A stretch of 64,000 bases of DNA from Desulfomonilaceae bacterium (GTDB lineage Bacteria > Desulfobacterota > Desulfomonilia > Desulfomonilales > Desulfomonilaceae), in NCBI GenBank assembly GCA_041740635.1, contig JBGSLQ010000034.1, forward strand, positions 5,726-69,725, given 5' to 3'. Numbering within the stretch: the first letter of the stretch is position 1; the number at the start of each line of letters is the position of its first letter. This document shows positions 1 to 64,000 of this stretch, piece by piece. Under the pieces are notes generated by a model that worked only from the letters and a program-made list of their open reading frames with translations, ran no database searches and had not been told where the DNA came from. A program made the translations under genes and the position numbers.

Positions 1-552
1 CATATTGAAAACAGCCATATACGCGGTCGCATTGGGGAATTCCAGACTCGGCCGATACACCGTCTTGTACACAAGAGGCTGGCCGTCTGGCGATTGAGGC
101 ATATCTTCCGATGTCCACTCTCCCTCGCCTTCAATTACGGGCGACGTATAGAGCGGGGGGATTCGATTGAGCCGCAACTGACCGGCCGGTGCGGCGGTCT
201 CCGTTTGGATGACCTCGGCGGGTTCAGCAGTGTTTACATCTACCACCGTATCGGCTTCCACGGCTGTATTGGCGCTCACGATCGTATCGGCTTCACTCCG
301 GACGTTCTCAGGCGTCTCATATTCAGGGACTCGTGTCAGCAGTTCTTCCAACCATTTCAAGCTGGGTTCGGATTGCCTGCTGTCGGACCCGGATTCTTCT
401 ACTGCATAATTGGAAATGCGAGCGTGAACGGAAATGGGAGAGGTTAAATCCCGGGAGAATCCTGGAGTTGAGAAGACAAGAACTAAGCAAACCAGAAAAG
501 AAACACGTTTCCACATACCCGAAAACATTTTAACTCCAAACCAACTCTTCAT
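1..552 (-). CDS. Secreted protein, 5' part only (runs off window start); possibly phosphodiester-glycosidase (NAGPA-like) family
   Basis: Manual translation from ATG at 552 is open to position 1: MKSWFGVKMFSGMWKRVSFLVCLVLVFSTPGFS (signal-like), an acidic Pro/Thr/Ala linker, then PVIEGEGEWT...DGQPLVYKTVYRP...AYMAVFNM. Absent from the ORF track because no stop lies in the window. Family call is from memory of motif similarity only. Confidence 0.6.
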   Translation of the reverse strand, partial: MKSWFGVKMFSGMWKRVSFLVCLVLVFSTPGFSRDLTSPISVHARISNYAVEESGSDSRQSEPSLKWLEELLTRVPEYETPENVRSEADTIVSANTAVEADTVVDVNTAEPAEVIQTETAAPAGQLRLNRIPPLYTSPVIEGEGEWTSEDMPQSPDGQPLVYKTVYRPSLEFPNATAYMAVFNM

Positions 553-826
553 TACGGCGGAATCCGCACGTCATACCAATCCGCACGCAAATCAGCAAGG
601 ATTGAAAAATATTGCTTCTTTGATTGCGAATCAGCATTAACCCGGACCATTACGCTATTCGGTCCGAATTGAATTCAACCAAAATGACCAAATTCAGCCT
701 AACAGACTGAAATAACTAAGAAAAATCAAAATTACGGAGGCATTATAACAGAGAAGCGATAGAAATACAACCATTGTCTGAAGAAACAAGCTCTACAAAC
801 CTATTGCCAGTGTGCGCAAGGATGAT

Positions 827-1381
827 CTATTTCCGAGAGTATTCCTCAAGCAACCCCGGAACGTCTTGAGGAGCAAAATCCAAAAGATTAAAGATTTCGG
901 TTTCGAGCTGAATGGTATTTTGCTTCATGATCATGAGGCGCTCAACGGCTTTCGCTGTTTTCCCGTACGTATCCTGCAGGTATTGAAAGCGATTCTCCAA
1001 AGTCACGACCTCGTCATGTACGACTCTCTTGTCAGCGTAAAAAAGTACGTGCTCTTCAGCTACCGGAGGAATCTCCGTTCTCAAGATCACGTGCTGCACG
1101 ACAATACGGGCCACTGCCGGGTAGCCTTCCGAAATCAGAATTTCTTCGCCTCGAATGTCGTGAAATTTCGAGCCGTCGACGATGCAAGGATATTTACCGA
1201 TATCGTGCAACAAACATGACGCTCTGAGTAGATCCAGCTCGAGAGCATGATTCCTGCGGAGCAAGGCTTCAGCCAGTATTCTGGCCACCTGCCACACTTT
1301 TGCGGAGTGAAGGACTATATGATGAGGAGTCCCGTATCTTTCCAGAAGCCTGAAACAGGCGCCTTCGTCAGGGATGGTCAT
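827..1381 (-). CDS. HD-domain metal-dependent phosphohydrolase (HDIG type)
   Basis: HIVLHS...LLHDIGK...HDIRG...VVQH...YADKRV pattern of metal ligands. Confidence 0.85.
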   Translation of the reverse strand: MTIPDEGACFRLLERYGTPHHIVLHSAKVWQVARILAEALLRRNHALELDLLRASCLLHDIGKYPCIVDGSKFHDIRGEEILISEGYPAVARIVVQHVILRTEIPPVAEEHVLFYADKRVVHDEVVTLENRFQYLQDTYGKTAKAVERLMIMKQNTIQLETEIFNLLDFAPQDVPGLLEEYSRK

Positions 1382-1526
1382 CAGCCGATCCAGTATTCAC
1401 TATTTCTTCCGTACGGTAATCCCGCTACCTGATCGTAAATTATCACGAATGGAACCGAAGAAAAAGCCTGGATACCGAAGCAAACAATGTTTTCCAAGAT
1501 CAAGGTTAACAGAGCGAGCCAATTGA

Positions 1527-1550
1527 CCCGCTCCCTGTGGAGAGAGCGGG
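1527..1550 (-). terminator. GC-rich hairpin downstream of the 1607-2620 gene
   Basis: CCCGCTC-N10-GAGCGGG stem; no clear U-tract. Confidence 0.35.
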
Positions 1551-1606
1551 CCTGCCACCCCGGAGAGGTTCCGGAGGTCCTGTGGTTCGCGTAAGGTGGA
1601 GTTGGA

Positions 1607-2620
1607 TTAGAAGATTACGCCGAACTCTCCGAAGGGGCCGTAAAAAGAGTGTGTAATATCTTCGTTATCACTGATGTTGGCCCAGATGTTCGTGTACCGG
1701 TATCCCACACCAAGGTATGGACGGACCTGGCTTGGCGGAGCCCCGTCGCATGAAGATCCGAGATCCGGGAAGAAGCGCATGTCGCCTTCAAGCGTAAATC
1801 CGCTGAGCTTGCTGGGAATGAAATGGTAGAGCCCTTTGAACCGCAGAAACGCGCCATTTGTCGGAGCAAATTCTCCAATACCGCCAATGGACGGCCAACC
1901 GACAACACTGGTGGTTTTTCTGTGATGGGCGAGTCCCTGGGGATCCAGGTAATCCACTTTTATGTCGCTTACAATTACTTCACCGGCTAATACCGGTCCA
2001 ACCCGGTAATTGCATCCCGTGAAACAATAGTACTCTGCCTCTTGCCTGATGACGTAAGGGGTAACCTTCCAATTAGTCGTGGAACCGGCAAGGATTGTAG
2101 TTCCATTGAAATTCAAGGTTGAAGGTAATACACCCCAGCCACCATCCGAGCGAGGAATCATAAAAGTGTATGTGAGAACGAATCTCGGGGCAACCCTCAG
2201 CGCTCCGTACACCTCTCCAGTCAGAAAACTGGGGGAAAAATTCAGATCCCTCACAAAATCAATGTTTTGCCTGGAATCGGAGAAACTCACCTTGAATGCA
2301 TTATTGAAATACATGAGACGAGACCCCAATTCCCAAGTGAATTGGCATTCCTGAGGGCCGCAGGCCGGAGGAGCACACGAGAGCGGCGGACCGCAGGTAG
2401 GGGGTGGACATGGAGGAGCACAATTGCTCGCATCGACACCTCCCGGTCCCATAGGCGGTCCCATCATAGGCGGCCCCATAGGGGGTCCCATGGGCCTTCC
2501 CATAGGCGGTCCCATAGGGGTCATGGGAGGAGCCTGCCAACAACTTGCAGCGTTGGCAAGGAGCAAAATACATAAAGATACGATCCCGAAGGATAGGGTC
2601 AGTTTACGCAACCTATTCAT
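1607..2620 (-). CDS. Secreted Pro/Met-rich protein with probable C-terminal outer-membrane beta-barrel
   Basis: Signal peptide; (G)PPM(G) tandem repeats; Cys/Pro segment; amphipathic beta-strand pattern ending YGPFGEFGVIF with terminal Phe. Confidence 0.7.
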   Translation of the reverse strand: MNRLRKLTLSFGIVSLCILLLANAASCWQAPPMTPMGPPMGRPMGPPMGPPMMGPPMGPGGVDASNCAPPCPPPTCGPPLSCAPPACGPQECQFTWELGSRLMYFNNAFKVSFSDSRQNIDFVRDLNFSPSFLTGEVYGALRVAPRFVLTYTFMIPRSDGGWGVLPSTLNFNGTTILAGSTTNWKVTPYVIRQEAEYYCFTGCNYRVGPVLAGEVIVSDIKVDYLDPQGLAHHRKTTSVVGWPSIGGIGEFAPTNGAFLRFKGLYHFIPSKLSGFTLEGDMRFFPDLGSSCDGAPPSQVRPYLGVGYRYTNIWANISDNEDITHSFYGPFGEFGVIF

Positions 2621-3025
2621 TGTTAGCCTTGAACCTCCTGGGGCTGACTGTGCTGCAATAATAACATAATTAAATCAATCTAGTCAACCATAATCTGAAA
2701 GTAATTTCGCGTAAGATTCGTTTAATCACATGATTTTCAGCAATATCTATTTTTATGCAGAATAAGGGATTGCAAATTAAGTACTTATACTTATTTTCTC
2801 TCCCGTGACTTGGCTGTGCTCTCGTGATTATTATAAGTTTTAAAGTATCGAGCGAAGAATGACTTCTCGCCATTGAATTTCGGCTTTTACTCTTGTATAG
2901 TGGCTTACAAGTCCTCCTTTGATTTGGGGAGAAAGTCCGGTTTGGATTGGAATCGGCCTCTCACGAGGCGAACCCCTCTTGATGCGAGCGAGTTGGGTTA
3001 TTCTTGATTGGATAGTTTTAACAAT

Positions 3026-3329
3026 GCTACGAGAGCACTTGAACGATATACGGATCAGGTGGAATCCCAGGGAGAAACGCGGGAGCAACTATGACCCTGT
3101 GCTTTTCCTCGAGACGCCCGAGCAGGCGCGGAAACTGATTCAGCACTTGCAGGACCAGTTGAAGCGAGCACAACGTGACAAAAACCGTGAGTTGATAGCG
3201 GAACTGGAAGACATATTGTCTCGCGTGGAACATCTCTCGAAGAAGTTTTTCAGGTGGGAGCAGACTATGTCACGGAATCTGGAAAACGAGGACATGCGGG
3301 AAATCAAGAAGCTTCCCCTTGCTTTTTGA
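3026..3329 (+). CDS. Hypothetical helical protein (ORF track start 2919; ATG 3026 is an alternative)
   Basis: Open frame with charged coiled-coil-like composition; no recognised motif. Confidence 0.55.
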
Positions 3330-3378
3330 CCCTGGTCGATTTACAGAGGATCATTCGGGAACATTCATGGAGGCTGCA

Positions 3379-3690
3379 ATGGATTTGGATACAATGAGCC
3401 GTGAGGAACTGATTGCTTATATTCGAGAGATGAATGAGTACATGGATAACGTGATCGTCTTCTGGGGAGGCAAACGAGAATATCGAGAGACTTTTGAGGA
3501 AATGGCGCGGAACAGCGAAGGTTACTCCGAAGAAGAGGCTCGAAATGCCCGGTTGATTCTGGAAAAACCGGGGGTTTTCGATGAGTTTATCGACCTCGTC
3601 AGGGATTCGTTTGAAAAAGGCGGTATAAATTATCTTTTGGCGGAAAAGATTTCTGCCATAATGGACGAAGTTGTCTCTCGACATAGCTGA
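3379..3690 (+). CDS. Hypothetical acidic protein
   Basis: GGAGG RBS at 3369-3373 before ATG 3379 (MDLDTMSREELIAYIR...); protein-like composition. Confidence 0.7.
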   Translation: MDLDTMSREELIAYIREMNEYMDNVIVFWGGKREYRETFEEMARNSEGYSEEEARNARLILEKPGVFDEFIDLVRDSFEKGGINYLLAEKISAIMDEVVSRHS

Positions 3691-3794
3691 TCTAGCCGGA
3701 TTAGTATTTGATCCGGAATATTTAATGGAATAATCTTATTAATTGGTTTATAATAAGAAATCTGGTAGGCTTCTGTCGCTGAAAGGAGAGAAAA

Positions 3795-4385
3795 TTGTTC
3801 AGTGGACGATTAGGGTCTCGATACCTATTCTGCGGGTTCATAATGCTCCTCCTTTGTTTCTGGCACGTAGTGCCGGGATGGTCAGCCAGTGTCTCCGACT
3901 GCTTAGCCATTAAGACTGAGTGGGAAGGCATGCTCCAGGAGCTGAAGATCAGGCTCCAGGAATTTCAGGCCCTCCAGCAGATGCATGTGGAGAAAATTAT
4001 TCAAAGGCCGCTCGTGGATAAAGGAGAGAACAAATCTATAGCCAGACAGGTATTTGAGGCGCTCCAGCAGAAAAATGAATTACTCAATACCAAACGGGGA
4101 GAATGCCGGGATCTTGCGGCTTCGGAAGAACGAGTATTCGGACAGTTTCAGGAATGCGTACAATCGGGCCAATTGAAGGAAAAAGAACTGAAGGCTTTGG
4201 CAAAGAAACGTCAGTCGTTCATAGACAAGGTGCAGATATCATTGGCCGAAGTGCAGGAAGTGGAAGGCAAGGACACTGCGATTCCGTATTCGGAAGCCAT
4301 GAGAGACCAGGATCCCTATGCGAGAAGCGTGAACAATTACTGGCAGAATTATCAGCAGATGTACAGGAGATGGTGGGGTCAATAA
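3795..4385 (+). CDS. Hypothetical secreted coiled-coil protein
   Basis: Hydrophobic N-terminus, heptad-rich core, C-terminal NNYWQNYQQMYRRWWGQ. Confidence 0.7.
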   Translation: MFSGRLGSRYLFCGFIMLLLCFWHVVPGWSASVSDCLAIKTEWEGMLQELKIRLQEFQALQQMHVEKIIQRPLVDKGENKSIARQVFEALQQKNELLNTKRGECRDLAASEERVFGQFQECVQSGQLKEKELKALAKKRQSFIDKVQISLAEVQEVEGKDTAIPYSEAMRDQDPYARSVNNYWQNYQQMYRRWWGQ

Positions 4386-4407
4386 ACCGTATATTTTTTG
4401 CCTCCTC

Positions 4408-4436
4408 TTGACAGATTTTCATAATCGCATTAAGAT
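4408..4436 (+). promoter_or_regulatory. Sigma-70-type promoter for tRNA-Ile2
   Basis: TTGACA-17 nt-TAAGAT about 80 bp upstream of the tRNA. Confidence 0.6.
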
Positions 4437-4518
4437 GAAAAGTTATTGGAAGCCGCAGTGTATCTTCCGGAATTAAGTCCGGTACATGCGTGATACTCAT
4501 GCTGTCGGCGAAAAGAGG

Positions 4519-4594
4519 GGGCCCATAGCTCAGCTGGTAGAGCTCCCGGCTCATAACCGGTTGGTCCCTGGTTCGAATCCAGGTGGGCCCACCA
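4519..4594 (+). tRNA. tRNA-Ile2 (CAT anticodon, lysidine-modified type)
   Basis: Cloverleaf: GGGCCCA/TGGGCCC acceptor, anticodon loop CTCATAA, TTCGAAT T-loop, encoded ACCA. The acceptor and anticodon-arm sequence resembles ileX-type tRNAs rather than tRNA-Met. Confidence 0.92.
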
Positions 4595-4653
4595 TTCTGT
4601 GAGTAAGGCCATGCAACCCCCCCTTGTAACAAATACCACGATGCACGTTCTTC

Positions 4654-4679
4654 ACGGGGAGCTTCACGAGGCTCCCCGT
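4654..4679 (+). terminator. Hairpin terminator after tRNA-Ile2
   Basis: ACGGGGAGCTT-CACG-AGGCTCCCCGT followed by an AT-rich tail. Confidence 0.6.
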
Positions 4680-4753
4680 AATTATTTCGAACAGAGCGAA
4701 AAGGGCCTGAGAGCCCGCACAGAGGGGATGGGCACGGCCGGAGTGAAGATCGG

Positions 4754-5587
4754 GTGAGACATGTTACGTTAGCAGAGATCGTCGAGATAGCGGATAGGCT
4801 GTTCCCCTTTTCCGAATGCGAGAACTGGGATAACTGCGGCATACAGATAGGAGATCCTTCCGAAACCATAGATGGCATCGCCTTCAGTCTCGATCCTCTT
4901 CCTGAAACCCTTGCTTTTGCTGCGGAAAATGCCTGCGGGCTTCTCATCACACACCACCCTGCAATCCTGGAACCGATCAGTCGAATTACTCCAGAATCTC
5001 TGGTAGGCCGTACCTTATTACATGCGGCGAGAAGTAACGTAGGAATACTGAGTCTGCATACCAACCTGGATTGCGCTGAAGGCGGGTTAAACCACTGGCT
5101 GGCAGGGGTTCTCGGTCTGGAAAAGGTGCAAATTCCGGTTCCTGCTCGAGCTGCGCGGTTGGGTGTTTTGCCGGATTCTCTCAGAATTTCACAAGTGGCC
5201 GATCTATTGGCTGAGAAGCTGCATGTTCGCTCTTTACGGATTGTAGCCAGGGACGACAGGCTTGTGAAGACGATTTTTTGCGTCTCCGGCAGCGGCATGG
5301 GCTATCTCAAGGACGCGCTTGCTTGGAAAGCCGATCTCATGATCACGGGAGATGTCCGGTACCATGCGGCAAGAGAAGCTCTGGAATTGGGCTTACCCGT
5401 CATTGATGCAGGGCATTTCGGCTTGGAAAAGGATGCGGTCAGCATTATGTGCTCCGCATTCGATCGGGAATTTACGCAAATGGGTCTTGCGGTCCGATGT
5501 GTGGCTTGTCCGATAGAAACTGACCCATTTCAAACATATACAACTCCAGGAGGTTTTCACCTTGAAAGAACAACTTCTGCTTCTTGA
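4754..5587 (+). CDS. Nif3-like dinuclear metal centre hexameric protein (GTP cyclohydrolase 1 type 2 homolog)
   Basis: WDNCGIQIG, LLITHHP, SLHTNLD, ITGDVRYH, IDAGHFGLE motifs. Confidence 0.95.
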   Translation: MRHVTLAEIVEIADRLFPFSECENWDNCGIQIGDPSETIDGIAFSLDPLPETLAFAAENACGLLITHHPAILEPISRITPESLVGRTLLHAARSNVGILSLHTNLDCAEGGLNHWLAGVLGLEKVQIPVPARAARLGVLPDSLRISQVADLLAEKLHVRSLRIVARDDRLVKTIFCVSGSGMGYLKDALAWKADLMITGDVRYHAAREALELGLPVIDAGHFGLEKDAVSIMCSAFDREFTQMGLAVRCVACPIETDPFQTYTTPGGFHLERTTSAS

Positions 5588-6296
5588 ACGGCTTCAGGAG
5601 ATCGATGGCCAGATTGATCGCCATGAGCAAAATCTGGCCCGCCTGCCGTTGCAAATACAGGAAATCGCCAGAAACATGGTGGTACTCAGAAGAGAAATGG
5701 CAGAAGCCGCGGAACGAACCGAGACTCTGCAGAAGGATCTTCGTCGCAAAGAACAGGATCTTGCCACGGAACAGGAAAAGATCAAGAAATCCGAACGACG
5801 GCTCCTCAGTATCAAAAATCAAAAGGAATACAACGCCCTCTCGAGGGAAGTGAAACTTGGGAAAAAAGTTGCCGGCGAGATCGAAGATGCGATTCTCGGA
5901 TTCATGACTGAGATCGAGACTCTCAAGAAAGTCTCTGACAGGAAAGAAAAGGAAATCCAGGAAGCAGAACAGGTACTTGTCGAAAAAAAGGCTGAATCTG
6001 AGGTCTCGACAGAAGAAGCCAATCAGGTGTTGGAACAACTTAAAGTGGAAAAGGAAACCCTTGTAGAATCTATCGATCCGGAGTTTCTCAAGAAGTATCA
6101 GATAGTGAAGAGAGCCAAAGGATATGCTGTTGCCGAGCTGCAGAACGGGTCGTGTTCAGGGTGTCATATATCGATACCGCCGCAGTTGCATATTCGATTG
6201 CTGAAGCAGGAAGAGATGATCGCCTGCCCGAATTGTCATCGAATACTGTACGTGAGGCCGGAAAATATTCCGACTTCCAATCGGTTGGAATCGTAA
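5562..6296 (+). CDS. Coiled-coil protein with C4-type zinc ribbon (DUF164 family)
   Basis: Long coiled coil, CSGCHISIP...ACPNCHRILY; usual neighbour of Nif3. Confidence 0.93.
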   Translation: MKEQLLLLERLQEIDGQIDRHEQNLARLPLQIQEIARNMVVLRREMAEAAERTETLQKDLRRKEQDLATEQEKIKKSERRLLSIKNQKEYNALSREVKLGKKVAGEIEDAILGFMTEIETLKKVSDRKEKEIQEAEQVLVEKKAESEVSTEEANQVLEQLKVEKETLVESIDPEFLKKYQIVKRAKGYAVAELQNGSCSGCHISIPPQLHIRLLKQEEMIACPNCHRILYVRPENIPTSNRLES

Positions 6297-6310
6297 CAAT
6301 TCTGTTTCCT

Positions 6311-6333
6311 GGGGTCTGCTCTGAAAAGACCCC
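6311..6333 (+). terminator. Hairpin after zinc-ribbon gene
   Basis: GGGGTCT-N9-AGACCCC followed by TTACTCTTCTT. Confidence 0.45.
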
Positions 6334-6485
6334 TTACTCTTCTTCTCTCCGGGGGATGCATTCTCGCTCCATGAGCTAATCGCGACAGATCTCTGTGACT
6401 TTCGGGGGTCGGACTATTGACGGCCCGTCCTGTAATCTGCCAGTATCATGCAATACGTATAGTGACAGAGTCGCCGAGGATTCTC

Positions 6486-8711
6486 ATGCCCCTTCAGAAG
6501 CAAAAATATTCCAAGGAATTGCTCTCCGGTATCGTTGCAGACGATATCGATCGAATCATACTTACCGAACACTCCGATCCTCACAGTGTTTTGGGAGCAC
6601 ATCCGGCCGAGATTGGAAACGAGGATGGCACTATTTTCAGGGCTTTCCATCCGGATGCTTCCTCCGCGGAAATTGTCTTTGAGGATCGTCGCGTTGCAAT
6701 GCACAATTCGGAAGCTCCCGGAATGTTTTGGTGTTTCTTAGTCGAGCTGAAGCCACCCGTTGCCTATCGAATCGCTTTCCACTTTTCTGACGGCACAACC
6801 TGGGAATCCGACACTCCATATCGCTTCATGCCCACTCTGGGAGAGCAGGATCTCTATTACTTTGCCGAAGGCAGGCACTTACATTTGTATGAAAAATTGG
6901 GGGCTCATCTTCGAGAGGTTGACGGAGTCAAAGGGGTGTCCTTTGCAGTCTGGGCTCCTAATGCGAAGCGCGTGAGTGTGATCGGCAATTTCAATTTTTG
7001 GGATGGCCGGTTGTACCCCATGAGAAGCATGGGTGTTTCCGGTGTGTGGGAATTGTTTATTCCGAACCTGGATGCAAACGAGGTGTACAAATTCGAGATC
7101 AAGACACCGGAAGGTCATTTACGAACCAAAACCGATCCGTACGCGTTCTATATGGAACTGCGGCCCGGGACCGCAAGCATCACGTGGGATACGGATGCAT
7201 ATGCATGGTCCGACGACGCGTGGATGGAAGAACGCAAAGCCAAAGACTTGATCAACTCTCCCATGAATATCTACGAAGTGCATCTCGGATCGTGGCTCCG
7301 ATTCCCAGAGGAAAACAACCGCTGGGGCACGTACAGAGAGATCGCGCCGCTCCTTGTAGAACACATGAATACGTACGGATTCACACATGTTGAGCTGATG
7401 CCGATAATGGAACATCCGTTCGATGCTTCCTGGGGCTATCAAGTGACCGGCTACTTTGCCCCCACAAGTCGATTCGGCACTCCGGACGATTTCAAATTCT
7501 TCATAGACTTTCTTCACCAGCACGGAATAGGGGTTATTCTGGATTGGGTTCCGGCTCATTTCCCCAGGGATGATTTTAGCTTACGTCTTTTCGACGGCAC
7601 AGCACTGTACGAACACGCGGACCCACGGCAAGGTGAACACCGGGATTGGGGAACACTGATCTTCAATTACGGAAGAAACGAAGTGCGCAATTTCCTCCTG
7701 GGAAATGCCCTGTTCTGGCTGGATAAGTACCACATAGACGGATTACGAGTGGATGCGGTTGCATCCATGCTGTACCTGGACTACAGCAAGAACGAAGGGG
7801 AATGGATTCCAAACAAGTACGGTAGCAATGAAAACCTTGAAGCAATTGAATTTATCAAAGAGTTCAACGAAACAGTGTACGGCCGATTTCCCGGGTGTTT
7901 TACCATAGCCGAGGAATCCACCGCATGGACTGGCGTGACCACTCCCACCTACCTGGGAGGACTGGGATTCGGTTTCAAGTGGGACATGGGTTGGATGCAT
8001 GATACGTTGAAGTATTTTTCAAAAGATCCTATCCACAGGAGCTTTCACCATAACGATCTCACGTTTTCCATGATGTACGCTTACAGCGAAAATTTCATTC
8101 TTCCGTTATCCCATGATGAGGTGGTCTACGGCAAAGGGTCCCTTTTGAGAAAAATGCCCGGTGACGATCTCCAGAAATTCGCAAATCTACGTCTCCTGTA
8201 CGGGTACATGTTCACGCACACAGGAAAGAAACTGCTCATGGGAGGTGCTGAATTCGGCACGTGGAATGAATGGAATCACGAATCTTCCCTGGAAAGACAT
8301 CTGTTACAATATAGTGTGCACGAAGGGATTTCGCGTTTTCTTTCGGATCTCGGAAAACTCTATTTGGAAGACAGTTCCCTGTGGAAATGGGATGCTAAAC
8401 ACGAAGGTTTCTCCTGGATAGACTGCAACGATTACATGAGCAGCGTGTTGGCCTACATCCGGAGAGGGCCTGAAGGGTTTCTGGTAATAGCCTTGAATTT
8501 CACTCCCGTCGAACGAACAGGCTATCGTGTGGGTGTGCCCGAACCGGGAGAATATGTTGAAGTGATCAACTCCGATTCGGCATTTTACGGAGGCACCAAC
8601 ATAGGCAATTCCGGCAGAATCGGTACCATTTCGGGCCAGCAGCACGGGTACGGCCAATTCCTGGAACTCACACTGCCTGCATATGGATGCCTCATTCTCA
8701 AGAAGGCTTGA
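6486..8711 (+). CDS. glgB: 1,4-alpha-glucan branching enzyme (GH13)
   Basis: [71 protein letters not shown] 6486 chosen over track start 6417. Confidence 0.98.
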
Positions 8712-8720
8712 CCGGAATCG

Positions 8721-8862
8721 GGAAACTTTTCTGCAAACTGTACCCCGATCTGTCGCTCTCATACCAAGATGCTTTCAAAGCAAGTAATATTGAAAGTTCT
8801 TGGGAAGGGTCTGGGAAACACTTCTTACAAGAAGGGTTTCCCAGATATTCTCTCTTTGAATG
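8721..8862 (+). repeat. Intergenic palindromic repeat, copy of the family at 54005-54164
   Basis: 8786-8862 (AATATTGAAAGTTCTTGGGAAGGGTCTGGGAAACACTTCTTACAAGAAGGGTTTCCCAGATATT) closely matches the reverse complement of ~53990-54063; a degenerate left arm lies at 8721-8776. Confidence 0.8.
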
Positions 8863-8900
8863 CCAATTCGTATCAATCCTGCTTTGAAAGCGCGCTGCCA

Positions 8901-9809
8901 ATGACTTATTCGTTGATTTTTCCCGGCAATTTGGCAATTGCGCTGTCGGCTGCTCCGGAAATGACGGACTGGCTCCGCGAATTCAGCCGGATTATGGTGC
9001 TGCGTGAGACGAATCAGCAGGATTACCAGGCTCGTATTCATTTTGTGAAAAGTTCTTTTTTCCGGTGCTGGCAAAAAACTGTATCGAGTTGTTCCGGGAT
9101 AGACAGCGATCGTTTTCCAAAGGAAGGATGGAGTACCGATCGATTCGGCCGCGTGCAGCTCTGGTTCCACCCGAGAACCAGCGAAATCTGTTGCGAAATC
9201 GATCTGTCTTCTGACCGAAAAGAGACCCTTTTGTCAATGAATCAGGCTCTTTCGGCAGTGTACTGCCTACTTCGCGGGATCGGTAGCATGCCGGTGCATG
9301 CGGCGCTGGTAGCATGGAAAGGAAAAGGCGTGCTACTCATGGGAAGCAGCGGCGCAGGTAAGACCACCTGCTGCACTCGCCTGCCTGCCTCGTGGACTGC
9401 GCTTTCTGACGATCAGGCGCTCGTTCTGCCGGTATCCTCGGGGGGCTTTGAGGCTCATCCATTGCCCACCTGGAGCGATCTCGTGCTCCGCAATCTCAAT
9501 AAGAGATGGGATATCAGTCGCTCTGTCCCGCTCTGTGCTGTCGCGGTTCTTCTCCAGGGAGATGCGGACGAAATTGTTCCGCTGAATCGGTCCCGGGGAG
9601 CGGTTGCCCTTGCCCAATCTGCAGCATACGTCTCGTTACAGGGATTCTCAGGGTCTCAGGCCCGCATCGCTGAAATACGCAATGACCTCTTGAATGCCGC
9701 TATTGGCTTGGCCAAAACTATCCCTTTCTATCGTTTGTCGTGCACCGTGGAAGGTAATTTTTGGAGTGGAATAGAGCACGTGTTAGAAAACAGTATACAT
9801 TTTGGATAA
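8901..9809 (+). CDS. HPr-kinase-related P-loop protein, ScmC-like
   Basis: HAALV...GVLLMGSSGAGKTT...LSDDQ...AHPLPTWSD pattern. The track's N-terminal 44 aa are translated repeat DNA, so ATG 8901 is preferred. Confidence 0.7.
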   Translation: MTYSLIFPGNLAIALSAAPEMTDWLREFSRIMVLRETNQQDYQARIHFVKSSFFRCWQKTVSSCSGIDSDRFPKEGWSTDRFGRVQLWFHPRTSEICCEIDLSSDRKETLLSMNQALSAVYCLLRGIGSMPVHAALVAWKGKGVLLMGSSGAGKTTCCTRLPASWTALSDDQALVLPVSSGGFEAHPLPTWSDLVLRNLNKRWDISRSVPLCAVAVLLQGDADEIVPLNRSRGAVALAQSAAYVSLQGFSGSQARIAEIRNDLLNAAIGLAKTIPFYRLSCTVEGNFWSGIEHVLENSIHFG

Positions 9810-10218
9810 TTACGTAATAATTCTTACCATGGGATTCTCATGCAGACTCTCTCAGTAACCAAGAAAAGCTATTGGCAAATAAGAATGTCTATTGTTGTGA
9901 CCTGCCAAAGCATATCTTATTGTCACGAAAATTATCAGCTATTATTAGTTCCTTTACACAATGCTCATATTTCACAATGCGTGAATATAATCCATTATAT
10001 TTCTTGGGGTGCCTATCATTATTCTTGAGACAAAAAAGCCCTCTGTAAAGTGCTGAATATCAAATCCTCAAAAGAGTTGCTCCAGTGAGGGAGGATTGGT
10101 ACACCTACGTACGTTTTGCATGTGATACATACATTTCTGAAGCTTTGACCTTTCTTGTGCCTGCGCAACTCTTTGATATTGTGGGGTTGATTCAAGCCGC
10201 ATCAGAGGCTGTTTCTGC

Positions 10219-10234
10219 TGGTACATCTCTTGCT
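10219..10234 (+). promoter_or_regulatory. Sigma-54 (-24/-12) promoter for amt
   Basis: TGGTAC-ATCTC-TTGCT with GG-N10-GC spacing, 47 bp upstream of the amt ATG; fits known nitrogen regulation of amt. Confidence 0.75.
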
Positions 10235-10281
10235 CGTAGGATCGTATTCAATTTTATGTCAGGTGAGAGAGGTACAGCGAC

Positions 10282-11493
10282 ATGAATACCGGAGATAACG
10301 CCTGGGTTTTGGCTTCCGCTGCGCTGGTCTTTTTGATGACCCCTGCAGTGGCATTGTTCTACGGAGGCATGACGAGGGCGAAGAACGTGCTCGCAACTAT
10401 TATGCAAAGCTTTATTGTCATGGGATTGGTATCCGTAATATGGATGCTCTGGGGATTTAGCCTGGCATTCGGCCCGGATGTATTTCATGGGTTTCTCGGC
10501 GGAACAAAGTATTTCGGATTGAATCATATAGCCGGTGAATTGTGGACGGGCTCCACCATCGCTGCGGCTACATTCGTGGTATTCCAGTGCGGATTCGCAG
10601 TCATAACTCCGGCACTCATTACCGGTGCTTTTGCGGAAAGAATGAATTTCGGCCCGTTCCTCATCTTCATAGCCCTATGGTCGACTTTCGTGTACTGCCC
10701 GTTGGCCCACTGGGTATGGGGACCTGATGGCTGGCTCTCCAATATGGGGGCTCTCGATTTTGCGGGCGGGACCGTAGTCCATATCAGCGCGGGCATGGCA
10801 GGGTTGGCATGTGCATTGAGTTTGGGCAAACGTGACGGGTACGGAGAAAAACCCCTCATGCCGCACAATCTGACACTCACCCTGATAGGCGCCGGATTAC
10901 TGTGGATAGGATGGTACGGCTTCAACTCCGGTAGTGCGCTCAAAGCTAATGAAAGCGCTGCGATGGCCTTTCTGGTGACCCAAATGGCTGCATCGGCTGC
11001 TCTCCTGTCGTGGGTTTGTGCGGAATGGATCGTTCAAGGTAAGCCGACAACTCTCGGTATGGCTTCCGGAGCTATTGGAGGGCTGGTTGCCATAACACCC
11101 GCGGCCGGGTACGTGGGGCCGGTCTCCGCTCTTGCCCTGGGACTGGTCGCTGGGGCAATCTGTTTCTTCGCCTGCTTGTCAAAAAAATTCCTGGGATATG
11201 ACGATTCTTTGGACGTTTTTGGAATTCATGCTGTGGGAGGGGCGTGGGGTGCCATTGCCACCGGAATTTTTGCGGCAAAAGGAATCGGCGGTGTGGACGG
11301 ACTTATATACGGAAATGTTGGACAGTTCACAACACAGATCATTGCCGTTGTAGTCACATCCATCTACGCCTTCTCAGTAACATTTATACTGATGTACGTT
11401 CTCAATTTATTCCTGTACATGCGTGTACCTCGAGATCAAGAAGAGGAAGGCCTGGACACGGCAATTCACGGTGAAGCCGGTTACAATTTCTAA
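10282..11493 (+). CDS. amt: Ammonium transporter (Amt family)
   Basis: MTPAVALFYGGM, FAERM, LDFAGGTVVHI, GWYGFNSGS, DDSLDVFGIH. Confidence 0.97.
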   Translation: MNTGDNAWVLASAALVFLMTPAVALFYGGMTRAKNVLATIMQSFIVMGLVSVIWMLWGFSLAFGPDVFHGFLGGTKYFGLNHIAGELWTGSTIAAATFVVFQCGFAVITPALITGAFAERMNFGPFLIFIALWSTFVYCPLAHWVWGPDGWLSNMGALDFAGGTVVHISAGMAGLACALSLGKRDGYGEKPLMPHNLTLTLIGAGLLWIGWYGFNSGSALKANESAAMAFLVTQMAASAALLSWVCAEWIVQGKPTTLGMASGAIGGLVAITPAAGYVGPVSALALGLVAGAICFFACLSKKFLGYDDSLDVFGIHAVGGAWGAIATGIFAAKGIGGVDGLIYGNVGQFTTQIIAVVVTSIYAFSVTFILMYVLNLFLYMRVPRDQEEEGLDTAIHGEAGYNF

Positions 11494-11522
11494 AGAGAGC
11501 TATATCTTGGAAGTGGATACAA

Positions 11523-11550
11523 AATGGCCTCGCACGAAGACGAGGCCATT
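11523..11550. terminator. Bidirectional terminator-like hairpin between convergent genes
   Basis: Perfect 10-bp stem AATGGCCTCG-N8-CGAGGCCATT. Confidence 0.6.
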
Positions 11551-11571
11551 CAGGGAATTAGCAATTGGGAT

Positions 11572-12054
11572 CTATTCAGATAAAGGTGGTATTCCTTTAT
11601 CCAGTTCGTTCACTGCAGAATCGGCTGCCGCTTTCGGGGAACTCAGGGCTGTTTTTCCAAACATAAGTTTTCCTTTCACTGCCTTTGCATTGCCAGCAGT
11701 ATGGGAAAACTTTTTCGAATACTGCTTCCCTGAATCCAGTTCGGCCTGCTCCGGATCCGTGAATGGAAATGTCTGCACAGCAATTGGTTTACCTGATTCA
11801 TCGAAAAATTCCACTTGGAATGTTACTTCTCTGACCCGTGTTCGTGGAACAACTTTGACGGTAATTTCCTGAGGAGTGGGCCAGAGCGTGACTTCCCAAT
11901 ATATTGGGGCTCGCGCTTCAGCCGAACCGCTCACATTCAATAAAATCACCATACAACAAATCGGCAGAATTTTTTGCAGATAAAGACGTAACATAGCGCC
12001 TCCCGAAGAGGTCCGTAGGAGCAAGAGCCTTCTAAAGAGTAAACGTGGTTGCAT
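11572..12054 (-). CDS. Hypothetical secreted beta-sandwich-like protein
   Basis: Signal-like segment ending AEA; beta-rich core (VTFQVEFFDESGKPIAVQTF). Confidence 0.65.
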   Translation of the reverse strand: MQPRLLFRRLLLLRTSSGGAMLRLYLQKILPICCMVILLNVSGSAEARAPIYWEVTLWPTPQEITVKVVPRTRVREVTFQVEFFDESGKPIAVQTFPFTDPEQAELDSGKQYSKKFSHTAGNAKAVKGKLMFGKTALSSPKAAADSAVNELDKGIPPLSE

Positions 12055-12286
12055 TTTAACAAAACGAGGGACTCAGACTACGGACGAATCAAATATTGAC
12101 AGGAGCCGCATTATTGCTCAATCGGAGGAAATCTGCAAGTCAAACGTGCGGAACGACAAATATATACATTTGTAAAAAATACGCTCGCTTTACGGCTTTG
12201 GAATCTTGACATATCCATGAGCATCTTATGTACATAATGCTCAGATTTTATGATCGAATCACTGATCCATCGTTGTTTGATACAGA

Positions 12287-12886
12287 ATGAGCAGAAGGAG
12301 TTTAATTATGAAAATCTGTTACTTGGTTCTTCTCCTCGTCACATTCATTGTGAGCTCCACAGTTTGGAATACGCCGGTGCATGCAGACAACCGAAAAAAG
12401 ACGAATGTTACGCCAGTAAAGCACTCAGTGGTCAAGCCTGCACCAAGCCCGAGAGTTGCTGCCGCTCAGCCTGCGCTCCAGACGAATCCGCAGATGGCGT
12501 CCTCCGTTCCGGGAACGGTATGTTATTTTCCCGGCGCAAACAGCAATTCCTGGGGTACATCTGCCGGTGCAGGGAGCGACACGGGACGATATCCGTCGGC
12601 TTCTCCCATGCAGGGCCAAACGATGCAGACTCCGCAGAGGGGCACTGTAGCGACTCAACCGACGTGTTTTTACTACCCCAACACCGTGTGTTACAACCCT
12701 ACAGCACAATGCTGGACTCAATGGGGAGTTCCCGCAGCCGTGGGGTCGGCAGTCTCGAACCAACCAGTGCAACAGGGGACGCAAAATTCCGCGTGGAATC
12801 AGCCGGCGCAGGCGGGAAGTGCTCCTTCCGGAAACAATGTTGTGTACTATTCAGCCTGTGTTCCTGCATGGAATGTATGGTACTGA
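12287..12886 (+). CDS. Hypothetical secreted low-complexity (Gln/Pro/Thr/Ala) protein with Cys/aromatic motifs
   Basis: AGGAG RBS, signal peptide ending VHA, repeated TVCY(F/N)P motif. Confidence 0.7.
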   Translation: MSRRSLIMKICYLVLLLVTFIVSSTVWNTPVHADNRKKTNVTPVKHSVVKPAPSPRVAAAQPALQTNPQMASSVPGTVCYFPGANSNSWGTSAGAGSDTGRYPSASPMQGQTMQTPQRGTVATQPTCFYYPNTVCYNPTAQCWTQWGVPAAVGSAVSNQPVQQGTQNSAWNQPAQAGSAPSGNNVVYYSACVPAWNVWY

Positions 12887-12938
12887 AACTCACAATTATC
12901 GTCTTGCTTTCAACGAGCCTGCGCACGTGAAATGGATT

Positions 12939-12976
12939 CAGTAGAGAGTTTTTTCTTCCGGAGAAGCTCTCTACTG
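12939..12976 (+). terminator. Hairpin after the 12287 gene
   Basis: CAGTAGAGAG...CTCTCTACTG 10-bp stem followed by CTTT. Confidence 0.45.
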
Positions 12977-13185
12977 CTTTCAAACTATCTGCTTCAACGA
13001 AGCGGGACCACGGGCATTCGAAAAATAATTGCCATGAAAGCCGAAGAGTAGGTGCGCAGGCACTTCGCATTGCCGTCATCACAGTCTCTGCCCCCGAATA
13101 ACGGAATGGTTACTCAGGTACCGTTTTTTCCGTTGCCTGTCGATCTCCCCATGGTGTATAAGAGGCCAGCCCCTTAAATACAATC

Positions 13186-14055
13186 GTGAGTATCCTTATG
13201 AAATCTTTGTTGAGGCCTCTGGTCAGGATTGCCCTACCTCTGTTTATAGCTCTTATCGCGCTTTTTGGGATGTGCAGGGAGTCTGCTGCCCAGGATCGGT
13301 CCAAAAGCGAAAACCGGCGCCCTTGGCTCATGGTGGGCCTGTCAACCGATGGATGTTCCCGCGGATGCAAGCATGTCTTTTCTGTGATCAAGCAACTGAG
13401 CGGCAATCCAAATGGGGTCATTCTCCACTTCTCAAAAGTGACCCTGGAAACCGTAATGGAAATGCAGCCCGAGTTTATCGTCTTGAGTCCCCAGGGAACT
13501 CCGTGGTGTCGCTATTCCGGTGAGCTTGGAGTATCTCTCCAGAATTTCCTGTGGTCGTTACCTGTATTCGCTGAGGAAATGAATATTCCGATGCTGGGGA
13601 TTTGTGGCGGTCATCAGGCGCTTGCTCTTGCATTCGGCGGCAAAGTAGGCCCTGTTCGCTCTGTCGACGATGCCTGCATGCCTTACAGCCGTGATCGGCA
13701 AGGAGGAGTGGTCCCTCTCACCGTGACATCTCAGGATCCGATTTTCGAAGGTGTAGTGGGATCGATTCGAATGCTCGAGAGCCATTTCGATGAAGTTAAG
13801 GTGTTGCCGCCGGGCTTTGTTCTCCTGGCTTCAGAGAAGGTTAGTAGAAATCAGATCATTCGCCATCCGAGCAAACCCGTGTACGGCATCCAGGGGCATC
13901 CGGAGCACTTCTACAGCAATCGGCCGGATGGAGGAATTCTCCTGAAGAACTTCCTCAGGATCGCGAATGCGCACAATAAGGCAGTGAAGAGATTCCCGGA
14001 GCCTCAGCAACTCATTTCAAGCAGCGTGGGAGAACACGGGCAGAGCGTGAGATAA
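13186..14055 (+). CDS. Class I glutamine amidotransferase-like / peptidase C26-type protein with N-terminal signal or TM segment
   Basis: LSPQG oxyanion segment, LGICGGHQ nucleophile elbow, IQGHPE His-Glu. Confidence 0.85.
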   Translation: MSILMKSLLRPLVRIALPLFIALIALFGMCRESAAQDRSKSENRRPWLMVGLSTDGCSRGCKHVFSVIKQLSGNPNGVILHFSKVTLETVMEMQPEFIVLSPQGTPWCRYSGELGVSLQNFLWSLPVFAEEMNIPMLGICGGHQALALAFGGKVGPVRSVDDACMPYSRDRQGGVVPLTVTSQDPIFEGVVGSIRMLESHFDEVKVLPPGFVLLASEKVSRNQIIRHPSKPVYGIQGHPEHFYSNRPDGGILLKNFLRIANAHNKAVKRFPEPQQLISSSVGEHGQSVR

Positions 14056-14148
14056 AACCAAAAGTTTCTGTTCGGACCTGAGCTAACTCGATTCTATTGA
14101 ATTGGCCACATATGCAAGAAGGCGAAGACTATCGGTTTGAGTTCGATA

Positions 14149-16584
14149 TCAGAAAGAACGAGATTCGAGAGCGTCTTGCCAGCCTGACCGCCAGGACCGA
14201 GTCTTGAGAAAACCGGTGAGGCGTGCACCGACTCCCTTCAGGTAAGCCACAACTTCCGGGTGTCCTTCAAAATACGCGTCCATCAATGCCGTCCATCCGA
14301 ACTTGGTTCTCGCGTTGATGTATGATCCCGATTTTAACAGCACTTTCACTATTTCCAGTCTTCCTGCGGCCGCGGCTATCATCAAAGGGGTTTTGCCGTC
14401 TTTATCGGATGCATTCACGTCCGCTCCCGAAGAAATGAGCAGCGAGATTACTTCGGCAGTTCCTGCTTTGGCAGCCCAGAAGAGCGGGGTGTTCCCGAAT
14501 TTGTTCCGCGCATCGGGATTGGCGCCGCGGCTGAGCAGAAGTTGCACAACTGCGCGGTAACCGCCGTAACCGGCCCAGAATAGAGAAGTGTTCCAGTACT
14601 TGGCATCCATGGAGTTCACGTCGGCTCCTCGATCGAGCATTGCTTCCACCAAATCCGGCATGTTACGCTTCGCGGCAGCATGGAGCGCCTCGTTCAGGAA
14701 ATCTATGCTTGCGCCTCCCTTGATACGGGTCTCTATCAAAATCTTTGCCAATTCACTCCGTCTGGCTCGAAAAGCGTATTCCAACGCGGAAAAGCCTTCT
14801 TTGCTCCGCAATTCGGTATCGGCTCCATGTTTCAAAAGCATTTTCATCAAGGGAACGGAATCCGCCAGGATTGCTGCCATAAGAGGAGTTCTCGCCAGAT
14901 CGTTGGGCGCATTGACGTTTGCTCCACGCAATATGAGCAACTCGGCAACGGGAACATGTCCTTTGTAGCATGCCCAGATGAGCGGCGTGTTACCGTGACG
15001 ACCTCTTCCGCCTTCAATTGAAGCTCCTGAATCGAGAAGAAGTCGAACTATGGGAAGGTCTCCGTTGTGGCATGCCCACGAGAGCGGATTTGCTCCCGAG
15101 GTGCTTCGTGCATTCACATTCGCGCGCTTTTTCAAGAGCAGCTCGACTGCATGGGTCTTGCCGGAACGAACCGCCCAGATCAACGGCGTGCTTCCCGAAT
15201 TATCACGGGTATTTATATCTGCACCTTTTTTCAAAAGAGCATCGATGATCTCGACATGGCCATTGTATGCGGCCCAGAACAAAATTGTGCTGCCGTATTT
15301 TACGTCGCGTATATCCAGTCGAGCACCGAATCTCAGGAGTTGACTCACAACTTCTTCCTTTCCACTGCATACACCCCAAAAAATAGGGGTCTGACCTGCT
15401 TGGTTCACGGCGTTCACCTGAGCCCCGCGAGCCAGCAGTAGCTTGACGATATTGGTGTGACCGCGGTAGCCGGCCCAGAAAAGACCGGTGTTACCGCATA
15501 TGGATTGGGCGTCGATTTCGGCGCCTCTGTCCAAAAGCAAGTTCACGGCACGAACAGCCCCGCCGCTGCATGCATAGATCAAGGCAGTTTTTCGATACTT
15601 ATCGCGGGCGTGAACGTCGGCTCCGTATTCGAGAAGCATGTCGACCGTATCGGTGCTGCCAGCCCGAGCCGCCAGAATGAGCGGTGTGAATCCGGCCGCA
15701 TTCGTCGCATTCACCTCTGCACCATATTTGAGCAGCATCTCAGCCAAGGGAGTATGCTTTTTGAATGCCGCCCAGAATAAAGCAGTGCTGCCGTTTCTGT
15801 TTCGGAGATTCGGATCGATCCCTTTGGAAAGGAGTAATTCTGCAACGGGAGCGTTACCGTTATCTGCAGCCCAGAAAAGCGCCGAACAGCCGTTTCTTGG
15901 CTCCTGACGGTTCACCTGTGCTCCGCGATCCAGGAGAAAGCGCACAGTTTCGGTATCATTCGACCGCACAGCAGCAGCAAGAGGAAGATTCCCGAATGCA
16001 TCAAAGGAATCTATCTCGATTCCCCGATCGAGAAGAATTTCCGTGACCTCTTGATGCCCGGAAGAGGCTGCTAGAGCGAGCGCAGCCCTGTTGTCGGGAC
16101 TTCCCGGGTGGACCTGAGCATCCAATTCCAGGAGCAATTCCACCAGTTCGGGATAACCTTGTCGTATGGCCCATGCGAGTGGAGTGTTTCCGTCCTTGTC
16201 CGGGGTATTCAGGCGAGCACCGACACGCCACAAGAGTTCCACGACATCCGTGTGCCCCCACATGCAGGCTCTGAGCAATGCCGTTTCACCATCTATGTTG
16301 CGCGTCTCGATTTCCGCGCTTCGATTCAGCAGCAACTGAATCACTTCGCGGTGGCCGGCGAGAGCGGCCTCCATCAAAGGTGTATTCCCGAATTGGTCCG
16401 TGCGATTAAGCTGCGCTCCTCGTGATAACAACAGTTCCACGATGGCGGCGTGACCGGCGAGTGCAGCAGCCGCAAGAGGTCTTATTCCTTCCAGATCGGC
16501 ATCCGGATTAGCTCCTTGCAGGATCAACTGATGAATTCGAACCAGATCTCCGGTTCTGGCCGCTTTGATGAAACTATTCTCCAT
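14149..16584 (-). CDS. Ankyrin-repeat protein (~24 repeats, no other domain)
   Basis: Continuous 33-aa GxTPLxxA...GHxxVVxLLLxxGAxVN repeats counted by eye. Confidence 0.95.
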   Translation of the reverse strand: MENSFIKAARTGDLVRIHQLILQGANPDADLEGIRPLAAAALAGHAAIVELLLSRGAQLNRTDQFGNTPLMEAALAGHREVIQLLLNRSAEIETRNIDGETALLRACMWGHTDVVELLWRVGARLNTPDKDGNTPLAWAIRQGYPELVELLLELDAQVHPGSPDNRAALALAASSGHQEVTEILLDRGIEIDSFDAFGNLPLAAAVRSNDTETVRFLLDRGAQVNRQEPRNGCSALFWAADNGNAPVAELLLSKGIDPNLRNRNGSTALFWAAFKKHTPLAEMLLKYGAEVNATNAAGFTPLILAARAGSTDTVDMLLEYGADVHARDKYRKTALIYACSGGAVRAVNLLLDRGAEIDAQSICGNTGLFWAGYRGHTNIVKLLLARGAQVNAVNQAGQTPIFWGVCSGKEEVVSQLLRFGARLDIRDVKYGSTILFWAAYNGHVEIIDALLKKGADINTRDNSGSTPLIWAVRSGKTHAVELLLKKRANVNARSTSGANPLSWACHNGDLPIVRLLLDSGASIEGGRGRHGNTPLIWACYKGHVPVAELLILRGANVNAPNDLARTPLMAAILADSVPLMKMLLKHGADTELRSKEGFSALEYAFRARRSELAKILIETRIKGGASIDFLNEALHAAAKRNMPDLVEAMLDRGADVNSMDAKYWNTSLFWAGYGGYRAVVQLLLSRGANPDARNKFGNTPLFWAAKAGTAEVISLLISSGADVNASDKDGKTPLMIAAAAGRLEIVKVLLKSGSYINARTKFGWTALMDAYFEGHPEVVAYLKGVGARLTGFLKTRSWRSGWQDALESRSF

Positions 16585-17096
16585 GAATGCTTGCCTGATC
16601 TACACGGTCGGAGAATTCTGCGACCGGTTCTGTTCGGAGCCTCACTTTTGACCCAGCAGCACAGTGAATTAAGCGCTCCAAAGATCAATAAGCAAGTGCA
16701 ATCCGATCATTTCATTCACACATTTTATGGTCTATTACGATAGTATACCATGTTTATTCCTTTTTTTATAGAAATAAAAAGTTACCCTTTAAATTCAACG
16801 GGTTCTTTCATAAGATTCGAATCTCGCATCTCATGTTTCGTTAAGATATTCGAGAGAGGGATCACATTGGATTTCGTTGTTCTGACATAAACTGCACATG
16901 GGGGGTGGAAAATATTGTTGATAAACCATTTTTGAAATGGTAAGATAGGTGCCTATTCTTCCCGATCTTACTTACAGTTGTCCAGTTTGATAGTGTAGAT
17001 TATGCAGGACGAATCGGGGATTGCGTTTCTGACTATTGTCCCAAGTTTCCTGACAAAAAAAAGACAGAGTTATTCTTTATTTGAGGCATAATTGTT

Positions 17097-18482
17097 ATGG
17101 AAGAGCTCTCTTCTCACCACGTGAAAAACCGAAGCGCGTGTTTGGGGGAATCGGAAATTCATTATCCAGGGACGAAGGTCCGGCAGAGATTCCTTGAAAA
17201 ATGTTTAGCCGATTCTTATGTAATTTACGATCTCTATGGAACTCCTCAGCAGGTAAGTACGAATTTCGGCAAGTCGTTCGGATGGAGTCTCGAAGAACTC
17301 AAGGACCGCGGGAATCCATATGTGCCGGATTGCGAGCGGGAACGCTTATTGTGCGCCATTTTAGCGGCACGTGATGGGGATCCCAAATGGCTGGTAACAA
17401 GAAGATTTACGAAAGCCGGTGAACTCCTGGATATAGCCTATTATCCTTTCCGGATACTCGACAACGAGGGACAATGTGTAGCAGTGCTTGTTATAAATCG
17501 CAATCTGACCCAAATTTCGGAATGGAAAATCTTGCGAGACTGCACGTGGGAGGAACTGACATCCGAATGGGGTTTTGAACAAGAACTGTTGCCTCTCCAT
17601 CAGATTCATGAACACGGGACATCATTCGACAAACATTCTATAGGCTTGGCAATTGTGGATTTACTGGGAACATCTATTCGGATGAGCAGACAATTCGCAC
17701 ATACGCTGAATCTTAATGGGGACGATTCGCCGGATTCCGAGGCACTGAAATCGGTCTTCTGCACTATCGGCCTGTGGGAAAAGGCGTTAATGTCGGATGG
17801 GGTAGCCGATCATGTGATTATCTACAAACCTTATGATATCCCAATACCCCTGCGGGTCCAGACTTCCCTTGCCAAACGAAAAGGTGTCCCGAACACTGTA
17901 ATTGCTTTAGTTATTTCAGACATACTCCCTTGGCACGATACCGCAGCTTGTATCCGACAAGATACGCGATTTCCTGAGGCAAGTACCGCTTCAGGGAAAC
18001 AGTCGGAAAATCAAAGACACGACACACAACGTGCCAAGAAAAGTATGCAACAAAGCGTACAGCATCTCATGAAAACGAATGATGCAGTGAAGAAGGTCCT
18101 GCAACTACATCAAGATTACAAGAATGACGTGCAGGAACGTATTCAACAGAATTTGAGATTAGCTATTTTACCTATTCTCGAGGAATTGAAGAAAACTGAA
18201 ACGACTGCATCTCACAAACATTTAATAGACATACTCGATTTTAATCTCAGACATATTATGTCCCAGTTTGGAGCAAAGGTCCTTAGCTTTGAAAATAAAC
18301 TCACAAAAAGAGAATTGCAGATCTGCCATATGATCAGGGCTGGAAAGAACAGCAGGGAAATTGCCGCGGGGCTCGATTTGACCTATGAAACGGTTATAGT
18401 TCATCGAAAAAATATCAGGAAGAAGTTAGGCCTCAAGAATGAGAAATCGAGTCTCATCGGATATCTCAAGAAGTGGTCGTAG
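17097..18482 (+). CDS. PAS-like domain + LuxR-type HTH transcriptional regulator
   Basis: C-terminal LTKRELQICHMIRAGKNSREIA...TVIVHRKNIRKKLGL; PAS-like N-terminus; coiled-coil linker. Confidence 0.85.
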   Translation: MEELSSHHVKNRSACLGESEIHYPGTKVRQRFLEKCLADSYVIYDLYGTPQQVSTNFGKSFGWSLEELKDRGNPYVPDCERERLLCAILAARDGDPKWLVTRRFTKAGELLDIAYYPFRILDNEGQCVAVLVINRNLTQISEWKILRDCTWEELTSEWGFEQELLPLHQIHEHGTSFDKHSIGLAIVDLLGTSIRMSRQFAHTLNLNGDDSPDSEALKSVFCTIGLWEKALMSDGVADHVIIYKPYDIPIPLRVQTSLAKRKGVPNTVIALVISDILPWHDTAACIRQDTRFPEASTASGKQSENQRHDTQRAKKSMQQSVQHLMKTNDAVKKVLQLHQDYKNDVQERIQQNLRLAILPILEELKKTETTASHKHLIDILDFNLRHIMSQFGAKVLSFENKLTKRELQICHMIRAGKNSREIAAGLDLTYETVIVHRKNIRKKLGLKNEKSSLIGYLKKWS

Positions 18483-18904
18483 CAGGGAATATTGAGCTGA
18501 CAGCAAAGGTACGAGAGAATTGATAAACCCGGCAGTGACCGATTTTGTTGAATTGGGTATTCTGGCTACCCAAAATATTGTATATTTTCTATTATTGACA
18601 TAACCTTTTTTTCACATCACTATAACGGTAGTCTATTGGTGTCAGGGAGGCTTGTCTCAGACCAGTGCGATTGATGCGCACGGTGTTATACATCTCCGTA
18701 TAGATCTCCACACCGGGAATCGGGCGCTCGGATCAAAGCGGTAGGATGGGAACGCATTTGGTAGGGTTTCTCTGTCATCTTTTCTACCATTGTCGTTTGC
18801 CCGCTGAGTGATAATTCACTTACGGCTTGGCAGTTGGAGTGATTCAGACACTCGAAACCGTGATAATTCCTGGGGGGAAGGTGCTGGACGTAAGCAGTTC
18901 ATTC

Positions 18905-21544
18905 ATGGATTCCACTTTCTTTTCAAAATCGATTCGGGAGAAAGAAGGTAGTGCCCCCGAAACCGGCGCGGTTTCGTCAAAAGACCTCTTACCATTTCCC
19001 GGCACGAACAAGTCTTCCGATTACTCGGTATCGGCGGATTCGAATATTGGTCCCAGTCTGTTGGCCGCTGCTTCACAGGGTCGGACTGATTTGGTGGAAG
19101 AAGTACTGTTCTTTGGTGCAGATGTAGATTACCAGGACTCTTCGGGAAAGACCGGATTAATTGAAGCAAGCCTCTGGGGGCGATCTCAGGTTGTAAAACT
19201 GCTGATCGACAGAGGCGCATCATTAGATAGAACAGATCATCAAAGTCGAACAGCGCTGATGCACGCCGTGTTTTGGGGACACGCAGATATTGCGGAAATA
19301 CTCCTGAATGCAGGCGCAGATCCCCTTAAAGAGGATGCGTACGGCTATACTGCACTGCATTGGGCGGCATGTCGAGACCAGTCGCATATCGTGCAGACTT
19401 TGCTTAAATACGGGATACCGGTCGATCCGCAAAATAGCGAAAAAGAGACACCCCTTATGCTGGCATGCTCCTCAGGGCATGTATCGGTAGCTCAAGTGCT
19501 TTTGGAGAACGAGGCTGAGAGCGAAGCATCCGACAAGAAAAAGGGTACTCCGCTGATCAAAGCCGTCTCTTCTGGCCAAACGGAAGTGGTCAGGTTCCTC
19601 ATAGAATCCGGAGTAGACATTAATTCTCAGAACGAATCGGGGGATACGGGGCTCACAGAAGCAGCGCGTGTCGGGCTCGTTCCTATTCTCGAGGTACTCG
19701 TTGAAGCAGGGGCTTGGATAGATCATCAAACAATCTTCGGAAATACGGCGCTTATGCGCGCCAGTTACTCCGGACGTTTCGATGCGGCGAAGCTTCTTCT
19801 GGAACGCGGAGCAGGTTTGACCGCGCGAAACAAGTACGGCAATTGCGCGCTCCTGGAGGCCTGCATAGGTGGCCATCCGGAGGTCGCGCGCCTTCTCCTG
19901 GCATCTGGTGCAGATGTGCAGACGCGAGACCTGAAAGGCAGAACTTGTCTCATGTTTGCGGCATCTTCAGGATTTCTCGAGCTGGTCCGTGTTCTTTTGG
20001 AGTGGGGAGCCGACCCGCTCGAACACGATCAGGAGGGCAACACCGCGTTGGATTGGGCTTACTCTGACTATCATCCTGAGGTAGTCCAGCTTCTCACTGA
20101 TGCTCGCGCATCATCGAGAATCGATCCTGACAGTGCACCAACAGCCGAACACATTGCCACTCAGTCACTGGACATTGTCGATGGCGCGGATCCTCTGGGA
20201 CAGACACCTCTTATAATTGCAGCAGAAAAAGGCGACGAGGAGTGGGTGGACTATCTTCTTGGGGAAGGGGCTCGGATCAATTCCGCGGACAGATTCGGAG
20301 ATACCGCCCTGATGAAAGCAGCCTCAAGGGGACAATCGGCCGTGGTGGAGCTGTTGCTCTCGCGAGGAGCAGACATAAACGCGAAGAACCGGTACGGTAA
20401 CACGGCCCTAATGAGAGCGGCGTTCAAAGGAAATCTCAAGCTTGTCAAAATGCTTATCGATTCAGGAGCGGACGTGCATACAACGAATCGCGAAGGCAGC
20501 ACGGCTCTGGAAATTGCTGCTTTCAAAAATCATTTCGGCGTCGCGAAGCTCCTCCTGGACTGCGGTTCAGATATCAACGCGGCGGATGATTACGGCGACA
20601 CCCCTTTGATCAAGTCCGCTGCAATGGGTCACACTTCTATCGTTAAACTGATGCTGGCCCGGGGAGCTAATATCAATGCCAGAAATCATCTAGGCAATAC
20701 TGCCCTCATAAGAGCCGCTTCCAACGGCCACCTGAACGCGGTTGAACAGCTCCTGGCCGCACGGGCGGATGTTCATGTGAAGAATATGTACGGGAATGAT
20801 GCCCTTTCCAAGGCATCCCTCAAAGGACATACAGCAACTGCAAATCTCCTGGCAATCAGTGGCGCGGAAACCATTACCATGGGCCAAGAGCCTACCACAA
20901 GCCAGACTGAAGGACATCCCGGTCACGAGTTAATCGATTTTCTGTTGCAGACCGATGAGTCTGTTGACGATAACTGGGAACAAATCGTCTCTGCGCTCAA
21001 GAAAGCAGACCCTCAAGAATTGGAAGCTCTGGTGACTCAGGACGCTGACCTGGCTCTCAATAACAAAGTACGAGACATGATTTTCGCATTGTCCGTGAGA
21101 GCAGGCCAACCGCACCCGGTTCGAAAACTTCTGGAGCGGGGTGCCGGAAGGAGTCAGGGTATGCTGGACCATGGATTGATCGTCGCTGCTTCGCAAGGAA
21201 GCGTGGAAGTTGTCGAGCTTCTTCTTAACTGGGGGGCAGTTCCAAATGCCAGGAACAAATCGGGAAAAACAGCTTTGATGAAGGCAGCGGAAGCCGGATA
21301 CAAAGAAACAGTGGAATTACTGCTAAAAAACGGTGCATTGCCGGATAGTCAAGGTGCCGATGAGAATTCTGCTCTTATGCGCGCCTCTTACAGAGGCCAT
21401 TTCGAAGTGGTGAGACTTCTGGTGCGCGCTGGAGCTGACATAGCTGCTCGCAATAACCACGGACATTCGGCTGTCGTACTTGCAGCAACCGCAGGGCACC
21501 ATGAAATTGCCACGTTTCTCCGAGCACTGGATCCAACAGAATGA
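18905..21544 (+). CDS. Ankyrin-repeat protein (~22-24 repeats in three blocks)
   Basis: Ankyrin consensus blocks separated by two non-repeat linkers; track start is 18827, ATG 18905 preferred. Confidence 0.93.
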   Translation: MDSTFFSKSIREKEGSAPETGAVSSKDLLPFPGTNKSSDYSVSADSNIGPSLLAAASQGRTDLVEEVLFFGADVDYQDSSGKTGLIEASLWGRSQVVKLLIDRGASLDRTDHQSRTALMHAVFWGHADIAEILLNAGADPLKEDAYGYTALHWAACRDQSHIVQTLLKYGIPVDPQNSEKETPLMLACSSGHVSVAQVLLENEAESEASDKKKGTPLIKAVSSGQTEVVRFLIESGVDINSQNESGDTGLTEAARVGLVPILEVLVEAGAWIDHQTIFGNTALMRASYSGRFDAAKLLLERGAGLTARNKYGNCALLEACIGGHPEVARLLLASGADVQTRDLKGRTCLMFAASSGFLELVRVLLEWGADPLEHDQEGNTALDWAYSDYHPEVVQLLTDARASSRIDPDSAPTAEHIATQSLDIVDGADPLGQTPLIIAAEKGDEEWVDYLLGEGARINSADRFGDTALMKAASRGQSAVVELLLSRGADINAKNRYGNTALMRAAFKGNLKLVKMLIDSGADVHTTNREGSTALEIAAFKNHFGVAKLLLDCGSDINAADDYGDTPLIKSAAMGHTSIVKLMLARGANINARNHLGNTALIRAASNGHLNAVEQLLAARADVHVKNMYGNDALSKASLKGHTATANLLAISGAETITMGQEPTTSQTEGHPGHELIDFLLQTDESVDDNWEQIVSALKKADPQELEALVTQDADLALNNKVRDMIFALSVRAGQPHPVRKLLERGAGRSQGMLDHGLIVAASQGSVEVVELLLNWGAVPNARNKSGKTALMKAAEAGYKETVELLLKNGALPDSQGADENSALMRASYRGHFEVVRLLVRAGADIAARNNHGHSAVVLAATAGHHEIATFLRALDPTE

Positions 21545-21837
21545 TGGTAAACGATTTGAGAGTTCAGAAGTTCAAGAGAAGAAAAAAAGGTAGTAACAGA
21601 CCGAGGAGGGAAGCAAGGTTCGCATTGAGTCCTGCTGCCGGGGGTAACCTCAGTCTGTTGAATGAAAACTACAGTGCATGGTGAGAGACCATAGCAGGCC
21701 AAGGACCTTGGAGTCAAAGATTTTTTGCTTTAGAGGCGAGCTATTCGTTTTTAAAAGGAAAATCATCAAGGCTTGCAGGAGAGGACTCGTAGTCTCCGTT
21801 GCGCCATAACATGGACTGGAACAGGTCCTCACATGGC

Positions 21838-22266
21838 TCATGTCTTTTTGGGCTTTGGAGGACTGATCAAAGCCTCACCTTCCAGCACCACTTCCCCATT
21901 CTGGTTCGAACAGGTCGTCTTAAAACGGATTCTGTTCTTTTCTTCCAATATTTCAATGATTTCCACTCTGGCCGTTATGGTGTCGCCAAACATTACCGGA
22001 GCGAGGAAGCTCAGTTCCTGTTTCAGATATATGGTACCGGGTCCGGGCAATTGGTTCGCCAGAACCGCTGAAATCAGACCCGCGGTCAGCATTCCGTGGG
22101 CAATCCGCGTCTTGAAGAACGTATTGCGAGCGTACTCCTCGTTCACATGAGCAGGATTGAAATCACCGGTTATTCCGGCATAAAGATATACATCAGCCTC
22201 TGATATGGTTTTGGCCGACTCTGCCGCATCACCCACTTTTAGCTGGGTAATCGTTTTTCCCATCAT
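21838..22266 (-). CDS. phaJ: MaoC-family (R)-specific enoyl-CoA hydratase, PhaJ-like
   Basis: GDFNPAH and RIAHGML hot-dog motifs; AGGAGG RBS; position in the PHA operon. Confidence 0.85.
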   Translation of the reverse strand: MMGKTITQLKVGDAAESAKTISEADVYLYAGITGDFNPAHVNEEYARNTFFKTRIAHGMLTAGLISAVLANQLPGPGTIYLKQELSFLAPVMFGDTITARVEIIEILEEKNRIRFKTTCSNQNGEVVLEGEALISPPKPKKT

Positions 22267-22287
22267 GCTTACCTCCTGAACACTGAC

Positions 22288-23361
22288 TTAGAACCATGAT
22301 TTATGGCCCCAGATTTCCTGTTCCAGCGCCATTTTGTCCCGTTGCAGCATGAAGTAGAGTGAAGCATTCCGAATAGCAAGTCCGCCTTGATGACCGAGGG
22401 CAGTCGCGAGCTGAATCGTGTCTTGCGAAAAACCGTTGCTTGTTTCACTGCAAAGTTTCATGACCCCGATAACTTCGTCAGCGACCCGCATGGGTACGCA
22501 AAGAATAGACTGAATCCCCTCTCGCTCCATGGCAGCCTTGTACACGCCCTGATCTTTTAGTGAGGCTATAACCGTTTCGCTTCCAAGGACTCTGCGTAAC
22601 GCGGTCTCATTGATAACCGGGCCTTTGTTCAAGAATTCTTCACTCAGTCCGTAGCTGGCAACCAGGTCGAGACTCCCGGTTTCCTGATTGAGCAGTCGGA
22701 CGGCAACGCCCTTCATACCGAATGCATCGGCGATGTCCGCGGTCATAATGTGCAAAATTTTCTTGATGTCCAGGCTTGAATTCAAATTCGCCGCGAATTC
22801 GCAGAACAGAAGCGACGTTTGTTTGATGCGCTCCAGCAATTTTGTATTCTGGATTGCCATGCCTCCCTGTTCCGCCAATGCTGCAAGGAAGTGTATTTCA
22901 TCTTCCGAAAAAACCCTTTGTTCGGAAGTATAGAGCGAAAGCACGCCAATAGGCTGGTTCCTCACGAAAACCGGTACTACCAGAATGGAAGCTATACCTT
23001 CAGCCTTCTTGACATCATGATTCTCGAGTCGCGGATCCGTTGTAGCATCCTCGATGGAAAGATGCTTTCCCTGTAGGACTTCTGCCACCACTCTCTTGGC
23101 ATTCATGGGATGCGCGTGAAGATAGGTTTGGGAAAGTCCATACTGAGCAACCGGCACAAATACCTCTCTTCTTTCGTCAGCTAAGAACAAACATGCAGCC
23201 TTACCGTCCATGGTTTCAACAGCGCTCTTGCAGATAAGGCTTAAGAGTTCTTTCTTGCTCAGTGTGGTCCCGAAAGCCTTACTCACTTCACAAAAAGTTT
23301 GAAAATAATCTTTCTTCGTGGTCATAAGCATCTCCAGTTCCCGAATATCAATTGTATTCAA
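22288..23361 (-). CDS. Tandem GAF-domain protein without an output domain
   Basis: Two homologous GAF units (GIASILVVPV...IGVLSLYT...FSEDEIHFLAALAEQGGMAI and GIQSILCVPM...IGVMKLCS...FSQDTIQLATALGHQGGLAI). Confidence 0.88.
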   Translation of the reverse strand: MNTIDIRELEMLMTTKKDYFQTFCEVSKAFGTTLSKKELLSLICKSAVETMDGKAACLFLADERREVFVPVAQYGLSQTYLHAHPMNAKRVVAEVLQGKHLSIEDATTDPRLENHDVKKAEGIASILVVPVFVRNQPIGVLSLYTSEQRVFSEDEIHFLAALAEQGGMAIQNTKLLERIKQTSLLFCEFAANLNSSLDIKKILHIMTADIADAFGMKGVAVRLLNQETGSLDLVASYGLSEEFLNKGPVINETALRRVLGSETVIASLKDQGVYKAAMEREGIQSILCVPMRVADEVIGVMKLCSETSNGFSQDTIQLATALGHQGGLAIRNASLYFMLQRDKMALEQEIWGHKSWF

Positions 23362-23423
23362 TTGGCAGCTATGCAGAATTCATATCAGTATCGTTTGAAG
23401 GCTCCTTCAACGTTCCGGATCGA

Positions 23424-24503
23424 TCACGAATCGCGTTTTCGCAACCATTTAACAATTTTAGGAGCGAATTCTTTCTGGCTTTTGGAACTCACGTAGATCC
23501 CGATATGACCTGTATGGAGGCAAACATCCTCGATATCGGAGCTGCCCACCATGGCCGTCAGCTTGTTACATGCTTCAGGAGGAACAAGGTGATCGAAATA
23601 TCCATAGAAATTCAGCAGGGGCATGGTAATGTTTTGCAAATCGACGCGTCTCCCGTCCACCATGAGTTGGCTCTGAATAAGGAGATTCTTCTGATAAAGA
23701 TCTTTGATGAACTGCCGAAACGTTTCACCCGGAACATCGGGGCTGTCGAAAATCCATTTTTCCATACGAATAAAATTTTCAACGAAAGACTTGCTGTCGA
23801 TATTCTCAATGAGACCCACGTACTTGTCGATCATCAAACGCGCCGGATTCAATAGCAGAAACCCAAAATTCAGCAAATCTCCCGGCATGTTGCCGAAGGA
23901 GTCCACCATTCGGTCAACGTCCATATTCCTGGTCCACACGTGCAGCAGACCTTGTTCGGTCTCGAAATTCGTTGGGGTAACCGTAGTGATAAGATTTTTA
24001 ATTTTTTTCGGGAACAAGGCCGAATAGATAACAGAAAAAGTACCGCCCATGCAGATTCCCATGAGGTTGATCTTATCGATCTTATGTCTCTTCCGGATAA
24101 AATCGACGATTGAGTCCATGTACCCGTTGACATGATCGTCAATGGTCAAATAACGATCCTTGCGAGTCGGATATCCCCAATCGATCATGTACAGGTCGAT
24201 TCCCGCGTCGAGGAATACCTCTACCACACTGCGCCCCGGCTGCAGATCCAGCATTGTCTCTCGATTGATGAGTGCATAGACGACGAGCAACGGAGTCTTC
24301 ATCGATTTCTTGCCCGTGGGACGATAATGCTTCAGTTTCACCCGGTCTTCCTGGTAAACGATCTCGTGCGGAGTACTCGCGATTGTCGTGTCCAGGGACC
24401 CCTTAAATAAGTCAGCCGCTCGCTGGGCTTTGTTTTGAGCTTTCTCCACATCTTCCGCCAGAGCGGAAATGAGGAGATCTACAGGTATCTTCGACTGCCC
24501 CAT
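23424..24503 (-). CDS. phaC: Class III polyhydroxyalkanoate synthase subunit PhaC
   Basis: TPLLVVYALINR, lipase-box GICMGG, catalytic D (FDHLVPP) and H (TGHIG); ~360 aa size typical of class III. Confidence 0.95.
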   Translation of the reverse strand: MGQSKIPVDLLISALAEDVEKAQNKAQRAADLFKGSLDTTIASTPHEIVYQEDRVKLKHYRPTGKKSMKTPLLVVYALINRETMLDLQPGRSVVEVFLDAGIDLYMIDWGYPTRKDRYLTIDDHVNGYMDSIVDFIRKRHKIDKINLMGICMGGTFSVIYSALFPKKIKNLITTVTPTNFETEQGLLHVWTRNMDVDRMVDSFGNMPGDLLNFGFLLLNPARLMIDKYVGLIENIDSKSFVENFIRMEKWIFDSPDVPGETFRQFIKDLYQKNLLIQSQLMVDGRRVDLQNITMPLLNFYGYFDHLVPPEACNKLTAMVGSSDIEDVCLHTGHIGIYVSSKSQKEFAPKIVKWLRKRDS

Positions 24504-24530
24504 GAAAACCTCCCTAAGCTTGTCCGATCT

Positions 24531-25436
24531 TTACCCTTGAGGATTCGATAATTCCGGAATCAGCTTCTCTATCGTTCTTATTTTCTTTTTCAATAGATAG
24601 ATTTCTTTGTACAATTCATCCATTTCCTGCTGCGATGGCACAGGAAGAATTTTCAGAGCGTCTTGAAGCATCTGGGAACGCGCAATAATAAATTCATTCA
24701 CCGAATCGAGTGTTTTTCGCAGCGTCTCGAGGTATTCGGGGGATTTGAACAGTGTCGCATAGTGATTTTCCAGGATTTTTATCCACATGCGGTAGTATTC
24801 TTTCGAATCGTCCGGGAGTTTGCCCGAATCAGTCATTTCGGCAAGTTTGTCCTGCATTATTTTCAGGGATTGCTCCAATGGAAGGTACAGCAACGAAAGG
24901 AATTCCGTCAGTGAGGTCTGAAACAGATTGTACCGATCGACAGCAGCATTGAAGTGTTCTTGATACCCCCGCGCAAGACCGACCTGAGGTATGTGGAAAA
25001 AGTGCCGGAACTCTCTCTCGTACACCTCTGTGAGTACTCTGAAGGACTGTCCCGAGATGTCATTGAGCCTGTGATCCGAAGCGCATTGACCGACTCTGCC
25101 GGCTTTTTTCAGCCATTCCTGTTGGGCAAGAAAAAAGCTGTTGGCCACCGGCTGTGTCATTTTGACAAACACCTCGGGCAACGAATTGATACCTTTCGCC
25201 CAGGATTCGGCTGCCGCCGGTTCAGCCATGGAAGCGGCAAACGCCTTGACCGCTCTCATGGTGGATTGCAGGGCTTCTTCAGCCCGACCTTTTTCCCGCG
25301 ACTCACCCGTATCGGACTGCTGCTGTTGTGAACCGTTCAGATCGGATTCTGTCACGGTCGTCCAGAAGTCAGTGGAAGTCTTGAGCCACAGTTCCATAAG
25401 AGACTTCGCACCCACGGTTTCGCGCTGTTTTTCCAT
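24531..25436 (-). CDS. phaE: Class III PHA synthase subunit PhaE
   Basis: IPQVGLARGYQE, YYRMWIKILE...LFKSPEY, LPVPSQQEMDELYKEIYLLKK; directly upstream of phaC. Confidence 0.9.
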   Translation of the reverse strand: MEKQRETVGAKSLMELWLKTSTDFWTTVTESDLNGSQQQQSDTGESREKGRAEEALQSTMRAVKAFAASMAEPAAAESWAKGINSLPEVFVKMTQPVANSFFLAQQEWLKKAGRVGQCASDHRLNDISGQSFRVLTEVYEREFRHFFHIPQVGLARGYQEHFNAAVDRYNLFQTSLTEFLSLLYLPLEQSLKIMQDKLAEMTDSGKLPDDSKEYYRMWIKILENHYATLFKSPEYLETLRKTLDSVNEFIIARSQMLQDALKILPVPSQQEMDELYKEIYLLKKKIRTIEKLIPELSNPQG

Positions 25437-25725
25437 CGAAATTGACCTCCCCTGATCGGGCTAAGCTCCGATCCGCGATTCCCGGTCGTATCAGCCGCTA
25501 GTCACATTGGTCCCGGGTCTTGATTAATTACGAGCAAAAATAATTCCGTACCGTACTATCTTTGCCGTTTAGCCTTTCGGTGTCAACCGAAGTTCTCTTG
25601 CCTGCACCGGGAAATACGAACCAGCACTGCCACTCGGTATTGTTTTCTATACAGCGACAACATGCACGGATTGTTAAGAAACGGACAATGGCCAGTTAGA
25701 AACTCCAGTGATTTGCACGCGAATC

Positions 25726-25754
25726 TTGACAAAGATTATTTTTCGCCCTAGTCT
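25726..25754 (+). promoter_or_regulatory. Sigma-70-type promoter for the phasin-like gene
   Basis: TTGACA-17 nt-TAGTCT. Confidence 0.5.
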
Positions 25755-25948
25755 GAAAGAGTTACGATTCTTGATCAGATCTCATTGTTATCGATTTTGA
25801 CGCACTAAAATTCGACATAGACGTAATATTACGATTTGTTGACCCATAATTTAGTTCCCTGTGACACATGGAACCCTGAAGAACCGAATCACTCCTGGTG
25901 TTCACCTGCTCATCACAGGGCTATTATGCTCAGAGAGGAAGGCAAATT

Positions 25949-26311
25949 ATGAAAGAGCTGTTCGATCAAACTACTCAGATGATGGAAAAAAGCTGGACGT
26001 TTTGGAAGCAAATGGCTTCCAAATCACCCCTGATGCAGAGCACGGACGCCGGCTTCGCAGGAAAATGGAGTTCCTGGATCGGCACTGTGCGATCTTCGTA
26101 CGACATCAACATGGCCACGTGGCAAACGTTCATGGAGCAGAGTGAAGAGACGTTTTTCAGGGGTTTGAAGCAGGCGCCCTTCTACAATGAAGCTCTGGAG
26201 AAACAGTTCAGAGATTTATGGGAAGGCTTGAAGAAAGCGCAAAGTCTGCAATACGAGATCGCCAAGAGCCAGATGGAAAAGATGGAAGAACTCCTACGAA
26301 AGTCAGAATAA
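25949..26311 (+). CDS. Small amphipathic helical protein, putative phasin (PHA granule protein)
   Basis: 120 aa, AGAGGA RBS, divergent from phaE; function inferred from context. Confidence 0.6.
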   Translation: MKELFDQTTQMMEKSWTFWKQMASKSPLMQSTDAGFAGKWSSWIGTVRSSYDINMATWQTFMEQSEETFFRGLKQAPFYNEALEKQFRDLWEGLKKAQSLQYEIAKSQMEKMEELLRKSE

Positions 26312-26354
26312 CCTTCTTTTCCGGCAGAAACATCATTCTGAGACCAACTGAGAA

Positions 26355-26388
26355 GGAAACCTTCTGAGCAGAAGAAGGTTTCCCCGAT
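26355..26388 (+). repeat. Single hairpin arm of the 54005-54164 repeat family
   Basis: GGAAACCTTCT-N7-AGAAGGTTTCC-CCGAT, matching the GGGAAAC..CTTCT..AGAAGGGTTTCCCCGAT arm. Confidence 0.6.
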
Positions 26389-27180
26389 TTCAAGAAAATT
26401 GCTGCCTGCAAGCATATCGCCTGATATACTTCTTTCGACTTTCCAGGCACGTTCGCCGCCCCTACCAATTCGGTACGTCCTCGCTTCAAATTGAAAAAAA
26501 ATGCGAAAAAGAATGTGCACGCGAGTATTCAGAATGTTGAGTCAGTTACTATAGAACGTGAGTTGTTTGATACTTGAATTGACCAATGAAAGTCTTAGGG
26601 AGTTTTCCGATTCTATCCTTGATGCGCCGTTATTCGACGTCTCTTGAAAATTGACATGTTCGTACATGGATGCATTTCGCACTCGTTTCCGAGCACGAAG
26701 TTCGCTCAATATATAAGAAAATTGTAAATCAGAGTACTCCCCTTTTCATAAAGTCATTTTTTGCGTATACTGGATTCCAAAGACGATGGATACAGTCCAG
26801 TCTCTGGAATTACGCATTCAAATTGTGTTGGGGGGATTTTGTCCGATTAATTGACATTTATAAGTTGCTAGTGTTCTCAGTATGTGTATTGCCCGCTTTT
26901 CAGAATCTCCCTTACATAAGAAAGGTTCGTTTCTGATTACACGAACTAAAACAATTATCTGACAAGAAAGATCTATGCTTGTCGCAAGTAACCTCTGAAC
27001 GACACAATCGAGTGGAAAAGCCGTTCATGAGTACTCCTGCTCCACCAAGCGACAGTTAGAGACGACAGGTGGAGAAAATAAGGAGCCCAAAAGCCGTGGT
27101 CGGAATTAGTAAGGAGAGGATTGGATGAGACATAATTTGACTCATAAGAAAAGCACAGTTGGGGGAAGGTGGAGGTGAGC

Positions 27181-28281
27181 ATGCCTCCTCGAAAAACTCT
27201 TTTCGTAATTGCTGAAACGGAGGAAGAATTGATGAGAATTATGCCTGAATTACAGAAGTCATTTGAGGGAACCAGCCGCTCAATCACCCTGGAGCAGTTG
27301 GAAGATCGGATTGTTCTGGACGGGGCCGTGGCTGACGCGCAGGATGTGCAGGACGCCGGAACTGACGGGGGGCAGGTCGATAGTCTCGGCTGGGTGTACG
27401 TCGATAACGGATGGTGGCAGGAGGATAATGGTAGCGGATGGTGGTGGGACCAATCCAGCGGATGGTACTGGAACCAGAATACCGGCTGGTGGGTGCAGAA
27501 TTCCGGTGAATTCTCCTATTGGTATCACGGGCTGCATCAATACTGGGCGCAGGAAACTTCAACCGGCAACTGGTTCTGGTGGGACGATATCAGCGATCAG
27601 ACCTGGGAACCGGCATTCACTTGGTTTGCAGACCAGGTTAATTCACAATGGATGTGGGCTTATAATGATTCTACCGGCAGCAGTTACTACGCCGACGAAC
27701 TCAATTATTTCTATCAGGATCATACAGACGGCCAGTGGTACTGGCAGGATGAAGTGAATGAGAATGGATGGGAATTAGCCTTCACCTGGTTTGTCGACGG
27801 TTATGGCGTGATGGTATACAACGATTGGCATTCCAGTGAGTACATCTGGGGCAACAACTTCCACTACATTCAACAACACACCACGCATTATGTAAATGAA
27901 GCGCCCATAGCAATGGTTCCGGGAGCACAGAACTGTAATGAGAATGCGAGCCTCAAGCTCCCTGCCATTTATGTTTATGATGTCGATTCTCTTGGTGATG
28001 AGATTCAGGTATCTCTTTCCGTGAGTCACGGCACATTGAGTCTCGCCAGTACGACCGGACTGTATTTTATCACAGGCGATGGGACGCAAGACGCTCAGAT
28101 GGTGTTCCTCGGATCATGGGCCGAGCTCAATGCGGTGTTGCATGACGTTACTTACAACCCGGATCTCAACTACTCTGGCTCCGACGAACTCTCTCTTGTG
28201 GTAAACGATCTGGGGAATGCAGGTTCCGGAGGAGCTCAATCGACATCCCAGATTGTTCCTATAAGCATTCTTGACATATAA
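27181..28281 (+). CDS. LEPR-XLL-motif protein with Trp-rich central region and one cadherin-like adhesin repeat
   Basis: ITLEQLEDRIVLDG motif; ~25 Trp in ~155 aa; C-terminal NEAP...YDVD...LSVSHGTLSL...YNPDLNYSGSDELSLVVNDLGNAGSGG. Confidence 0.8.
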   Translation: MPPRKTLFVIAETEEELMRIMPELQKSFEGTSRSITLEQLEDRIVLDGAVADAQDVQDAGTDGGQVDSLGWVYVDNGWWQEDNGSGWWWDQSSGWYWNQNTGWWVQNSGEFSYWYHGLHQYWAQETSTGNWFWWDDISDQTWEPAFTWFADQVNSQWMWAYNDSTGSSYYADELNYFYQDHTDGQWYWQDEVNENGWELAFTWFVDGYGVMVYNDWHSSEYIWGNNFHYIQQHTTHYVNEAPIAMVPGAQNCNENASLKLPAIYVYDVDSLGDEIQVSLSVSHGTLSLASTTGLYFITGDGTQDAQMVFLGSWAELNAVLHDVTYNPDLNYSGSDELSLVVNDLGNAGSGGAQSTSQIVPISILDI

Positions 28282-28921
28282 GGCCAACACTGAGATCTGA
28301 TGCCATTTCGCATTCTGAAGAATGAACCAGCCGTGTGAAAGGGCTAAAAACAAATGAGGAAGCCACAAATTGTTGGGGCTTCCTCCTCAGATCGATCATT
28401 GCCAAAAAACGCGGGCTTTGGCAAATTCTCATCCGTCTTGCCGAGATTCCTTGCCAAAGCGACAGAAATCAAAGACTATCGACGTCCGTCACTGACCACC
28501 GGGGGGCCAAGAAGGGCCACCCGATTCAACACAGGGGGGAAAAAACCAAGAGCGTCTCTCCGAGGTCTCTTGCGATGCTGTTTACGACATTTCTGAAGCA
28601 ACCTGGCATAATTGGACTCTTATTCAGAGGTTTCACATGGCTTAAGATTCACTCGCTAGTCGCTGGTCATAGCCGTGGAGACCAGATCCCTTTGAAGAAA
28701 AACACATATGCGGATAGTATTTACCATTCTCCATGCCCAACACGGACCAATCTGAGGTCAAGCATGTCGACCGAAGCATGAAACTATTATTCAACGTGAG
28801 TCGTCGAAAATGGAGCAAGAGAGGCAGGTCGGCAGGAATCACAAATCCGTTCGGTTGTTATCCCTCAGTTATCCCCTCTGTCCGTAAGTCAGTTGCAAGA
28901 CTTATAATCCATTGGAATCAG

Positions 28922-28968
28922 TGGAGCCGGGGATGGGAGTCGAACCCACGACCTGATGATTACGAATC
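28922..28968 (-). repeat. 47-bp att-like duplicate of the tRNA-Thr(CGT) 3' half, inverted relative to the tRNA
   Basis: Reverse complement GATTCGTAATCATCAGGTCGTGGGTTCGACTCCCATCCCCGGCTCCA is identical to 49472-49518. Confidence 0.95.
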
Positions 28969-29201
28969 CCATTTTTTGGCCTATTAAATAATTTTATCAA
29001 TTCCTCTGGATCATTCGGAACACTATTGCGCTCTGCATGACCCTTTTTTTACTCTCCTGATGTGGGGAGAGTAGGAACAAAGGTCACAATTCCCCAAGAA
29101 AACAGTTCGCACCTAAAAATAGGGGCTCTCTCAAGGAATGTCTTTCAGGGTACCGGCACACGGATTGACGCCAATTCACAGTCAACGAAGCATCGGGCAT
29201 T

Positions 29202-29987
29202 TTAAGCTGTTCGCGAAACCAGATTCCTAAGGTTCATCCAAAGCTGCCCCAAATACTCATGTATTGCCAATTCCGAACCAAGTAGCGCACTGCCTTCCGG
29301 CAGAAAGCTTCTATACAATTGGGGCGGAGTTTTGGCCTTAAATCCGCAAGGACTGGCAACAGCATTGAGGCCTTTGTTCCGGAATTGCTTCATGGCTCGG
29401 GGAATATGGTAAGCAGAACTCACCAGTGCGAATGTGGAGTCGCCCAGAAATGCCGACACGAATTCAGCCTCGTCCTCTGTATCCCATGCGTTGGCATAGA
29501 TTGTCAAAGCATCGGACTCAACCCCCAGATACATGGGAAAAGACTTCATCGATTCCAAATTGTTACCCGAAACCGGGTGTGCCATTCCGGAAAGAACTAA
29601 TCGGCTTCCGGGAACGCCGTGCCAAAGACGCACTCCTTCCAAAACCCGGTAAATGGAATCTCCGGACTTGTCTGCAGGGGTTAGCTCATCAGTGCTGCCA
29701 ACACCTCCCAATACAACAATATACTGCACGCCATTTGATTTGAGGAAATCAGGATCCTGATACGGCCCGGCTTGAGCCTCCAAACTATATAATAACAAAT
29801 AGGATGTGATCGGTAATGAAAGAACCAACAAGAATGCCGATCCAGCGACGATGAGGAAGGCCCCGGCCCGACTCCAGTGCTTCAACTTCCAGAGAATAAG
29901 GCCGGTGACCACGAGAACGAAAGAAATCCCGACGGGCTGAACCATCGCACTTACTAATTTCTTTAAGACAAAACCTACAAAATCCAT
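29202..29987 (-). CDS. YdcF/ElyC family (DUF218) envelope protein
   Basis: N-terminal TMs, IVVLGG, RVLEGVRL, LVLSG, LVSSAYHIPRA; ATG 29987 preferred. Confidence 0.88.
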   Translation of the reverse strand: MDFVGFVLKKLVSAMVQPVGISFVLVVTGLILWKLKHWSRAGAFLIVAGSAFLLVLSLPITSYLLLYSLEAQAGPYQDPDFLKSNGVQYIVVLGGVGSTDELTPADKSGDSIYRVLEGVRLWHGVPGSRLVLSGMAHPVSGNNLESMKSFPMYLGVESDALTIYANAWDTEDEAEFVSAFLGDSTFALVSSAYHIPRAMKQFRNKGLNAVASPCGFKAKTPPQLYRSFLPEGSALLGSELAIHEYLGQLWMNLRNLVSRTA

Positions 29988-30114
29988 AGATACACCGCCT
30001 GTGATTTTGGCACATTTCTCACGAAATCCCGCTCGTCCGGAAGATGAAGAATTTTCGCGATCCATTCTCCGATACAATGTGTACACCAGTCACTGAGAAG
30101 CTCACAATCCATTT

Positions 30115-31158
30115 TCAAAATTCTTGGGATGGATTCAGAACCAAGCCGAAAAACTCCCCGATTAATCGGAACATTCCAACAGACGTCCCAATACCGTATG
30201 CGCAATGTATCAGGAAGAAACAGAATGGTATCAAAAAAACAGCGAACTTCCGATACCCGCTGAAAGAGGAGGTTTTCTGTGCAGCAAAAATAAAAGCAGC
30301 GAGAAAGTAGACCAGCAGCACAAAACCTAAGAGCCAGCCGGTCAATACCGTGGCTGTGAGAACGGAAAATACCAAAACAAGAAAGAAGAACAATGGTACG
30401 AAATGTCTGAATGAAAAACATCTCGGTTGAATTGCCATTGTGGGGAAAATCCACAGACCGTTGTTGTACATCTGTCTGAGCAGTCCACGAAGAGTACGAC
30501 GTGACAAATAGCGCGATATAATCGTCGGATCGTAGTAAAATCTGAAACCGGCTTTGCGGATCCGATAATGCATTTCGTTGTCTTCATTACGCACCAGGGT
30601 CTCGTTGAACAGCCCTACATTTGCAAAAACGTGTCTTGAATAAGCCGCAAAAGCAAGGGTGTCCACGTATCCTGCGGCCCGTAATTGCCTGAATGGAGCA
30701 CAAGCGGCGCCAAAACGTGATGAAGCAGCAGCGGAGAGAATCAGTTCCCAGATCCCACTCGGCTGCATGTAAACGATGCGGCCTCCAACGACAGACTCTC
30801 CTTTCTCTAATGCTTCGTAATTGCGTGTCAAGAAATCGGTGGGAATTCTGGTATGTGCGTCCAGTCGCAATACGAATCTCCCGGTCGCTGCCTTGATGGC
30901 AAGATTCAAACCTGGAGCTGTGATTTTGTACGGGTTCTGCAGTATGATAATTTTTCTCGGGGAATAATTATCGGCAAAGTCTTTCATCACGTGACCGGTC
31001 CCGTCGACGGAGGCACTATCCACAAGAATTATCTCCGTCCGTTCGGCGGGAAAATCCTGTAAAGTCAAATCCTGAAGCAAATTGATCAGGCATTCACGTT
31101 CATTGTGAACCACGAGAATGATTGAAAATATTATCTCATGGCTATTTGTTTCATCCAT
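30115..31158 (-). CDS. Glycosyltransferase family 2, ExoA-like
   Basis: LVDSASVDGT, RLDAH, FNETLVRNEDNEMHYRI, C-terminal TMs. Confidence 0.92.
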   Translation of the reverse strand: MDETNSHEIIFSIILVVHNERECLINLLQDLTLQDFPAERTEIILVDSASVDGTGHVMKDFADNYSPRKIIILQNPYKITAPGLNLAIKAATGRFVLRLDAHTRIPTDFLTRNYEALEKGESVVGGRIVYMQPSGIWELILSAAASSRFGAACAPFRQLRAAGYVDTLAFAAYSRHVFANVGLFNETLVRNEDNEMHYRIRKAGFRFYYDPTIISRYLSRRTLRGLLRQMYNNGLWIFPTMAIQPRCFSFRHFVPLFFFLVLVFSVLTATVLTGWLLGFVLLVYFLAAFIFAAQKTSSFSGYRKFAVFLIPFCFFLIHCAYGIGTSVGMFRLIGEFFGLVLNPSQEF

Positions 31159-31505
31159 CTCGAACTCCAGACACCGATATTATGATTTATCGCAACAAAA
31201 TGCGGAGGGTATAAAATTTAGTAATTCATACAGATTATGGTCTTGGGCTCTTTTCCGAAGGCCTATGGGCAAATAAAAAGCATTCTCAGATCGCAGCAAT
31301 AAATGGGAGACCCCGTTGAATAGAAAACTTCGGGCATGTTCTCCCCGAATGGCTCCGTATTAATTGGTATTGTGGAAAGTGCCGCTTTGTCCTTAGTATC
31401 TGACGGCTGAAGCCCCGGAAAAGATGACTGCTATATGGAAAAGTAAATGTGACAGGAAAAATATAATATGCAGTGTTCGAGGAAGGATTTCCTTCCCCAT
31501 ATGCA

Positions 31506-32957
31506 TCACACTGACGCTCCAGACCTCGAGGAATTCTCCACCAGTGGTTGTGCCGATTTTGTTAATGCTTGACAACATTCATTGACCACGAATTTAAATT
31601 TTCCGTTGTTTCCTCTGGGAATTGTATCGACTAATTCGATGCGCACGTTTACGCAGCCCACCCGGTCCCGGAAGCGATTCATAATGACCGATTTGTCGGA
31701 ATCATCAAATCCCGCACACGGTACACAACAAATGACAAATTCCTCTGCTTTCAACTGCTTAATTTGCGCTTCCTTTATTCGCAAATTCCCTCTGAACACA
31801 GGGTCAATGAGGCCTATCCTGCGACCGTCCGGAGTAATTATCATGTCTGCAGTCCGGCCTTCGACCTTCTTGATAATCGGCATTGAGCGTCCGCATTCGC
31901 ATTGCCAATCGCGGTCGCCGGCAATCGCCCAATCACCGACACGATATCGAATAAAAATGTTATTTGGATTGAGCAAACCTGTGCACACCAGTTCCCCCGC
32001 TTCACCAGGAGGAACTGCTTCGCCGTTTTGATCGATAAATTCCGTTATGCCTACATCGGGCGAAAGGTGTAAATTGCCGTAAGCGCATTCGTATGCGTGT
32101 GTCACACCTTCAGAACACCCGTATGAGTCACGTGTTTCACATTGAAAAGCTTCCTTGATCCGATCGCGCTGATGAATCAGGTATGGTTCGGCATTTCCGA
32201 TTGCAAAATCAAATTTGATATCTGTCCTATTTCTCTCGAGAGCATGAATGGCAAGAACATCCATTGACGAGCAAAATCCGAGCATATACCGGATTTTTCT
32301 TGCCTTGATCTCATCTAAGTAATAGTCGAGGAATTGTGGGGCAAGATGATAATTCGACATGTAGAGTTGCCTACAGGGTTGGTTCCAAATCCAAAACGGC
32401 GGGTGTTTCCGCTTTTGTGAGATTACCAATTGGCCGCCAATCATGCACCAGTTATCGCCATACTTCACTCCATTCCAACGACGGAGCCTGTATTCAAATA
32501 TGGCAAATAATTCCTGGTACGTGCTGGATGTCCAATAAGTCAATACAGGTTTTCCCGTTGTGCCGCTTGTCTGTTCACAAATCAGTTTTGATGGATTGCA
32601 ATCATCTGCAATGAAATCGCGAGGATTTAGACGAATCACATCTTTTTCGAGAATAGGAAGGATACTTAGATCGTCAATCGATTTGACATCTTCTACAGGA
32701 AAACGTCCGGATGCATGGAGACGCCTATAATACGGTATTCTGGTTACTGCACGTTTTAAGAGGAACATCAACCTGTCATTTTGATATTCTCTCCACTGCT
32801 CTGATGTCCAGCCATCTCTCAGTTCAATGACCGGAACCATTCTTTCCCATAAAGAGCCGTATCTTATCCTTGTCTGATAATATCCGTACAGTGAAGCAGC
32901 AATATTCAATGCACAGGACGGCAGGCCATAATACATTCTGAGAAGAATGTCATTCAT
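31506..32957 (-). CDS. Phenylacetate-CoA ligase / CapK-like adenylate-forming enzyme
   Basis: QTSGTTGKP P-loop, YGCSEG, IRYRVGD, EGRTAD, GKFKFV. Confidence 0.9.
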   Translation of the reverse strand: MNDILLRMYYGLPSCALNIAASLYGYYQTRIRYGSLWERMVPVIELRDGWTSEQWREYQNDRLMFLLKRAVTRIPYYRRLHASGRFPVEDVKSIDDLSILPILEKDVIRLNPRDFIADDCNPSKLICEQTSGTTGKPVLTYWTSSTYQELFAIFEYRLRRWNGVKYGDNWCMIGGQLVISQKRKHPPFWIWNQPCRQLYMSNYHLAPQFLDYYLDEIKARKIRYMLGFCSSMDVLAIHALERNRTDIKFDFAIGNAEPYLIHQRDRIKEAFQCETRDSYGCSEGVTHAYECAYGNLHLSPDVGITEFIDQNGEAVPPGEAGELVCTGLLNPNNIFIRYRVGDWAIAGDRDWQCECGRSMPIIKKVEGRTADMIITPDGRRIGLIDPVFRGNLRIKEAQIKQLKAEEFVICCVPCAGFDDSDKSVIMNRFRDRVGCVNVRIELVDTIPRGNNGKFKFVVNECCQALTKSAQPLVENSSRSGASV

Positions 32958-35122
32958 GATATCTCCTTTCCAATGAGAGAAGATCCGTTCTTTCCATTTC
33001 TACTGGAATAGTAGGCTTGGTAATAATTGTATGCTCGATCGAATGTCGAAACTCTATTCAGAATGACACCTAAAATTCTCGATTTTTGTGTAGAGCGTAT
33101 CATCTCTATCGCTGAGGTCACTTCATGTTCTGTAACATGGCCTTGCCGTGCGAGAAATATAAGTCCGTCCGTAACTCTCGAAAGTATCCGGGTGTCAGGA
33201 AAAGCCAATATGGGCGACGAATCGAAAATGACAACATCGAATTCCTTTCTCAAAATGTTACATACTTCTTTGAGTCTATCGGATCTCAAAAGATTTACTG
33301 GATCAGGAGATAACGGCCCTGCTAACATATAAAATAAATTTGATGGCTTGTGATGGTGAACAACATTCTCGAATGGCATATCAGGCGACTGAAGCAAGTT
33401 CGATAATCCGTCCTCGTTTATTTCGTTAAACATTCTCGAGATCGTCGGTCCTCTCAGATCGGCGTCAATGAGTAATACTTTTTTTGACTTGTCTAAAGCA
33501 TAGGTAAGAGCCAATGACATGGAAGCAAAGCTTTTGCCTTCCTGGGGTATTGCGCTCGACAAAACCCACGTTTTCATGTCCGAATCCTCTGCGACAAACG
33601 AGAGGGAGGTTTGAATGTTTCTGAATGCATTCGACAAGAACGATTGCGGTTCCGAGTGTACCAGAAAAGCTCCTCTGGAAGTGCCATTTTTCAACCTGAT
33701 ACCCACATTGTTCAAATCAGGTATTTTGCCTAATTCGCGAAGATCGAACTGGGTTTCTAATCTCTTGGTGGTTTGAATCGAGTCATCGGTATATTCGCGT
33801 ATAAATGCAACGAGTACGCCTATCAATACTGAAGCTAAGAGCCCAACACTGAGAAACAGGAGTTTGGGAGGCCAGATTGCGCCCGTGTTCAGGGAACCGG
33901 TATCTATTACGTGAATGTCGTTCAAGTTGCTATTTATCCGAATTTGTGTTTCCAAATATTGTTTCAGAAGATTCGAATGCACTTCTCTGTTCATGTTCAC
34001 TTTTCGCATGAGAAGAGCGCTCTGTGAACTCAAAGCATTGACTCGCATTGCTTCCGATTTTATGCCGTCAAGGTACTCTGTTGAAATAAGCTCTTCTTTC
34101 TTGATAGCATCCAATGCTGCGGAAACAGCCTCTTTCTGGGCGTGCTCAATCTTATGTCGTAATTCGGTAATTTGCTTTTGAAGGGTAATTCGTTTGGGGA
34201 ATGCTTCACTATAGAGGGCACCCATGCGGCGATCTTCCACTTCGAGGGTTGCCAACTGCTCCTGCATTTTTTTCACATACTCGCTATTGGGGAGATCTCC
34301 AGGCAACTCATCATTCTTGCCGGTGGATTTATCGTCCAGGGCCTGGTATTTGCCGCGCAATTCTCTGGTTCTCAGCACTGTCTCCATTTGTCTTTTCAAT
34401 TGATCCATAATGGGACCAAATCCACCGTCACTCGATGGAACCAAGCCACTTTTCGACACAAACTTGACAAGTTCGGATTCCGAATCGAAAAGTTTCAACT
34501 CAGATTTTTGCAGCTCTCTTTCAAGGCCGGTTAACGTGTCCTTCAAATCTTTTCTTCTCTGCTCCTGTTGATACGTGACGCATAAATTGAGGAATTGATC
34601 CAAAAGAGTTTTGGCCTGAAACGGATCTTTTGCGTCAAAACTGACCATAATTAAGTTACTTTTATGAATCGGTCGAACGGTAATCCTGTCCAAAACAGTC
34701 TTTATGAACCTATTCTTCTTCTCGATCTCGGCAAATTTCGACGAGTTCGGGGCGTCTTCCGCAGAGAGAAGACCACGCAGACCCGATAGAATTTGGCTTG
34801 GAAGGCCGGGTGAGCTTATAAACTCCGGATCTTCATCCAGCTTCATTTCTGTTACTAGCAACTCTGCTACGCTTGTTGATTTCAATTTGCCCAGGTGCGT
34901 ACTGATTATCGCCTCAGAATTTGCTTCCCCGACCAAGGCATTCGATGTCTCGGGTTTCTTAACGTCTACTTCGAGCATAGCGTATGATCTAAACCATGGG
35001 ACTCGGGAAAAAGTAAATACAACGGTCACTAAGATAAGCCCGCAACTTATACACAAAATCATAAACTTATGTTTTTTTACTACATTCAGCAAAAAGACTG
35101 CATCTTTACCAGAATCATCCAT
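32954..35122 (-). CDS. wzc: Wzc/GumC-type polysaccharide co-polymerase with tyrosine kinase domain
   Basis: Two TMs around a periplasmic coiled coil; SSAIPQEGKS Walker A, LLIDADLRGP, VIFDSSP; C-terminal Tyr cluster YNYYQAYY. Confidence 0.93.
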   Translation of the reverse strand: MDDSGKDAVFLLNVVKKHKFMILCISCGLILVTVVFTFSRVPWFRSYAMLEVDVKKPETSNALVGEANSEAIISTHLGKLKSTSVAELLVTEMKLDEDPEFISSPGLPSQILSGLRGLLSAEDAPNSSKFAEIEKKNRFIKTVLDRITVRPIHKSNLIMVSFDAKDPFQAKTLLDQFLNLCVTYQQEQRRKDLKDTLTGLERELQKSELKLFDSESELVKFVSKSGLVPSSDGGFGPIMDQLKRQMETVLRTRELRGKYQALDDKSTGKNDELPGDLPNSEYVKKMQEQLATLEVEDRRMGALYSEAFPKRITLQKQITELRHKIEHAQKEAVSAALDAIKKEELISTEYLDGIKSEAMRVNALSSQSALLMRKVNMNREVHSNLLKQYLETQIRINSNLNDIHVIDTGSLNTGAIWPPKLLFLSVGLLASVLIGVLVAFIREYTDDSIQTTKRLETQFDLRELGKIPDLNNVGIRLKNGTSRGAFLVHSEPQSFLSNAFRNIQTSLSFVAEDSDMKTWVLSSAIPQEGKSFASMSLALTYALDKSKKVLLIDADLRGPTISRMFNEINEDGLSNLLQSPDMPFENVVHHHKPSNLFYMLAGPLSPDPVNLLRSDRLKEVCNILRKEFDVVIFDSSPILAFPDTRILSRVTDGLIFLARQGHVTEHEVTSAIEMIRSTQKSRILGVILNRVSTFDRAYNYYQAYYSSRNGKNGSSLIGKEIS

Positions 35123-35266
35123 GATAGATCTCCGACCGAGCTTTTTCGCAATTACTACTTCGATTTACTATTTGGTTTAGTACGACCTTCATACGGGTAC
35201 AAATGTTCTTGAATCCTGTAATAGATTTGAATTTTTGGAAAAGTATGACTGGAATCCTCGTTATGC

Positions 35267-36319
35267 TTAGTTTCGAGAGGTTTTCCTTACCGTCCTTGTC
35301 AATCCGGTGAAATAGTGTCCGGACCTTCCTGAAAATAGGCCAAAATCAGCCAGCCCTATAAGAAATCCCAAGGCATATCCGAAATGATAAGCTGCAAAAA
35401 TGATAGGCATGATGGGCAAGTATTTAATTTTGCCCGAGACATTACACGTTAGGACACTCGCAATTAAGGAAGAGCATAGGTATACGGCGATCAAAGCGAT
35501 CAGGATGGGAACACATGCACAATCAATTATTGATAGAAATGCACTTGTCAATAGAGCCAAAGTGAATATTGCAGGAACCAGATGCCGGCCTGCTGCGGAC
35601 GTTTTGTGCTTCTGCATTATTCGCACTTTCCAGTATCCGTATTGTTTGTACTGATTAAACAGCGATATTATGGAATTTCTGGGATAATACCAGGATCGAA
35701 TTGAATTCGATTGGAAAATCTTACCTCCATTTCTGATAATTCTCAGATTCAGCTCATCATCCTGGTTACGTATCAATTCCTCATCAAAATTTCCCATTCT
35801 TGTTAATGTATGCTTATGCCAGCATCCGTAAGGCACGGTATCAACATAGCCTTCATGATGCTCATTGTGAAATTTGGCTCCCCCGGTGCCGAACCTCGAT
35901 TTGTAAGCCAGGCCGATTGCAGCTTGAACATAGCCCATGGCTTTGACGCGGGCGGCGCCTCCCACGTTGTCCGCTCCTGTTCTGAGTAGCTCTTTCAGAC
36001 ACATTTTGATGTAATCCGGAGCGTACTCAGTGTGAACGTCCATTCTCATAATGTAATCGCCGGTCGATTGCATGAGTGCGAGATTTAATCCCTTGGACGT
36101 AGTCTTGCATGGGTTTTCTATCAACACTACTCTTGAATCCTTACGGATGTATTCCCGGATTTTTTCTGTGGTACCATCGTCACTCATGCCATCCACAATG
36201 AGAAATTCTAATTCATCAATTTCTTCGGGGACTTCCTGAAGAAGTACGCTGGCCATGAAAGCATCTATATATTCTACTTCATTTCTACAAGGTACTATTA
36301 TCGAAAGTTTTTCATTCAT
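35267..36319 (-). CDS. Glycosyltransferase family 2, ExoA-like
   Basis: IVDGMSDDGT, RMDVH, VDTVPYG, FDEELIRNQDDELNLRI. Confidence 0.93.
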   Translation of the reverse strand: MNEKLSIIVPCRNEVEYIDAFMASVLLQEVPEEIDELEFLIVDGMSDDGTTEKIREYIRKDSRVVLIENPCKTTSKGLNLALMQSTGDYIMRMDVHTEYAPDYIKMCLKELLRTGADNVGGAARVKAMGYVQAAIGLAYKSRFGTGGAKFHNEHHEGYVDTVPYGCWHKHTLTRMGNFDEELIRNQDDELNLRIIRNGGKIFQSNSIRSWYYPRNSIISLFNQYKQYGYWKVRIMQKHKTSAAGRHLVPAIFTLALLTSAFLSIIDCACVPILIALIAVYLCSSLIASVLTCNVSGKIKYLPIMPIIFAAYHFGYALGFLIGLADFGLFSGRSGHYFTGLTRTVRKTSRN

Positions 36320-36715
36320 GATCTTTGCTTCTCGTGTGATCGCACAGGCGATCAGGGTGGATAATTGAATAGGGATGTGATTCTACATTTGAGGTTTGTA
36401 ACCATTTGAAAGCAAGAACTCACTTCAGGCCTGTTTTGAATGGGTAAGCCCTTCTTTATCGAACAATTAGACCAGGATATTTCCGCACACTGCATGCGAG
36501 ACTTCGATACGTGCCCTAAAAACAAATTGGAGGAGATTTCGGACATACGACGCTGGTCTTAGACCGAATACGAGGCATCTCTTTCAGGCAATTGGCGCGC
36601 AAATCCCTGATCGCAATTAGTTATGAAAACTATTCATATGGATTGCTAAAAACCCCCAAGCTTCGCATTTTCCGTGAAGCCGCATTGGCGATGTATCATG
36701 AAACGTAAGAAGACT

Positions 36716-37273
36716 TTAAGACTGCCGAAAGTATACGACTTCTTCTTCATAACCGGATGAATCGAACGAAAAATTATCTTTAATCACTCTTGCGGGAACG
36801 CCACCCGCAGTCACATCCGACGGCAAGTCTCTTACTACTGCTGAATTCGCAGCAATAGCAACGTTTGAGCCGATTGATACTCCCGGGCAGATAGTACAGT
36901 TCGCTCCTATCCATGTACCTTTGCCGATCCTTATTGGTTTTCTGACTGATTTGCCAAAACGATAACTCCCTGCCCGGGAACGGTGATTCCCGTCTATAAT
37001 GACACTGTGAAAGGCAACCATAACTTCGTCATCTATTTGTATATTCGATGCGGCTAAGATGACCACTCCTGAAGCGCAATATACATCGTTTCCTACGGAA
37101 AGATTTTCTAATCCTCTTATTATTGCAGCATTTGAGACTTGAAAATTCTTGCCTTTGCGATTCATAGCCAAGCCCAACAGCCAGCCTCTGAACCGCATTA
37201 TGTGAGGAATATCAGGCATCCAGAAAGTTATGACAAAAATAAGCCAGCTATACATAATAAGAACTTTGTTCAT
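36716..37273 (-). CDS. Hexapeptide-repeat (LbH) O-acyltransferase
   Basis: IRIGKGTWIGANCTICPGVSIG...IAANSAVVRDLP...GGVPARVI. Confidence 0.92.
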   Translation of the reverse strand: MNKVLIMYSWLIFVITFWMPDIPHIMRFRGWLLGLAMNRKGKNFQVSNAAIIRGLENLSVGNDVYCASGVVILAASNIQIDDEVMVAFHSVIIDGNHRSRAGSYRFGKSVRKPIRIGKGTWIGANCTICPGVSIGSNVAIAANSAVVRDLPSDVTAGGVPARVIKDNFSFDSSGYEEEVVYFRQS

Positions 37274-38454
37274 ATAGTACTCCGAGCAATTTCAGAAGCT
37301 TTGTTCAAGTATTCTAAAATTACCCTAACGTGGGTTTTTACACTTCGGCCTCCTGCAGACCGGCGCGCGTTCTCCATGCATTTTTTTCGTAATGCGGGAT
37401 CTTCGATAAATCTTCTGAGAGCGACAGCAATTTCAACAGGGTCGTTAGGAGGAACGATCAAAGCGCTCTCGGCGTCAACAAATAGATCTCTGGCACTGCC
37501 GACATTTGTAGTAATTATCGGGAGCGAATTTGCAGCCGCCTCTAACAGGCTACGAGCGGCCCCTTCTGTGGCGGATGGGAAAGCGAATATATCAGCCGTC
37601 CGGTATTCTTTATTCAGACCGTCTCCCATGGGCAGATATCCCAAAAATTCTACTGATTTCGCCAGATTTCGCTCACTGACAAGGGATTTCAGGTATGTTA
37701 CATACTGTTCTTCACCCGATCCGACTATACGCAATTTGATGTTGCGATTCTCGGAAATCAGCATACCGACAGCTTCAATGAGGAACTCTACCCGTTTTGG
37801 AGGCCTGAGAAAGCCCACAAACAGGACTGTCGTGCAGTCATGAGAAGAGCTGTCTTTGGGATAAGAAAAGTCCGACTCCTCTAGAACCGAATCAATAATT
37901 ACCTCGCCATGACTTCCACGTACCGCATATCGTTGCTTCAAGTCGGATCCGCTAAAGAGCAGGACCTGAGATCGCACCGCATTCCATGTCAGGAGTTCCT
38001 CCGGGAGAAATAGTAGTCTCCGGAACAACTTGCCCGGCCCGGACCAATCGCTTCTTTCGTAAATACCCGCAATCGGGTCGCCTACAATGTGAAAAACTGC
38101 GCCTATTTTTCTCCTGTTGCAGAGAGGACTCAACATCCATGCACAAGGGTCGAACAGCCGTATATACAATGCGTCGATATCCTCTAAGTTGGCTGAAAAT
38201 AGGCCAAAAACCCTCGGCAAATTTGTCCATGCTCCTGTAAAAGATCCCCATGGAACCGGGATTACTTCCAGATTAGGATGGCTTATGCAATCATCCTGTT
38301 CGGTTCGATTTCCATTTAGAGAAGTGAATAGCTTCAATTTTGCTACGTGATCCAGAAAATGTCGAACATATCGAATATGACAATGTAGACCGCTTAATGT
38401 GGTGCCATCCCAGCAAAGGTCCCAAAGAGCGTATATTCCTATCCGATCTTTCAT
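37270..38454 (-). CDS. Glycosyltransferase family 4
   Basis: LFVGFLRPPKRV, FAFPSATEGAARSLLEAAA..LPIITT. Confidence 0.92.
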   Translation of the reverse strand: MKDRIGIYALWDLCWDGTTLSGLHCHIRYVRHFLDHVAKLKLFTSLNGNRTEQDDCISHPNLEVIPVPWGSFTGAWTNLPRVFGLFSANLEDIDALYIRLFDPCAWMLSPLCNRRKIGAVFHIVGDPIAGIYERSDWSGPGKLFRRLLFLPEELLTWNAVRSQVLLFSGSDLKQRYAVRGSHGEVIIDSVLEESDFSYPKDSSSHDCTTVLFVGFLRPPKRVEFLIEAVGMLISENRNIKLRIVGSGEEQYVTYLKSLVSERNLAKSVEFLGYLPMGDGLNKEYRTADIFAFPSATEGAARSLLEAAANSLPIITTNVGSARDLFVDAESALIVPPNDPVEIAVALRRFIEDPALRKKCMENARRSAGGRSVKTHVRVILEYLNKASEIARSTI

Positions 38455-38493
38455 TCGGCAAATCCTCCTATTCAGATAAGCTTACATGCTTAT

Positions 38494-39846
38494 TTAGGTT
38501 CTGCAGGCAAGAGTCGATTCATCATTAATAACCAAACCAATACATGAACTGATACTATAAATAATCCAATAGTATGGAAAATAAATAAAATCTATGGTCA
38601 GGATGGAAGTAATTATAAGCACACTTAGCCCCAACCCAATTGAAAAGCCTTCTATAACCGCAGAGTTCCCGCATCGGACAACTTTTCCGATCGCCCTGAT
38701 AAAGAGGGAAAGCGGCCACATGGTAACAATTGCAAACAATACTAATCCCGGAAATCCTAATTCCGTCAGCATTGCAAGAAATGAGTTATGCGGATAATAG
38801 AGCTTCGATTCCGATGAAACTGCAATGTTGGTTCGCAAAAAAGCATTACCGAAGTTTCCTATGCCCACACCGGTCCAGGGATTCATGGAGACGATCTCAT
38901 ATCCCGCCGCGAAAAACATCCCACGCGGATCTCCTTCCTGAAACCTTTGTTCCCACATTTGCTTGGATTCAGTAAGCCCTTCTGATGAAAACAGCGCTAA
39001 TCCGATACAAAGAACCAGGACAGCTAGAACTGCAAAATGTATGATACCCTTCATTCCTCGGCTGAGGATAAGGTAACTGAAACTGCACAGCATAATTATG
39101 AGGATTCCCTCCATCACGGCCCCGCGGGAATAAGTCAGATACGTTGCCAATCCTAACGGAACAAAAGCAATGAAACCGATCAGCTTTAGCATAAGTTTCC
39201 GGGAAGCGATGAGCACCACCAATGCAGGAAGAGCAGTAGTGCACATGAATCCTACTGTATTTTTGTCACCAAAAACGTCATCTCCATAGACAAAAGAATA
39301 AAAGGCATGTGTCCCCGACCGGTATTCTGCAAATCCGATAAGAACGGGTATTACCATAAGAAACGGAAGCGTAAATAATCTCTTTGGTATTGATTGCATC
39401 GATAGAGAGAAGAAATTCACCAAGAATACAGTGAATATGAAAAAGAATGAACATTTGAGGACAATTCGAAAAGCCAAATGTGGGTCTTCTGCCCAAAATA
39501 TGCTGATTTGGCTCCAGACCAGCAGGAGAACAAACACAAGAGTGATTGCATACCGGATGTTCGTCCTGTCATGGTATTTCAATAATTCTATGGATTTGAA
39601 CAGCATGTACCCAAGAATTACGATAACGGAAAGAGTGACCTCAAAACCGCCTATCGAAATCTGAAAGAACGGTATAGAAGGAATGGAGGCAAACAGGAGC
39701 AGAAAAAACAGATAATCCAGCCGATTATCACGAAGCTCTGCTTGCTGAGCTTCCTTGTTGGCACTCAGGGCCGCGGACACCGAATTTCCTTCTTCCCGCA
39801 AGTTCCCTGTCATTTGCTCGTCTCTACAAACCTTCTTTAATTTCAA
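38494..39846 (-). CDS. O-antigen ligase / Wzy-like polymerase
   Basis: Multi-TM; TYSRGA, GVGIGNF, PHNSFLAMLTELGFPGL. Confidence 0.88.
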   Translation of the reverse strand: MKLKKVCRDEQMTGNLREEGNSVSAALSANKEAQQAELRDNRLDYLFFLLLFASIPSIPFFQISIGGFEVTLSVIVILGYMLFKSIELLKYHDRTNIRYAITLVFVLLLVWSQISIFWAEDPHLAFRIVLKCSFFFIFTVFLVNFFSLSMQSIPKRLFTLPFLMVIPVLIGFAEYRSGTHAFYSFVYGDDVFGDKNTVGFMCTTALPALVVLIASRKLMLKLIGFIAFVPLGLATYLTYSRGAVMEGILIIMLCSFSYLILSRGMKGIIHFAVLAVLVLCIGLALFSSEGLTESKQMWEQRFQEGDPRGMFFAAGYEIVSMNPWTGVGIGNFGNAFLRTNIAVSSESKLYYPHNSFLAMLTELGFPGLVLFAIVTMWPLSLFIRAIGKVVRCGNSAVIEGFSIGLGLSVLIITSILTIDFIYFPYYWIIYSISSCIGLVINDESTLACRT

Positions 39847-39892
39847 AACATTGACTCCGGCTTAAAAACTCGGATGAAGATTCGATTTAGGG

Positions 39893-41455
39893 TTACAGTT
39901 GCTTCTTTTCCAAAACCGTAGCAGCGCAGGAATCGACCGCGAATTCTTTTTGGGAAAGTGATTTCCTCAATTGCCGCAGTATCCATTCTCTTGTCTGCGG
40001 TCCGAAAATCAGTGCAAAGCCGATGCAGGCGCTGGTTGCGATTCCGATATAGAGCACCGTAAGAACTGTCGACATCTGACCGGGAACGAGATAGCGGAAA
40101 AACGAACCCAGTACAAGCGTTCCAAGAAGTGGACGGCCAAAGTCATCGATGTACCATTTACGTTGTTCACCAATGAGAACTCGACGATGAGTAAACCATA
40201 CGGCTGACATCAGGTATGTTCCCCACACTATTATCCAGGCTATTGCAGCGCCACTTGGGCCGAGCAGATTCGTCAACACAATCACGAGGGGCACAAAAAA
40301 CATCAATGCGACTGTATTCATTCCGGTCATCAGTCTTGTCCATCCATACGTCAGTTGCAGATTTTTCGGCAGCGCATTCAACCCCTGAAAAGCCATGCCG
40401 ATAATGAGTAATTGCAGAATCGGGCCGGTATTCCGGGCAATGAGCGGATCTCTCGTCCAGGCAAACAAAATTTCATGGGAAAACAGCGAGATAATGACCG
40501 TGACCGGTATGATTACCGAACCGGCGATCTGGCAGCAGCCATGATACAGGTCAGCCAAACCGGACCTCTCACCGATTTGAACATACCGGGCAAGCTGTGG
40601 AAAAGATGCGTCTCGAATGGGATCCGCCACTAATCCTATTGCACTGATTGCTAATGTCCAAGCCAGTGAATAATAGCCAAACAGGTCCAGTGGTAGAAGC
40701 TTGCTCAAAACGATTTTGTCGGCCTGGAGCAGTATTAAGAGGAGTGCCGTACCTGTGCTGAACCCCACTCCGAAGCGCCAATTGAGCATCATCACCGCCC
40801 TGCTGAATTTGGCCTTCGCGTGACTTTTCGGCATGACACGATGCAGAAAGAATGCCGCAGTGAAGGTCTGGATCAGAGCAGCCGGAATTTGCCATAATGC
40901 ATATGCTTCAACTGAAGGAGAAATAAAATAAAGTACTACTATAGAGCCAACAAAGCGTACGGTAGTAGTGGTTGCTCCAATGACATTTGCAAGAGCTTGA
41001 CGCTGCAGCCCCATCAACCCCGCAATGTACATGGTATAGGGAAGACTCAATCCCAAAGCGAGACCCATAGCTATGATGGATGTCACCACGGTTGAAGTGC
41101 TAAGCTCTTGAAGTTTGAGCCAATGTGATGCCAGAAGAGGTGCAAGTAAGACAAATACGACTGCAATAATAACCGCCAGCGCCCAGCAAATCACTTCCAA
41201 GGTTCGGAGAACCTTTTTCGACTGATGACCGGTGTTGTTGAGACCCGACAATCGTGCAAGCTCACGATTCAGGATGGTAGCAATGCCATCATGAAGAAGG
41301 CTGCCGCCGAGTTGCAGTGTCGTGATAAATCCTATGAGCCCATAAGATTCAATCCCCATGAATCGGACGTAGAAGGGGATGACTATAAGACTTACCGCAG
41401 ATACCCAGCCCCGTCCCGCATAGTTTGCGAGAATGTTGGTAGTTAAAAGAGACAT
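39893..41455 (-). CDS. wzx: Wzx-type oligosaccharide flippase
   Basis: ~12-14 TMs; NILANYAGRGW, ADKIVLSKLLPLDLFGYYSLA, FPQLAR. Confidence 0.9.
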   Translation of the reverse strand: MSLLTTNILANYAGRGWVSAVSLIVIPFYVRFMGIESYGLIGFITTLQLGGSLLHDGIATILNRELARLSGLNNTGHQSKKVLRTLEVICWALAVIIAVVFVLLAPLLASHWLKLQELSTSTVVTSIIAMGLALGLSLPYTMYIAGLMGLQRQALANVIGATTTTVRFVGSIVVLYFISPSVEAYALWQIPAALIQTFTAAFFLHRVMPKSHAKAKFSRAVMMLNWRFGVGFSTGTALLLILLQADKIVLSKLLPLDLFGYYSLAWTLAISAIGLVADPIRDASFPQLARYVQIGERSGLADLYHGCCQIAGSVIIPVTVIISLFSHEILFAWTRDPLIARNTGPILQLLIIGMAFQGLNALPKNLQLTYGWTRLMTGMNTVALMFFVPLVIVLTNLLGPSGAAIAWIIVWGTYLMSAVWFTHRRVLIGEQRKWYIDDFGRPLLGTLVLGSFFRYLVPGQMSTVLTVLYIGIATSACIGFALIFGPQTREWILRQLRKSLSQKEFAVDSCAATVLEKKQL

Positions 41456-41599
41456 TCGAATTCTATTTCCAATTTGTAATATAGTACGTAATTTGTTTGT
41501 GTGGGAAACAATTTATACCAGTTTTCACGCATAATTTTTGCAACAATTACTTTCAGTCAAAATCAATTCGACAAGGTCACGAGAAATAATTTGTCAGCA

Positions 41600-42721
41600 C
41601 TATGGCTGTTGACCTCTTGAGATTTGCACTTCCTGCCTGACGTTCGTCAGAATGGCATTGAACTGAGTTGATTTCTCAAAAGGATTGTAATTGTTTCCCG
41701 AATCACCGTAGACCCATACATATTCGTAATTTCTCATAAGAGTTTTGAAAATCGGCTCGAAATCGGTTGCGTTCCGCAAAACGGAAGAACCGCATTCACC
41801 TCGGATTGTCCAGCCCTTTTTTGAAGAGAGAGATTCCCACGGTCCTACAGTTCCTCCCAATTTCAGAATGTTGGGATATTTTTCCAAATAGGTCGCAAAC
41901 TTAAGTGCGCGGGAGTTGATTTTGGATTCCAAATCGGCATGATCACGGACGCAGTATCCTATATCTACTCCTCCGCCTGCAACGACTTTGAATGTATAAT
42001 TCTTTTCCTTTGCCCGGTCGAGGATCCCAAACACGATTTCTGTTGTACTCCATGGTTTTTCCTGGTGCAAAGGAGCATAAAGAAACCATATTATTGCGTT
42101 CGGATGGTTCTCGTGAATCATATCAGCCATTTTAGAACCAATATTTCGCAAAGCCAAAACAATTTCGGCCTCGGTCTTGCCCTGCCTGGATGTTATCTGA
42201 CTTATTTTATGATTGTCATGATTATTGTACAGTTCTGCGTCGATTACTATTCCCGGAGAATTCATCTTTCTGGAAGCAACCAGGGAGTGGTGCAAAATTT
42301 CGTAAAAATCCTGAAGTGCACCTGTTTGATTGTAAAGGTCCAGTCCCCTGATGCCCCGAAACCATGGTTTGTTCCTGGGGGAAGCCTTTGGGTCTTCCGC
42401 TATTCTGTTGAAAAAAATCCAGGGCCAAATCTGTTTCTTGATTCCTGTTTGCGCCAGCCACATAAAATTTGTACGATCCCAACTGTAATATGCATCAATA
42501 GGAAATACCGCTATACCGTCATAAGCCGATTCATTGAATACAACGGCCATTTTGGTTCTGACATGGTCAAGATTGTTTTTAGTAATTGGATTACCGAAAA
42601 AGGTCAGCATCATCAAATAGGGTGTGGGAACATGGTTCTCTTCCACTGATGCACAGGTTCCGTATCCGAAAAATGTGAATGTTAAGATTATTATGATGAG
42701 AACGGTGGCGGGTTTTATCAT
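41600..42721 (-). CDS. Hypothetical exported protein, possibly glycoside-hydrolase-like TIM barrel
   Basis: Signal/TM N-terminus; alternating beta/alpha pattern (YDGIAVF, IWPWIFFN, GIVIDAELYN). Confidence 0.6.
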   Translation of the reverse strand: MIKPATVLIIIILTFTFFGYGTCASVEENHVPTPYLMMLTFFGNPITKNNLDHVRTKMAVVFNESAYDGIAVFPIDAYYSWDRTNFMWLAQTGIKKQIWPWIFFNRIAEDPKASPRNKPWFRGIRGLDLYNQTGALQDFYEILHHSLVASRKMNSPGIVIDAELYNNHDNHKISQITSRQGKTEAEIVLALRNIGSKMADMIHENHPNAIIWFLYAPLHQEKPWSTTEIVFGILDRAKEKNYTFKVVAGGGVDIGYCVRDHADLESKINSRALKFATYLEKYPNILKLGGTVGPWESLSSKKGWTIRGECGSSVLRNATDFEPIFKTLMRNYEYVWVYGDSGNNYNPFEKSTQFNAILTNVRQEVQISRGQQP

Positions 42722-42748
42722 CCTCTCGGCTCCTTACATAACCGTAAT

Positions 42749-43672
42749 TTAAACTCTGTTGAACAAATCATCTGCCAGCGAAGCCACGAGTGTCCTTGCG
42801 TCTTCAAAGTCTTTCGTTTCCTGTTCATTCGCTTGCCGGGGATGCGATGGAATTCGCAATTTTCTCCGCAAGAATGTCCTCGCTAACAGGCCATAGGACT
42901 GAAGCATCATGAGACGTGCGGTTAAAGGGAATTGCGTTTCATACTCTTTCAGCGTTTGCCGGCATGATTTGAGGCTCTCCTTTGCCGCGATCATTGACGA
43001 ATTCGCTGTTAACTCCTCTTCAATTCTGTATGAATAGAGAGGCTTTGCCATGAGATAGAAGGGTTGGCCCCAGAGTAGTTTTATAAGGAAATCAAAATCT
43101 TCCGATCTTCTCAGATGTTCATTAAATCCTATCTTCTTCGCTTCCGACGACTGCATCAAGGAAGAGGGAAAAGGCACGTATACCCAATGAGGTCTCGATT
43201 CCCCCATTACGGTTTTATCCGAGAAATCTTCGGTTGAACCGCCTATACCGGAAAGAGAGTTGTCCACTTTCACCAGAACAAGAGGAGAACTGCACAAGAT
43301 TAATTGACATTCACTCTCCATGATTTGGATTTGAGTCTGCAATTTTGAAGGGTACAGCCAATCATCACCATCCAAAATTGTCATATACGGACCCCGAATT
43401 TTCGTCAGGGCAAAATTGCGGGCGGCCCCTCTACCCACGTTTTGTGGCAACCGAAAAAATCTGATTCTTTCGTCTTTGATTTCCCGGACAAGAACGTCAG
43501 GGCTGTCAGTCGAGCCGTCATCTACGATGATAGCTTCCCATTCCTCGTACGTTTGGGCCAACACAGAAGCTAAGGCCCAATTCAACGTGGTAACAGAATT
43601 GTAAATACATATTATAATGGACACCAGTGGTGGCAAAGTAATTAACCTTTTAATAAGATAAGTCCAATTCAA
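42749..43672 (-). CDS. Glycosyltransferase family 2
   Basis: IVDDGSTD, NVGRGAARN, ILDGDD, RSEDFDF; start codon uncertain. Confidence 0.9.
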   Translation of the reverse strand: MNWTYLIKRLITLPPLVSIIICIYNSVTTLNWALASVLAQTYEEWEAIIVDDGSTDSPDVLVREIKDERIRFFRLPQNVGRGAARNFALTKIRGPYMTILDGDDWLYPSKLQTQIQIMESECQLILCSSPLVLVKVDNSLSGIGGSTEDFSDKTVMGESRPHWVYVPFPSSLMQSSEAKKIGFNEHLRRSEDFDFLIKLLWGQPFYLMAKPLYSYRIEEELTANSSMIAAKESLKSCRQTLKEYETQFPLTARLMMLQSYGLLARTFLRRKLRIPSHPRQANEQETKDFEDARTLVASLADDLFNRV

Positions 43673-44553
43673 TTATGCAGCGCTACTGTGTCTCACCTCA
43701 CATAAAGGAGATTCAACGATCATTCTGCTTTTTTCCATTAAAGCGCAGGCTTCGCCCCTTACGAGTCATTGTAACTGGCTACTATTCCATCGCTTTTTGC
43801 TTTTATGCACGAATTAAGATAAAATGGGCAGTATCAAGGCTCGGCTGAGCGCAGTGCACAGCTCAATTTCCCCCGAACATCGTCGAAATATTTTGCGTTT
43901 GAAAGTTATGTCATTTCTGCCCAAATCCATTAATTATGTTTACCACGGGAAACTTCTGATCTTCGCGTGACCTCAGGTAACTAATTTTATGCCCTTTTTG
44001 CCAAATCTTCCAGGTCGTTGCTCCTTCTCGACCAGTAATCAGATGAGCAATATAATTCTACTTTAGTAGTATCGAAAAAATCTATCTCGTCAACCAGCAA
44101 AAAGTAAGTAGACTATTCGGTATCTCAACTACCCATTTCATACTGGGTCACGTCCCCATAATACTTCAAGGGTTAAGAAGGGATACCGAAAAAGCATGAA
44201 TGCCATTGATGGACCGCTCCTCGGCTCTTTGGCCGGTTTTTGTTATGAGAAGCCAACTATCCGTAACCGCGATGCTTCGTATTCCGCCGGACGCACTGGA
44301 TGATTCCACTGTTTTGGAAATGGGTGCTCGTAAGCGTTACGTGCACTCCTTGGGCTACTCGCAAAAAGTGTCCTGCGTGGAATTCCGGAGAACCGGCCTT
44401 CTTATTCAATCATCAATTATGGTTTTTTTATTCGGATTCGATTATTTTGGATCGAATTTTCAAATATGGGCTCTAACAGGTTAGTAATTGATTGTCTGCT
44501 AACTTCGGAATTGTGACAAAGAGGAGAATTGTAGGGGGAACGAAAAGGGGGCA

Positions 44554-46068
44554 ATGGGTAATACAATAGAAATTAACGTTAGAGATATGGTTAATGATAT
44601 TCGAGCCAAAATGGATTGTTGTCAACTCATGGAAAAACACAGTCTGTCCTTATTTGGCTTGATGAAAGCCTTGAACGGAATTCTCCGGACGAAGGCTATG
44701 GAATCGGAGGAACTCAGCAGATTTCTGCCTCTGGATGCACAGATAATCGAAATACGGGAACAAAGAAAAAATCCCAGACATGTGATTCGGGGAACAGTTC
44801 TGGTTCACGATGTGAGCAACCCGGTTCGTGCAGGTCTCATGCAAAACATTACGGAAGAAGGTTTCCAGATAAAGGGAATTCCGGCTTGCACCGGAGAAAC
44901 CATGAGACTGGTCGTCAAGGCAAAAGATTTCTTGCCGATCGGCACATTCACGCTTGAGGCGGAGTGCCGCTGGTTTACTCCTGATTCGCACCCAGGTGAG
45001 ACGACTTCAGGGTATCGCATAAAGATACTATCCGACCGGGCTAGAACGGAGCTGCGAAAGTTGGTTTTCGCGGAGTCGCTCGAGGAAAACAAAGCATCTC
45101 TGGCCGCTCTTGCGTGCGAAAACCGTCAGCATTTTATAGAGGCATCTTTTGGTTTGGAGGGCAACATCGAACATGGGACCGGACTGAACAACGAAATCAT
45201 CGATTGTGAGAGCCTTGAAACGGGAATGGGAGTCGATTTATTAAGTTCTGCAATGAACGCGTTCGCCATTCCGTGTTTACTCATAGACGAATGCTATCGA
45301 ATAATTTCCGTTAATGAATTTTGTAGCCAAATCGGTCCAGACAAGGACCATCTTGAAGGTCAATTGATAATGTCATTATTTCCTGATTCTTTCGATCGAG
45401 TGAAATCATGTATAGACCGGAGTTTATTGGATAAAAATGCTATCACTATCTCTACCTGGATGGAGATTTTGCAGAAACGATATTTTGTGAAAGCAATTTT
45501 CAGACCGATTCGATGTGGTATGGAGAATTTAACGACAGTAACAGTCCAGGATTTTACTCATTCTCGGACAGTGATGCGTTCGAAAGAATCAACCACCGAT
45601 GAATTATTCAGCGCTTACAGAGAGCTTCTTTCACAATTGGCAAATAATGAAGTCATGTTGCATAAAAGAAGCAAAGCTATGCAGCTCATTATGGAATCTC
45701 TTGGTACCAGATTAAAAGAGGAAAGGCAGCAATTAATTCTCGAGTTGATTTCACATTTGAAGCCGATGGTCTCTCGCATAAGATCCGAAACACTGTCCAC
45801 CCGGGGAGAAGCGCTTGTCGTCACATTAGAAATGTTTCTTGAGCAGCTCCTCTCCAATTCCGATAACCGAGCTGTTCAACTGTACAGTAGCCTGACACCG
45901 AGAGAATCGGAAATTTGTAATCTGATATTAGCTGGAAAAAGCTCGAAAGAGATTACAGATGTCCTCGGTCTCAGCCTGGAAACGGTTTCAACGCATCGAA
46001 GAAACATAAGAAAGAAACTTGGCTTACTCTCGGGACAAAGCATATTTAACGCTCTAAGAGCCCGCTAA
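44554..46068 (+). CDS. PilZ + PAS-like + LuxR-HTH regulator
   Basis: REQRKNPRH (RxxxR) and NITEEG PilZ-like motifs; C-terminal LTPRESEICNLILAGKSSKEI...HRRNIRKKLGL. Confidence 0.8.
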   Translation: MGNTIEINVRDMVNDIRAKMDCCQLMEKHSLSLFGLMKALNGILRTKAMESEELSRFLPLDAQIIEIREQRKNPRHVIRGTVLVHDVSNPVRAGLMQNITEEGFQIKGIPACTGETMRLVVKAKDFLPIGTFTLEAECRWFTPDSHPGETTSGYRIKILSDRARTELRKLVFAESLEENKASLAALACENRQHFIEASFGLEGNIEHGTGLNNEIIDCESLETGMGVDLLSSAMNAFAIPCLLIDECYRIISVNEFCSQIGPDKDHLEGQLIMSLFPDSFDRVKSCIDRSLLDKNAITISTWMEILQKRYFVKAIFRPIRCGMENLTTVTVQDFTHSRTVMRSKESTTDELFSAYRELLSQLANNEVMLHKRSKAMQLIMESLGTRLKEERQQLILELISHLKPMVSRIRSETLSTRGEALVVTLEMFLEQLLSNSDNRAVQLYSSLTPRESEICNLILAGKSSKEITDVLGLSLETVSTHRRNIRKKLGLLSGQSIFNALRAR

Positions 46069-46382
46069 TAAATAGGAGTTGCATCTATCCGACGCAACAT
46101 CCAGGCACAGTTCCCCTCCGCGGCATGTGATAAACATTGACCTGAAAATTCAGCTCCGATATTATTATTGTTAGGGACATCCCTCTCATGTTCCGGTGGC
46201 GGACGAAACAGATGTCATTCGATATACCTCCCCGTAAGAATGTTTTGCCGTGTTCAGGGATACACCCCCTGTCACTCAAAGTCGTTCAGACGCAAGTGTG
46301 GCAGATGTCGCAATAAGTTATGGAAATTTCCTTTTCTTTGAGGATTTCCTTCGGCTTACCTTTTGCCGCAGGGGGAAGAGGC

Positions 46383-49331
46383 ATGATACAACTATTCACA
46401 GCGACTCGGCGACAGGTAGATTCGCTGATAGACGGATTCATGGCTAAACTTCTCCCGACAGGTGACGAGAATCCGCAGAAACGCTTTTTTGTTTATTTTG
46501 TGAGCATTCTGTCATGTGCACTATTTATTCTCTTCCTTTTCAACATCATATCAATCAGACCCGGTCGGAGCCTGGCTGCGGCCCTGGCTGGAGCAGGGCA
46601 AGTAATTAGCCTTCTGATTCTTCGACGTTCCAAAGATCCAAAGATTGCCTTTCGTGTCAGCGCTCTGGTGATGCTTTGCTATTCTCTGTTCCTTACAGGG
46701 GTCGCCGGCCCTCAGGGAATGAGAATTCTATGGATACTCATTTTTCCGGTCTACGTCTTTCTCTTGTTTGGTGGTCGGGAAGGCTTTTTCTGGACAACGG
46801 CTGGTTTCATCGGTTTTCTGAGCGTGATCCTGAATCCGCAGGACGTTTACGCTGCCTTTTCCGGGGATAATAGAGGATTCTTGATCACCTATATCGTCCT
46901 CGGCATACTGGTGAGCGCATTCGAAAAAATTGTCTACCGAGCTCAAGCAGAGAAGATTAGGGACAAAACCGATCAATTAGAAGAGGCGGTCGATAGGCTA
47001 TTCACGCTAATGGAGGAGCGAAAACGTGCTGAGGAGGCTCTGCTCCAGAGCGAGGAACGATTTCGCACGTTTTCGGAAGCTTCCTTTGAGGGCATTACAC
47101 TAATCGATGTCGGCCTATTTGTAGATGTAAACGATCAATTTGCTCGGATGCTCGGATATGAACGTTCCGAACTCATCGGACAGCCCGTCATAACTTGTGT
47201 TGCTCCGGAATATAGAAATATTGTGCAAACAGCGATTCGAACAGGGAACAAGGGTCCATATGAGCATTTGGCTCTCCGCAAGGATGGAACAGTGTTCCCG
47301 GTTGAAGTTCAAGCGGGAATGAGTTACCTGGGTGGTCGCGTCATGCGTACTTCGGCGGTTCGCGACATATCTGAGCGAAAACATGCTGAAACCAGGATTA
47401 GAGAAGCGAACGAATACGCTGAAGCAATCCTCGATAGTCTTCCGGGGACCTTCTATGTATTTGACGAACAGCTCAGATTGATTCGGTGGAACAAGAACTT
47501 TGAAACGGTTTCCGGTTTCACCTCTGAGGAACTTGCCGGGAAAAATCCACTCGAGTTCATAGATGAAGAAGATAGGGATGCAGTAGCGGCAAAACTTGAA
47601 GCATCCGTTGTCAGCGGAAGCGAATCCGTCGAAGCAAATTCGCTCACGAAGTCAGGTGAGACCGTTCCGTACCTCTTCACTATTGTCTGGCGTACGCTCG
47701 GTGACCGGAGATATCTGTTGGGCACGGGAGTCGACATCAGCGATCGTAAGAGATCGGAAGAGCTCCTGTTCAAAAGTGAGAATCTCTTTAGAACCGTGTT
47801 CGAGATAGCTCCTGACGCAGTAGCGATAAGCAAGTTGGAGACCGGAATCTATGTGGATGTGAACCAGAGCTTTTCAGATCTCACGGGCTACACCAAAGAT
47901 GAACTGATAGGCAAGTCTGCGATCGATCTGAACATCTGGAAGGATGTTCACGGTCGAGAGAAGATGATAGAGATTCTTGCCGAAAAAGGATTTGTACGGA
48001 ATGTGGACGCTTCCTTCAATTTGAAAGACGGCAGAATGAGACAAGGTCTTTTATCAGCCCGCTCTATAATGCTGGATGGAGAAGCACACCTCCTTTCTAT
48101 AGTAAAAGACATTACAGACCTGAAGGAGGCCGAGGCAGAGCGAATGCGGCTGGAAAGACAGGTGCAGCATGCTCAAAAGCTTGAGAGCCTCGGTGTTTTG
48201 GCTGGAGGCATTGCCCACGATTTCAATAACATTCTAACGAGTATTTTGGGAAATGCCGATTTAGGCCTGATGCGAATTTCTCCCATGGCGCCCGCGCGAG
48301 ACAATCTTGAGGAAATACGAAAAGGAGCGCTTCGTGCAGCCGGTTTGGCTAATCAGATGCTGGCTTACTCGGGCAAAGGGAAATTTGAATTGAAGTCCGT
48401 CGATTTGTCCGGCCTGGTCCGGGAACTGGCCCAATTGCTTGACGTGTCAATTTCAAAGAAGGCTATTTTGACGTATGACTTATCAGAAAATCTGCCCCTC
48501 ATCGAAGGTGATGTGAATCAAATCCAGCAGATAGTCATGAATCTTATCACGAATGCGTCGGAAGCCTTAGGCCAAGAGAGTGGAGTAATCAGGTTGTCAA
48601 CCGCTTCCGTCTCTTGCGATCGTACATACCTTGAAGCCATGCGTGAAGGGCTGCACTCTAATTACCATGAACCACTCCCTGAAGGCTCTTACGTCGCCCT
48701 GGAAATCAGTGACACGGGGTGCGGAATGGATCCCGAGACTCAGAGCAAGGTGTTCGAACCTTTCTTTACTACGAAATTTTCCGGTCGCGGTCTCGGCATG
48801 GCCGCGGTGCTCGGAATTGTGCGGGGGCATAGAGGACTCGTCAGAATCTACAGCGAGATCGGCAAGGGCTCCACATTCAAGATCCTCTTTCCGGCCGGTC
48901 GCGAGTTGAAGACGAATGAGATGCTCACTATCGAAAACGAGAATTCTCAGCAGTTGATGTACGAAGGTGTAGTCCTCGTAGCTGATGATGAGTCAGTCGT
49001 CTGCGATATTGCCAAGGAAATGCTCCAAGAAATGGGTCTCACGGTGCTTACGGCTTCAGACGGAATTGAAGCCATGAAAATATTCCGGGAGCATCTGGAG
49101 GAGATCTCGTTCGTCCTGCTTGACCTCACGATGCCGGGCTTGGACGGGGCACAGGTTTTTCAGGAGATGAAACGGTTGAATGCCACAGTTAAAGTGATTT
49201 TATCAAGCGGATACAATGAACAAGACGTGACTCACCGATTCGTCGGCAAAGGACTGGCCGGTTTTATTCAGAAACCTTACACCATGGCGAAGCTAAGAGA
49301 AAAGCTGAATCAGGTTTTGCGAACAGGGTGA
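46383..49331 (+). CDS. Membrane-bound hybrid sensor histidine kinase (5-6 TM, 3 PAS, HisKA/HATPase, receiver)
   Basis: LAGGIAHDFNNIL H-box, NLITNA, DTGCGM, FFTTKFSGRGLG, ADDE...LLDLTMP receiver; ATG 46383. Confidence 0.95.
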   Translation: MIQLFTATRRQVDSLIDGFMAKLLPTGDENPQKRFFVYFVSILSCALFILFLFNIISIRPGRSLAAALAGAGQVISLLILRRSKDPKIAFRVSALVMLCYSLFLTGVAGPQGMRILWILIFPVYVFLLFGGREGFFWTTAGFIGFLSVILNPQDVYAAFSGDNRGFLITYIVLGILVSAFEKIVYRAQAEKIRDKTDQLEEAVDRLFTLMEERKRAEEALLQSEERFRTFSEASFEGITLIDVGLFVDVNDQFARMLGYERSELIGQPVITCVAPEYRNIVQTAIRTGNKGPYEHLALRKDGTVFPVEVQAGMSYLGGRVMRTSAVRDISERKHAETRIREANEYAEAILDSLPGTFYVFDEQLRLIRWNKNFETVSGFTSEELAGKNPLEFIDEEDRDAVAAKLEASVVSGSESVEANSLTKSGETVPYLFTIVWRTLGDRRYLLGTGVDISDRKRSEELLFKSENLFRTVFEIAPDAVAISKLETGIYVDVNQSFSDLTGYTKDELIGKSAIDLNIWKDVHGREKMIEILAEKGFVRNVDASFNLKDGRMRQGLLSARSIMLDGEAHLLSIVKDITDLKEAEAERMRLERQVQHAQKLESLGVLAGGIAHDFNNILTSILGNADLGLMRISPMAPARDNLEEIRKGALRAAGLANQMLAYSGKGKFELKSVDLSGLVRELAQLLDVSISKKAILTYDLSENLPLIEGDVNQIQQIVMNLITNASEALGQESGVIRLSTASVSCDRTYLEAMREGLHSNYHEPLPEGSYVALEISDTGCGMDPETQSKVFEPFFTTKFSGRGLGMAAVLGIVRGHRGLVRIYSEIGKGSTFKILFPAGRELKTNEMLTIENENSQQLMYEGVVLVADDESVVCDIAKEMLQEMGLTVLTASDGIEAMKIFREHLEEISFVLLDLTMPGLDGAQVFQEMKRLNATVKVILSSGYNEQDVTHRFVGKGLAGFIQKPYTMAKLREKLNQVLRTG

Positions 49332-49400
49332 TCCAGTAACAATGCATGCATTCGGGTGCGAACAGATGAATCCCTGCTTTCATTTCAAACAAAGCACTAG

Positions 49401-49430
49401 TTGACATTCCCTGCGGAGTTGATCTATTTT
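49401..49430 (+). promoter_or_regulatory. Sigma-70-type promoter for tRNA-Thr
   Basis: TTGACA-18 nt-TATTTT just upstream of the tRNA 5' end. Confidence 0.5.
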
Positions 49431-49442
49431 GAAGTTTCTGTC

Positions 49443-49518
49443 GCCGGGGTAGCTCAGAGGCCAGAGCAGATGATTCGTAATCATCAGGTCGTGGGTTCGA
49501 CTCCCATCCCCGGCTCCA
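49443..49518 (+). tRNA. tRNA-Thr (CGT)
   Basis: Cloverleaf: GCCGGGG/CCCCGGC acceptor, GATGA-TTCGTAA-TCATC anticodon arm, GTGGG-TTCGACT-CCCAT T-arm, encoded TCCA. Confidence 0.96.
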
Positions 49519-49664
49519 GACATCTTCAGTTACTTTTCACATTGCGCACGCCCTAAACCTCTGAACTGGTTTCTTGAGATGACCGGATTAGCAGGGCGAT
49601 CTTACATTATCGGTTCAGAGGACAAGTCTCGTTGCACAGCTTCTGGTTCAAACAGTTGGCAGAA

Positions 49665-50429
49665 TTACCCGAATTTTCGGAAAACCTCCGGCATGGTTAT
49701 TGAGGTCTTGTTTCTAAAATCATGGATGGAAAACCTCGGTGCCTCATAACATGGATTTGCCTTACGTACTGACAGTATACGATCGGCATCGATTGGGAGT
49801 CGGACCATGAACGCGGATCGAAACACGGTCCCGTGCTTACCTCCAATGGATATCGGATTTCGATAATGTGAGATGACAACTTCCGGATCTTGAACTGCCA
49901 GGTCACAGATGGCTATTCGATGCTCTATTTTCTTAGAGCTCCATGCGCCATCCAGATATTCTGAAATTGCGACGCCAAAGCATTGCAGGATCTTTTCTCT
50001 CAACCCTGGACGAGGTCCGCTTTCAAATGCGGAATAGAGAAAATCCTTGCCGTCCACAAAAACATCCTCCACAGGAGCTAGAAACTCTATTACCAGGGGA
50101 AAATCCTTGTGCTCGGTTCGATTGTGCGTGTTCGCAAAGTAGGCGGCACCAGTCTTATCGCCGCAAGCGAAGATGAATGGAAAAGGAAGATCCCTCTGAC
50201 GAACACTCTCCGACGTAATGCACTGTACTGGTTTATAAAATCGAGTATGTGACGTAGAGAGATCGGGTCTGTTCAGCAACTCCGCTAAATTCGACCTGAG
50301 ATCAAGTATATAAGAGCTCCAGGGGAGTTCGTGAGACTGTTTAAGACCCTCTGAATTGATTTTTCTCTTTACCTGCTCAATATATCTACTCGCAACCGAA
50401 ATGCCTCTGTACATTTTCAACACAGCCAT
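49665..50429 (-). CDS. Hypothetical protein, possibly ADP-ribosyltransferase-like fold
   Basis: MYRGI...INSEGL...IFACGDKTGAAYFA pattern reminiscent of ART-fold families; not confirmed. Confidence 0.55.
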   Translation of the reverse strand: MAVLKMYRGISVASRYIEQVKRKINSEGLKQSHELPWSSYILDLRSNLAELLNRPDLSTSHTRFYKPVQCITSESVRQRDLPFPFIFACGDKTGAAYFANTHNRTEHKDFPLVIEFLAPVEDVFVDGKDFLYSAFESGPRPGLREKILQCFGVAISEYLDGAWSSKKIEHRIAICDLAVQDPEVVISHYRNPISIGGKHGTVFRSAFMVRLPIDADRILSVRKANPCYEAPRFSIHDFRNKTSITMPEVFRKFG

Positions 50430-50549
50430 TCATCCAAAACCTTCCTCTCACATCATTCAAGCACTTACAAATCAACCTCCGTCTCTCTCTTTCGTGTGCG
50501 AGGAAGGTAATGATTTGATATAGCCTCTTTTTCCAATCGCGATCGAAAA

Positions 50550-50858
50550 ATGAAGGGGAGAATGTACTTCATGACCTGCATTGAATGCAAGAGGGATGCG
50601 AAATGCCCCCTAACTTTGCTGTCATTCTTTGTTCCGAAAGGGACTACAGTCAGTGCCAAAAATTCTGTCGTTTGTCCCGCGTGTGAATCACAGGATATTG
50701 GTAGGGGCCGGCGTCCCTGCCGGTCCATTCTATCGATATCATTGATCATATTGAAGATGTGCCGGCACGGAGGCCGGCACCCACCAATAATCCTCCTCAA
50801 ATCGGACATCAATCGGACATTAATTTTGACAATTACTATAAAGAAAATAGCCCGGTAA
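50550..50858 (+). CDS. Small zinc-ribbon protein whose 3' half is translated repeat DNA
   Basis: CIEC...VCPAC pairs; frame runs into the REP doublet at 50701. Confidence 0.45.
   Translation: MKGRMYFMTCIECKRDAKCPLTLLSFFVPKGTTVSAKNSVVCPACESQDIGRGRRPCRSILSISLIILKMCRHGGRHPPIILLKSDINRTLILTITIKKIAR
50701..50784. repeat. REP doublet (REPIN-like), GTRG-type
   Basis: GTAGGGGCCGGCGTCCCTGCCGG and inverted GTGGGTGCCGGCCTCCGTGCCGG; each has an internal hairpin and a 5' GTAG/GTGG tetranucleotide. Confidence 0.75.
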
Positions 50859-50900
50859 TTCATTGCCGGGAATTTGCGTATCAACCGTCCCTCCGGGACT
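50848..50900. repeat. Second REP-like palindromic unit
   Basis: TAGCCCGGTAATTCATTGCCGGG ... CGTCCCTCCGGGACT hairpin pair. Confidence 0.55.
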
Positions 50901-51065
50901 CTAAAATCATTATGTTTTTTCTTAACCGGTGATGATCGCCAGCCTATTTTTCCCGCTTCTCGCGGGATTCCTCCGGAACAAACGACCAAGAACACGCTAA
51001 GTTAGCGCCTATGGGGGTTAGGGGAGATTTAGAAAGTCAGAGGTACCATGATTACAGGAGGAGAT

Positions 51066-51911
51066 TTATCTACCTCGCGTAATTGAACGGTTACTCGAAA
51101 ACAGGGAAAAATCGTGCGACACGCCTCTAGATGCTATTTGAGTAGGGTGAATGATATCGGCAAGAAAAGAGAGGCTGTGCATGAGATAGAAAGAAACCGG
51201 CTTAGTCGACTCCACAAGACGGCGTACAGTCGCCTCAAGCTGGCTTTTACTTACAAAGCGGCCTCCCCTGAGAGGTCTGTATGACCGGTTGTGATATTGC
51301 AGGACAAATCCGTGTTTGCCGAACATATCCTGGAGTTGCTTTGGCGTACGGTAGGTGTAAAAGCCGCCGTGCACCCGCTCGACTGATGGTTGCTTGTGGT
51401 TCGTTGTGCTTCGATCCAATATCGTCGTTTTCGAGGTAAAATAAGGTGATACATTCTTGAGTGCATCGTGGATTTGATCGTCCTCGAGAAATTCACAAAC
51501 TCCACTGAAATAAATGAGATCGTACGGTCTATCTCCTCTAAAATCTCCGATGTCTATTTCTTTGAGATCCACGTTCGCGATACCCAGGCGTTCGACACCC
51601 CCCCTGGCTATTGTCATGCCCTCATGATCTGAGTCTATGCCCGTATAATGCTTTACAAAGGGAGCAATGGACATTACCCAGCGGCCGTTGCCGCTTCCTA
51701 CTTCGAGAACGTTCATGTCCTTTGTGAAGCGCACAATTCGGTTGATATGCTTCAGCTCGAAGTAATGCCTGTAGGGATATTCGACCAGCCCCCCATCGCC
51801 CATGGGATGGACGCCAACAAGCTCGGGTGGATACTGTTCGTTATCATGCTCATACCGTTTGTCGTAACGGTGGTTTGACACATTGACCTCTGGCACGGAA
51901 TTGTTGCGCAA
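51066..51911 (-). CDS. Class I SAM-dependent methyltransferase
   Basis: VLEVGSGNG motif I, YTGIDSD, YDLIYFSGV; TTG start uncertain. Confidence 0.88.
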   Translation of the reverse strand: MRNNSVPEVNVSNHRYDKRYEHDNEQYPPELVGVHPMGDGGLVEYPYRHYFELKHINRIVRFTKDMNVLEVGSGNGRWVMSIAPFVKHYTGIDSDHEGMTIARGGVERLGIANVDLKEIDIGDFRGDRPYDLIYFSGVCEFLEDDQIHDALKNVSPYFTSKTTILDRSTTNHKQPSVERVHGGFYTYRTPKQLQDMFGKHGFVLQYHNRSYRPLRGGRFVSKSQLEATVRRLVESTKPVSFYLMHSLSFLADIIHPTQIASRGVSHDFSLFSSNRSITRGR

Positions 51912-51916
51912 TTACG

Positions 51917-53965
51917 TCAATGCAGAATTCTTTCACGCTGACGCTTCTCAGGACGCTGCTTGCCGAATGCTGCTCCAAACGTGAGCTGATGCTGTTCCAG
52001 CGCACGAATCTGATCCCGTAATTCGGCGGCTTTCTCGAACTCCAGGTCTCGAGCGGCAGCGAACATCCGGTCCGTCAGTTGTTTGATCAGACCGGGAATC
52101 TCGTCCGGAGCTACATCGGGCAAGTCGGGTTTCTTCTCAACCTCCACTGTGACGTAATCCTGTTCAGCCAGAGAAGAAAGGACATCGGTGATGTTCTTAC
52201 GAACCGTTTCCGGAGTTATGTCGTTTTCGATATTGTAGTCTTGCTGGAGACGTCGTCTTCGCGTGGTCTCTTCCGTAGACTTGCGAATCGATTCGGTCAT
52301 GTGGTCTGCGTACAGAATCACCGTGCCTTCGACATTACGAGCGGCCCTCCCGGAAGTCTGAATCAGTGAGCGTTCGGACCGCAAGAAACCTTCCTTGTCC
52401 GCATCCAGAATGGCAACGAGAGCCACTTCAGGAATATCCAGACCTTCCCGCAGAAGATTGATCCCCACGAGCACGTCGAATTTTCCCAAGCGCAGATCGC
52501 GAATGATTTCCATGCGTTCTATGGTGTGGATTTCCGAATGCAGATATTTCACCCGAATACCCAGACCTGCATAGTATTCGGTGAGATCTTCCGCCATTTT
52601 TTTCGTGAGCGTGGTGACCAGCACTCTATGTCCCTGATCGACACGTTTGCGGATTTCCCCTAAAAGATCGTCTACCTGGTTGGAAGCAGGTCGTAATTCA
52701 ATCATGGGGTCTGTCAGGCCGGTGGGACGAATGATCTGCTCTATTACCTGGTCTTTGCTCTTGTCCATTTCATACGGGCCGGGGGTTGCCGACACGTAAA
52801 CGGCCTGATGCACATGAGATTCAAACTCTTCGAACCGCAGCGGCCGATTATCCAGAGCACTGGGAAGCCGAAATCCATAATCGACCAGGTTTTGTTTTCG
52901 GGCTCGATCACCCTTGAACATACCGCCCAACTGGGGGATGCTCACATGGGATTCATCGATCATGAACAGGGAATTTTTGGGAAAATACTCCAGAAGCGTA
53001 GGCGGAGGCTCGCCGGGATTGCGTCCCGTGAGATATCGAGAGTAATTCTCGATGCCGTTGCAGTAGCCCATCTCCCTGAGCATTTCCACATCGAATTTGG
53101 TTCTTTCCTCTATGCGCTGAGCCTCGATGAAACGATTGTGGTCGCGAAAGAATTCCACCCGCTCTTTCATTTCTTCGAGAATGGCGTTTACGGACGAAAG
53201 CAATCTGGACCTTTCAGTCACGTAATGACTTGCCGGATAAATCGCAACCTTTTCCAGGGATCGGATCACTTTTCCCCGGAGTGGGTCAATCTCATAGAGC
53301 GACTCAACAGTGTCCCCAAAGAATTCTATCCGGAGCGCAACCGATTCCTCGTACGCAGGAAATACTTCAACGACGTCGCCTCGGACACGAAAGGTTCCCC
53401 GGTGGAAGTCTATGTCGTTCCTCTCGTACTGAATTTCCACGAGCTTCCGCAGCACTGAATCACGATCGGCATCCTCTTTGTCAATCAGGTGCACGAGCAT
53501 ATTTTGATATGCTTCCGGAGATCCCAGGCCGTATATACATGAGACTGACGCAACGATTATCACATCCTGCCGTTCCAGAAGAGATCTTGTCGCGGAATGC
53601 CTCATTTTGTCTATCGTCTCGTTGATGCTGGAATCTTTTTCAATGTACGTGTCGGAATGCGGTATATAGGCTTCCGGCTGGTAGTAGTCATAATAGGAAA
53701 CAAAGTACTCTACCGCATTCTCCGGGAATAAGCCTTTGAATTCGGCGTACAATTGAGCAGCCAGCGTCTTGTTCGGGGCAAGCACGAGTGTTGGTTTCTG
53801 TACCCTTTCAATGACATTGGCCATGGTATATGTCTTGCCCGAACCTGTCACACCCAACAATACTTGATGCTTCAGCCCGTTCTCCACACCGGTCGCTAAC
53901 GCATCTATAGCCTGAGGCTGATCGCCCCTGGGTACGTAATCCGAATATATTTGAAACGGCCGCAT
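51917..53965 (-). CDS. uvrB: Excinuclease ABC subunit UvrB
   Basis: [37 protein letters not shown]-terminal UVR domain. True start is MRPFQ at 53965; the track's extra 67 aa are repeat DNA. Confidence 0.98.
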
Positions 53966-54004
53966 GTATCTGTTCCTCAACTTCGTATTCAAGGAAGTAA
54001 TATC

Positions 54005-54164
54005 GGGGAAACCCTTCTTGAAAGAAGTGTTTCCCCGAACCCCATCCCAAGAACTTCCAATATTTGGCTGCATCTTTGTTTGCTTCGCAAACAAATGATG
54101 CAGCCAAGTGTTAAAAGTTTCTTGGAAAGGCTTGGGGAACATCCTTTTACAAAGAAGGTTCCCC
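54005..54164. repeat. ~160-bp nested imperfect palindrome (MITE/REP-like)
   Basis: Two ~78-bp inverted arms around a TTC loop at 54084-54086; each arm ends in its own GGGGAA(A)C...GTT(T)CCCC hairpin. Confidence 0.85.
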
Positions 54165-54199
54165 AACTTTACTGCTTAAATGCGAACCTAATACGCTCT

Positions 54200-54739
54200 T
54201 TATTTTAGAGATGGCTTAAGGATCTTGAGGGAATTATGGATTTTGCGTATCACTTTTTCCAAGTTCTTGAATCCCTGGGTTCGATCCGAAACAACCATCT
54301 GGAGCACTCGTTCCTCAGCAATGTAATACTGTACAAGCTGTACGAGCTGTAGACCGCGATGATCCTTATAAAGAAGAATAGTGTAGCCTTGAGTTCCGTC
54401 AAGTCCCTTTATTTTGCCTTCTTCGAGAACCGAGCTGTCTTTCATCTCTTGCTTCAGTTTTCGGAAGAGGTCGGCAATTGTCTCTGCCGTAACAGGACCT
54501 TTCTTTTGGCGCTCCTGGATAAAAACGCTAATTCTTAAGGTGGCTCCGGGGTGAAAAATCTTGACCTCATTTTCGCCGGCAGTTTTCAGGGTCATGGATG
54601 TCGGGTAATCGAAGGTGAATCTCCCGGCAGGATCGACATACTTTGAAAAACCGTCTTGCCCGGATGCAGTTCCCGAAAATGCCATCGATAGTACGATCGT
54701 GAGAAACGTTGCTCGTGTAATCACTCGTCGCGACTCCAC
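54200..54739 (-). CDS. Hypothetical secreted protein (PsbP-like fold suspected)
   Basis: Signal peptide; YVDPAGRFTFDYP motif. Confidence 0.7.
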   Translation of the reverse strand: MESRRVITRATFLTIVLSMAFSGTASGQDGFSKYVDPAGRFTFDYPTSMTLKTAGENEVKIFHPGATLRISVFIQERQKKGPVTAETIADLFRKLKQEMKDSSVLEEGKIKGLDGTQGYTILLYKDHRGLQLVQLVQYYIAEERVLQMVVSDRTQGFKNLEKVIRKIHNSLKILKPSLK

Positions 54740-55614
54740 CCCTGTTTACGACGTGTCGATTTTTCTTCCTTTTCATCAGCAGGAGGACGTTTTATATCCG
54801 ATAATGCCTGCCCAAGAGTTCGCGCCAATCCGTATGTTGCGACTTGCAGGCCGTTGATTATTCTCGACCTGAACCATCGATCCGGCTCGGATTCCCGGAA
54901 TGCCGCCAGATTCTCCAATTCTTTGTCGCTCAAGTGCCTGAACGTGTAAGCAATGGTTGTGATTGCCGTTTCCTCTATTCTGCCCTTTTCAAAGCCGAGC
55001 CCTTTTTCTATCGTGCCGATCTTTTCGTGTAACTGATCGTCGTTTGCTGCATTTTCGTGATCCGATCCGGAGAGCAATCCTTCGATGACACTTTTTACGA
55101 GAACCTGATTGTTGCCATATACGTCCTCTGCGGCAACGATTCTTCTCATGAGCTCTAAACGTTCGTCATCCTGTGACACTGCCATCTTTCGGCTTTCTCG
55201 AATATTCTTCAGCAGACCGGGATCCAGACCGTTTTCCTGGGCTCGTGCAATTTTTTTTCCCAGAGATGATTCATAAAATTCTACTACTTTGCCGAGGTAT
55301 TCCTGCTGAAATCCATCACGGATAGAAGAGTGCAAGATATTCAGCAAAGTGTCTCGGGAGAAATTCTTTTTAAGCAACGCTTCGGTTTCGTTCCTCAATC
55401 TGGAGTCCGGAAACACATCGGAAGGAATAGCGGCCAGGACAGACTTGGGCAATGCGTCGAGCTGACCTGTAATCCCGGAAATCTTGAGCGCTTGATCGAT
55501 CAGGCTGTCTGTATCATCGGCAAATGTCGCCTGTGAGGTAAACAAGATCAGAACAAGCGTCAATACAACCGATGCGCGGCTCGGTGGTCGAGGTATGGTG
55601 TTCGTCTCCTTCAA
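54721..55614 (-). CDS. Hypothetical secreted helical protein (DUF2059-like)
   Basis: Signal peptide; repeated L..VVEFYES.LGKKI / LSDKELENLAAFRES motif. Confidence 0.7.
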   Translation of the reverse strand: MKETNTIPRPPSRASVVLTLVLILFTSQATFADDTDSLIDQALKISGITGQLDALPKSVLAAIPSDVFPDSRLRNETEALLKKNFSRDTLLNILHSSIRDGFQQEYLGKVVEFYESSLGKKIARAQENGLDPGLLKNIRESRKMAVSQDDERLELMRRIVAAEDVYGNNQVLVKSVIEGLLSGSDHENAANDDQLHEKIGTIEKGLGFEKGRIEETAITTIAYTFRHLSDKELENLAAFRESEPDRWFRSRIINGLQVATYGLARTLGQALSDIKRPPADEKEEKSTRRKQGWSRDE

Positions 55615-55627
55615 TTGGTTTGTACCT

Positions 55628-56062
55628 TTAGAGCGAATGGAATTCCGAAGGAATCTGTTTCAGTTCCCCTTCCGGACTGACGGCCACCAGAGTAACCGTT
55701 GCCGTAATAAGATAATCCCGAGGCTCCCCTTGACGGGTGATTATCTGTTTGACAACAATCCTGAACCGCGTCGTGCTTTCAATCCAGGTCCGCACGACCA
55801 GTGAATCTCCCAATCTGGCGGGAGCATGGAATACAATCTCAACCTTGTGCACCATGAACAGATATCCGTTATTGTGGTACTCTGCTACGCTGGCCAAACG
55901 TTTCTCAACGTATTCCGTACGGGCTCGTTCCAGGAATTTCAAGTAATTGGCATGATATACTACTCCCATGCAATCCGTGTCCTCGTAGTACACCTTGCAA
56001 TCGAAGAGCAGCTCTACAGGACGTGAAGCCGCTTTGGCCGATGTGGTTTCTTTCGTGTCCAA
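55628..56062 (-). CDS. YbgC/FadM-family acyl-CoA thioesterase
   Basis: VYYEDTDCMGVVYHANYLKFLERARTE. Confidence 0.93.
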   Translation of the reverse strand: MDTKETTSAKAASRPVELLFDCKVYYEDTDCMGVVYHANYLKFLERARTEYVEKRLASVAEYHNNGYLFMVHKVEIVFHAPARLGDSLVVRTWIESTTRFRIVVKQIITRQGEPRDYLITATVTLVAVSPEGELKQIPSEFHSL

Positions 56063-56328
56063 GGTTCGGGTCCTTTCGAATGACTTCCCGGTCGAACAGT
56101 CCGGGACAGCATAACGGATTCCTCGTCAACAGAAAACCCCCCACCTGCAGCAGAGGATTGGAGGAAATGATATTGCCAGGGCGAAGCCCGGAGGCTGCCT
56201 CAGAATGTAGATTACTGGTATTGAGGCGGTGTCATGATTGACCGAATTTGGGAAGGCATGCGTCCCACGTTTCGCGGGATGCCCCTACCTAGTATCGGAA
56301 CTGCTCACTCAGCAATTCCATCAAATGC

Positions 56329-56393
56329 TGTCATTGCGAGGAGAGCAGCGACGTGGCAATCTCCTGAAATTAGGCACCTGAGTAAAGAGATTG
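56329..56393 (+). repeat. RPE/REP-like palindromic element, partly decayed
   Basis: TGTCATTGCGAGGAGAGCAGCGACGTGGCAATCTC followed by GAGATTG; resembles the widespread GTCATTGCGAG...GGCAATCT repeat type. Confidence 0.6.
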
Positions 56394-56478
56394 TCCCGCG
56401 AGACGCGAGATCGCGCGCTCTTCGGGAACAACGTCAGGTTGTCCCGTTTTGTATTCGGAGCCGTCGATGAACAGCGTG

Positions 56479-57828
56479 TCAATCAGATGAATCCGGCTTT
56501 TCAGGGTCGCTCTCTTCCGAATCCCGGTATCCGGTCTTTTCCATCCATTCCTTTATGGTCTGTTCGTATCCTCGTCCTGTCGGATGATAGAACCGTGTCT
56601 CCCGGATTTCCTCCGGGAGGTGCTCCTGGTCCACCTTTGCATCGGCAAAATCGTGGGCGTACTTATAACCTTTTCCGTACCCGATTTTTTTCATGAATCG
56701 GGTGGGAGCGTTCCGAAGGTGCAAAGGCACGGGTAAATGGCCTGTTGCCGCAATCTCTTCCTTCACTGCAATGTACGCGGCTTCAAGCGCATTCGATTTG
56801 GGTGACGTCGCGAGAAACACCACAACCTGTGCCAAAGCCAAAGCGCATTCGGGCAGACCTATGTACTGGCAGGCCTGGTATGCTGCAACTGCCTGTTCCA
56901 GAGCACGCGGAGACGCAAGGCCCACGTCCTCGCTGGCAAACCTGACCAGTCGCCGCGCCACGTACAGTGGGTCTTCTCCCGCTTCGATCATGCGACCCAT
57001 CCAGTACAGCCCTGCATCGGGATCGCTATCTCGTAACGATTTATGGAGTGCGCTGATGAGATTGTAATGCTCTTCGCCCGTCTTGTCGTACAGCAGGCTT
57101 CTCTTTTGAGCCAGCTCTCTCACCAGATCGATGGAAATCACTCCCTCATGATGCTTTTCAGCTTCCAGGGCTGCAGGTTCGAGCAGGTTCAACGCAGATC
57201 GTGCATCGCCTCCCGAGATAACCGCTATGAAATGCTCGGCATCTTCATTCAGCTTCACCTGCAAATTGCCTAAACCCTGTTCTGTATCCGTCAGACCGCG
57301 ACGAATGATAGCGCGGATATGTTCGTCGGAAAGCGATTCCAAAATGAATACACGAAGCCGTGACAGCAACGCGGAGTTTACCTCGAAACTCGGATTTTCC
57401 GTGGTTGCTCCGATTAAGATCAGCGTACCTCGCTCTACATGAGGAAGAAGATAATCCTGCTGAGACTTGTTGAACCGATGGATTTCGTCCAGGAAGAGAA
57501 TGGTTCGGGTGCCTCCGTACTTGAGATCGTCCCGGGCTCGTGCAGCGATTTCCTTTATTTCCTTGACCCCCGCGGTAACCGCTGAGAAGGGTACGAATTT
57601 TGATCCTGTCGCCTCCGCGATAATGGTTGCCAGCGTTGTTTTTCCGGTTCCAGGCGGTCCCCAGAACAGCATGGAAAACAGCCGGTCATCTCGAATGGCA
57701 TTCCTCAGGATCTTACCTGGGCCGATAATGCTTTCCTGACCGACGAAATCGTCCAGGCTTCGCGGTCTCATTCTGTCAGCCAGGGGTCTGTCCGGACCCG
57801 TAACCAAAATGTTGTCGAACATATCCAT
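56479..57828 (-). CDS. rarA: Replication-associated recombination protein A (AAA+)
   Basis: PLADRMRP, WGPPGTGKTT, DEIHRFNKSQQD, GATTENPSFEVN, EEHYNLISALHKS; ATG 57828. Confidence 0.96.
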   Translation of the reverse strand: MDMFDNILVTGPDRPLADRMRPRSLDDFVGQESIIGPGKILRNAIRDDRLFSMLFWGPPGTGKTTLATIIAEATGSKFVPFSAVTAGVKEIKEIAARARDDLKYGGTRTILFLDEIHRFNKSQQDYLLPHVERGTLILIGATTENPSFEVNSALLSRLRVFILESLSDEHIRAIIRRGLTDTEQGLGNLQVKLNEDAEHFIAVISGGDARSALNLLEPAALEAEKHHEGVISIDLVRELAQKRSLLYDKTGEEHYNLISALHKSLRDSDPDAGLYWMGRMIEAGEDPLYVARRLVRFASEDVGLASPRALEQAVAAYQACQYIGLPECALALAQVVVFLATSPKSNALEAAYIAVKEEIAATGHLPVPLHLRNAPTRFMKKIGYGKGYKYAHDFADAKVDQEHLPEEIRETRFYHPTGRGYEQTIKEWMEKTGYRDSEESDPEKPDSSD

Positions 57829-58070
57829 ACTGCTGAACCTAACGCTAAGCGAGTCGATTATCAAGAGCACATTCGCTTCATATTCGATTTTGCTAATTTG
57901 TCACGCGAAAACAATTGGTTGTGTTTTTTCAATTTTTTCGGAAATCAGGTTTCGAGTACGAAACAGAAAAACTCCGCTAAAGAACTACGCGCTCAAGAAT
58001 AATTCTTCCAGGAATTTTGTAGTAAAAAATCTACAGTGATATTAGGTACTCTACCATTTCCCTGGATTTT

Positions 58071-58964
58071 ATGGCTGATCCGTGGTACTTAATTCTGTCC
58101 AAATACTCGAAATCTGTCGAGGCTTGCATGCAACGAATCGGATTCGTGTTGAAACGCGGAGATCAGGAAGCGATTCGGCTCGGTGAAAAGATCAAGAATT
58201 TTGTGCTGAAATCCGGCAAAGAGGTGCTGCTTGAATCCGCGCTCACCGCACTAGCCGACCAATGGGGTGGCCGGGCCACAGACCGCCTCACGGACGAAGC
58301 AGATATTTTGATTGTGCTTGGAGGAGACGGCACGATACTTCGCGCCGCGTCTCTGCTGAATGAAAAGTCTATGCCCGTATTGGGCGTGAATCTCGGAAGA
58401 GTTGGATTTATGGCCGAGCTTTCACCGGATGATGCTATTTCCGAACTTGAGTCCGTAATGCAAGGGACTGCGGAATATGCGACCAGAATGCTTCTGGAGA
58501 TTACGTGGCAAGAATCAAGCCGGATGCGCGTTCTCAACGATGCAGTAATCCACTGGGGAGCAATCGCGCGATTGATCGATTTGGGACTGAGAATAGGCTC
58601 TTCCAGCGAAATAGAACTCAGGGCCGACGGGCTGATCGTGTCTACTCCAACAGGTTCCAGCGCTTACTCGTATGCAGCGCACGGTCCTTTGGTTCATCCG
58701 GATGTGGAGGGTATTCTCCTCACACCGATCTGTCCCTATGTGGGACTAAGGCGTCCCCTGTTGCTTCCTGCGAATGTGGAAATTGAAGTACTCCTCAAGA
58801 AAGGGCCATCTCTCACGATGACTCTGGACGGTCACACGACGATTAACCTTGAGGAGGGTCAATCGATTCGTATTAAGAAAGCGCCGATTCCTTTTACTAT
58901 GGTAAAGTGCAGGACCAGGGATTACTTTGAACTTTTAAAGCAAAAAAAACTTGGCCTTGTGTGA
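58071..58964 (+). CDS. nadK: NAD(+) kinase
   Basis: LGGDGT, GVNLGRVGF, LNDA, DGLIVSTPTGSSAYS. Confidence 0.95.
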   Translation: MADPWYLILSKYSKSVEACMQRIGFVLKRGDQEAIRLGEKIKNFVLKSGKEVLLESALTALADQWGGRATDRLTDEADILIVLGGDGTILRAASLLNEKSMPVLGVNLGRVGFMAELSPDDAISELESVMQGTAEYATRMLLEITWQESSRMRVLNDAVIHWGAIARLIDLGLRIGSSSEIELRADGLIVSTPTGSSAYSYAAHGPLVHPDVEGILLTPICPYVGLRRPLLLPANVEIEVLLKKGPSLTMTLDGHTTINLEEGQSIRIKKAPIPFTMVKCRTRDYFELLKQKKLGLV

Positions 58965-59060
58965 GCTTTCACGTATACGATCCTGGAGCAAAGGGACGTT
59001 ATTCGCAGCAATTCTCACGTCCGTAAACACGTCGCATGATTGTGAAAAACCGCTTCCTGA

Positions 59061-60734
59061 ATGCTGAGATATCTGAAAATAGCGAATCTTGCCATTATCG
59101 ATAACGTCGAAATCGAATTCGGCGACGGGTTTAATGTACTCACGGGAGAGACAGGGGCAGGAAAATCGATCCTGATCGGAGCACTCAACCTGCTGTTGGG
59201 CAGCCGCGGGTCCGCGGAACTCATCAGGACGGGAGAAGAAGAAGCTCACGTTGAAGGATTGTTCGAGATTTCCCGGGCATCATTGCCCGACAATCTGCAG
59301 GAAGCAATCGGATCCGGTGAATTTGTGCTTTCCAGGAAAATTGCCCGGTCCGGTCGTTCCAGATGCTGGATTAATGGAAATCTTGCCAGTGTCGCCATGC
59401 TTCAGAGCATCGGCTCATCTCTTGTCAGCATATTCGGGCAACACGATCATCGCGTGCTTCTTGACCCGGATGAGCATATCGACATTCTGGATCGGTATGG
59501 AGCGCTGGAGAAGCAGGTCGAAGAAGTTGCCGACCTGCACTCGAGATGGAAGAAAGCGGAAAAGGACGTGGATGCGGCTCTCGGGCGCCTGGAAGAGCTA
59601 AAACGTGAATCCCGTGAAAATGCAGATTCTGTAAAAGAATTATCACAGGCCGGTCTCAAAAATGGTGAGGAAGAAGAGCTGACGCAAGAACGGGACACGC
59701 TGAAAAAAGCCGTTCAGATTCGAGAAAAGGCATTTGAAGCATACCAGGTCTTGTACGGAAAATCCGGCAGCATACTCGAGAACCTTTCCGACGTGAAGCG
59801 GGCAACGGATTACCTTGCCTCCACAAGCCAAAAATTCGAAGCTCTCCGGGAGAATCTTCAAGACGCCGTGTACCGCTTGGACGACGTTGCCCTGGAGCTT
59901 CGCGACATAGCCAAGAACTTCTCCGCGGACCCGGCCCGCCTGGAAGCCATAGAAGAAAGATTGGTTGCACTGAGACGTCTGAAAAGGAAGTACGGCAGAG
60001 ACATCCCCGGCCTGATTGCGCTGTTGGAATCCCTTTCGCAAGAGGAAGGAAATCTCCTGGACGCCCAGGATCTGGTGAACAAAACCAGAGCGGCAGCCAC
60101 TCAGTTCCATGAGGATTATCTTAAAGCCGGAAAAAATCTTTCCACATCCCGTAAAGAGGCGGCATCGCAGCTCGAAAAGGCTATGGGACAGGAATTGAGT
60201 GAACTCGCAATGCCGGAGGCGGTCTTTTCGGTGGAGTTTCAACCTCTGGAACGCGACCGGTCTTCACAAAAAGGTCTCGAAAGCGTAGAATTTTTTCTCG
60301 CATCCAATCCGGGTGAAGCTGCAAGGCCCCTTGCACGGATTGCCTCAGGTGGCGAACTTTCGCGTATCATGCTGGCTCTGAAGGCTTTGCAGGCAGATGG
60401 ACAGGGTGCATCAACAGTGATATTCGATGAAGTGGACGCGGGTATCGGTGGTAATACCGCGTTTGCTGTCGGCTCAAGACTCGCGCGAGTGGCCCGGCGG
60501 CAGCAAGTGCTCTGTGTAACTCACCTGCATCAGATAGCCGCTCTGGCGAATCGTCATTTTGCAGTACAGAAGCACGTGAGTGAAGGACGTACCCAGATCG
60601 ACGTGAAGAACCTCGATTCTGAAACCATACCTGTGGAACTCGCGAGAATGTTGGGTGCCGGTTACGATCCCGAATCTGTAAAAGAGCATATAAAGAAACT
60701 CATGGAATTTCGGAGCATGGAGAATTCGCAGTGA
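59061..60734 (+). CDS. recN: DNA repair protein RecN
   Basis: TGETGAGKS, SGGELSRIMLA, IFDEVD, VLCVTHL. Confidence 0.97.
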   Translation: MLRYLKIANLAIIDNVEIEFGDGFNVLTGETGAGKSILIGALNLLLGSRGSAELIRTGEEEAHVEGLFEISRASLPDNLQEAIGSGEFVLSRKIARSGRSRCWINGNLASVAMLQSIGSSLVSIFGQHDHRVLLDPDEHIDILDRYGALEKQVEEVADLHSRWKKAEKDVDAALGRLEELKRESRENADSVKELSQAGLKNGEEEELTQERDTLKKAVQIREKAFEAYQVLYGKSGSILENLSDVKRATDYLASTSQKFEALRENLQDAVYRLDDVALELRDIAKNFSADPARLEAIEERLVALRRLKRKYGRDIPGLIALLESLSQEEGNLLDAQDLVNKTRAAATQFHEDYLKAGKNLSTSRKEAASQLEKAMGQELSELAMPEAVFSVEFQPLERDRSSQKGLESVEFFLASNPGEAARPLARIASGGELSRIMLALKALQADGQGASTVIFDEVDAGIGGNTAFAVGSRLARVARRQQVLCVTHLHQIAALANRHFAVQKHVSEGRTQIDVKNLDSETIPVELARMLGAGYDPESVKEHIKKLMEFRSMENSQ

Positions 60735-61186
60735 TTCGAAAAGCCCAGCTTTCGGACATGAAAGTCATTCATCAACTTATTATGGAGCAGGCCAAATTCG
60801 GCCACATCCTGGCGCGAGCTATCAGCGATCTCTATTCCCAGGTGAGGGATTTTTCAGTATTAGTCGATGATGCGACGGGTGAAATACTCGGCTGCGGTTC
60901 GCTGCATGTTGTGTGGGAAGATCTTGCGGAAATACGGTCTCTTGCGGTAAAATCATCACACCAAAGTCGCGGACTTGGGACACTTTTGATAGATTTTCTA
61001 CTTAAAGAGGCGAATGAATTGGGAATTAGCCGCGTATTCGTCCTGACCTACCGGGTTACGCTTTTCGAGAAGCTCGGTTTTTCGGTTATGGATAAGAGTC
61101 AGCTTCCTCACAAAATCTGGGCAGATTGCATCAAGTGTACGAAATTCCCGGAATGTGATGAAGTCGCGCTGGTGAAAATTCAATGA
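60731..61186 (+). CDS. GNAT N-acetyltransferase (short ArgA / amino-acid acetyltransferase type)
   Basis: LAEIRSLAV...RGLG, LPHKIWADCIKC. Confidence 0.9.
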   Translation: MIRKAQLSDMKVIHQLIMEQAKFGHILARAISDLYSQVRDFSVLVDDATGEILGCGSLHVVWEDLAEIRSLAVKSSHQSRGLGTLLIDFLLKEANELGISRVFVLTYRVTLFEKLGFSVMDKSQLPHKIWADCIKCTKFPECDEVALVKIQ

Positions 61187-61734
61187 TAACGATACGGGAG
61201 ACAGAATCCATATTCCGGCACCAGCGGCAATTCGACAGAGCAACAATGCTGTCCTCAGTATGGAGACCCATTGCCAGGCTTACCGCGTTGACCATTTGCC
61301 TTGTTTGGCTCGGAGGTTGTGGAGTCATAAATGTCGGAAAATGGAAGGGTATTGAAAGTACCTCGAAAGATGAAAATTATTACTTATTGAAAGATGCATT
61401 CCTCACGGCTGGTTCGGCAGCTCTTCCCAAAGAGAGCTTCGATCACACCATGAATGATATGGTGACTCTGATATTCATTCCTAAAAATGAAAGAAATGAA
61501 TACGTTGCCGAGACCCGATGGATCGATCCCAACGATCAGGAATACCGAGTGCTTCGCACTTCCTTTGATGTCAAGAAGGAGGGAAGGGAAGGCATAGACA
61601 GGCGCAAGGAGGGCACTCCTCGCATGCACGCCATGCCCACCAGAGAGCTTGCGGCCCACAAGAAAGGTTTGTGGAAAGTAGCTTTGTATATTGACGATAA
61701 GCTGGCTCGACGACTCTCCTTTTCCATTCGTTAG
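61183..61734 (+). CDS. Hypothetical lipoprotein (paralog 1)
   Basis: Hydrophobic stretch with LGGC lipobox; C-terminal GLWKVALYIDDKLARRLSFSIR. Confidence 0.75.
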   Translation: MITIRETESIFRHQRQFDRATMLSSVWRPIARLTALTICLVWLGGCGVINVGKWKGIESTSKDENYYLLKDAFLTAGSAALPKESFDHTMNDMVTLIFIPKNERNEYVAETRWIDPNDQEYRVLRTSFDVKKEGREGIDRRKEGTPRMHAMPTRELAAHKKGLWKVALYIDDKLARRLSFSIR

Positions 61735-61857
61735 GCCAAACTCGACGAACGTGCTGCAATAATGTTAAGATTAACCGCTCAAAGCTTTCACCAGTCGAGG
61801 CCATGTCCAGCAGCGGATTGAATGGTCTTTTTCGAGAAGCCGCATGCTTGCTAAAGA

Positions 61858-62397
61858 TTGTGTCGAAAAAGGGAGCGTACTGGATTGCAGAAACCTCGCG
61901 ATACAATAAAATTCTTATCTGGTAACCAGATTATAATAAGATCTGGAAGCATTATTGTTTGTCTGCTATTTCTTGCCGGTTGGGACGCTTTTAATTGCGG
62001 AAAACCGCAGTGGATAGAGCCTACCATCAGATCCGAGCGTTATTTTCTCCTGAAAAATGCATATTTTACGGCCGGTTCGGCGGCTCACCCTAAGCACAGC
62101 TTCAATCATACTATGCACGAGACCGTGAATCTGGTATTCGTCCCAAAAAATGAACGTAACGAATACGTTGCCGAAAGCCGATGGTTCGACCCAACCAATC
62201 AGGAATTCAGGACGATTCGAACAAACTTTGATATCAAGAGAGAGGCAAAAGCGGGAATAGAAAGGCGCAGGGACGGCACTCCCCGTGTACACAGTATGCG
62301 GACGAAAGAACTTGCGGCTCACAAAAAAGGTTTGTGGAAAGTGGTCCTGTACATCGACGATCAGTTGGCCCGACAATTAACTTTTTCAGTCAGGTAA
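61858..62397 (+). CDS. Hypothetical exported protein (paralog 2 of 61183-61734)
   Basis: Gap-free alignment with paralog 1 over ~118 aa (e.g. PKNERNEYVAE, ELAAHKKGLWKV); start uncertain. Confidence 0.75.
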   Translation: MCRKRERTGLQKPRDTIKFLSGNQIIIRSGSIIVCLLFLAGWDAFNCGKPQWIEPTIRSERYFLLKNAYFTAGSAAHPKHSFNHTMHETVNLVFVPKNERNEYVAESRWFDPTNQEFRTIRTNFDIKREAKAGIERRRDGTPRVHSMRTKELAAHKKGLWKVVLYIDDQLARQLTFSVR

Positions 62398-62644
62398 AAG
62401 TCTGAAGTTCCGCAGTTCGCCATAATGCAGGGGGCCGATTTTCCAGAATGCCGGCTGTGAATAATTGTCTGGTTTGTTGCATTTTTGAGGAGTTCGCCGC
62501 AGCAACGGCAAACAGTAGCACGCAAGCGGCTCACGGTTTTGTTTGCATCCGTACTCCGGCTTGCAAGAGAACACAGGAATTGGTAAGATATAATCCAAAA
62601 TGAAGTTTAACTCCGGAGGCTTGGTGAAAATTACCCGAAACAAT

Positions 62645-64000
62645 ATGAAGCTAGTACTGCTTGGACTTATTTGTTTGAGCATTTGTTTTGCAAAGCCGGT
62701 TTTCGGAGACCAGCTCTATGCGCCCGAATACCTCTGGGCCAAGGGCATCGATTCAAAAACCGAGGCCGTAGAAATCGTCGATACTCATGTGGGAATCCCC
62801 TACAGAGACGACGGTGCACTGAACGACAAGGGTTATTTCACCTCGTTCGATCGCCCGGACCGTTTCTTTACTACCCCTGGACTGAACTGCAGCGGTCTCG
62901 TGGTATCTGCTTCTCGTTTTCTCTTTGATAAGAACTTCACTCTGGCGGAGGTTACCCGCGATCGACTCGGTAACAGCGGTAATAATTCCCCAATGGGAAA
63001 AGATTGGGATTTCGGCTGGGATTTAATTCTCAATCTGAGTGATGGCAGGCAACCCAAAGTCGTGATGCCCGACGGAAAGGATTATCCGCTGGAAGGCGCG
63101 GATGGCATGAATCTCAGGGGATTCGATCTCCAGGATACGTCAGCGTGGAAAAGAGTGAACGGCCAGATGCGGCCCGGCAATGTTTATTTCGGAAGCATCA
63201 GCCGAGCCGGCAATGAAAGGCCGTACAAAATACTGCATTATCACGTTGTTATGATGATCCCGGATGGCAGAGGCGCTGTATGGCTGTATCATGCGACTCG
63301 CAGGAGCAGTGTTCATAAGATGAACGTCAACACCGCCCAGGGACTGAATCGTTTCATGAGCCAGTTCAGAGGCTCCCGGGGCGATGAAAAGATGATTTTG
63401 GTTGTCTCCGCGGTCCTGCCCACCATAGGGCAGGAAACAGTTACGGATGTGCCTACGCCTGCTGCAGGAGAAACAAGCACTGCTCAGCAGCTTCAGCCCG
63501 GGACTGCAACGGCCAAATTGGAGCCGCCCGACACGAACCACGATACCGCCACGACATCCGAAGAAGAGGAACAGGCGCCGCCTCCTCCCCCACGGGAACC
63601 TGAAAAGAAGGGACCGGAAATCGTCATTAATCATTTGGCGGGCAAGGTATTCAAAGTATTTCCTGACCTCAATGGTTCTATCCCCAAATTTGCGGACGAT
63701 GCAAAGCAGGCGTTGAGCTTTCGTTTTCAAAATCACGGAAACGCTTCCAGGAAAATCGAAATCATCCTGCAAGGCCCTCGCGGAAATGCTCAGTATTCGG
63801 GCAACCTGGAAAATACTGCAGACGAATTGAACGTCGTGTACCCCAGAGATTTCACGAATGCAGAACCCTCAACCAGCCAGGGCGAGTACCTCGTAAATGT
63901 GAAAATCGATGGTGTCCAGTGGCTGGCCAACGCTTTTGAAGTCGCAATGCCCAGAGAGGCTCAGCCTAAAATAACCAGTGTGAAGGTCCCGAACACCGTA
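62645..64000 (+). CDS. Secreted NlpC/P60-like (papain-fold) protein with Pro-rich linker and Ig-like domain; runs off window end
   Basis: Manual translation from ATG 62645 is open to 64000: signal peptide, GIPYRDDG, GLNCSGLV, LHYHVVMM, WLYHA, then a TTSEEEEQAPPPPP linker. Confidence 0.75.
   Translation, partial: MKLVLLGLICLSICFAKPVFGDQLYAPEYLWAKGIDSKTEAVEIVDTHVGIPYRDDGALNDKGYFTSFDRPDRFFTTPGLNCSGLVVSASRFLFDKNFTLAEVTRDRLGNSGNNSPMGKDWDFGWDLILNLSDGRQPKVVMPDGKDYPLEGADGMNLRGFDLQDTSAWKRVNGQMRPGNVYFGSISRAGNERPYKILHYHVVMMIPDGRGAVWLYHATRRSSVHKMNVNTAQGLNRFMSQFRGSRGDEKMILVVSAVLPTIGQETVTDVPTPAAGETSTAQQLQPGTATAKLEPPDTNHDTATTSEEEEQAPPPPPREPEKKGPEIVINHLAGKVFKVFPDLNGSIPKFADDAKQALSFRFQNHGNASRKIEIILQGPRGNAQYSGNLENTADELNVVYPRDFTNAEPSTSQGEYLVNVKIDGVQWLANAFEVAMPREAQPKITSVKVPNTV

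Follow-up and report, generated by a model that had tools for sequence, protein, structure and literature searches.

A probable orphan tRNA-Thr(CGT) attachment core, inverted beside a vertically inherited exopolysaccharide cluster

When half of a tRNA gene is repeated, in inverted orientation, on the far side of an exopolysaccharide (EPS) gene cluster, is the DNA in between a switch that can flip, or is the repeat a relic of some other event? The question arises in a 64-kb stretch of DNA (the window) that belongs to an 89.6-kb contig of a draft assembly (70 contigs, 5.88 Mb). ARAGORN places a tRNA-Thr(CGT) gene, the sole one in the genome, at 49443-49518 on the plus strand. The 3' 47 nt of this gene (49472-49518, plus strand; tRNA positions 30-76) recur at 28922-28968 on the minus strand, 20.5 kb upstream: as the original prediction described, all 47 of 47 positions are identical after reverse complementation, and the copied part starts with the final two bases of the 5' strand of the anticodon stem and ends with the encoded CCA. 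With a repeat finder the arms grow to 61 nt at 90% identity (28922-28982 and 49458-49518), with just 8 of the 14 added nucleotides matching. Because exact 47-nt inverted matches are expected by chance at an estimated ~1e-19 in 64 kb, the 47-mer match is not a chance one. A scan of all 70 contigs for further copies, with up to 3 mismatches allowed, returned these two and no third core copy, so that no resident element with a matching attP is present. It also follows directly from the sequence, again as predicted, that recombination within the 47-mer would restore a complete tRNA, CCA included, at the opposite end.

The segment between the arms holds a Wzx/Wzy-type EPS cluster (29202-43672, minus strand) with its upstream region at 43.7-44.5 kb, a LuxR-family regulator with a GerE helix-turn-helix domain (44554-46068, plus strand), a PAS hybrid histidine kinase/response regulator (46320-49331, plus strand) and the tRNA promoter region (TTGACA ... 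TATTTT; 49340-49442, plus strand). The EPS genes comprise an ElyC/DUF218 gene, GT2 and GT4 glycosyltransferases, a PaaK-like ligase, a Wzc-like tyrosine autokinase, an acetyltransferase, a Wzy-like polymerase (Wzy_C) and a Wzx flippase. The gene content given earlier was right as to the Wzx/Wzy cluster, the LuxR protein and the hybrid kinase; the PilZ domain also given there was not detected in the LuxR protein. Searches of the contig for tyrosine recombinases (PF00589) and serine recombinases (PF00239) found none, which bears out the earlier statement that the window contains no recombinase gene, and no integrase or other element gene was found between the two repeats. Since all promoters lie within the segment, a flip of the 20.5 kb would change no gene-promoter link; it would alter only the trailer of the tRNA, at present a unique 125-bp sequence without an integrase (49519-49643) that is followed by a conserved hypothetical gene.

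Comparison with relatives shows that elements with an integrase have often inserted at tRNA-Thr(CGT), a hot spot in this bacterial family. Six relatives, drawn from several genera, have the gene at 100% identity, and an integrase lies immediately 3' of it in genomes G014, G016, G001, G002 (as a pseudogene) and G003 (as a remnant). The displaced tRNA fragments of integrase islands in G009, G014, G015, G016 and G039 start at tRNA positions 29-31, and the 5' boundary of the fragment studied here, position 30, is the same. In G009, fragment and tRNA form direct repeats 21.5 kb apart that enclose genes for a 365-aa PF00589 integrase, a RepB-type primase and a DNA methylase; elements of this integrase/RepB-primase/methylase kind and small toxin-antitoxin-like cassettes document the hot spot across the family. 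Because the islands of these relatives combine an adjacent integrase with the same fragment start, the sequences support the identification of the 47-mer as an integrase att core. Its orientation is exceptional: among the 12 genomes with two copies on one contig, the pair is direct in 11 of 11 relatives and inverted only here, and the inverted architecture is unique to this genome among 70 family genomes.

The original prediction had suggested a search of the genome for a tyrosine integrase linked to tRNA-Thr(CGT), and the genome contains no such cognate enzyme. No integrase orthologous to the tRNA-Thr-linked ones is encoded in it; the best full-length match is 25% identical, and the only closer matches are C-terminal remnants of 45-60 aa beside tRNA-Arg(ACG) and tRNA-Pro(GGG). 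Five intact tRNA-linked integrases are present, each at another tRNA (Glu-CTC, Asp, Ala-CGC, Val-CAC and Glu-TTC). With no integrase to match the core, the arms could now recombine only rarely, through RecA over their 47 bp; this would yield a viable isomer in which the linkage of genes to promoters is unchanged.

The sister species G003 (~89% identical), which has a near-complete genome, provides a reference for the age of the arrangement. G003 is collinear with positions 1-46092 of the window and with the promoter and the plus-strand tRNA, such that left flank, EPS cluster, LuxR gene and tRNA occur in the same order and orientation and the fragment is absent. The EPS cluster is collinear at 84-90% identity; the LuxR protein, whose gene neighbours the tRNA in G003 too, is 87% identical in amino acids; and positions 49340-49518, including the conserved promoter, are 91.7% identical, while the kinase segment (46092-49340) is missing from the corresponding site in G003. 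Because G003 has this order without the fragment, the EPS cluster is chromosomal and is not the island. Divergence at four-fold sites between the two genomes is 28%, EPS genes and uvrB alike, and for a neutral 47-mer dating back to the split the probability of remaining perfect is ~2.5e-4. Together, the 28% synonymous divergence and the perfect 47-mer indicate that the copy is much younger than the gene order, or else that its identity is kept by recombination. Whichever member of the family had donated it, such a copy would be a perfect match, since the tRNA does not differ between genera.

To the right of the tRNA, the two species differ by a rearrangement with a breakpoint at ~50.6-51.9 kb, where copies of a ~200-bp interspersed, MITE-like repeat are found (50640-51000; this genome has 67 copies that are 120 nt or longer). 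In G003 the tRNA is followed by an integrase pseudogene and then by ~20 kb. We considered this tract as a simple island and rejected the idea: only ~12 kb of it is specific to G003, 7.4 kb (5250881-5258311) corresponds to chromosomal DNA on contig C69 here, and no degenerate attR was detected within the 20 kb. The flanks of tRNA-Thr in other genera and in G002 share no genes with the locus and therefore furnish no usable outgroup.

Alignment with G003 delimits the DNA that carries the core as a strain-specific insertion of ~0.7 kb (28427-29126), absent from G003 together with the sequences that flank the core within it. The insertion, which has GGC at both edges, is in the spacer that separates the EPS operon from the left-flank genes, downstream of the operon; the core in it lies 234 nt past the stop codon of the DUF218 gene, on the strand of the operon. 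From left to right it consists of a repeat that we call R80 (28424-28520, plus strand), a unique stretch of 405 bp, the att core and a second unique stretch of 155 bp. Core and R80 excepted, its interior has no homologue in 70 family genomes. R80 is a mobile-element arm sequence: it is ~80% identical to C32:235-318 in this genome and to 4046512-4046599 and 2613073-2613159 in G003 (z = 24-27), these other copies lie 22 nt from a tRNA-Pro(GGG)-like 3'-half fragment, and in G003 R80 is found ~260-300 bp downstream of the PF00589 domain match of an integrase gene. The core thus shares a piece of lineage-specific DNA with another element-end sequence, as an orphan att relic would. R80 occurs in this genome, G003 and G081 only and never near a tRNA-Thr core, and we rejected it as part of the P arm of tRNA-Thr elements, since it has no significant match in the arms of G009, G014, G015, G016 or G085. 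Excision and reintegration through two R80-like direct repeats bounding the insertion was likewise rejected: positions 29118-29212 are not R80-like (z ~0 to 1) and are the orthologue of the G003 spacer (z = 13.9), as is the spacer beside the insertion at 29124-29207 (z ~10 and 13.9 in two comparisons).

The unique DNA on the 5' side of the copy (28969-29123) has a weak signature resembling a P arm: TTGATA precedes the core by 32 nt, and the two bases that adjoin the core on this side (positions -1/-2) are GG. Both features are common to the attR P arms of G009 and G015, while overall arm alignments are not significant, and the resemblance is suggestive only. On the other side, the CCA of the fragment is followed by 10-11 nt (TGATTCCAAT) that match the trailers of intact tRNA-Thr genes in other genera (G084 and G055) and are not matched by the trailer of the intact tRNA-Thr gene of this genome, which hints that the original 3' end of the tRNA gene may be preserved in the fragment. 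Such a native-looking trailer fits a history of rearrangement better than a simple foreign insertion. A related trailer, TGATTCCTTGG, opens a small cassette bounded by a second fragment in G085 and G014, so that the trailers are compatible with a B' as well as a P' label for the 3' flank. Searching 28000-29400 by tblastn with the tRNA-Thr integrases of five relatives for an integrase remnant returned noise (E > 0.07), and Rfam, promoter and terminator scans of 28200-29400 returned nothing except the tRNA-like piece. The fragment junctions had 0 exact-pattern matches in public metagenome contigs and genome contigs, the core had 0 in viral contigs, and a public contig search found no contigs encoding the longest ORF of the DUF218 gene.

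The most convincing explanation, and one in which we place considerable confidence, is that an orphan att core arrived in an insertion specific to the strain lineage and that its inverted orientation is an accident and not a switch. A family of tyrosine-integrase elements that integrates at the anticodon-loop region of tRNA-Thr(CGT) would have left the core, which would have arrived within the ~0.7-kb insertion, itself apparently built of mobile-element end sequences. The EPS cluster, LuxR gene and tRNA would already have stood in their present order and orientation when the piece landed, and the inverted orientation would reflect how debris happened to land and not a 20.5-kb flip. Two routes seem plausible: a secondary-site or R80-linked insertion of an att-bearing tRNA-Thr element followed by internal deletion, or the capture of an att-bearing fragment at a break.

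Against such a relic it can be said that identical arms are also expected from ongoing recombination. The original prediction proposed a programmed invertible locus, and in its active form a recombinase acting in trans, or RecA, would flip the 20.5-kb EPS/regulator module with tRNA-Thr intact either way. Besides the perfect arms and the regenerated tRNA, this proposal can draw on length, as RecA needs a minimal length of homology that 47 bp exceeds, and on precedent: the integrase Int-pTN3 of Thermococcus inverts DNA between inverted tRNA att sites in vitro, and inversions between related genomes are described for the same system (PMC5495485). Our data nonetheless make an active invertible locus improbable. 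The genome supplies neither a cognate integrase nor a third att copy, and the contig no serine invertase; the layout is unique among the 12 comparable genomes, all 11 others being direct; the assembled orientation is that of the repeat-free sister species; the promoters would move along with their genes, leaving no obvious regulatory output; and the assembly represents one set of junctions, the alternative junction being absent from its 70 contigs. We give correspondingly little credence to the idea that the cores stay identical through recombination while the EPS/LuxR/kinase/tRNA module flips rarely by way of RecA or a visiting tRNA-Thr integrase. Were it true, there would be two viable chromosome isomers differing in tRNA trailer, flank read-through and replication orientation, and a stray att site would have created a natural tRNA-preserving inversion cassette.

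An alternative that preserves an island sees the EPS-LuxR cargo entering a minus-strand tRNA-Thr by the left flank, with a later inversion trapping attL and attR in inverted orientation. The P-arm-like signature on the EPS side of the fragment and the native-looking trailer on its other side would suit this history, as would the lower G+C content of the EPS cluster (0.43-0.46 vs ~0.49-0.50) and its lack of a clear nucleotide match in the congeners G001 and G002; G003, with an integrase remnant 3' of its tRNA and no attR, looks as a trapped island would. However, an arrangement common to both species places the event before their split, an age at which a neutral 47-mer would hardly have remained perfect. 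The fragment and its flanks are wholly absent from G003, the EPS genes are no more or less diverged than core genes, the DNA between the repeats is devoid of element genes, and the left-flank genes are not near tRNA-Thr in G002. We therefore regard this history as unlikely. The fallback offered with the original prediction, in which the EPS cluster is the island and an inversion of ~7 kb turned the tRNA around, finds no support in that form either: LuxR gene, promoter and plus-strand tRNA are collinear with G003, the perfect 47-mer is far younger than the arrangement shared with that species, and the breakpoint lies to the right of the tRNA. A mis-join at a short repeat could in principle have given rise to the inverted copy, or to the way round in which the middle segment stands, given that the genome is a draft and that k-mers of 47 or less cannot fix the orientation of a segment between inverted arms of 47 bp. 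Such an artefact is very hard to credit, as mis-orientation would leave the inverted repeat in place, both junction neighbourhoods are collinear with G003, and unique DNA adjoins the fragment on either side in a single contig.

Several known systems can be compared with the locus. Programmed switches such as fimS/FimBE, Hin/hix, the polysaccharide-promoter invertons of Bacteroides and shufflons use short dedicated sites and a cognate, usually adjacent recombinase; their architecture is conserved, and the flipped segment parts a promoter or gene end from its partner. The present locus resembles them in having inverted repeats around DNA tied to surface-polysaccharide genes. In contrast to them, it has no dedicated sites, no cognate recombinase, no architecture conserved in relatives and no promoter or gene end separated from its partner. 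Elements with tyrosine integrases were reportedly described in tRNA genes by Williams in 2002, with sublocation at the anticodon loop. Genomic islands and integrative elements in tRNA genes, with tyrosine integrases and the anticodon-loop sublocation, are collected in the Islander database (PMC4383910). Like these, our locus combines an intact tRNA with a displaced 3' copy from anticodon stem to CCA, with the boundary seen in the real islands of relatives that carry an integrase beside the tRNA. Unlike them, it has its copy upstream of the tRNA in inverted orientation and lacks an integrase, and the DNA between the copies is conserved chromosomal sequence whose EPS and LuxR genes are present, and equally diverged, in G003. 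The Thermococcus case is similar in that two inverted tRNA-derived att sequences bracket a chromosomal segment that a tyrosine integrase could in principle invert; there, however, the integrase is present, while this genome has none and keeps the orientation of its sister species. A further likeness is with orphan or decayed att sites, solitary copies of a tRNA 3' end that no integrase accompanies, found where relatives of the genome have active elements at the tRNA in question. The copy described here is a perfect 47 nt and shares its small insertion with a second element-arm repeat, R80.

These findings carry a caution, since a perfect inverted tRNA half around a surface-polysaccharide cluster resembles a phase-variation device, whereas comparison reveals a young att scar beside a vertically inherited EPS cluster. 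They also show that stray att cores, such as those that elements at the tRNA-Thr(CGT) hot spot may leave behind, can give rise to inverted repeats of sufficient length for inversions to start from them later.

The sole tRNA-Thr(CGT) gene (49443–49518, plus strand; ARAGORN) is matched by its own last 47 nt (49472–49518) in exact reverse complement at 28922–28968, confirming the inverted copy described in the original prediction. The repeat comprises tRNA positions 30–76 and ends in the encoded CCA; an estimated ~1e-19 such matches would be expected by chance in 64 kb. Searching the whole genome (5.88 Mb, 70 contigs) with up to 3 mismatches returned these two copies and none further. The original prediction also noted that the window has no recombinase gene, and the contig carrying the window, C34, indeed encodes neither a tyrosine nor a serine recombinase.

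Searches with the tRNA, first against 40 relatives and then against 70 genomes of the same family, showed that tRNA-Thr(CGT) is a hot spot for integrative elements in this family. The relative G009 carries, 21.5 kb from its intact tRNA and as a direct repeat of it, a 47-nt fragment (positions 30–76). The interval encodes two recombinases, one of them a 365-aa PF00589 integrase that converges on the tRNA, together with a RepB-type primase, a DNA methylase and a large primase/helicase-like ORF. An integrase of this clade lies directly 3' of tRNA-Thr in G014, G016 and the more distant congener G001; the gene in this position is a pseudogene in G002, another such congener, and a frameshifted remnant in G003, the sister species. 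Displaced fragments begin at tRNA position 29 (G014, G016), 30 (G009, G015), 31 (G039) or 34 (G011), and that of the present genome begins at 30. The integrase islands at the orthologous tRNA and the shared fragment boundaries identify the 47-nt repeat, as originally proposed, as an att core, here of an anticodon-loop-type family of tRNA-Thr elements. Genus g12 (G085 C5:46994–47990; G014 C18) has a mini-island that lacks an integrase: a ~0.95-kb cassette after tRNA-Thr with genes for a nucleotidyltransferase-like pair (MNT/HEPN-type toxin-antitoxin), bounded by a second fragment with a longer identity block (tRNA positions 18–76).

The G003 genome is near-complete and belongs to the same genus (84–93% nucleotide identity), and window positions 1–46092 are collinear with it in both order and relative orientation; G003 then continues through the conserved tRNA promoter (49340–49442 here) into tRNA-Thr, on the strand shared with the LuxR gene. 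The fragment is not present in G003. Homology breaks off at ~28427 and picks up again at ~29126, which places the fragment within an indel of roughly 0.7 kb with GGC at both edges; positions 29124–29207 align as the orthologue of the G003 spacer (z about 10 in one comparison and 13.9 in another). At the start of the insertion is a 97-nt repeat, R80 (28424–28520), which a family search found elsewhere in this genome (C32, C38), twice in G003, once in G081 and nowhere else. A tRNA-Pro(GGG)-like 3'-half fragment lies at a distance of 22 nt from the C32 copy and from both G003 copies; 260–300 bp upstream of the latter two is an integrase gene's PF00589 domain match. This association marks R80 as arm sequence from a further tRNA-targeting element and the insertion as mobile-element debris. 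For the remaining insertion DNA (405 bp and 155 bp flanking the core), neither the 70 family genomes nor public contig scans yielded a homologue.

Such tRNA-Pro(GGG)-like 3' halves without a full tRNA were found in this genome at C32:159–318, C38:168183–168272, C38:177697–177750 and C65:29295–29333, and in G003 at C1:4046512–4046660 and C1:2613020–2613159. Several have R80 22 nt further on, with integrase genes before those in G003, and they resemble attP-like junctions, apparently from a second family of integrative elements that is related to the tRNA-Thr family.

Between the two copies lie a Wzx/Wzy-type EPS cluster annotated at 29202–43672 on the minus strand (ElyC/DUF218 protein, GT2 and GT4 glycosyltransferases, PaaK-like ligase, Wzc-like tyrosine autokinase, hexapeptide acetyltransferase, Wzy_C protein and flippase), a divergent LuxR-family regulator gene (44554–46068) and a PAS hybrid histidine kinase gene (46320–49331). 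The regulator had been labelled PilZ-LuxR; Pfam and NCBIfam detect no PilZ domain in it, the sole domain being a C-terminal GerE/LuxR HTH (residues 445–493), and recognise none in the N-terminal 440 residues. Compared with G003, the kinase segment (46092–49340) forms a clean indel of 3.25 kb between the LuxR stop codon and the tRNA promoter, and the kinase gene has no nucleotide-level homologue in G001–G003. At four-fold degenerate sites the two species differ by 28%, with the EPS genes (LuxR, GT2, Wzc, Wzx, GT4) equal to uvrB, and this equal divergence shows vertical inheritance of the EPS cluster from their common ancestor onward. A neutral 47-nt relic dating from that split would have stayed perfect with P ~2.5e-4. 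Since the gene order is older than the split and the 47-mer is perfect, the fragment is much younger than the arrangement that it brackets, the alternative being that recombination with the tRNA has kept it identical.

Synteny with G003 breaks to the right of the tRNA. The comparison does not show the ~7-kb inversion spanning 44–51 kb that had been offered as a fallback. Positions 51917–83863 (uvrB, rarA/mgsA, NAD kinase, recN onward) correspond to G003 5123334–5163158 in opposite relative orientation; the G003 counterpart of a 254-aa gene (49665–50429) is separated from the tRNA by 20 kb, made up of ~12 kb specific to G003, with the integrase remnant, and 7.4 kb found here on C69. The break itself (50640–51000) consists of copies of ~200-bp interspersed repeats, GC-hairpin-rich and MITE-like. 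This genome has 67 such copies measuring 120 nt or more, spread over 35 contigs, and G003 has dozens, one of them inserted in the G003 spacer between left flank and EPS cluster (L036:18150–18500); a 176-aa ORF (50465–50995) is probably this repeat read through. A second interspersed family, many copies of which occur in G001, is represented at 53980–54180, just upstream of uvrB (44 copies here), and at 8780–8870 (35 copies), the inverted pair I2/I3 of the repeat finder, 45 kb apart. Over 260 kb, G003 C1:5.09–5.35 Mb is heavily rearranged relative to contigs C8, C68, C34, C40, C67 and C69 of this genome (at least 8 blocks, several inverted; about 89% identity).

Could the segment flip? At 47 bp, the repeat could support RecA exchange, though rarely. 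Integrases can indeed invert DNA that lies between oppositely oriented tRNA att sites, as Int-pTN3 of Thermococcus does (PMC5495485). On both grounds flipping is physically possible; we see no sign that it is programmed or frequent. Five relatives' tRNA-Thr-linked integrases, searched against this genome, have no orthologue in it (best full-length match 25% identical), and the five intact tRNA-linked integrases each lie beside their own tRNA (Glu-CTC, Asp, Ala-CGC, Val-CAC, Glu-TTC). Closer matches are confined to C-terminal remnants of 45–60 residues beside tRNA-Arg(ACG) and tRNA-Pro(GGG) (C38:115485–115667 and C14:45194–45331; 53–76% identical to the relatives' tRNA-Thr integrases), which are decayed islands of the tRNA-Thr integrase clade at other tRNAs. 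The absence of a third core copy implies that no element whose attP would match is resident in the genome. Unlike in real invertons, the promoters of the EPS operon, LuxR, kinase and tRNA all travel inside the 20.5 kb, so inversion would alter the tRNA trailer and external read-through and nothing else. The assembly shows the same orientation as G003, where the repeat is absent, and among 12 genomes with two core copies on one contig, the layout is direct in 11 and inverted only here. Taken together, these observations speak against the invertible switch.

The best explanation, which we consider distinctly probable, is that the fragment is an orphan att scar, lying in young mobile-element debris adjoining a vertically inherited EPS cluster. 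At least six relatives, spread over several genera, have a tRNA-Thr(CGT) 100% identical to this one, and the core of any donor in the family would therefore match perfectly. The piece may have arrived when an element with a tRNA-Thr att site inserted and then underwent internal deletion, when an att-bearing fragment was captured at a break, or through two nested inversions; excision and reintegration bounded by R80 was tested and rejected, 29124–29207 being the orthologue of the G003 spacer (z = 13.9). Clues in the fragment's flanks point in different directions, to an attR, a pseudo-attB or a P arm: the 14 nt on the side away from its CCA match tRNA positions 16–29 at 8 of 14, more than true P arms do; TTGATA at -32 and GG at -1/-2 are reminiscent of P arms in G009 and G015; and the first 10–11 nt past its CCA (TGATTCCAAT) are identical to intact tRNA-Thr trailers in G084 and G055. 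The trailer of this genome's intact tRNA-Thr differs from TGATTCCAAT, and the match hints that the fragment may carry the original 3' end of the tRNA-Thr gene. The observation and the att-core origin put forward in the original prediction stand, its reading as an invertible switch is not supported, and the EPS cluster itself is not the island and was not flipped.
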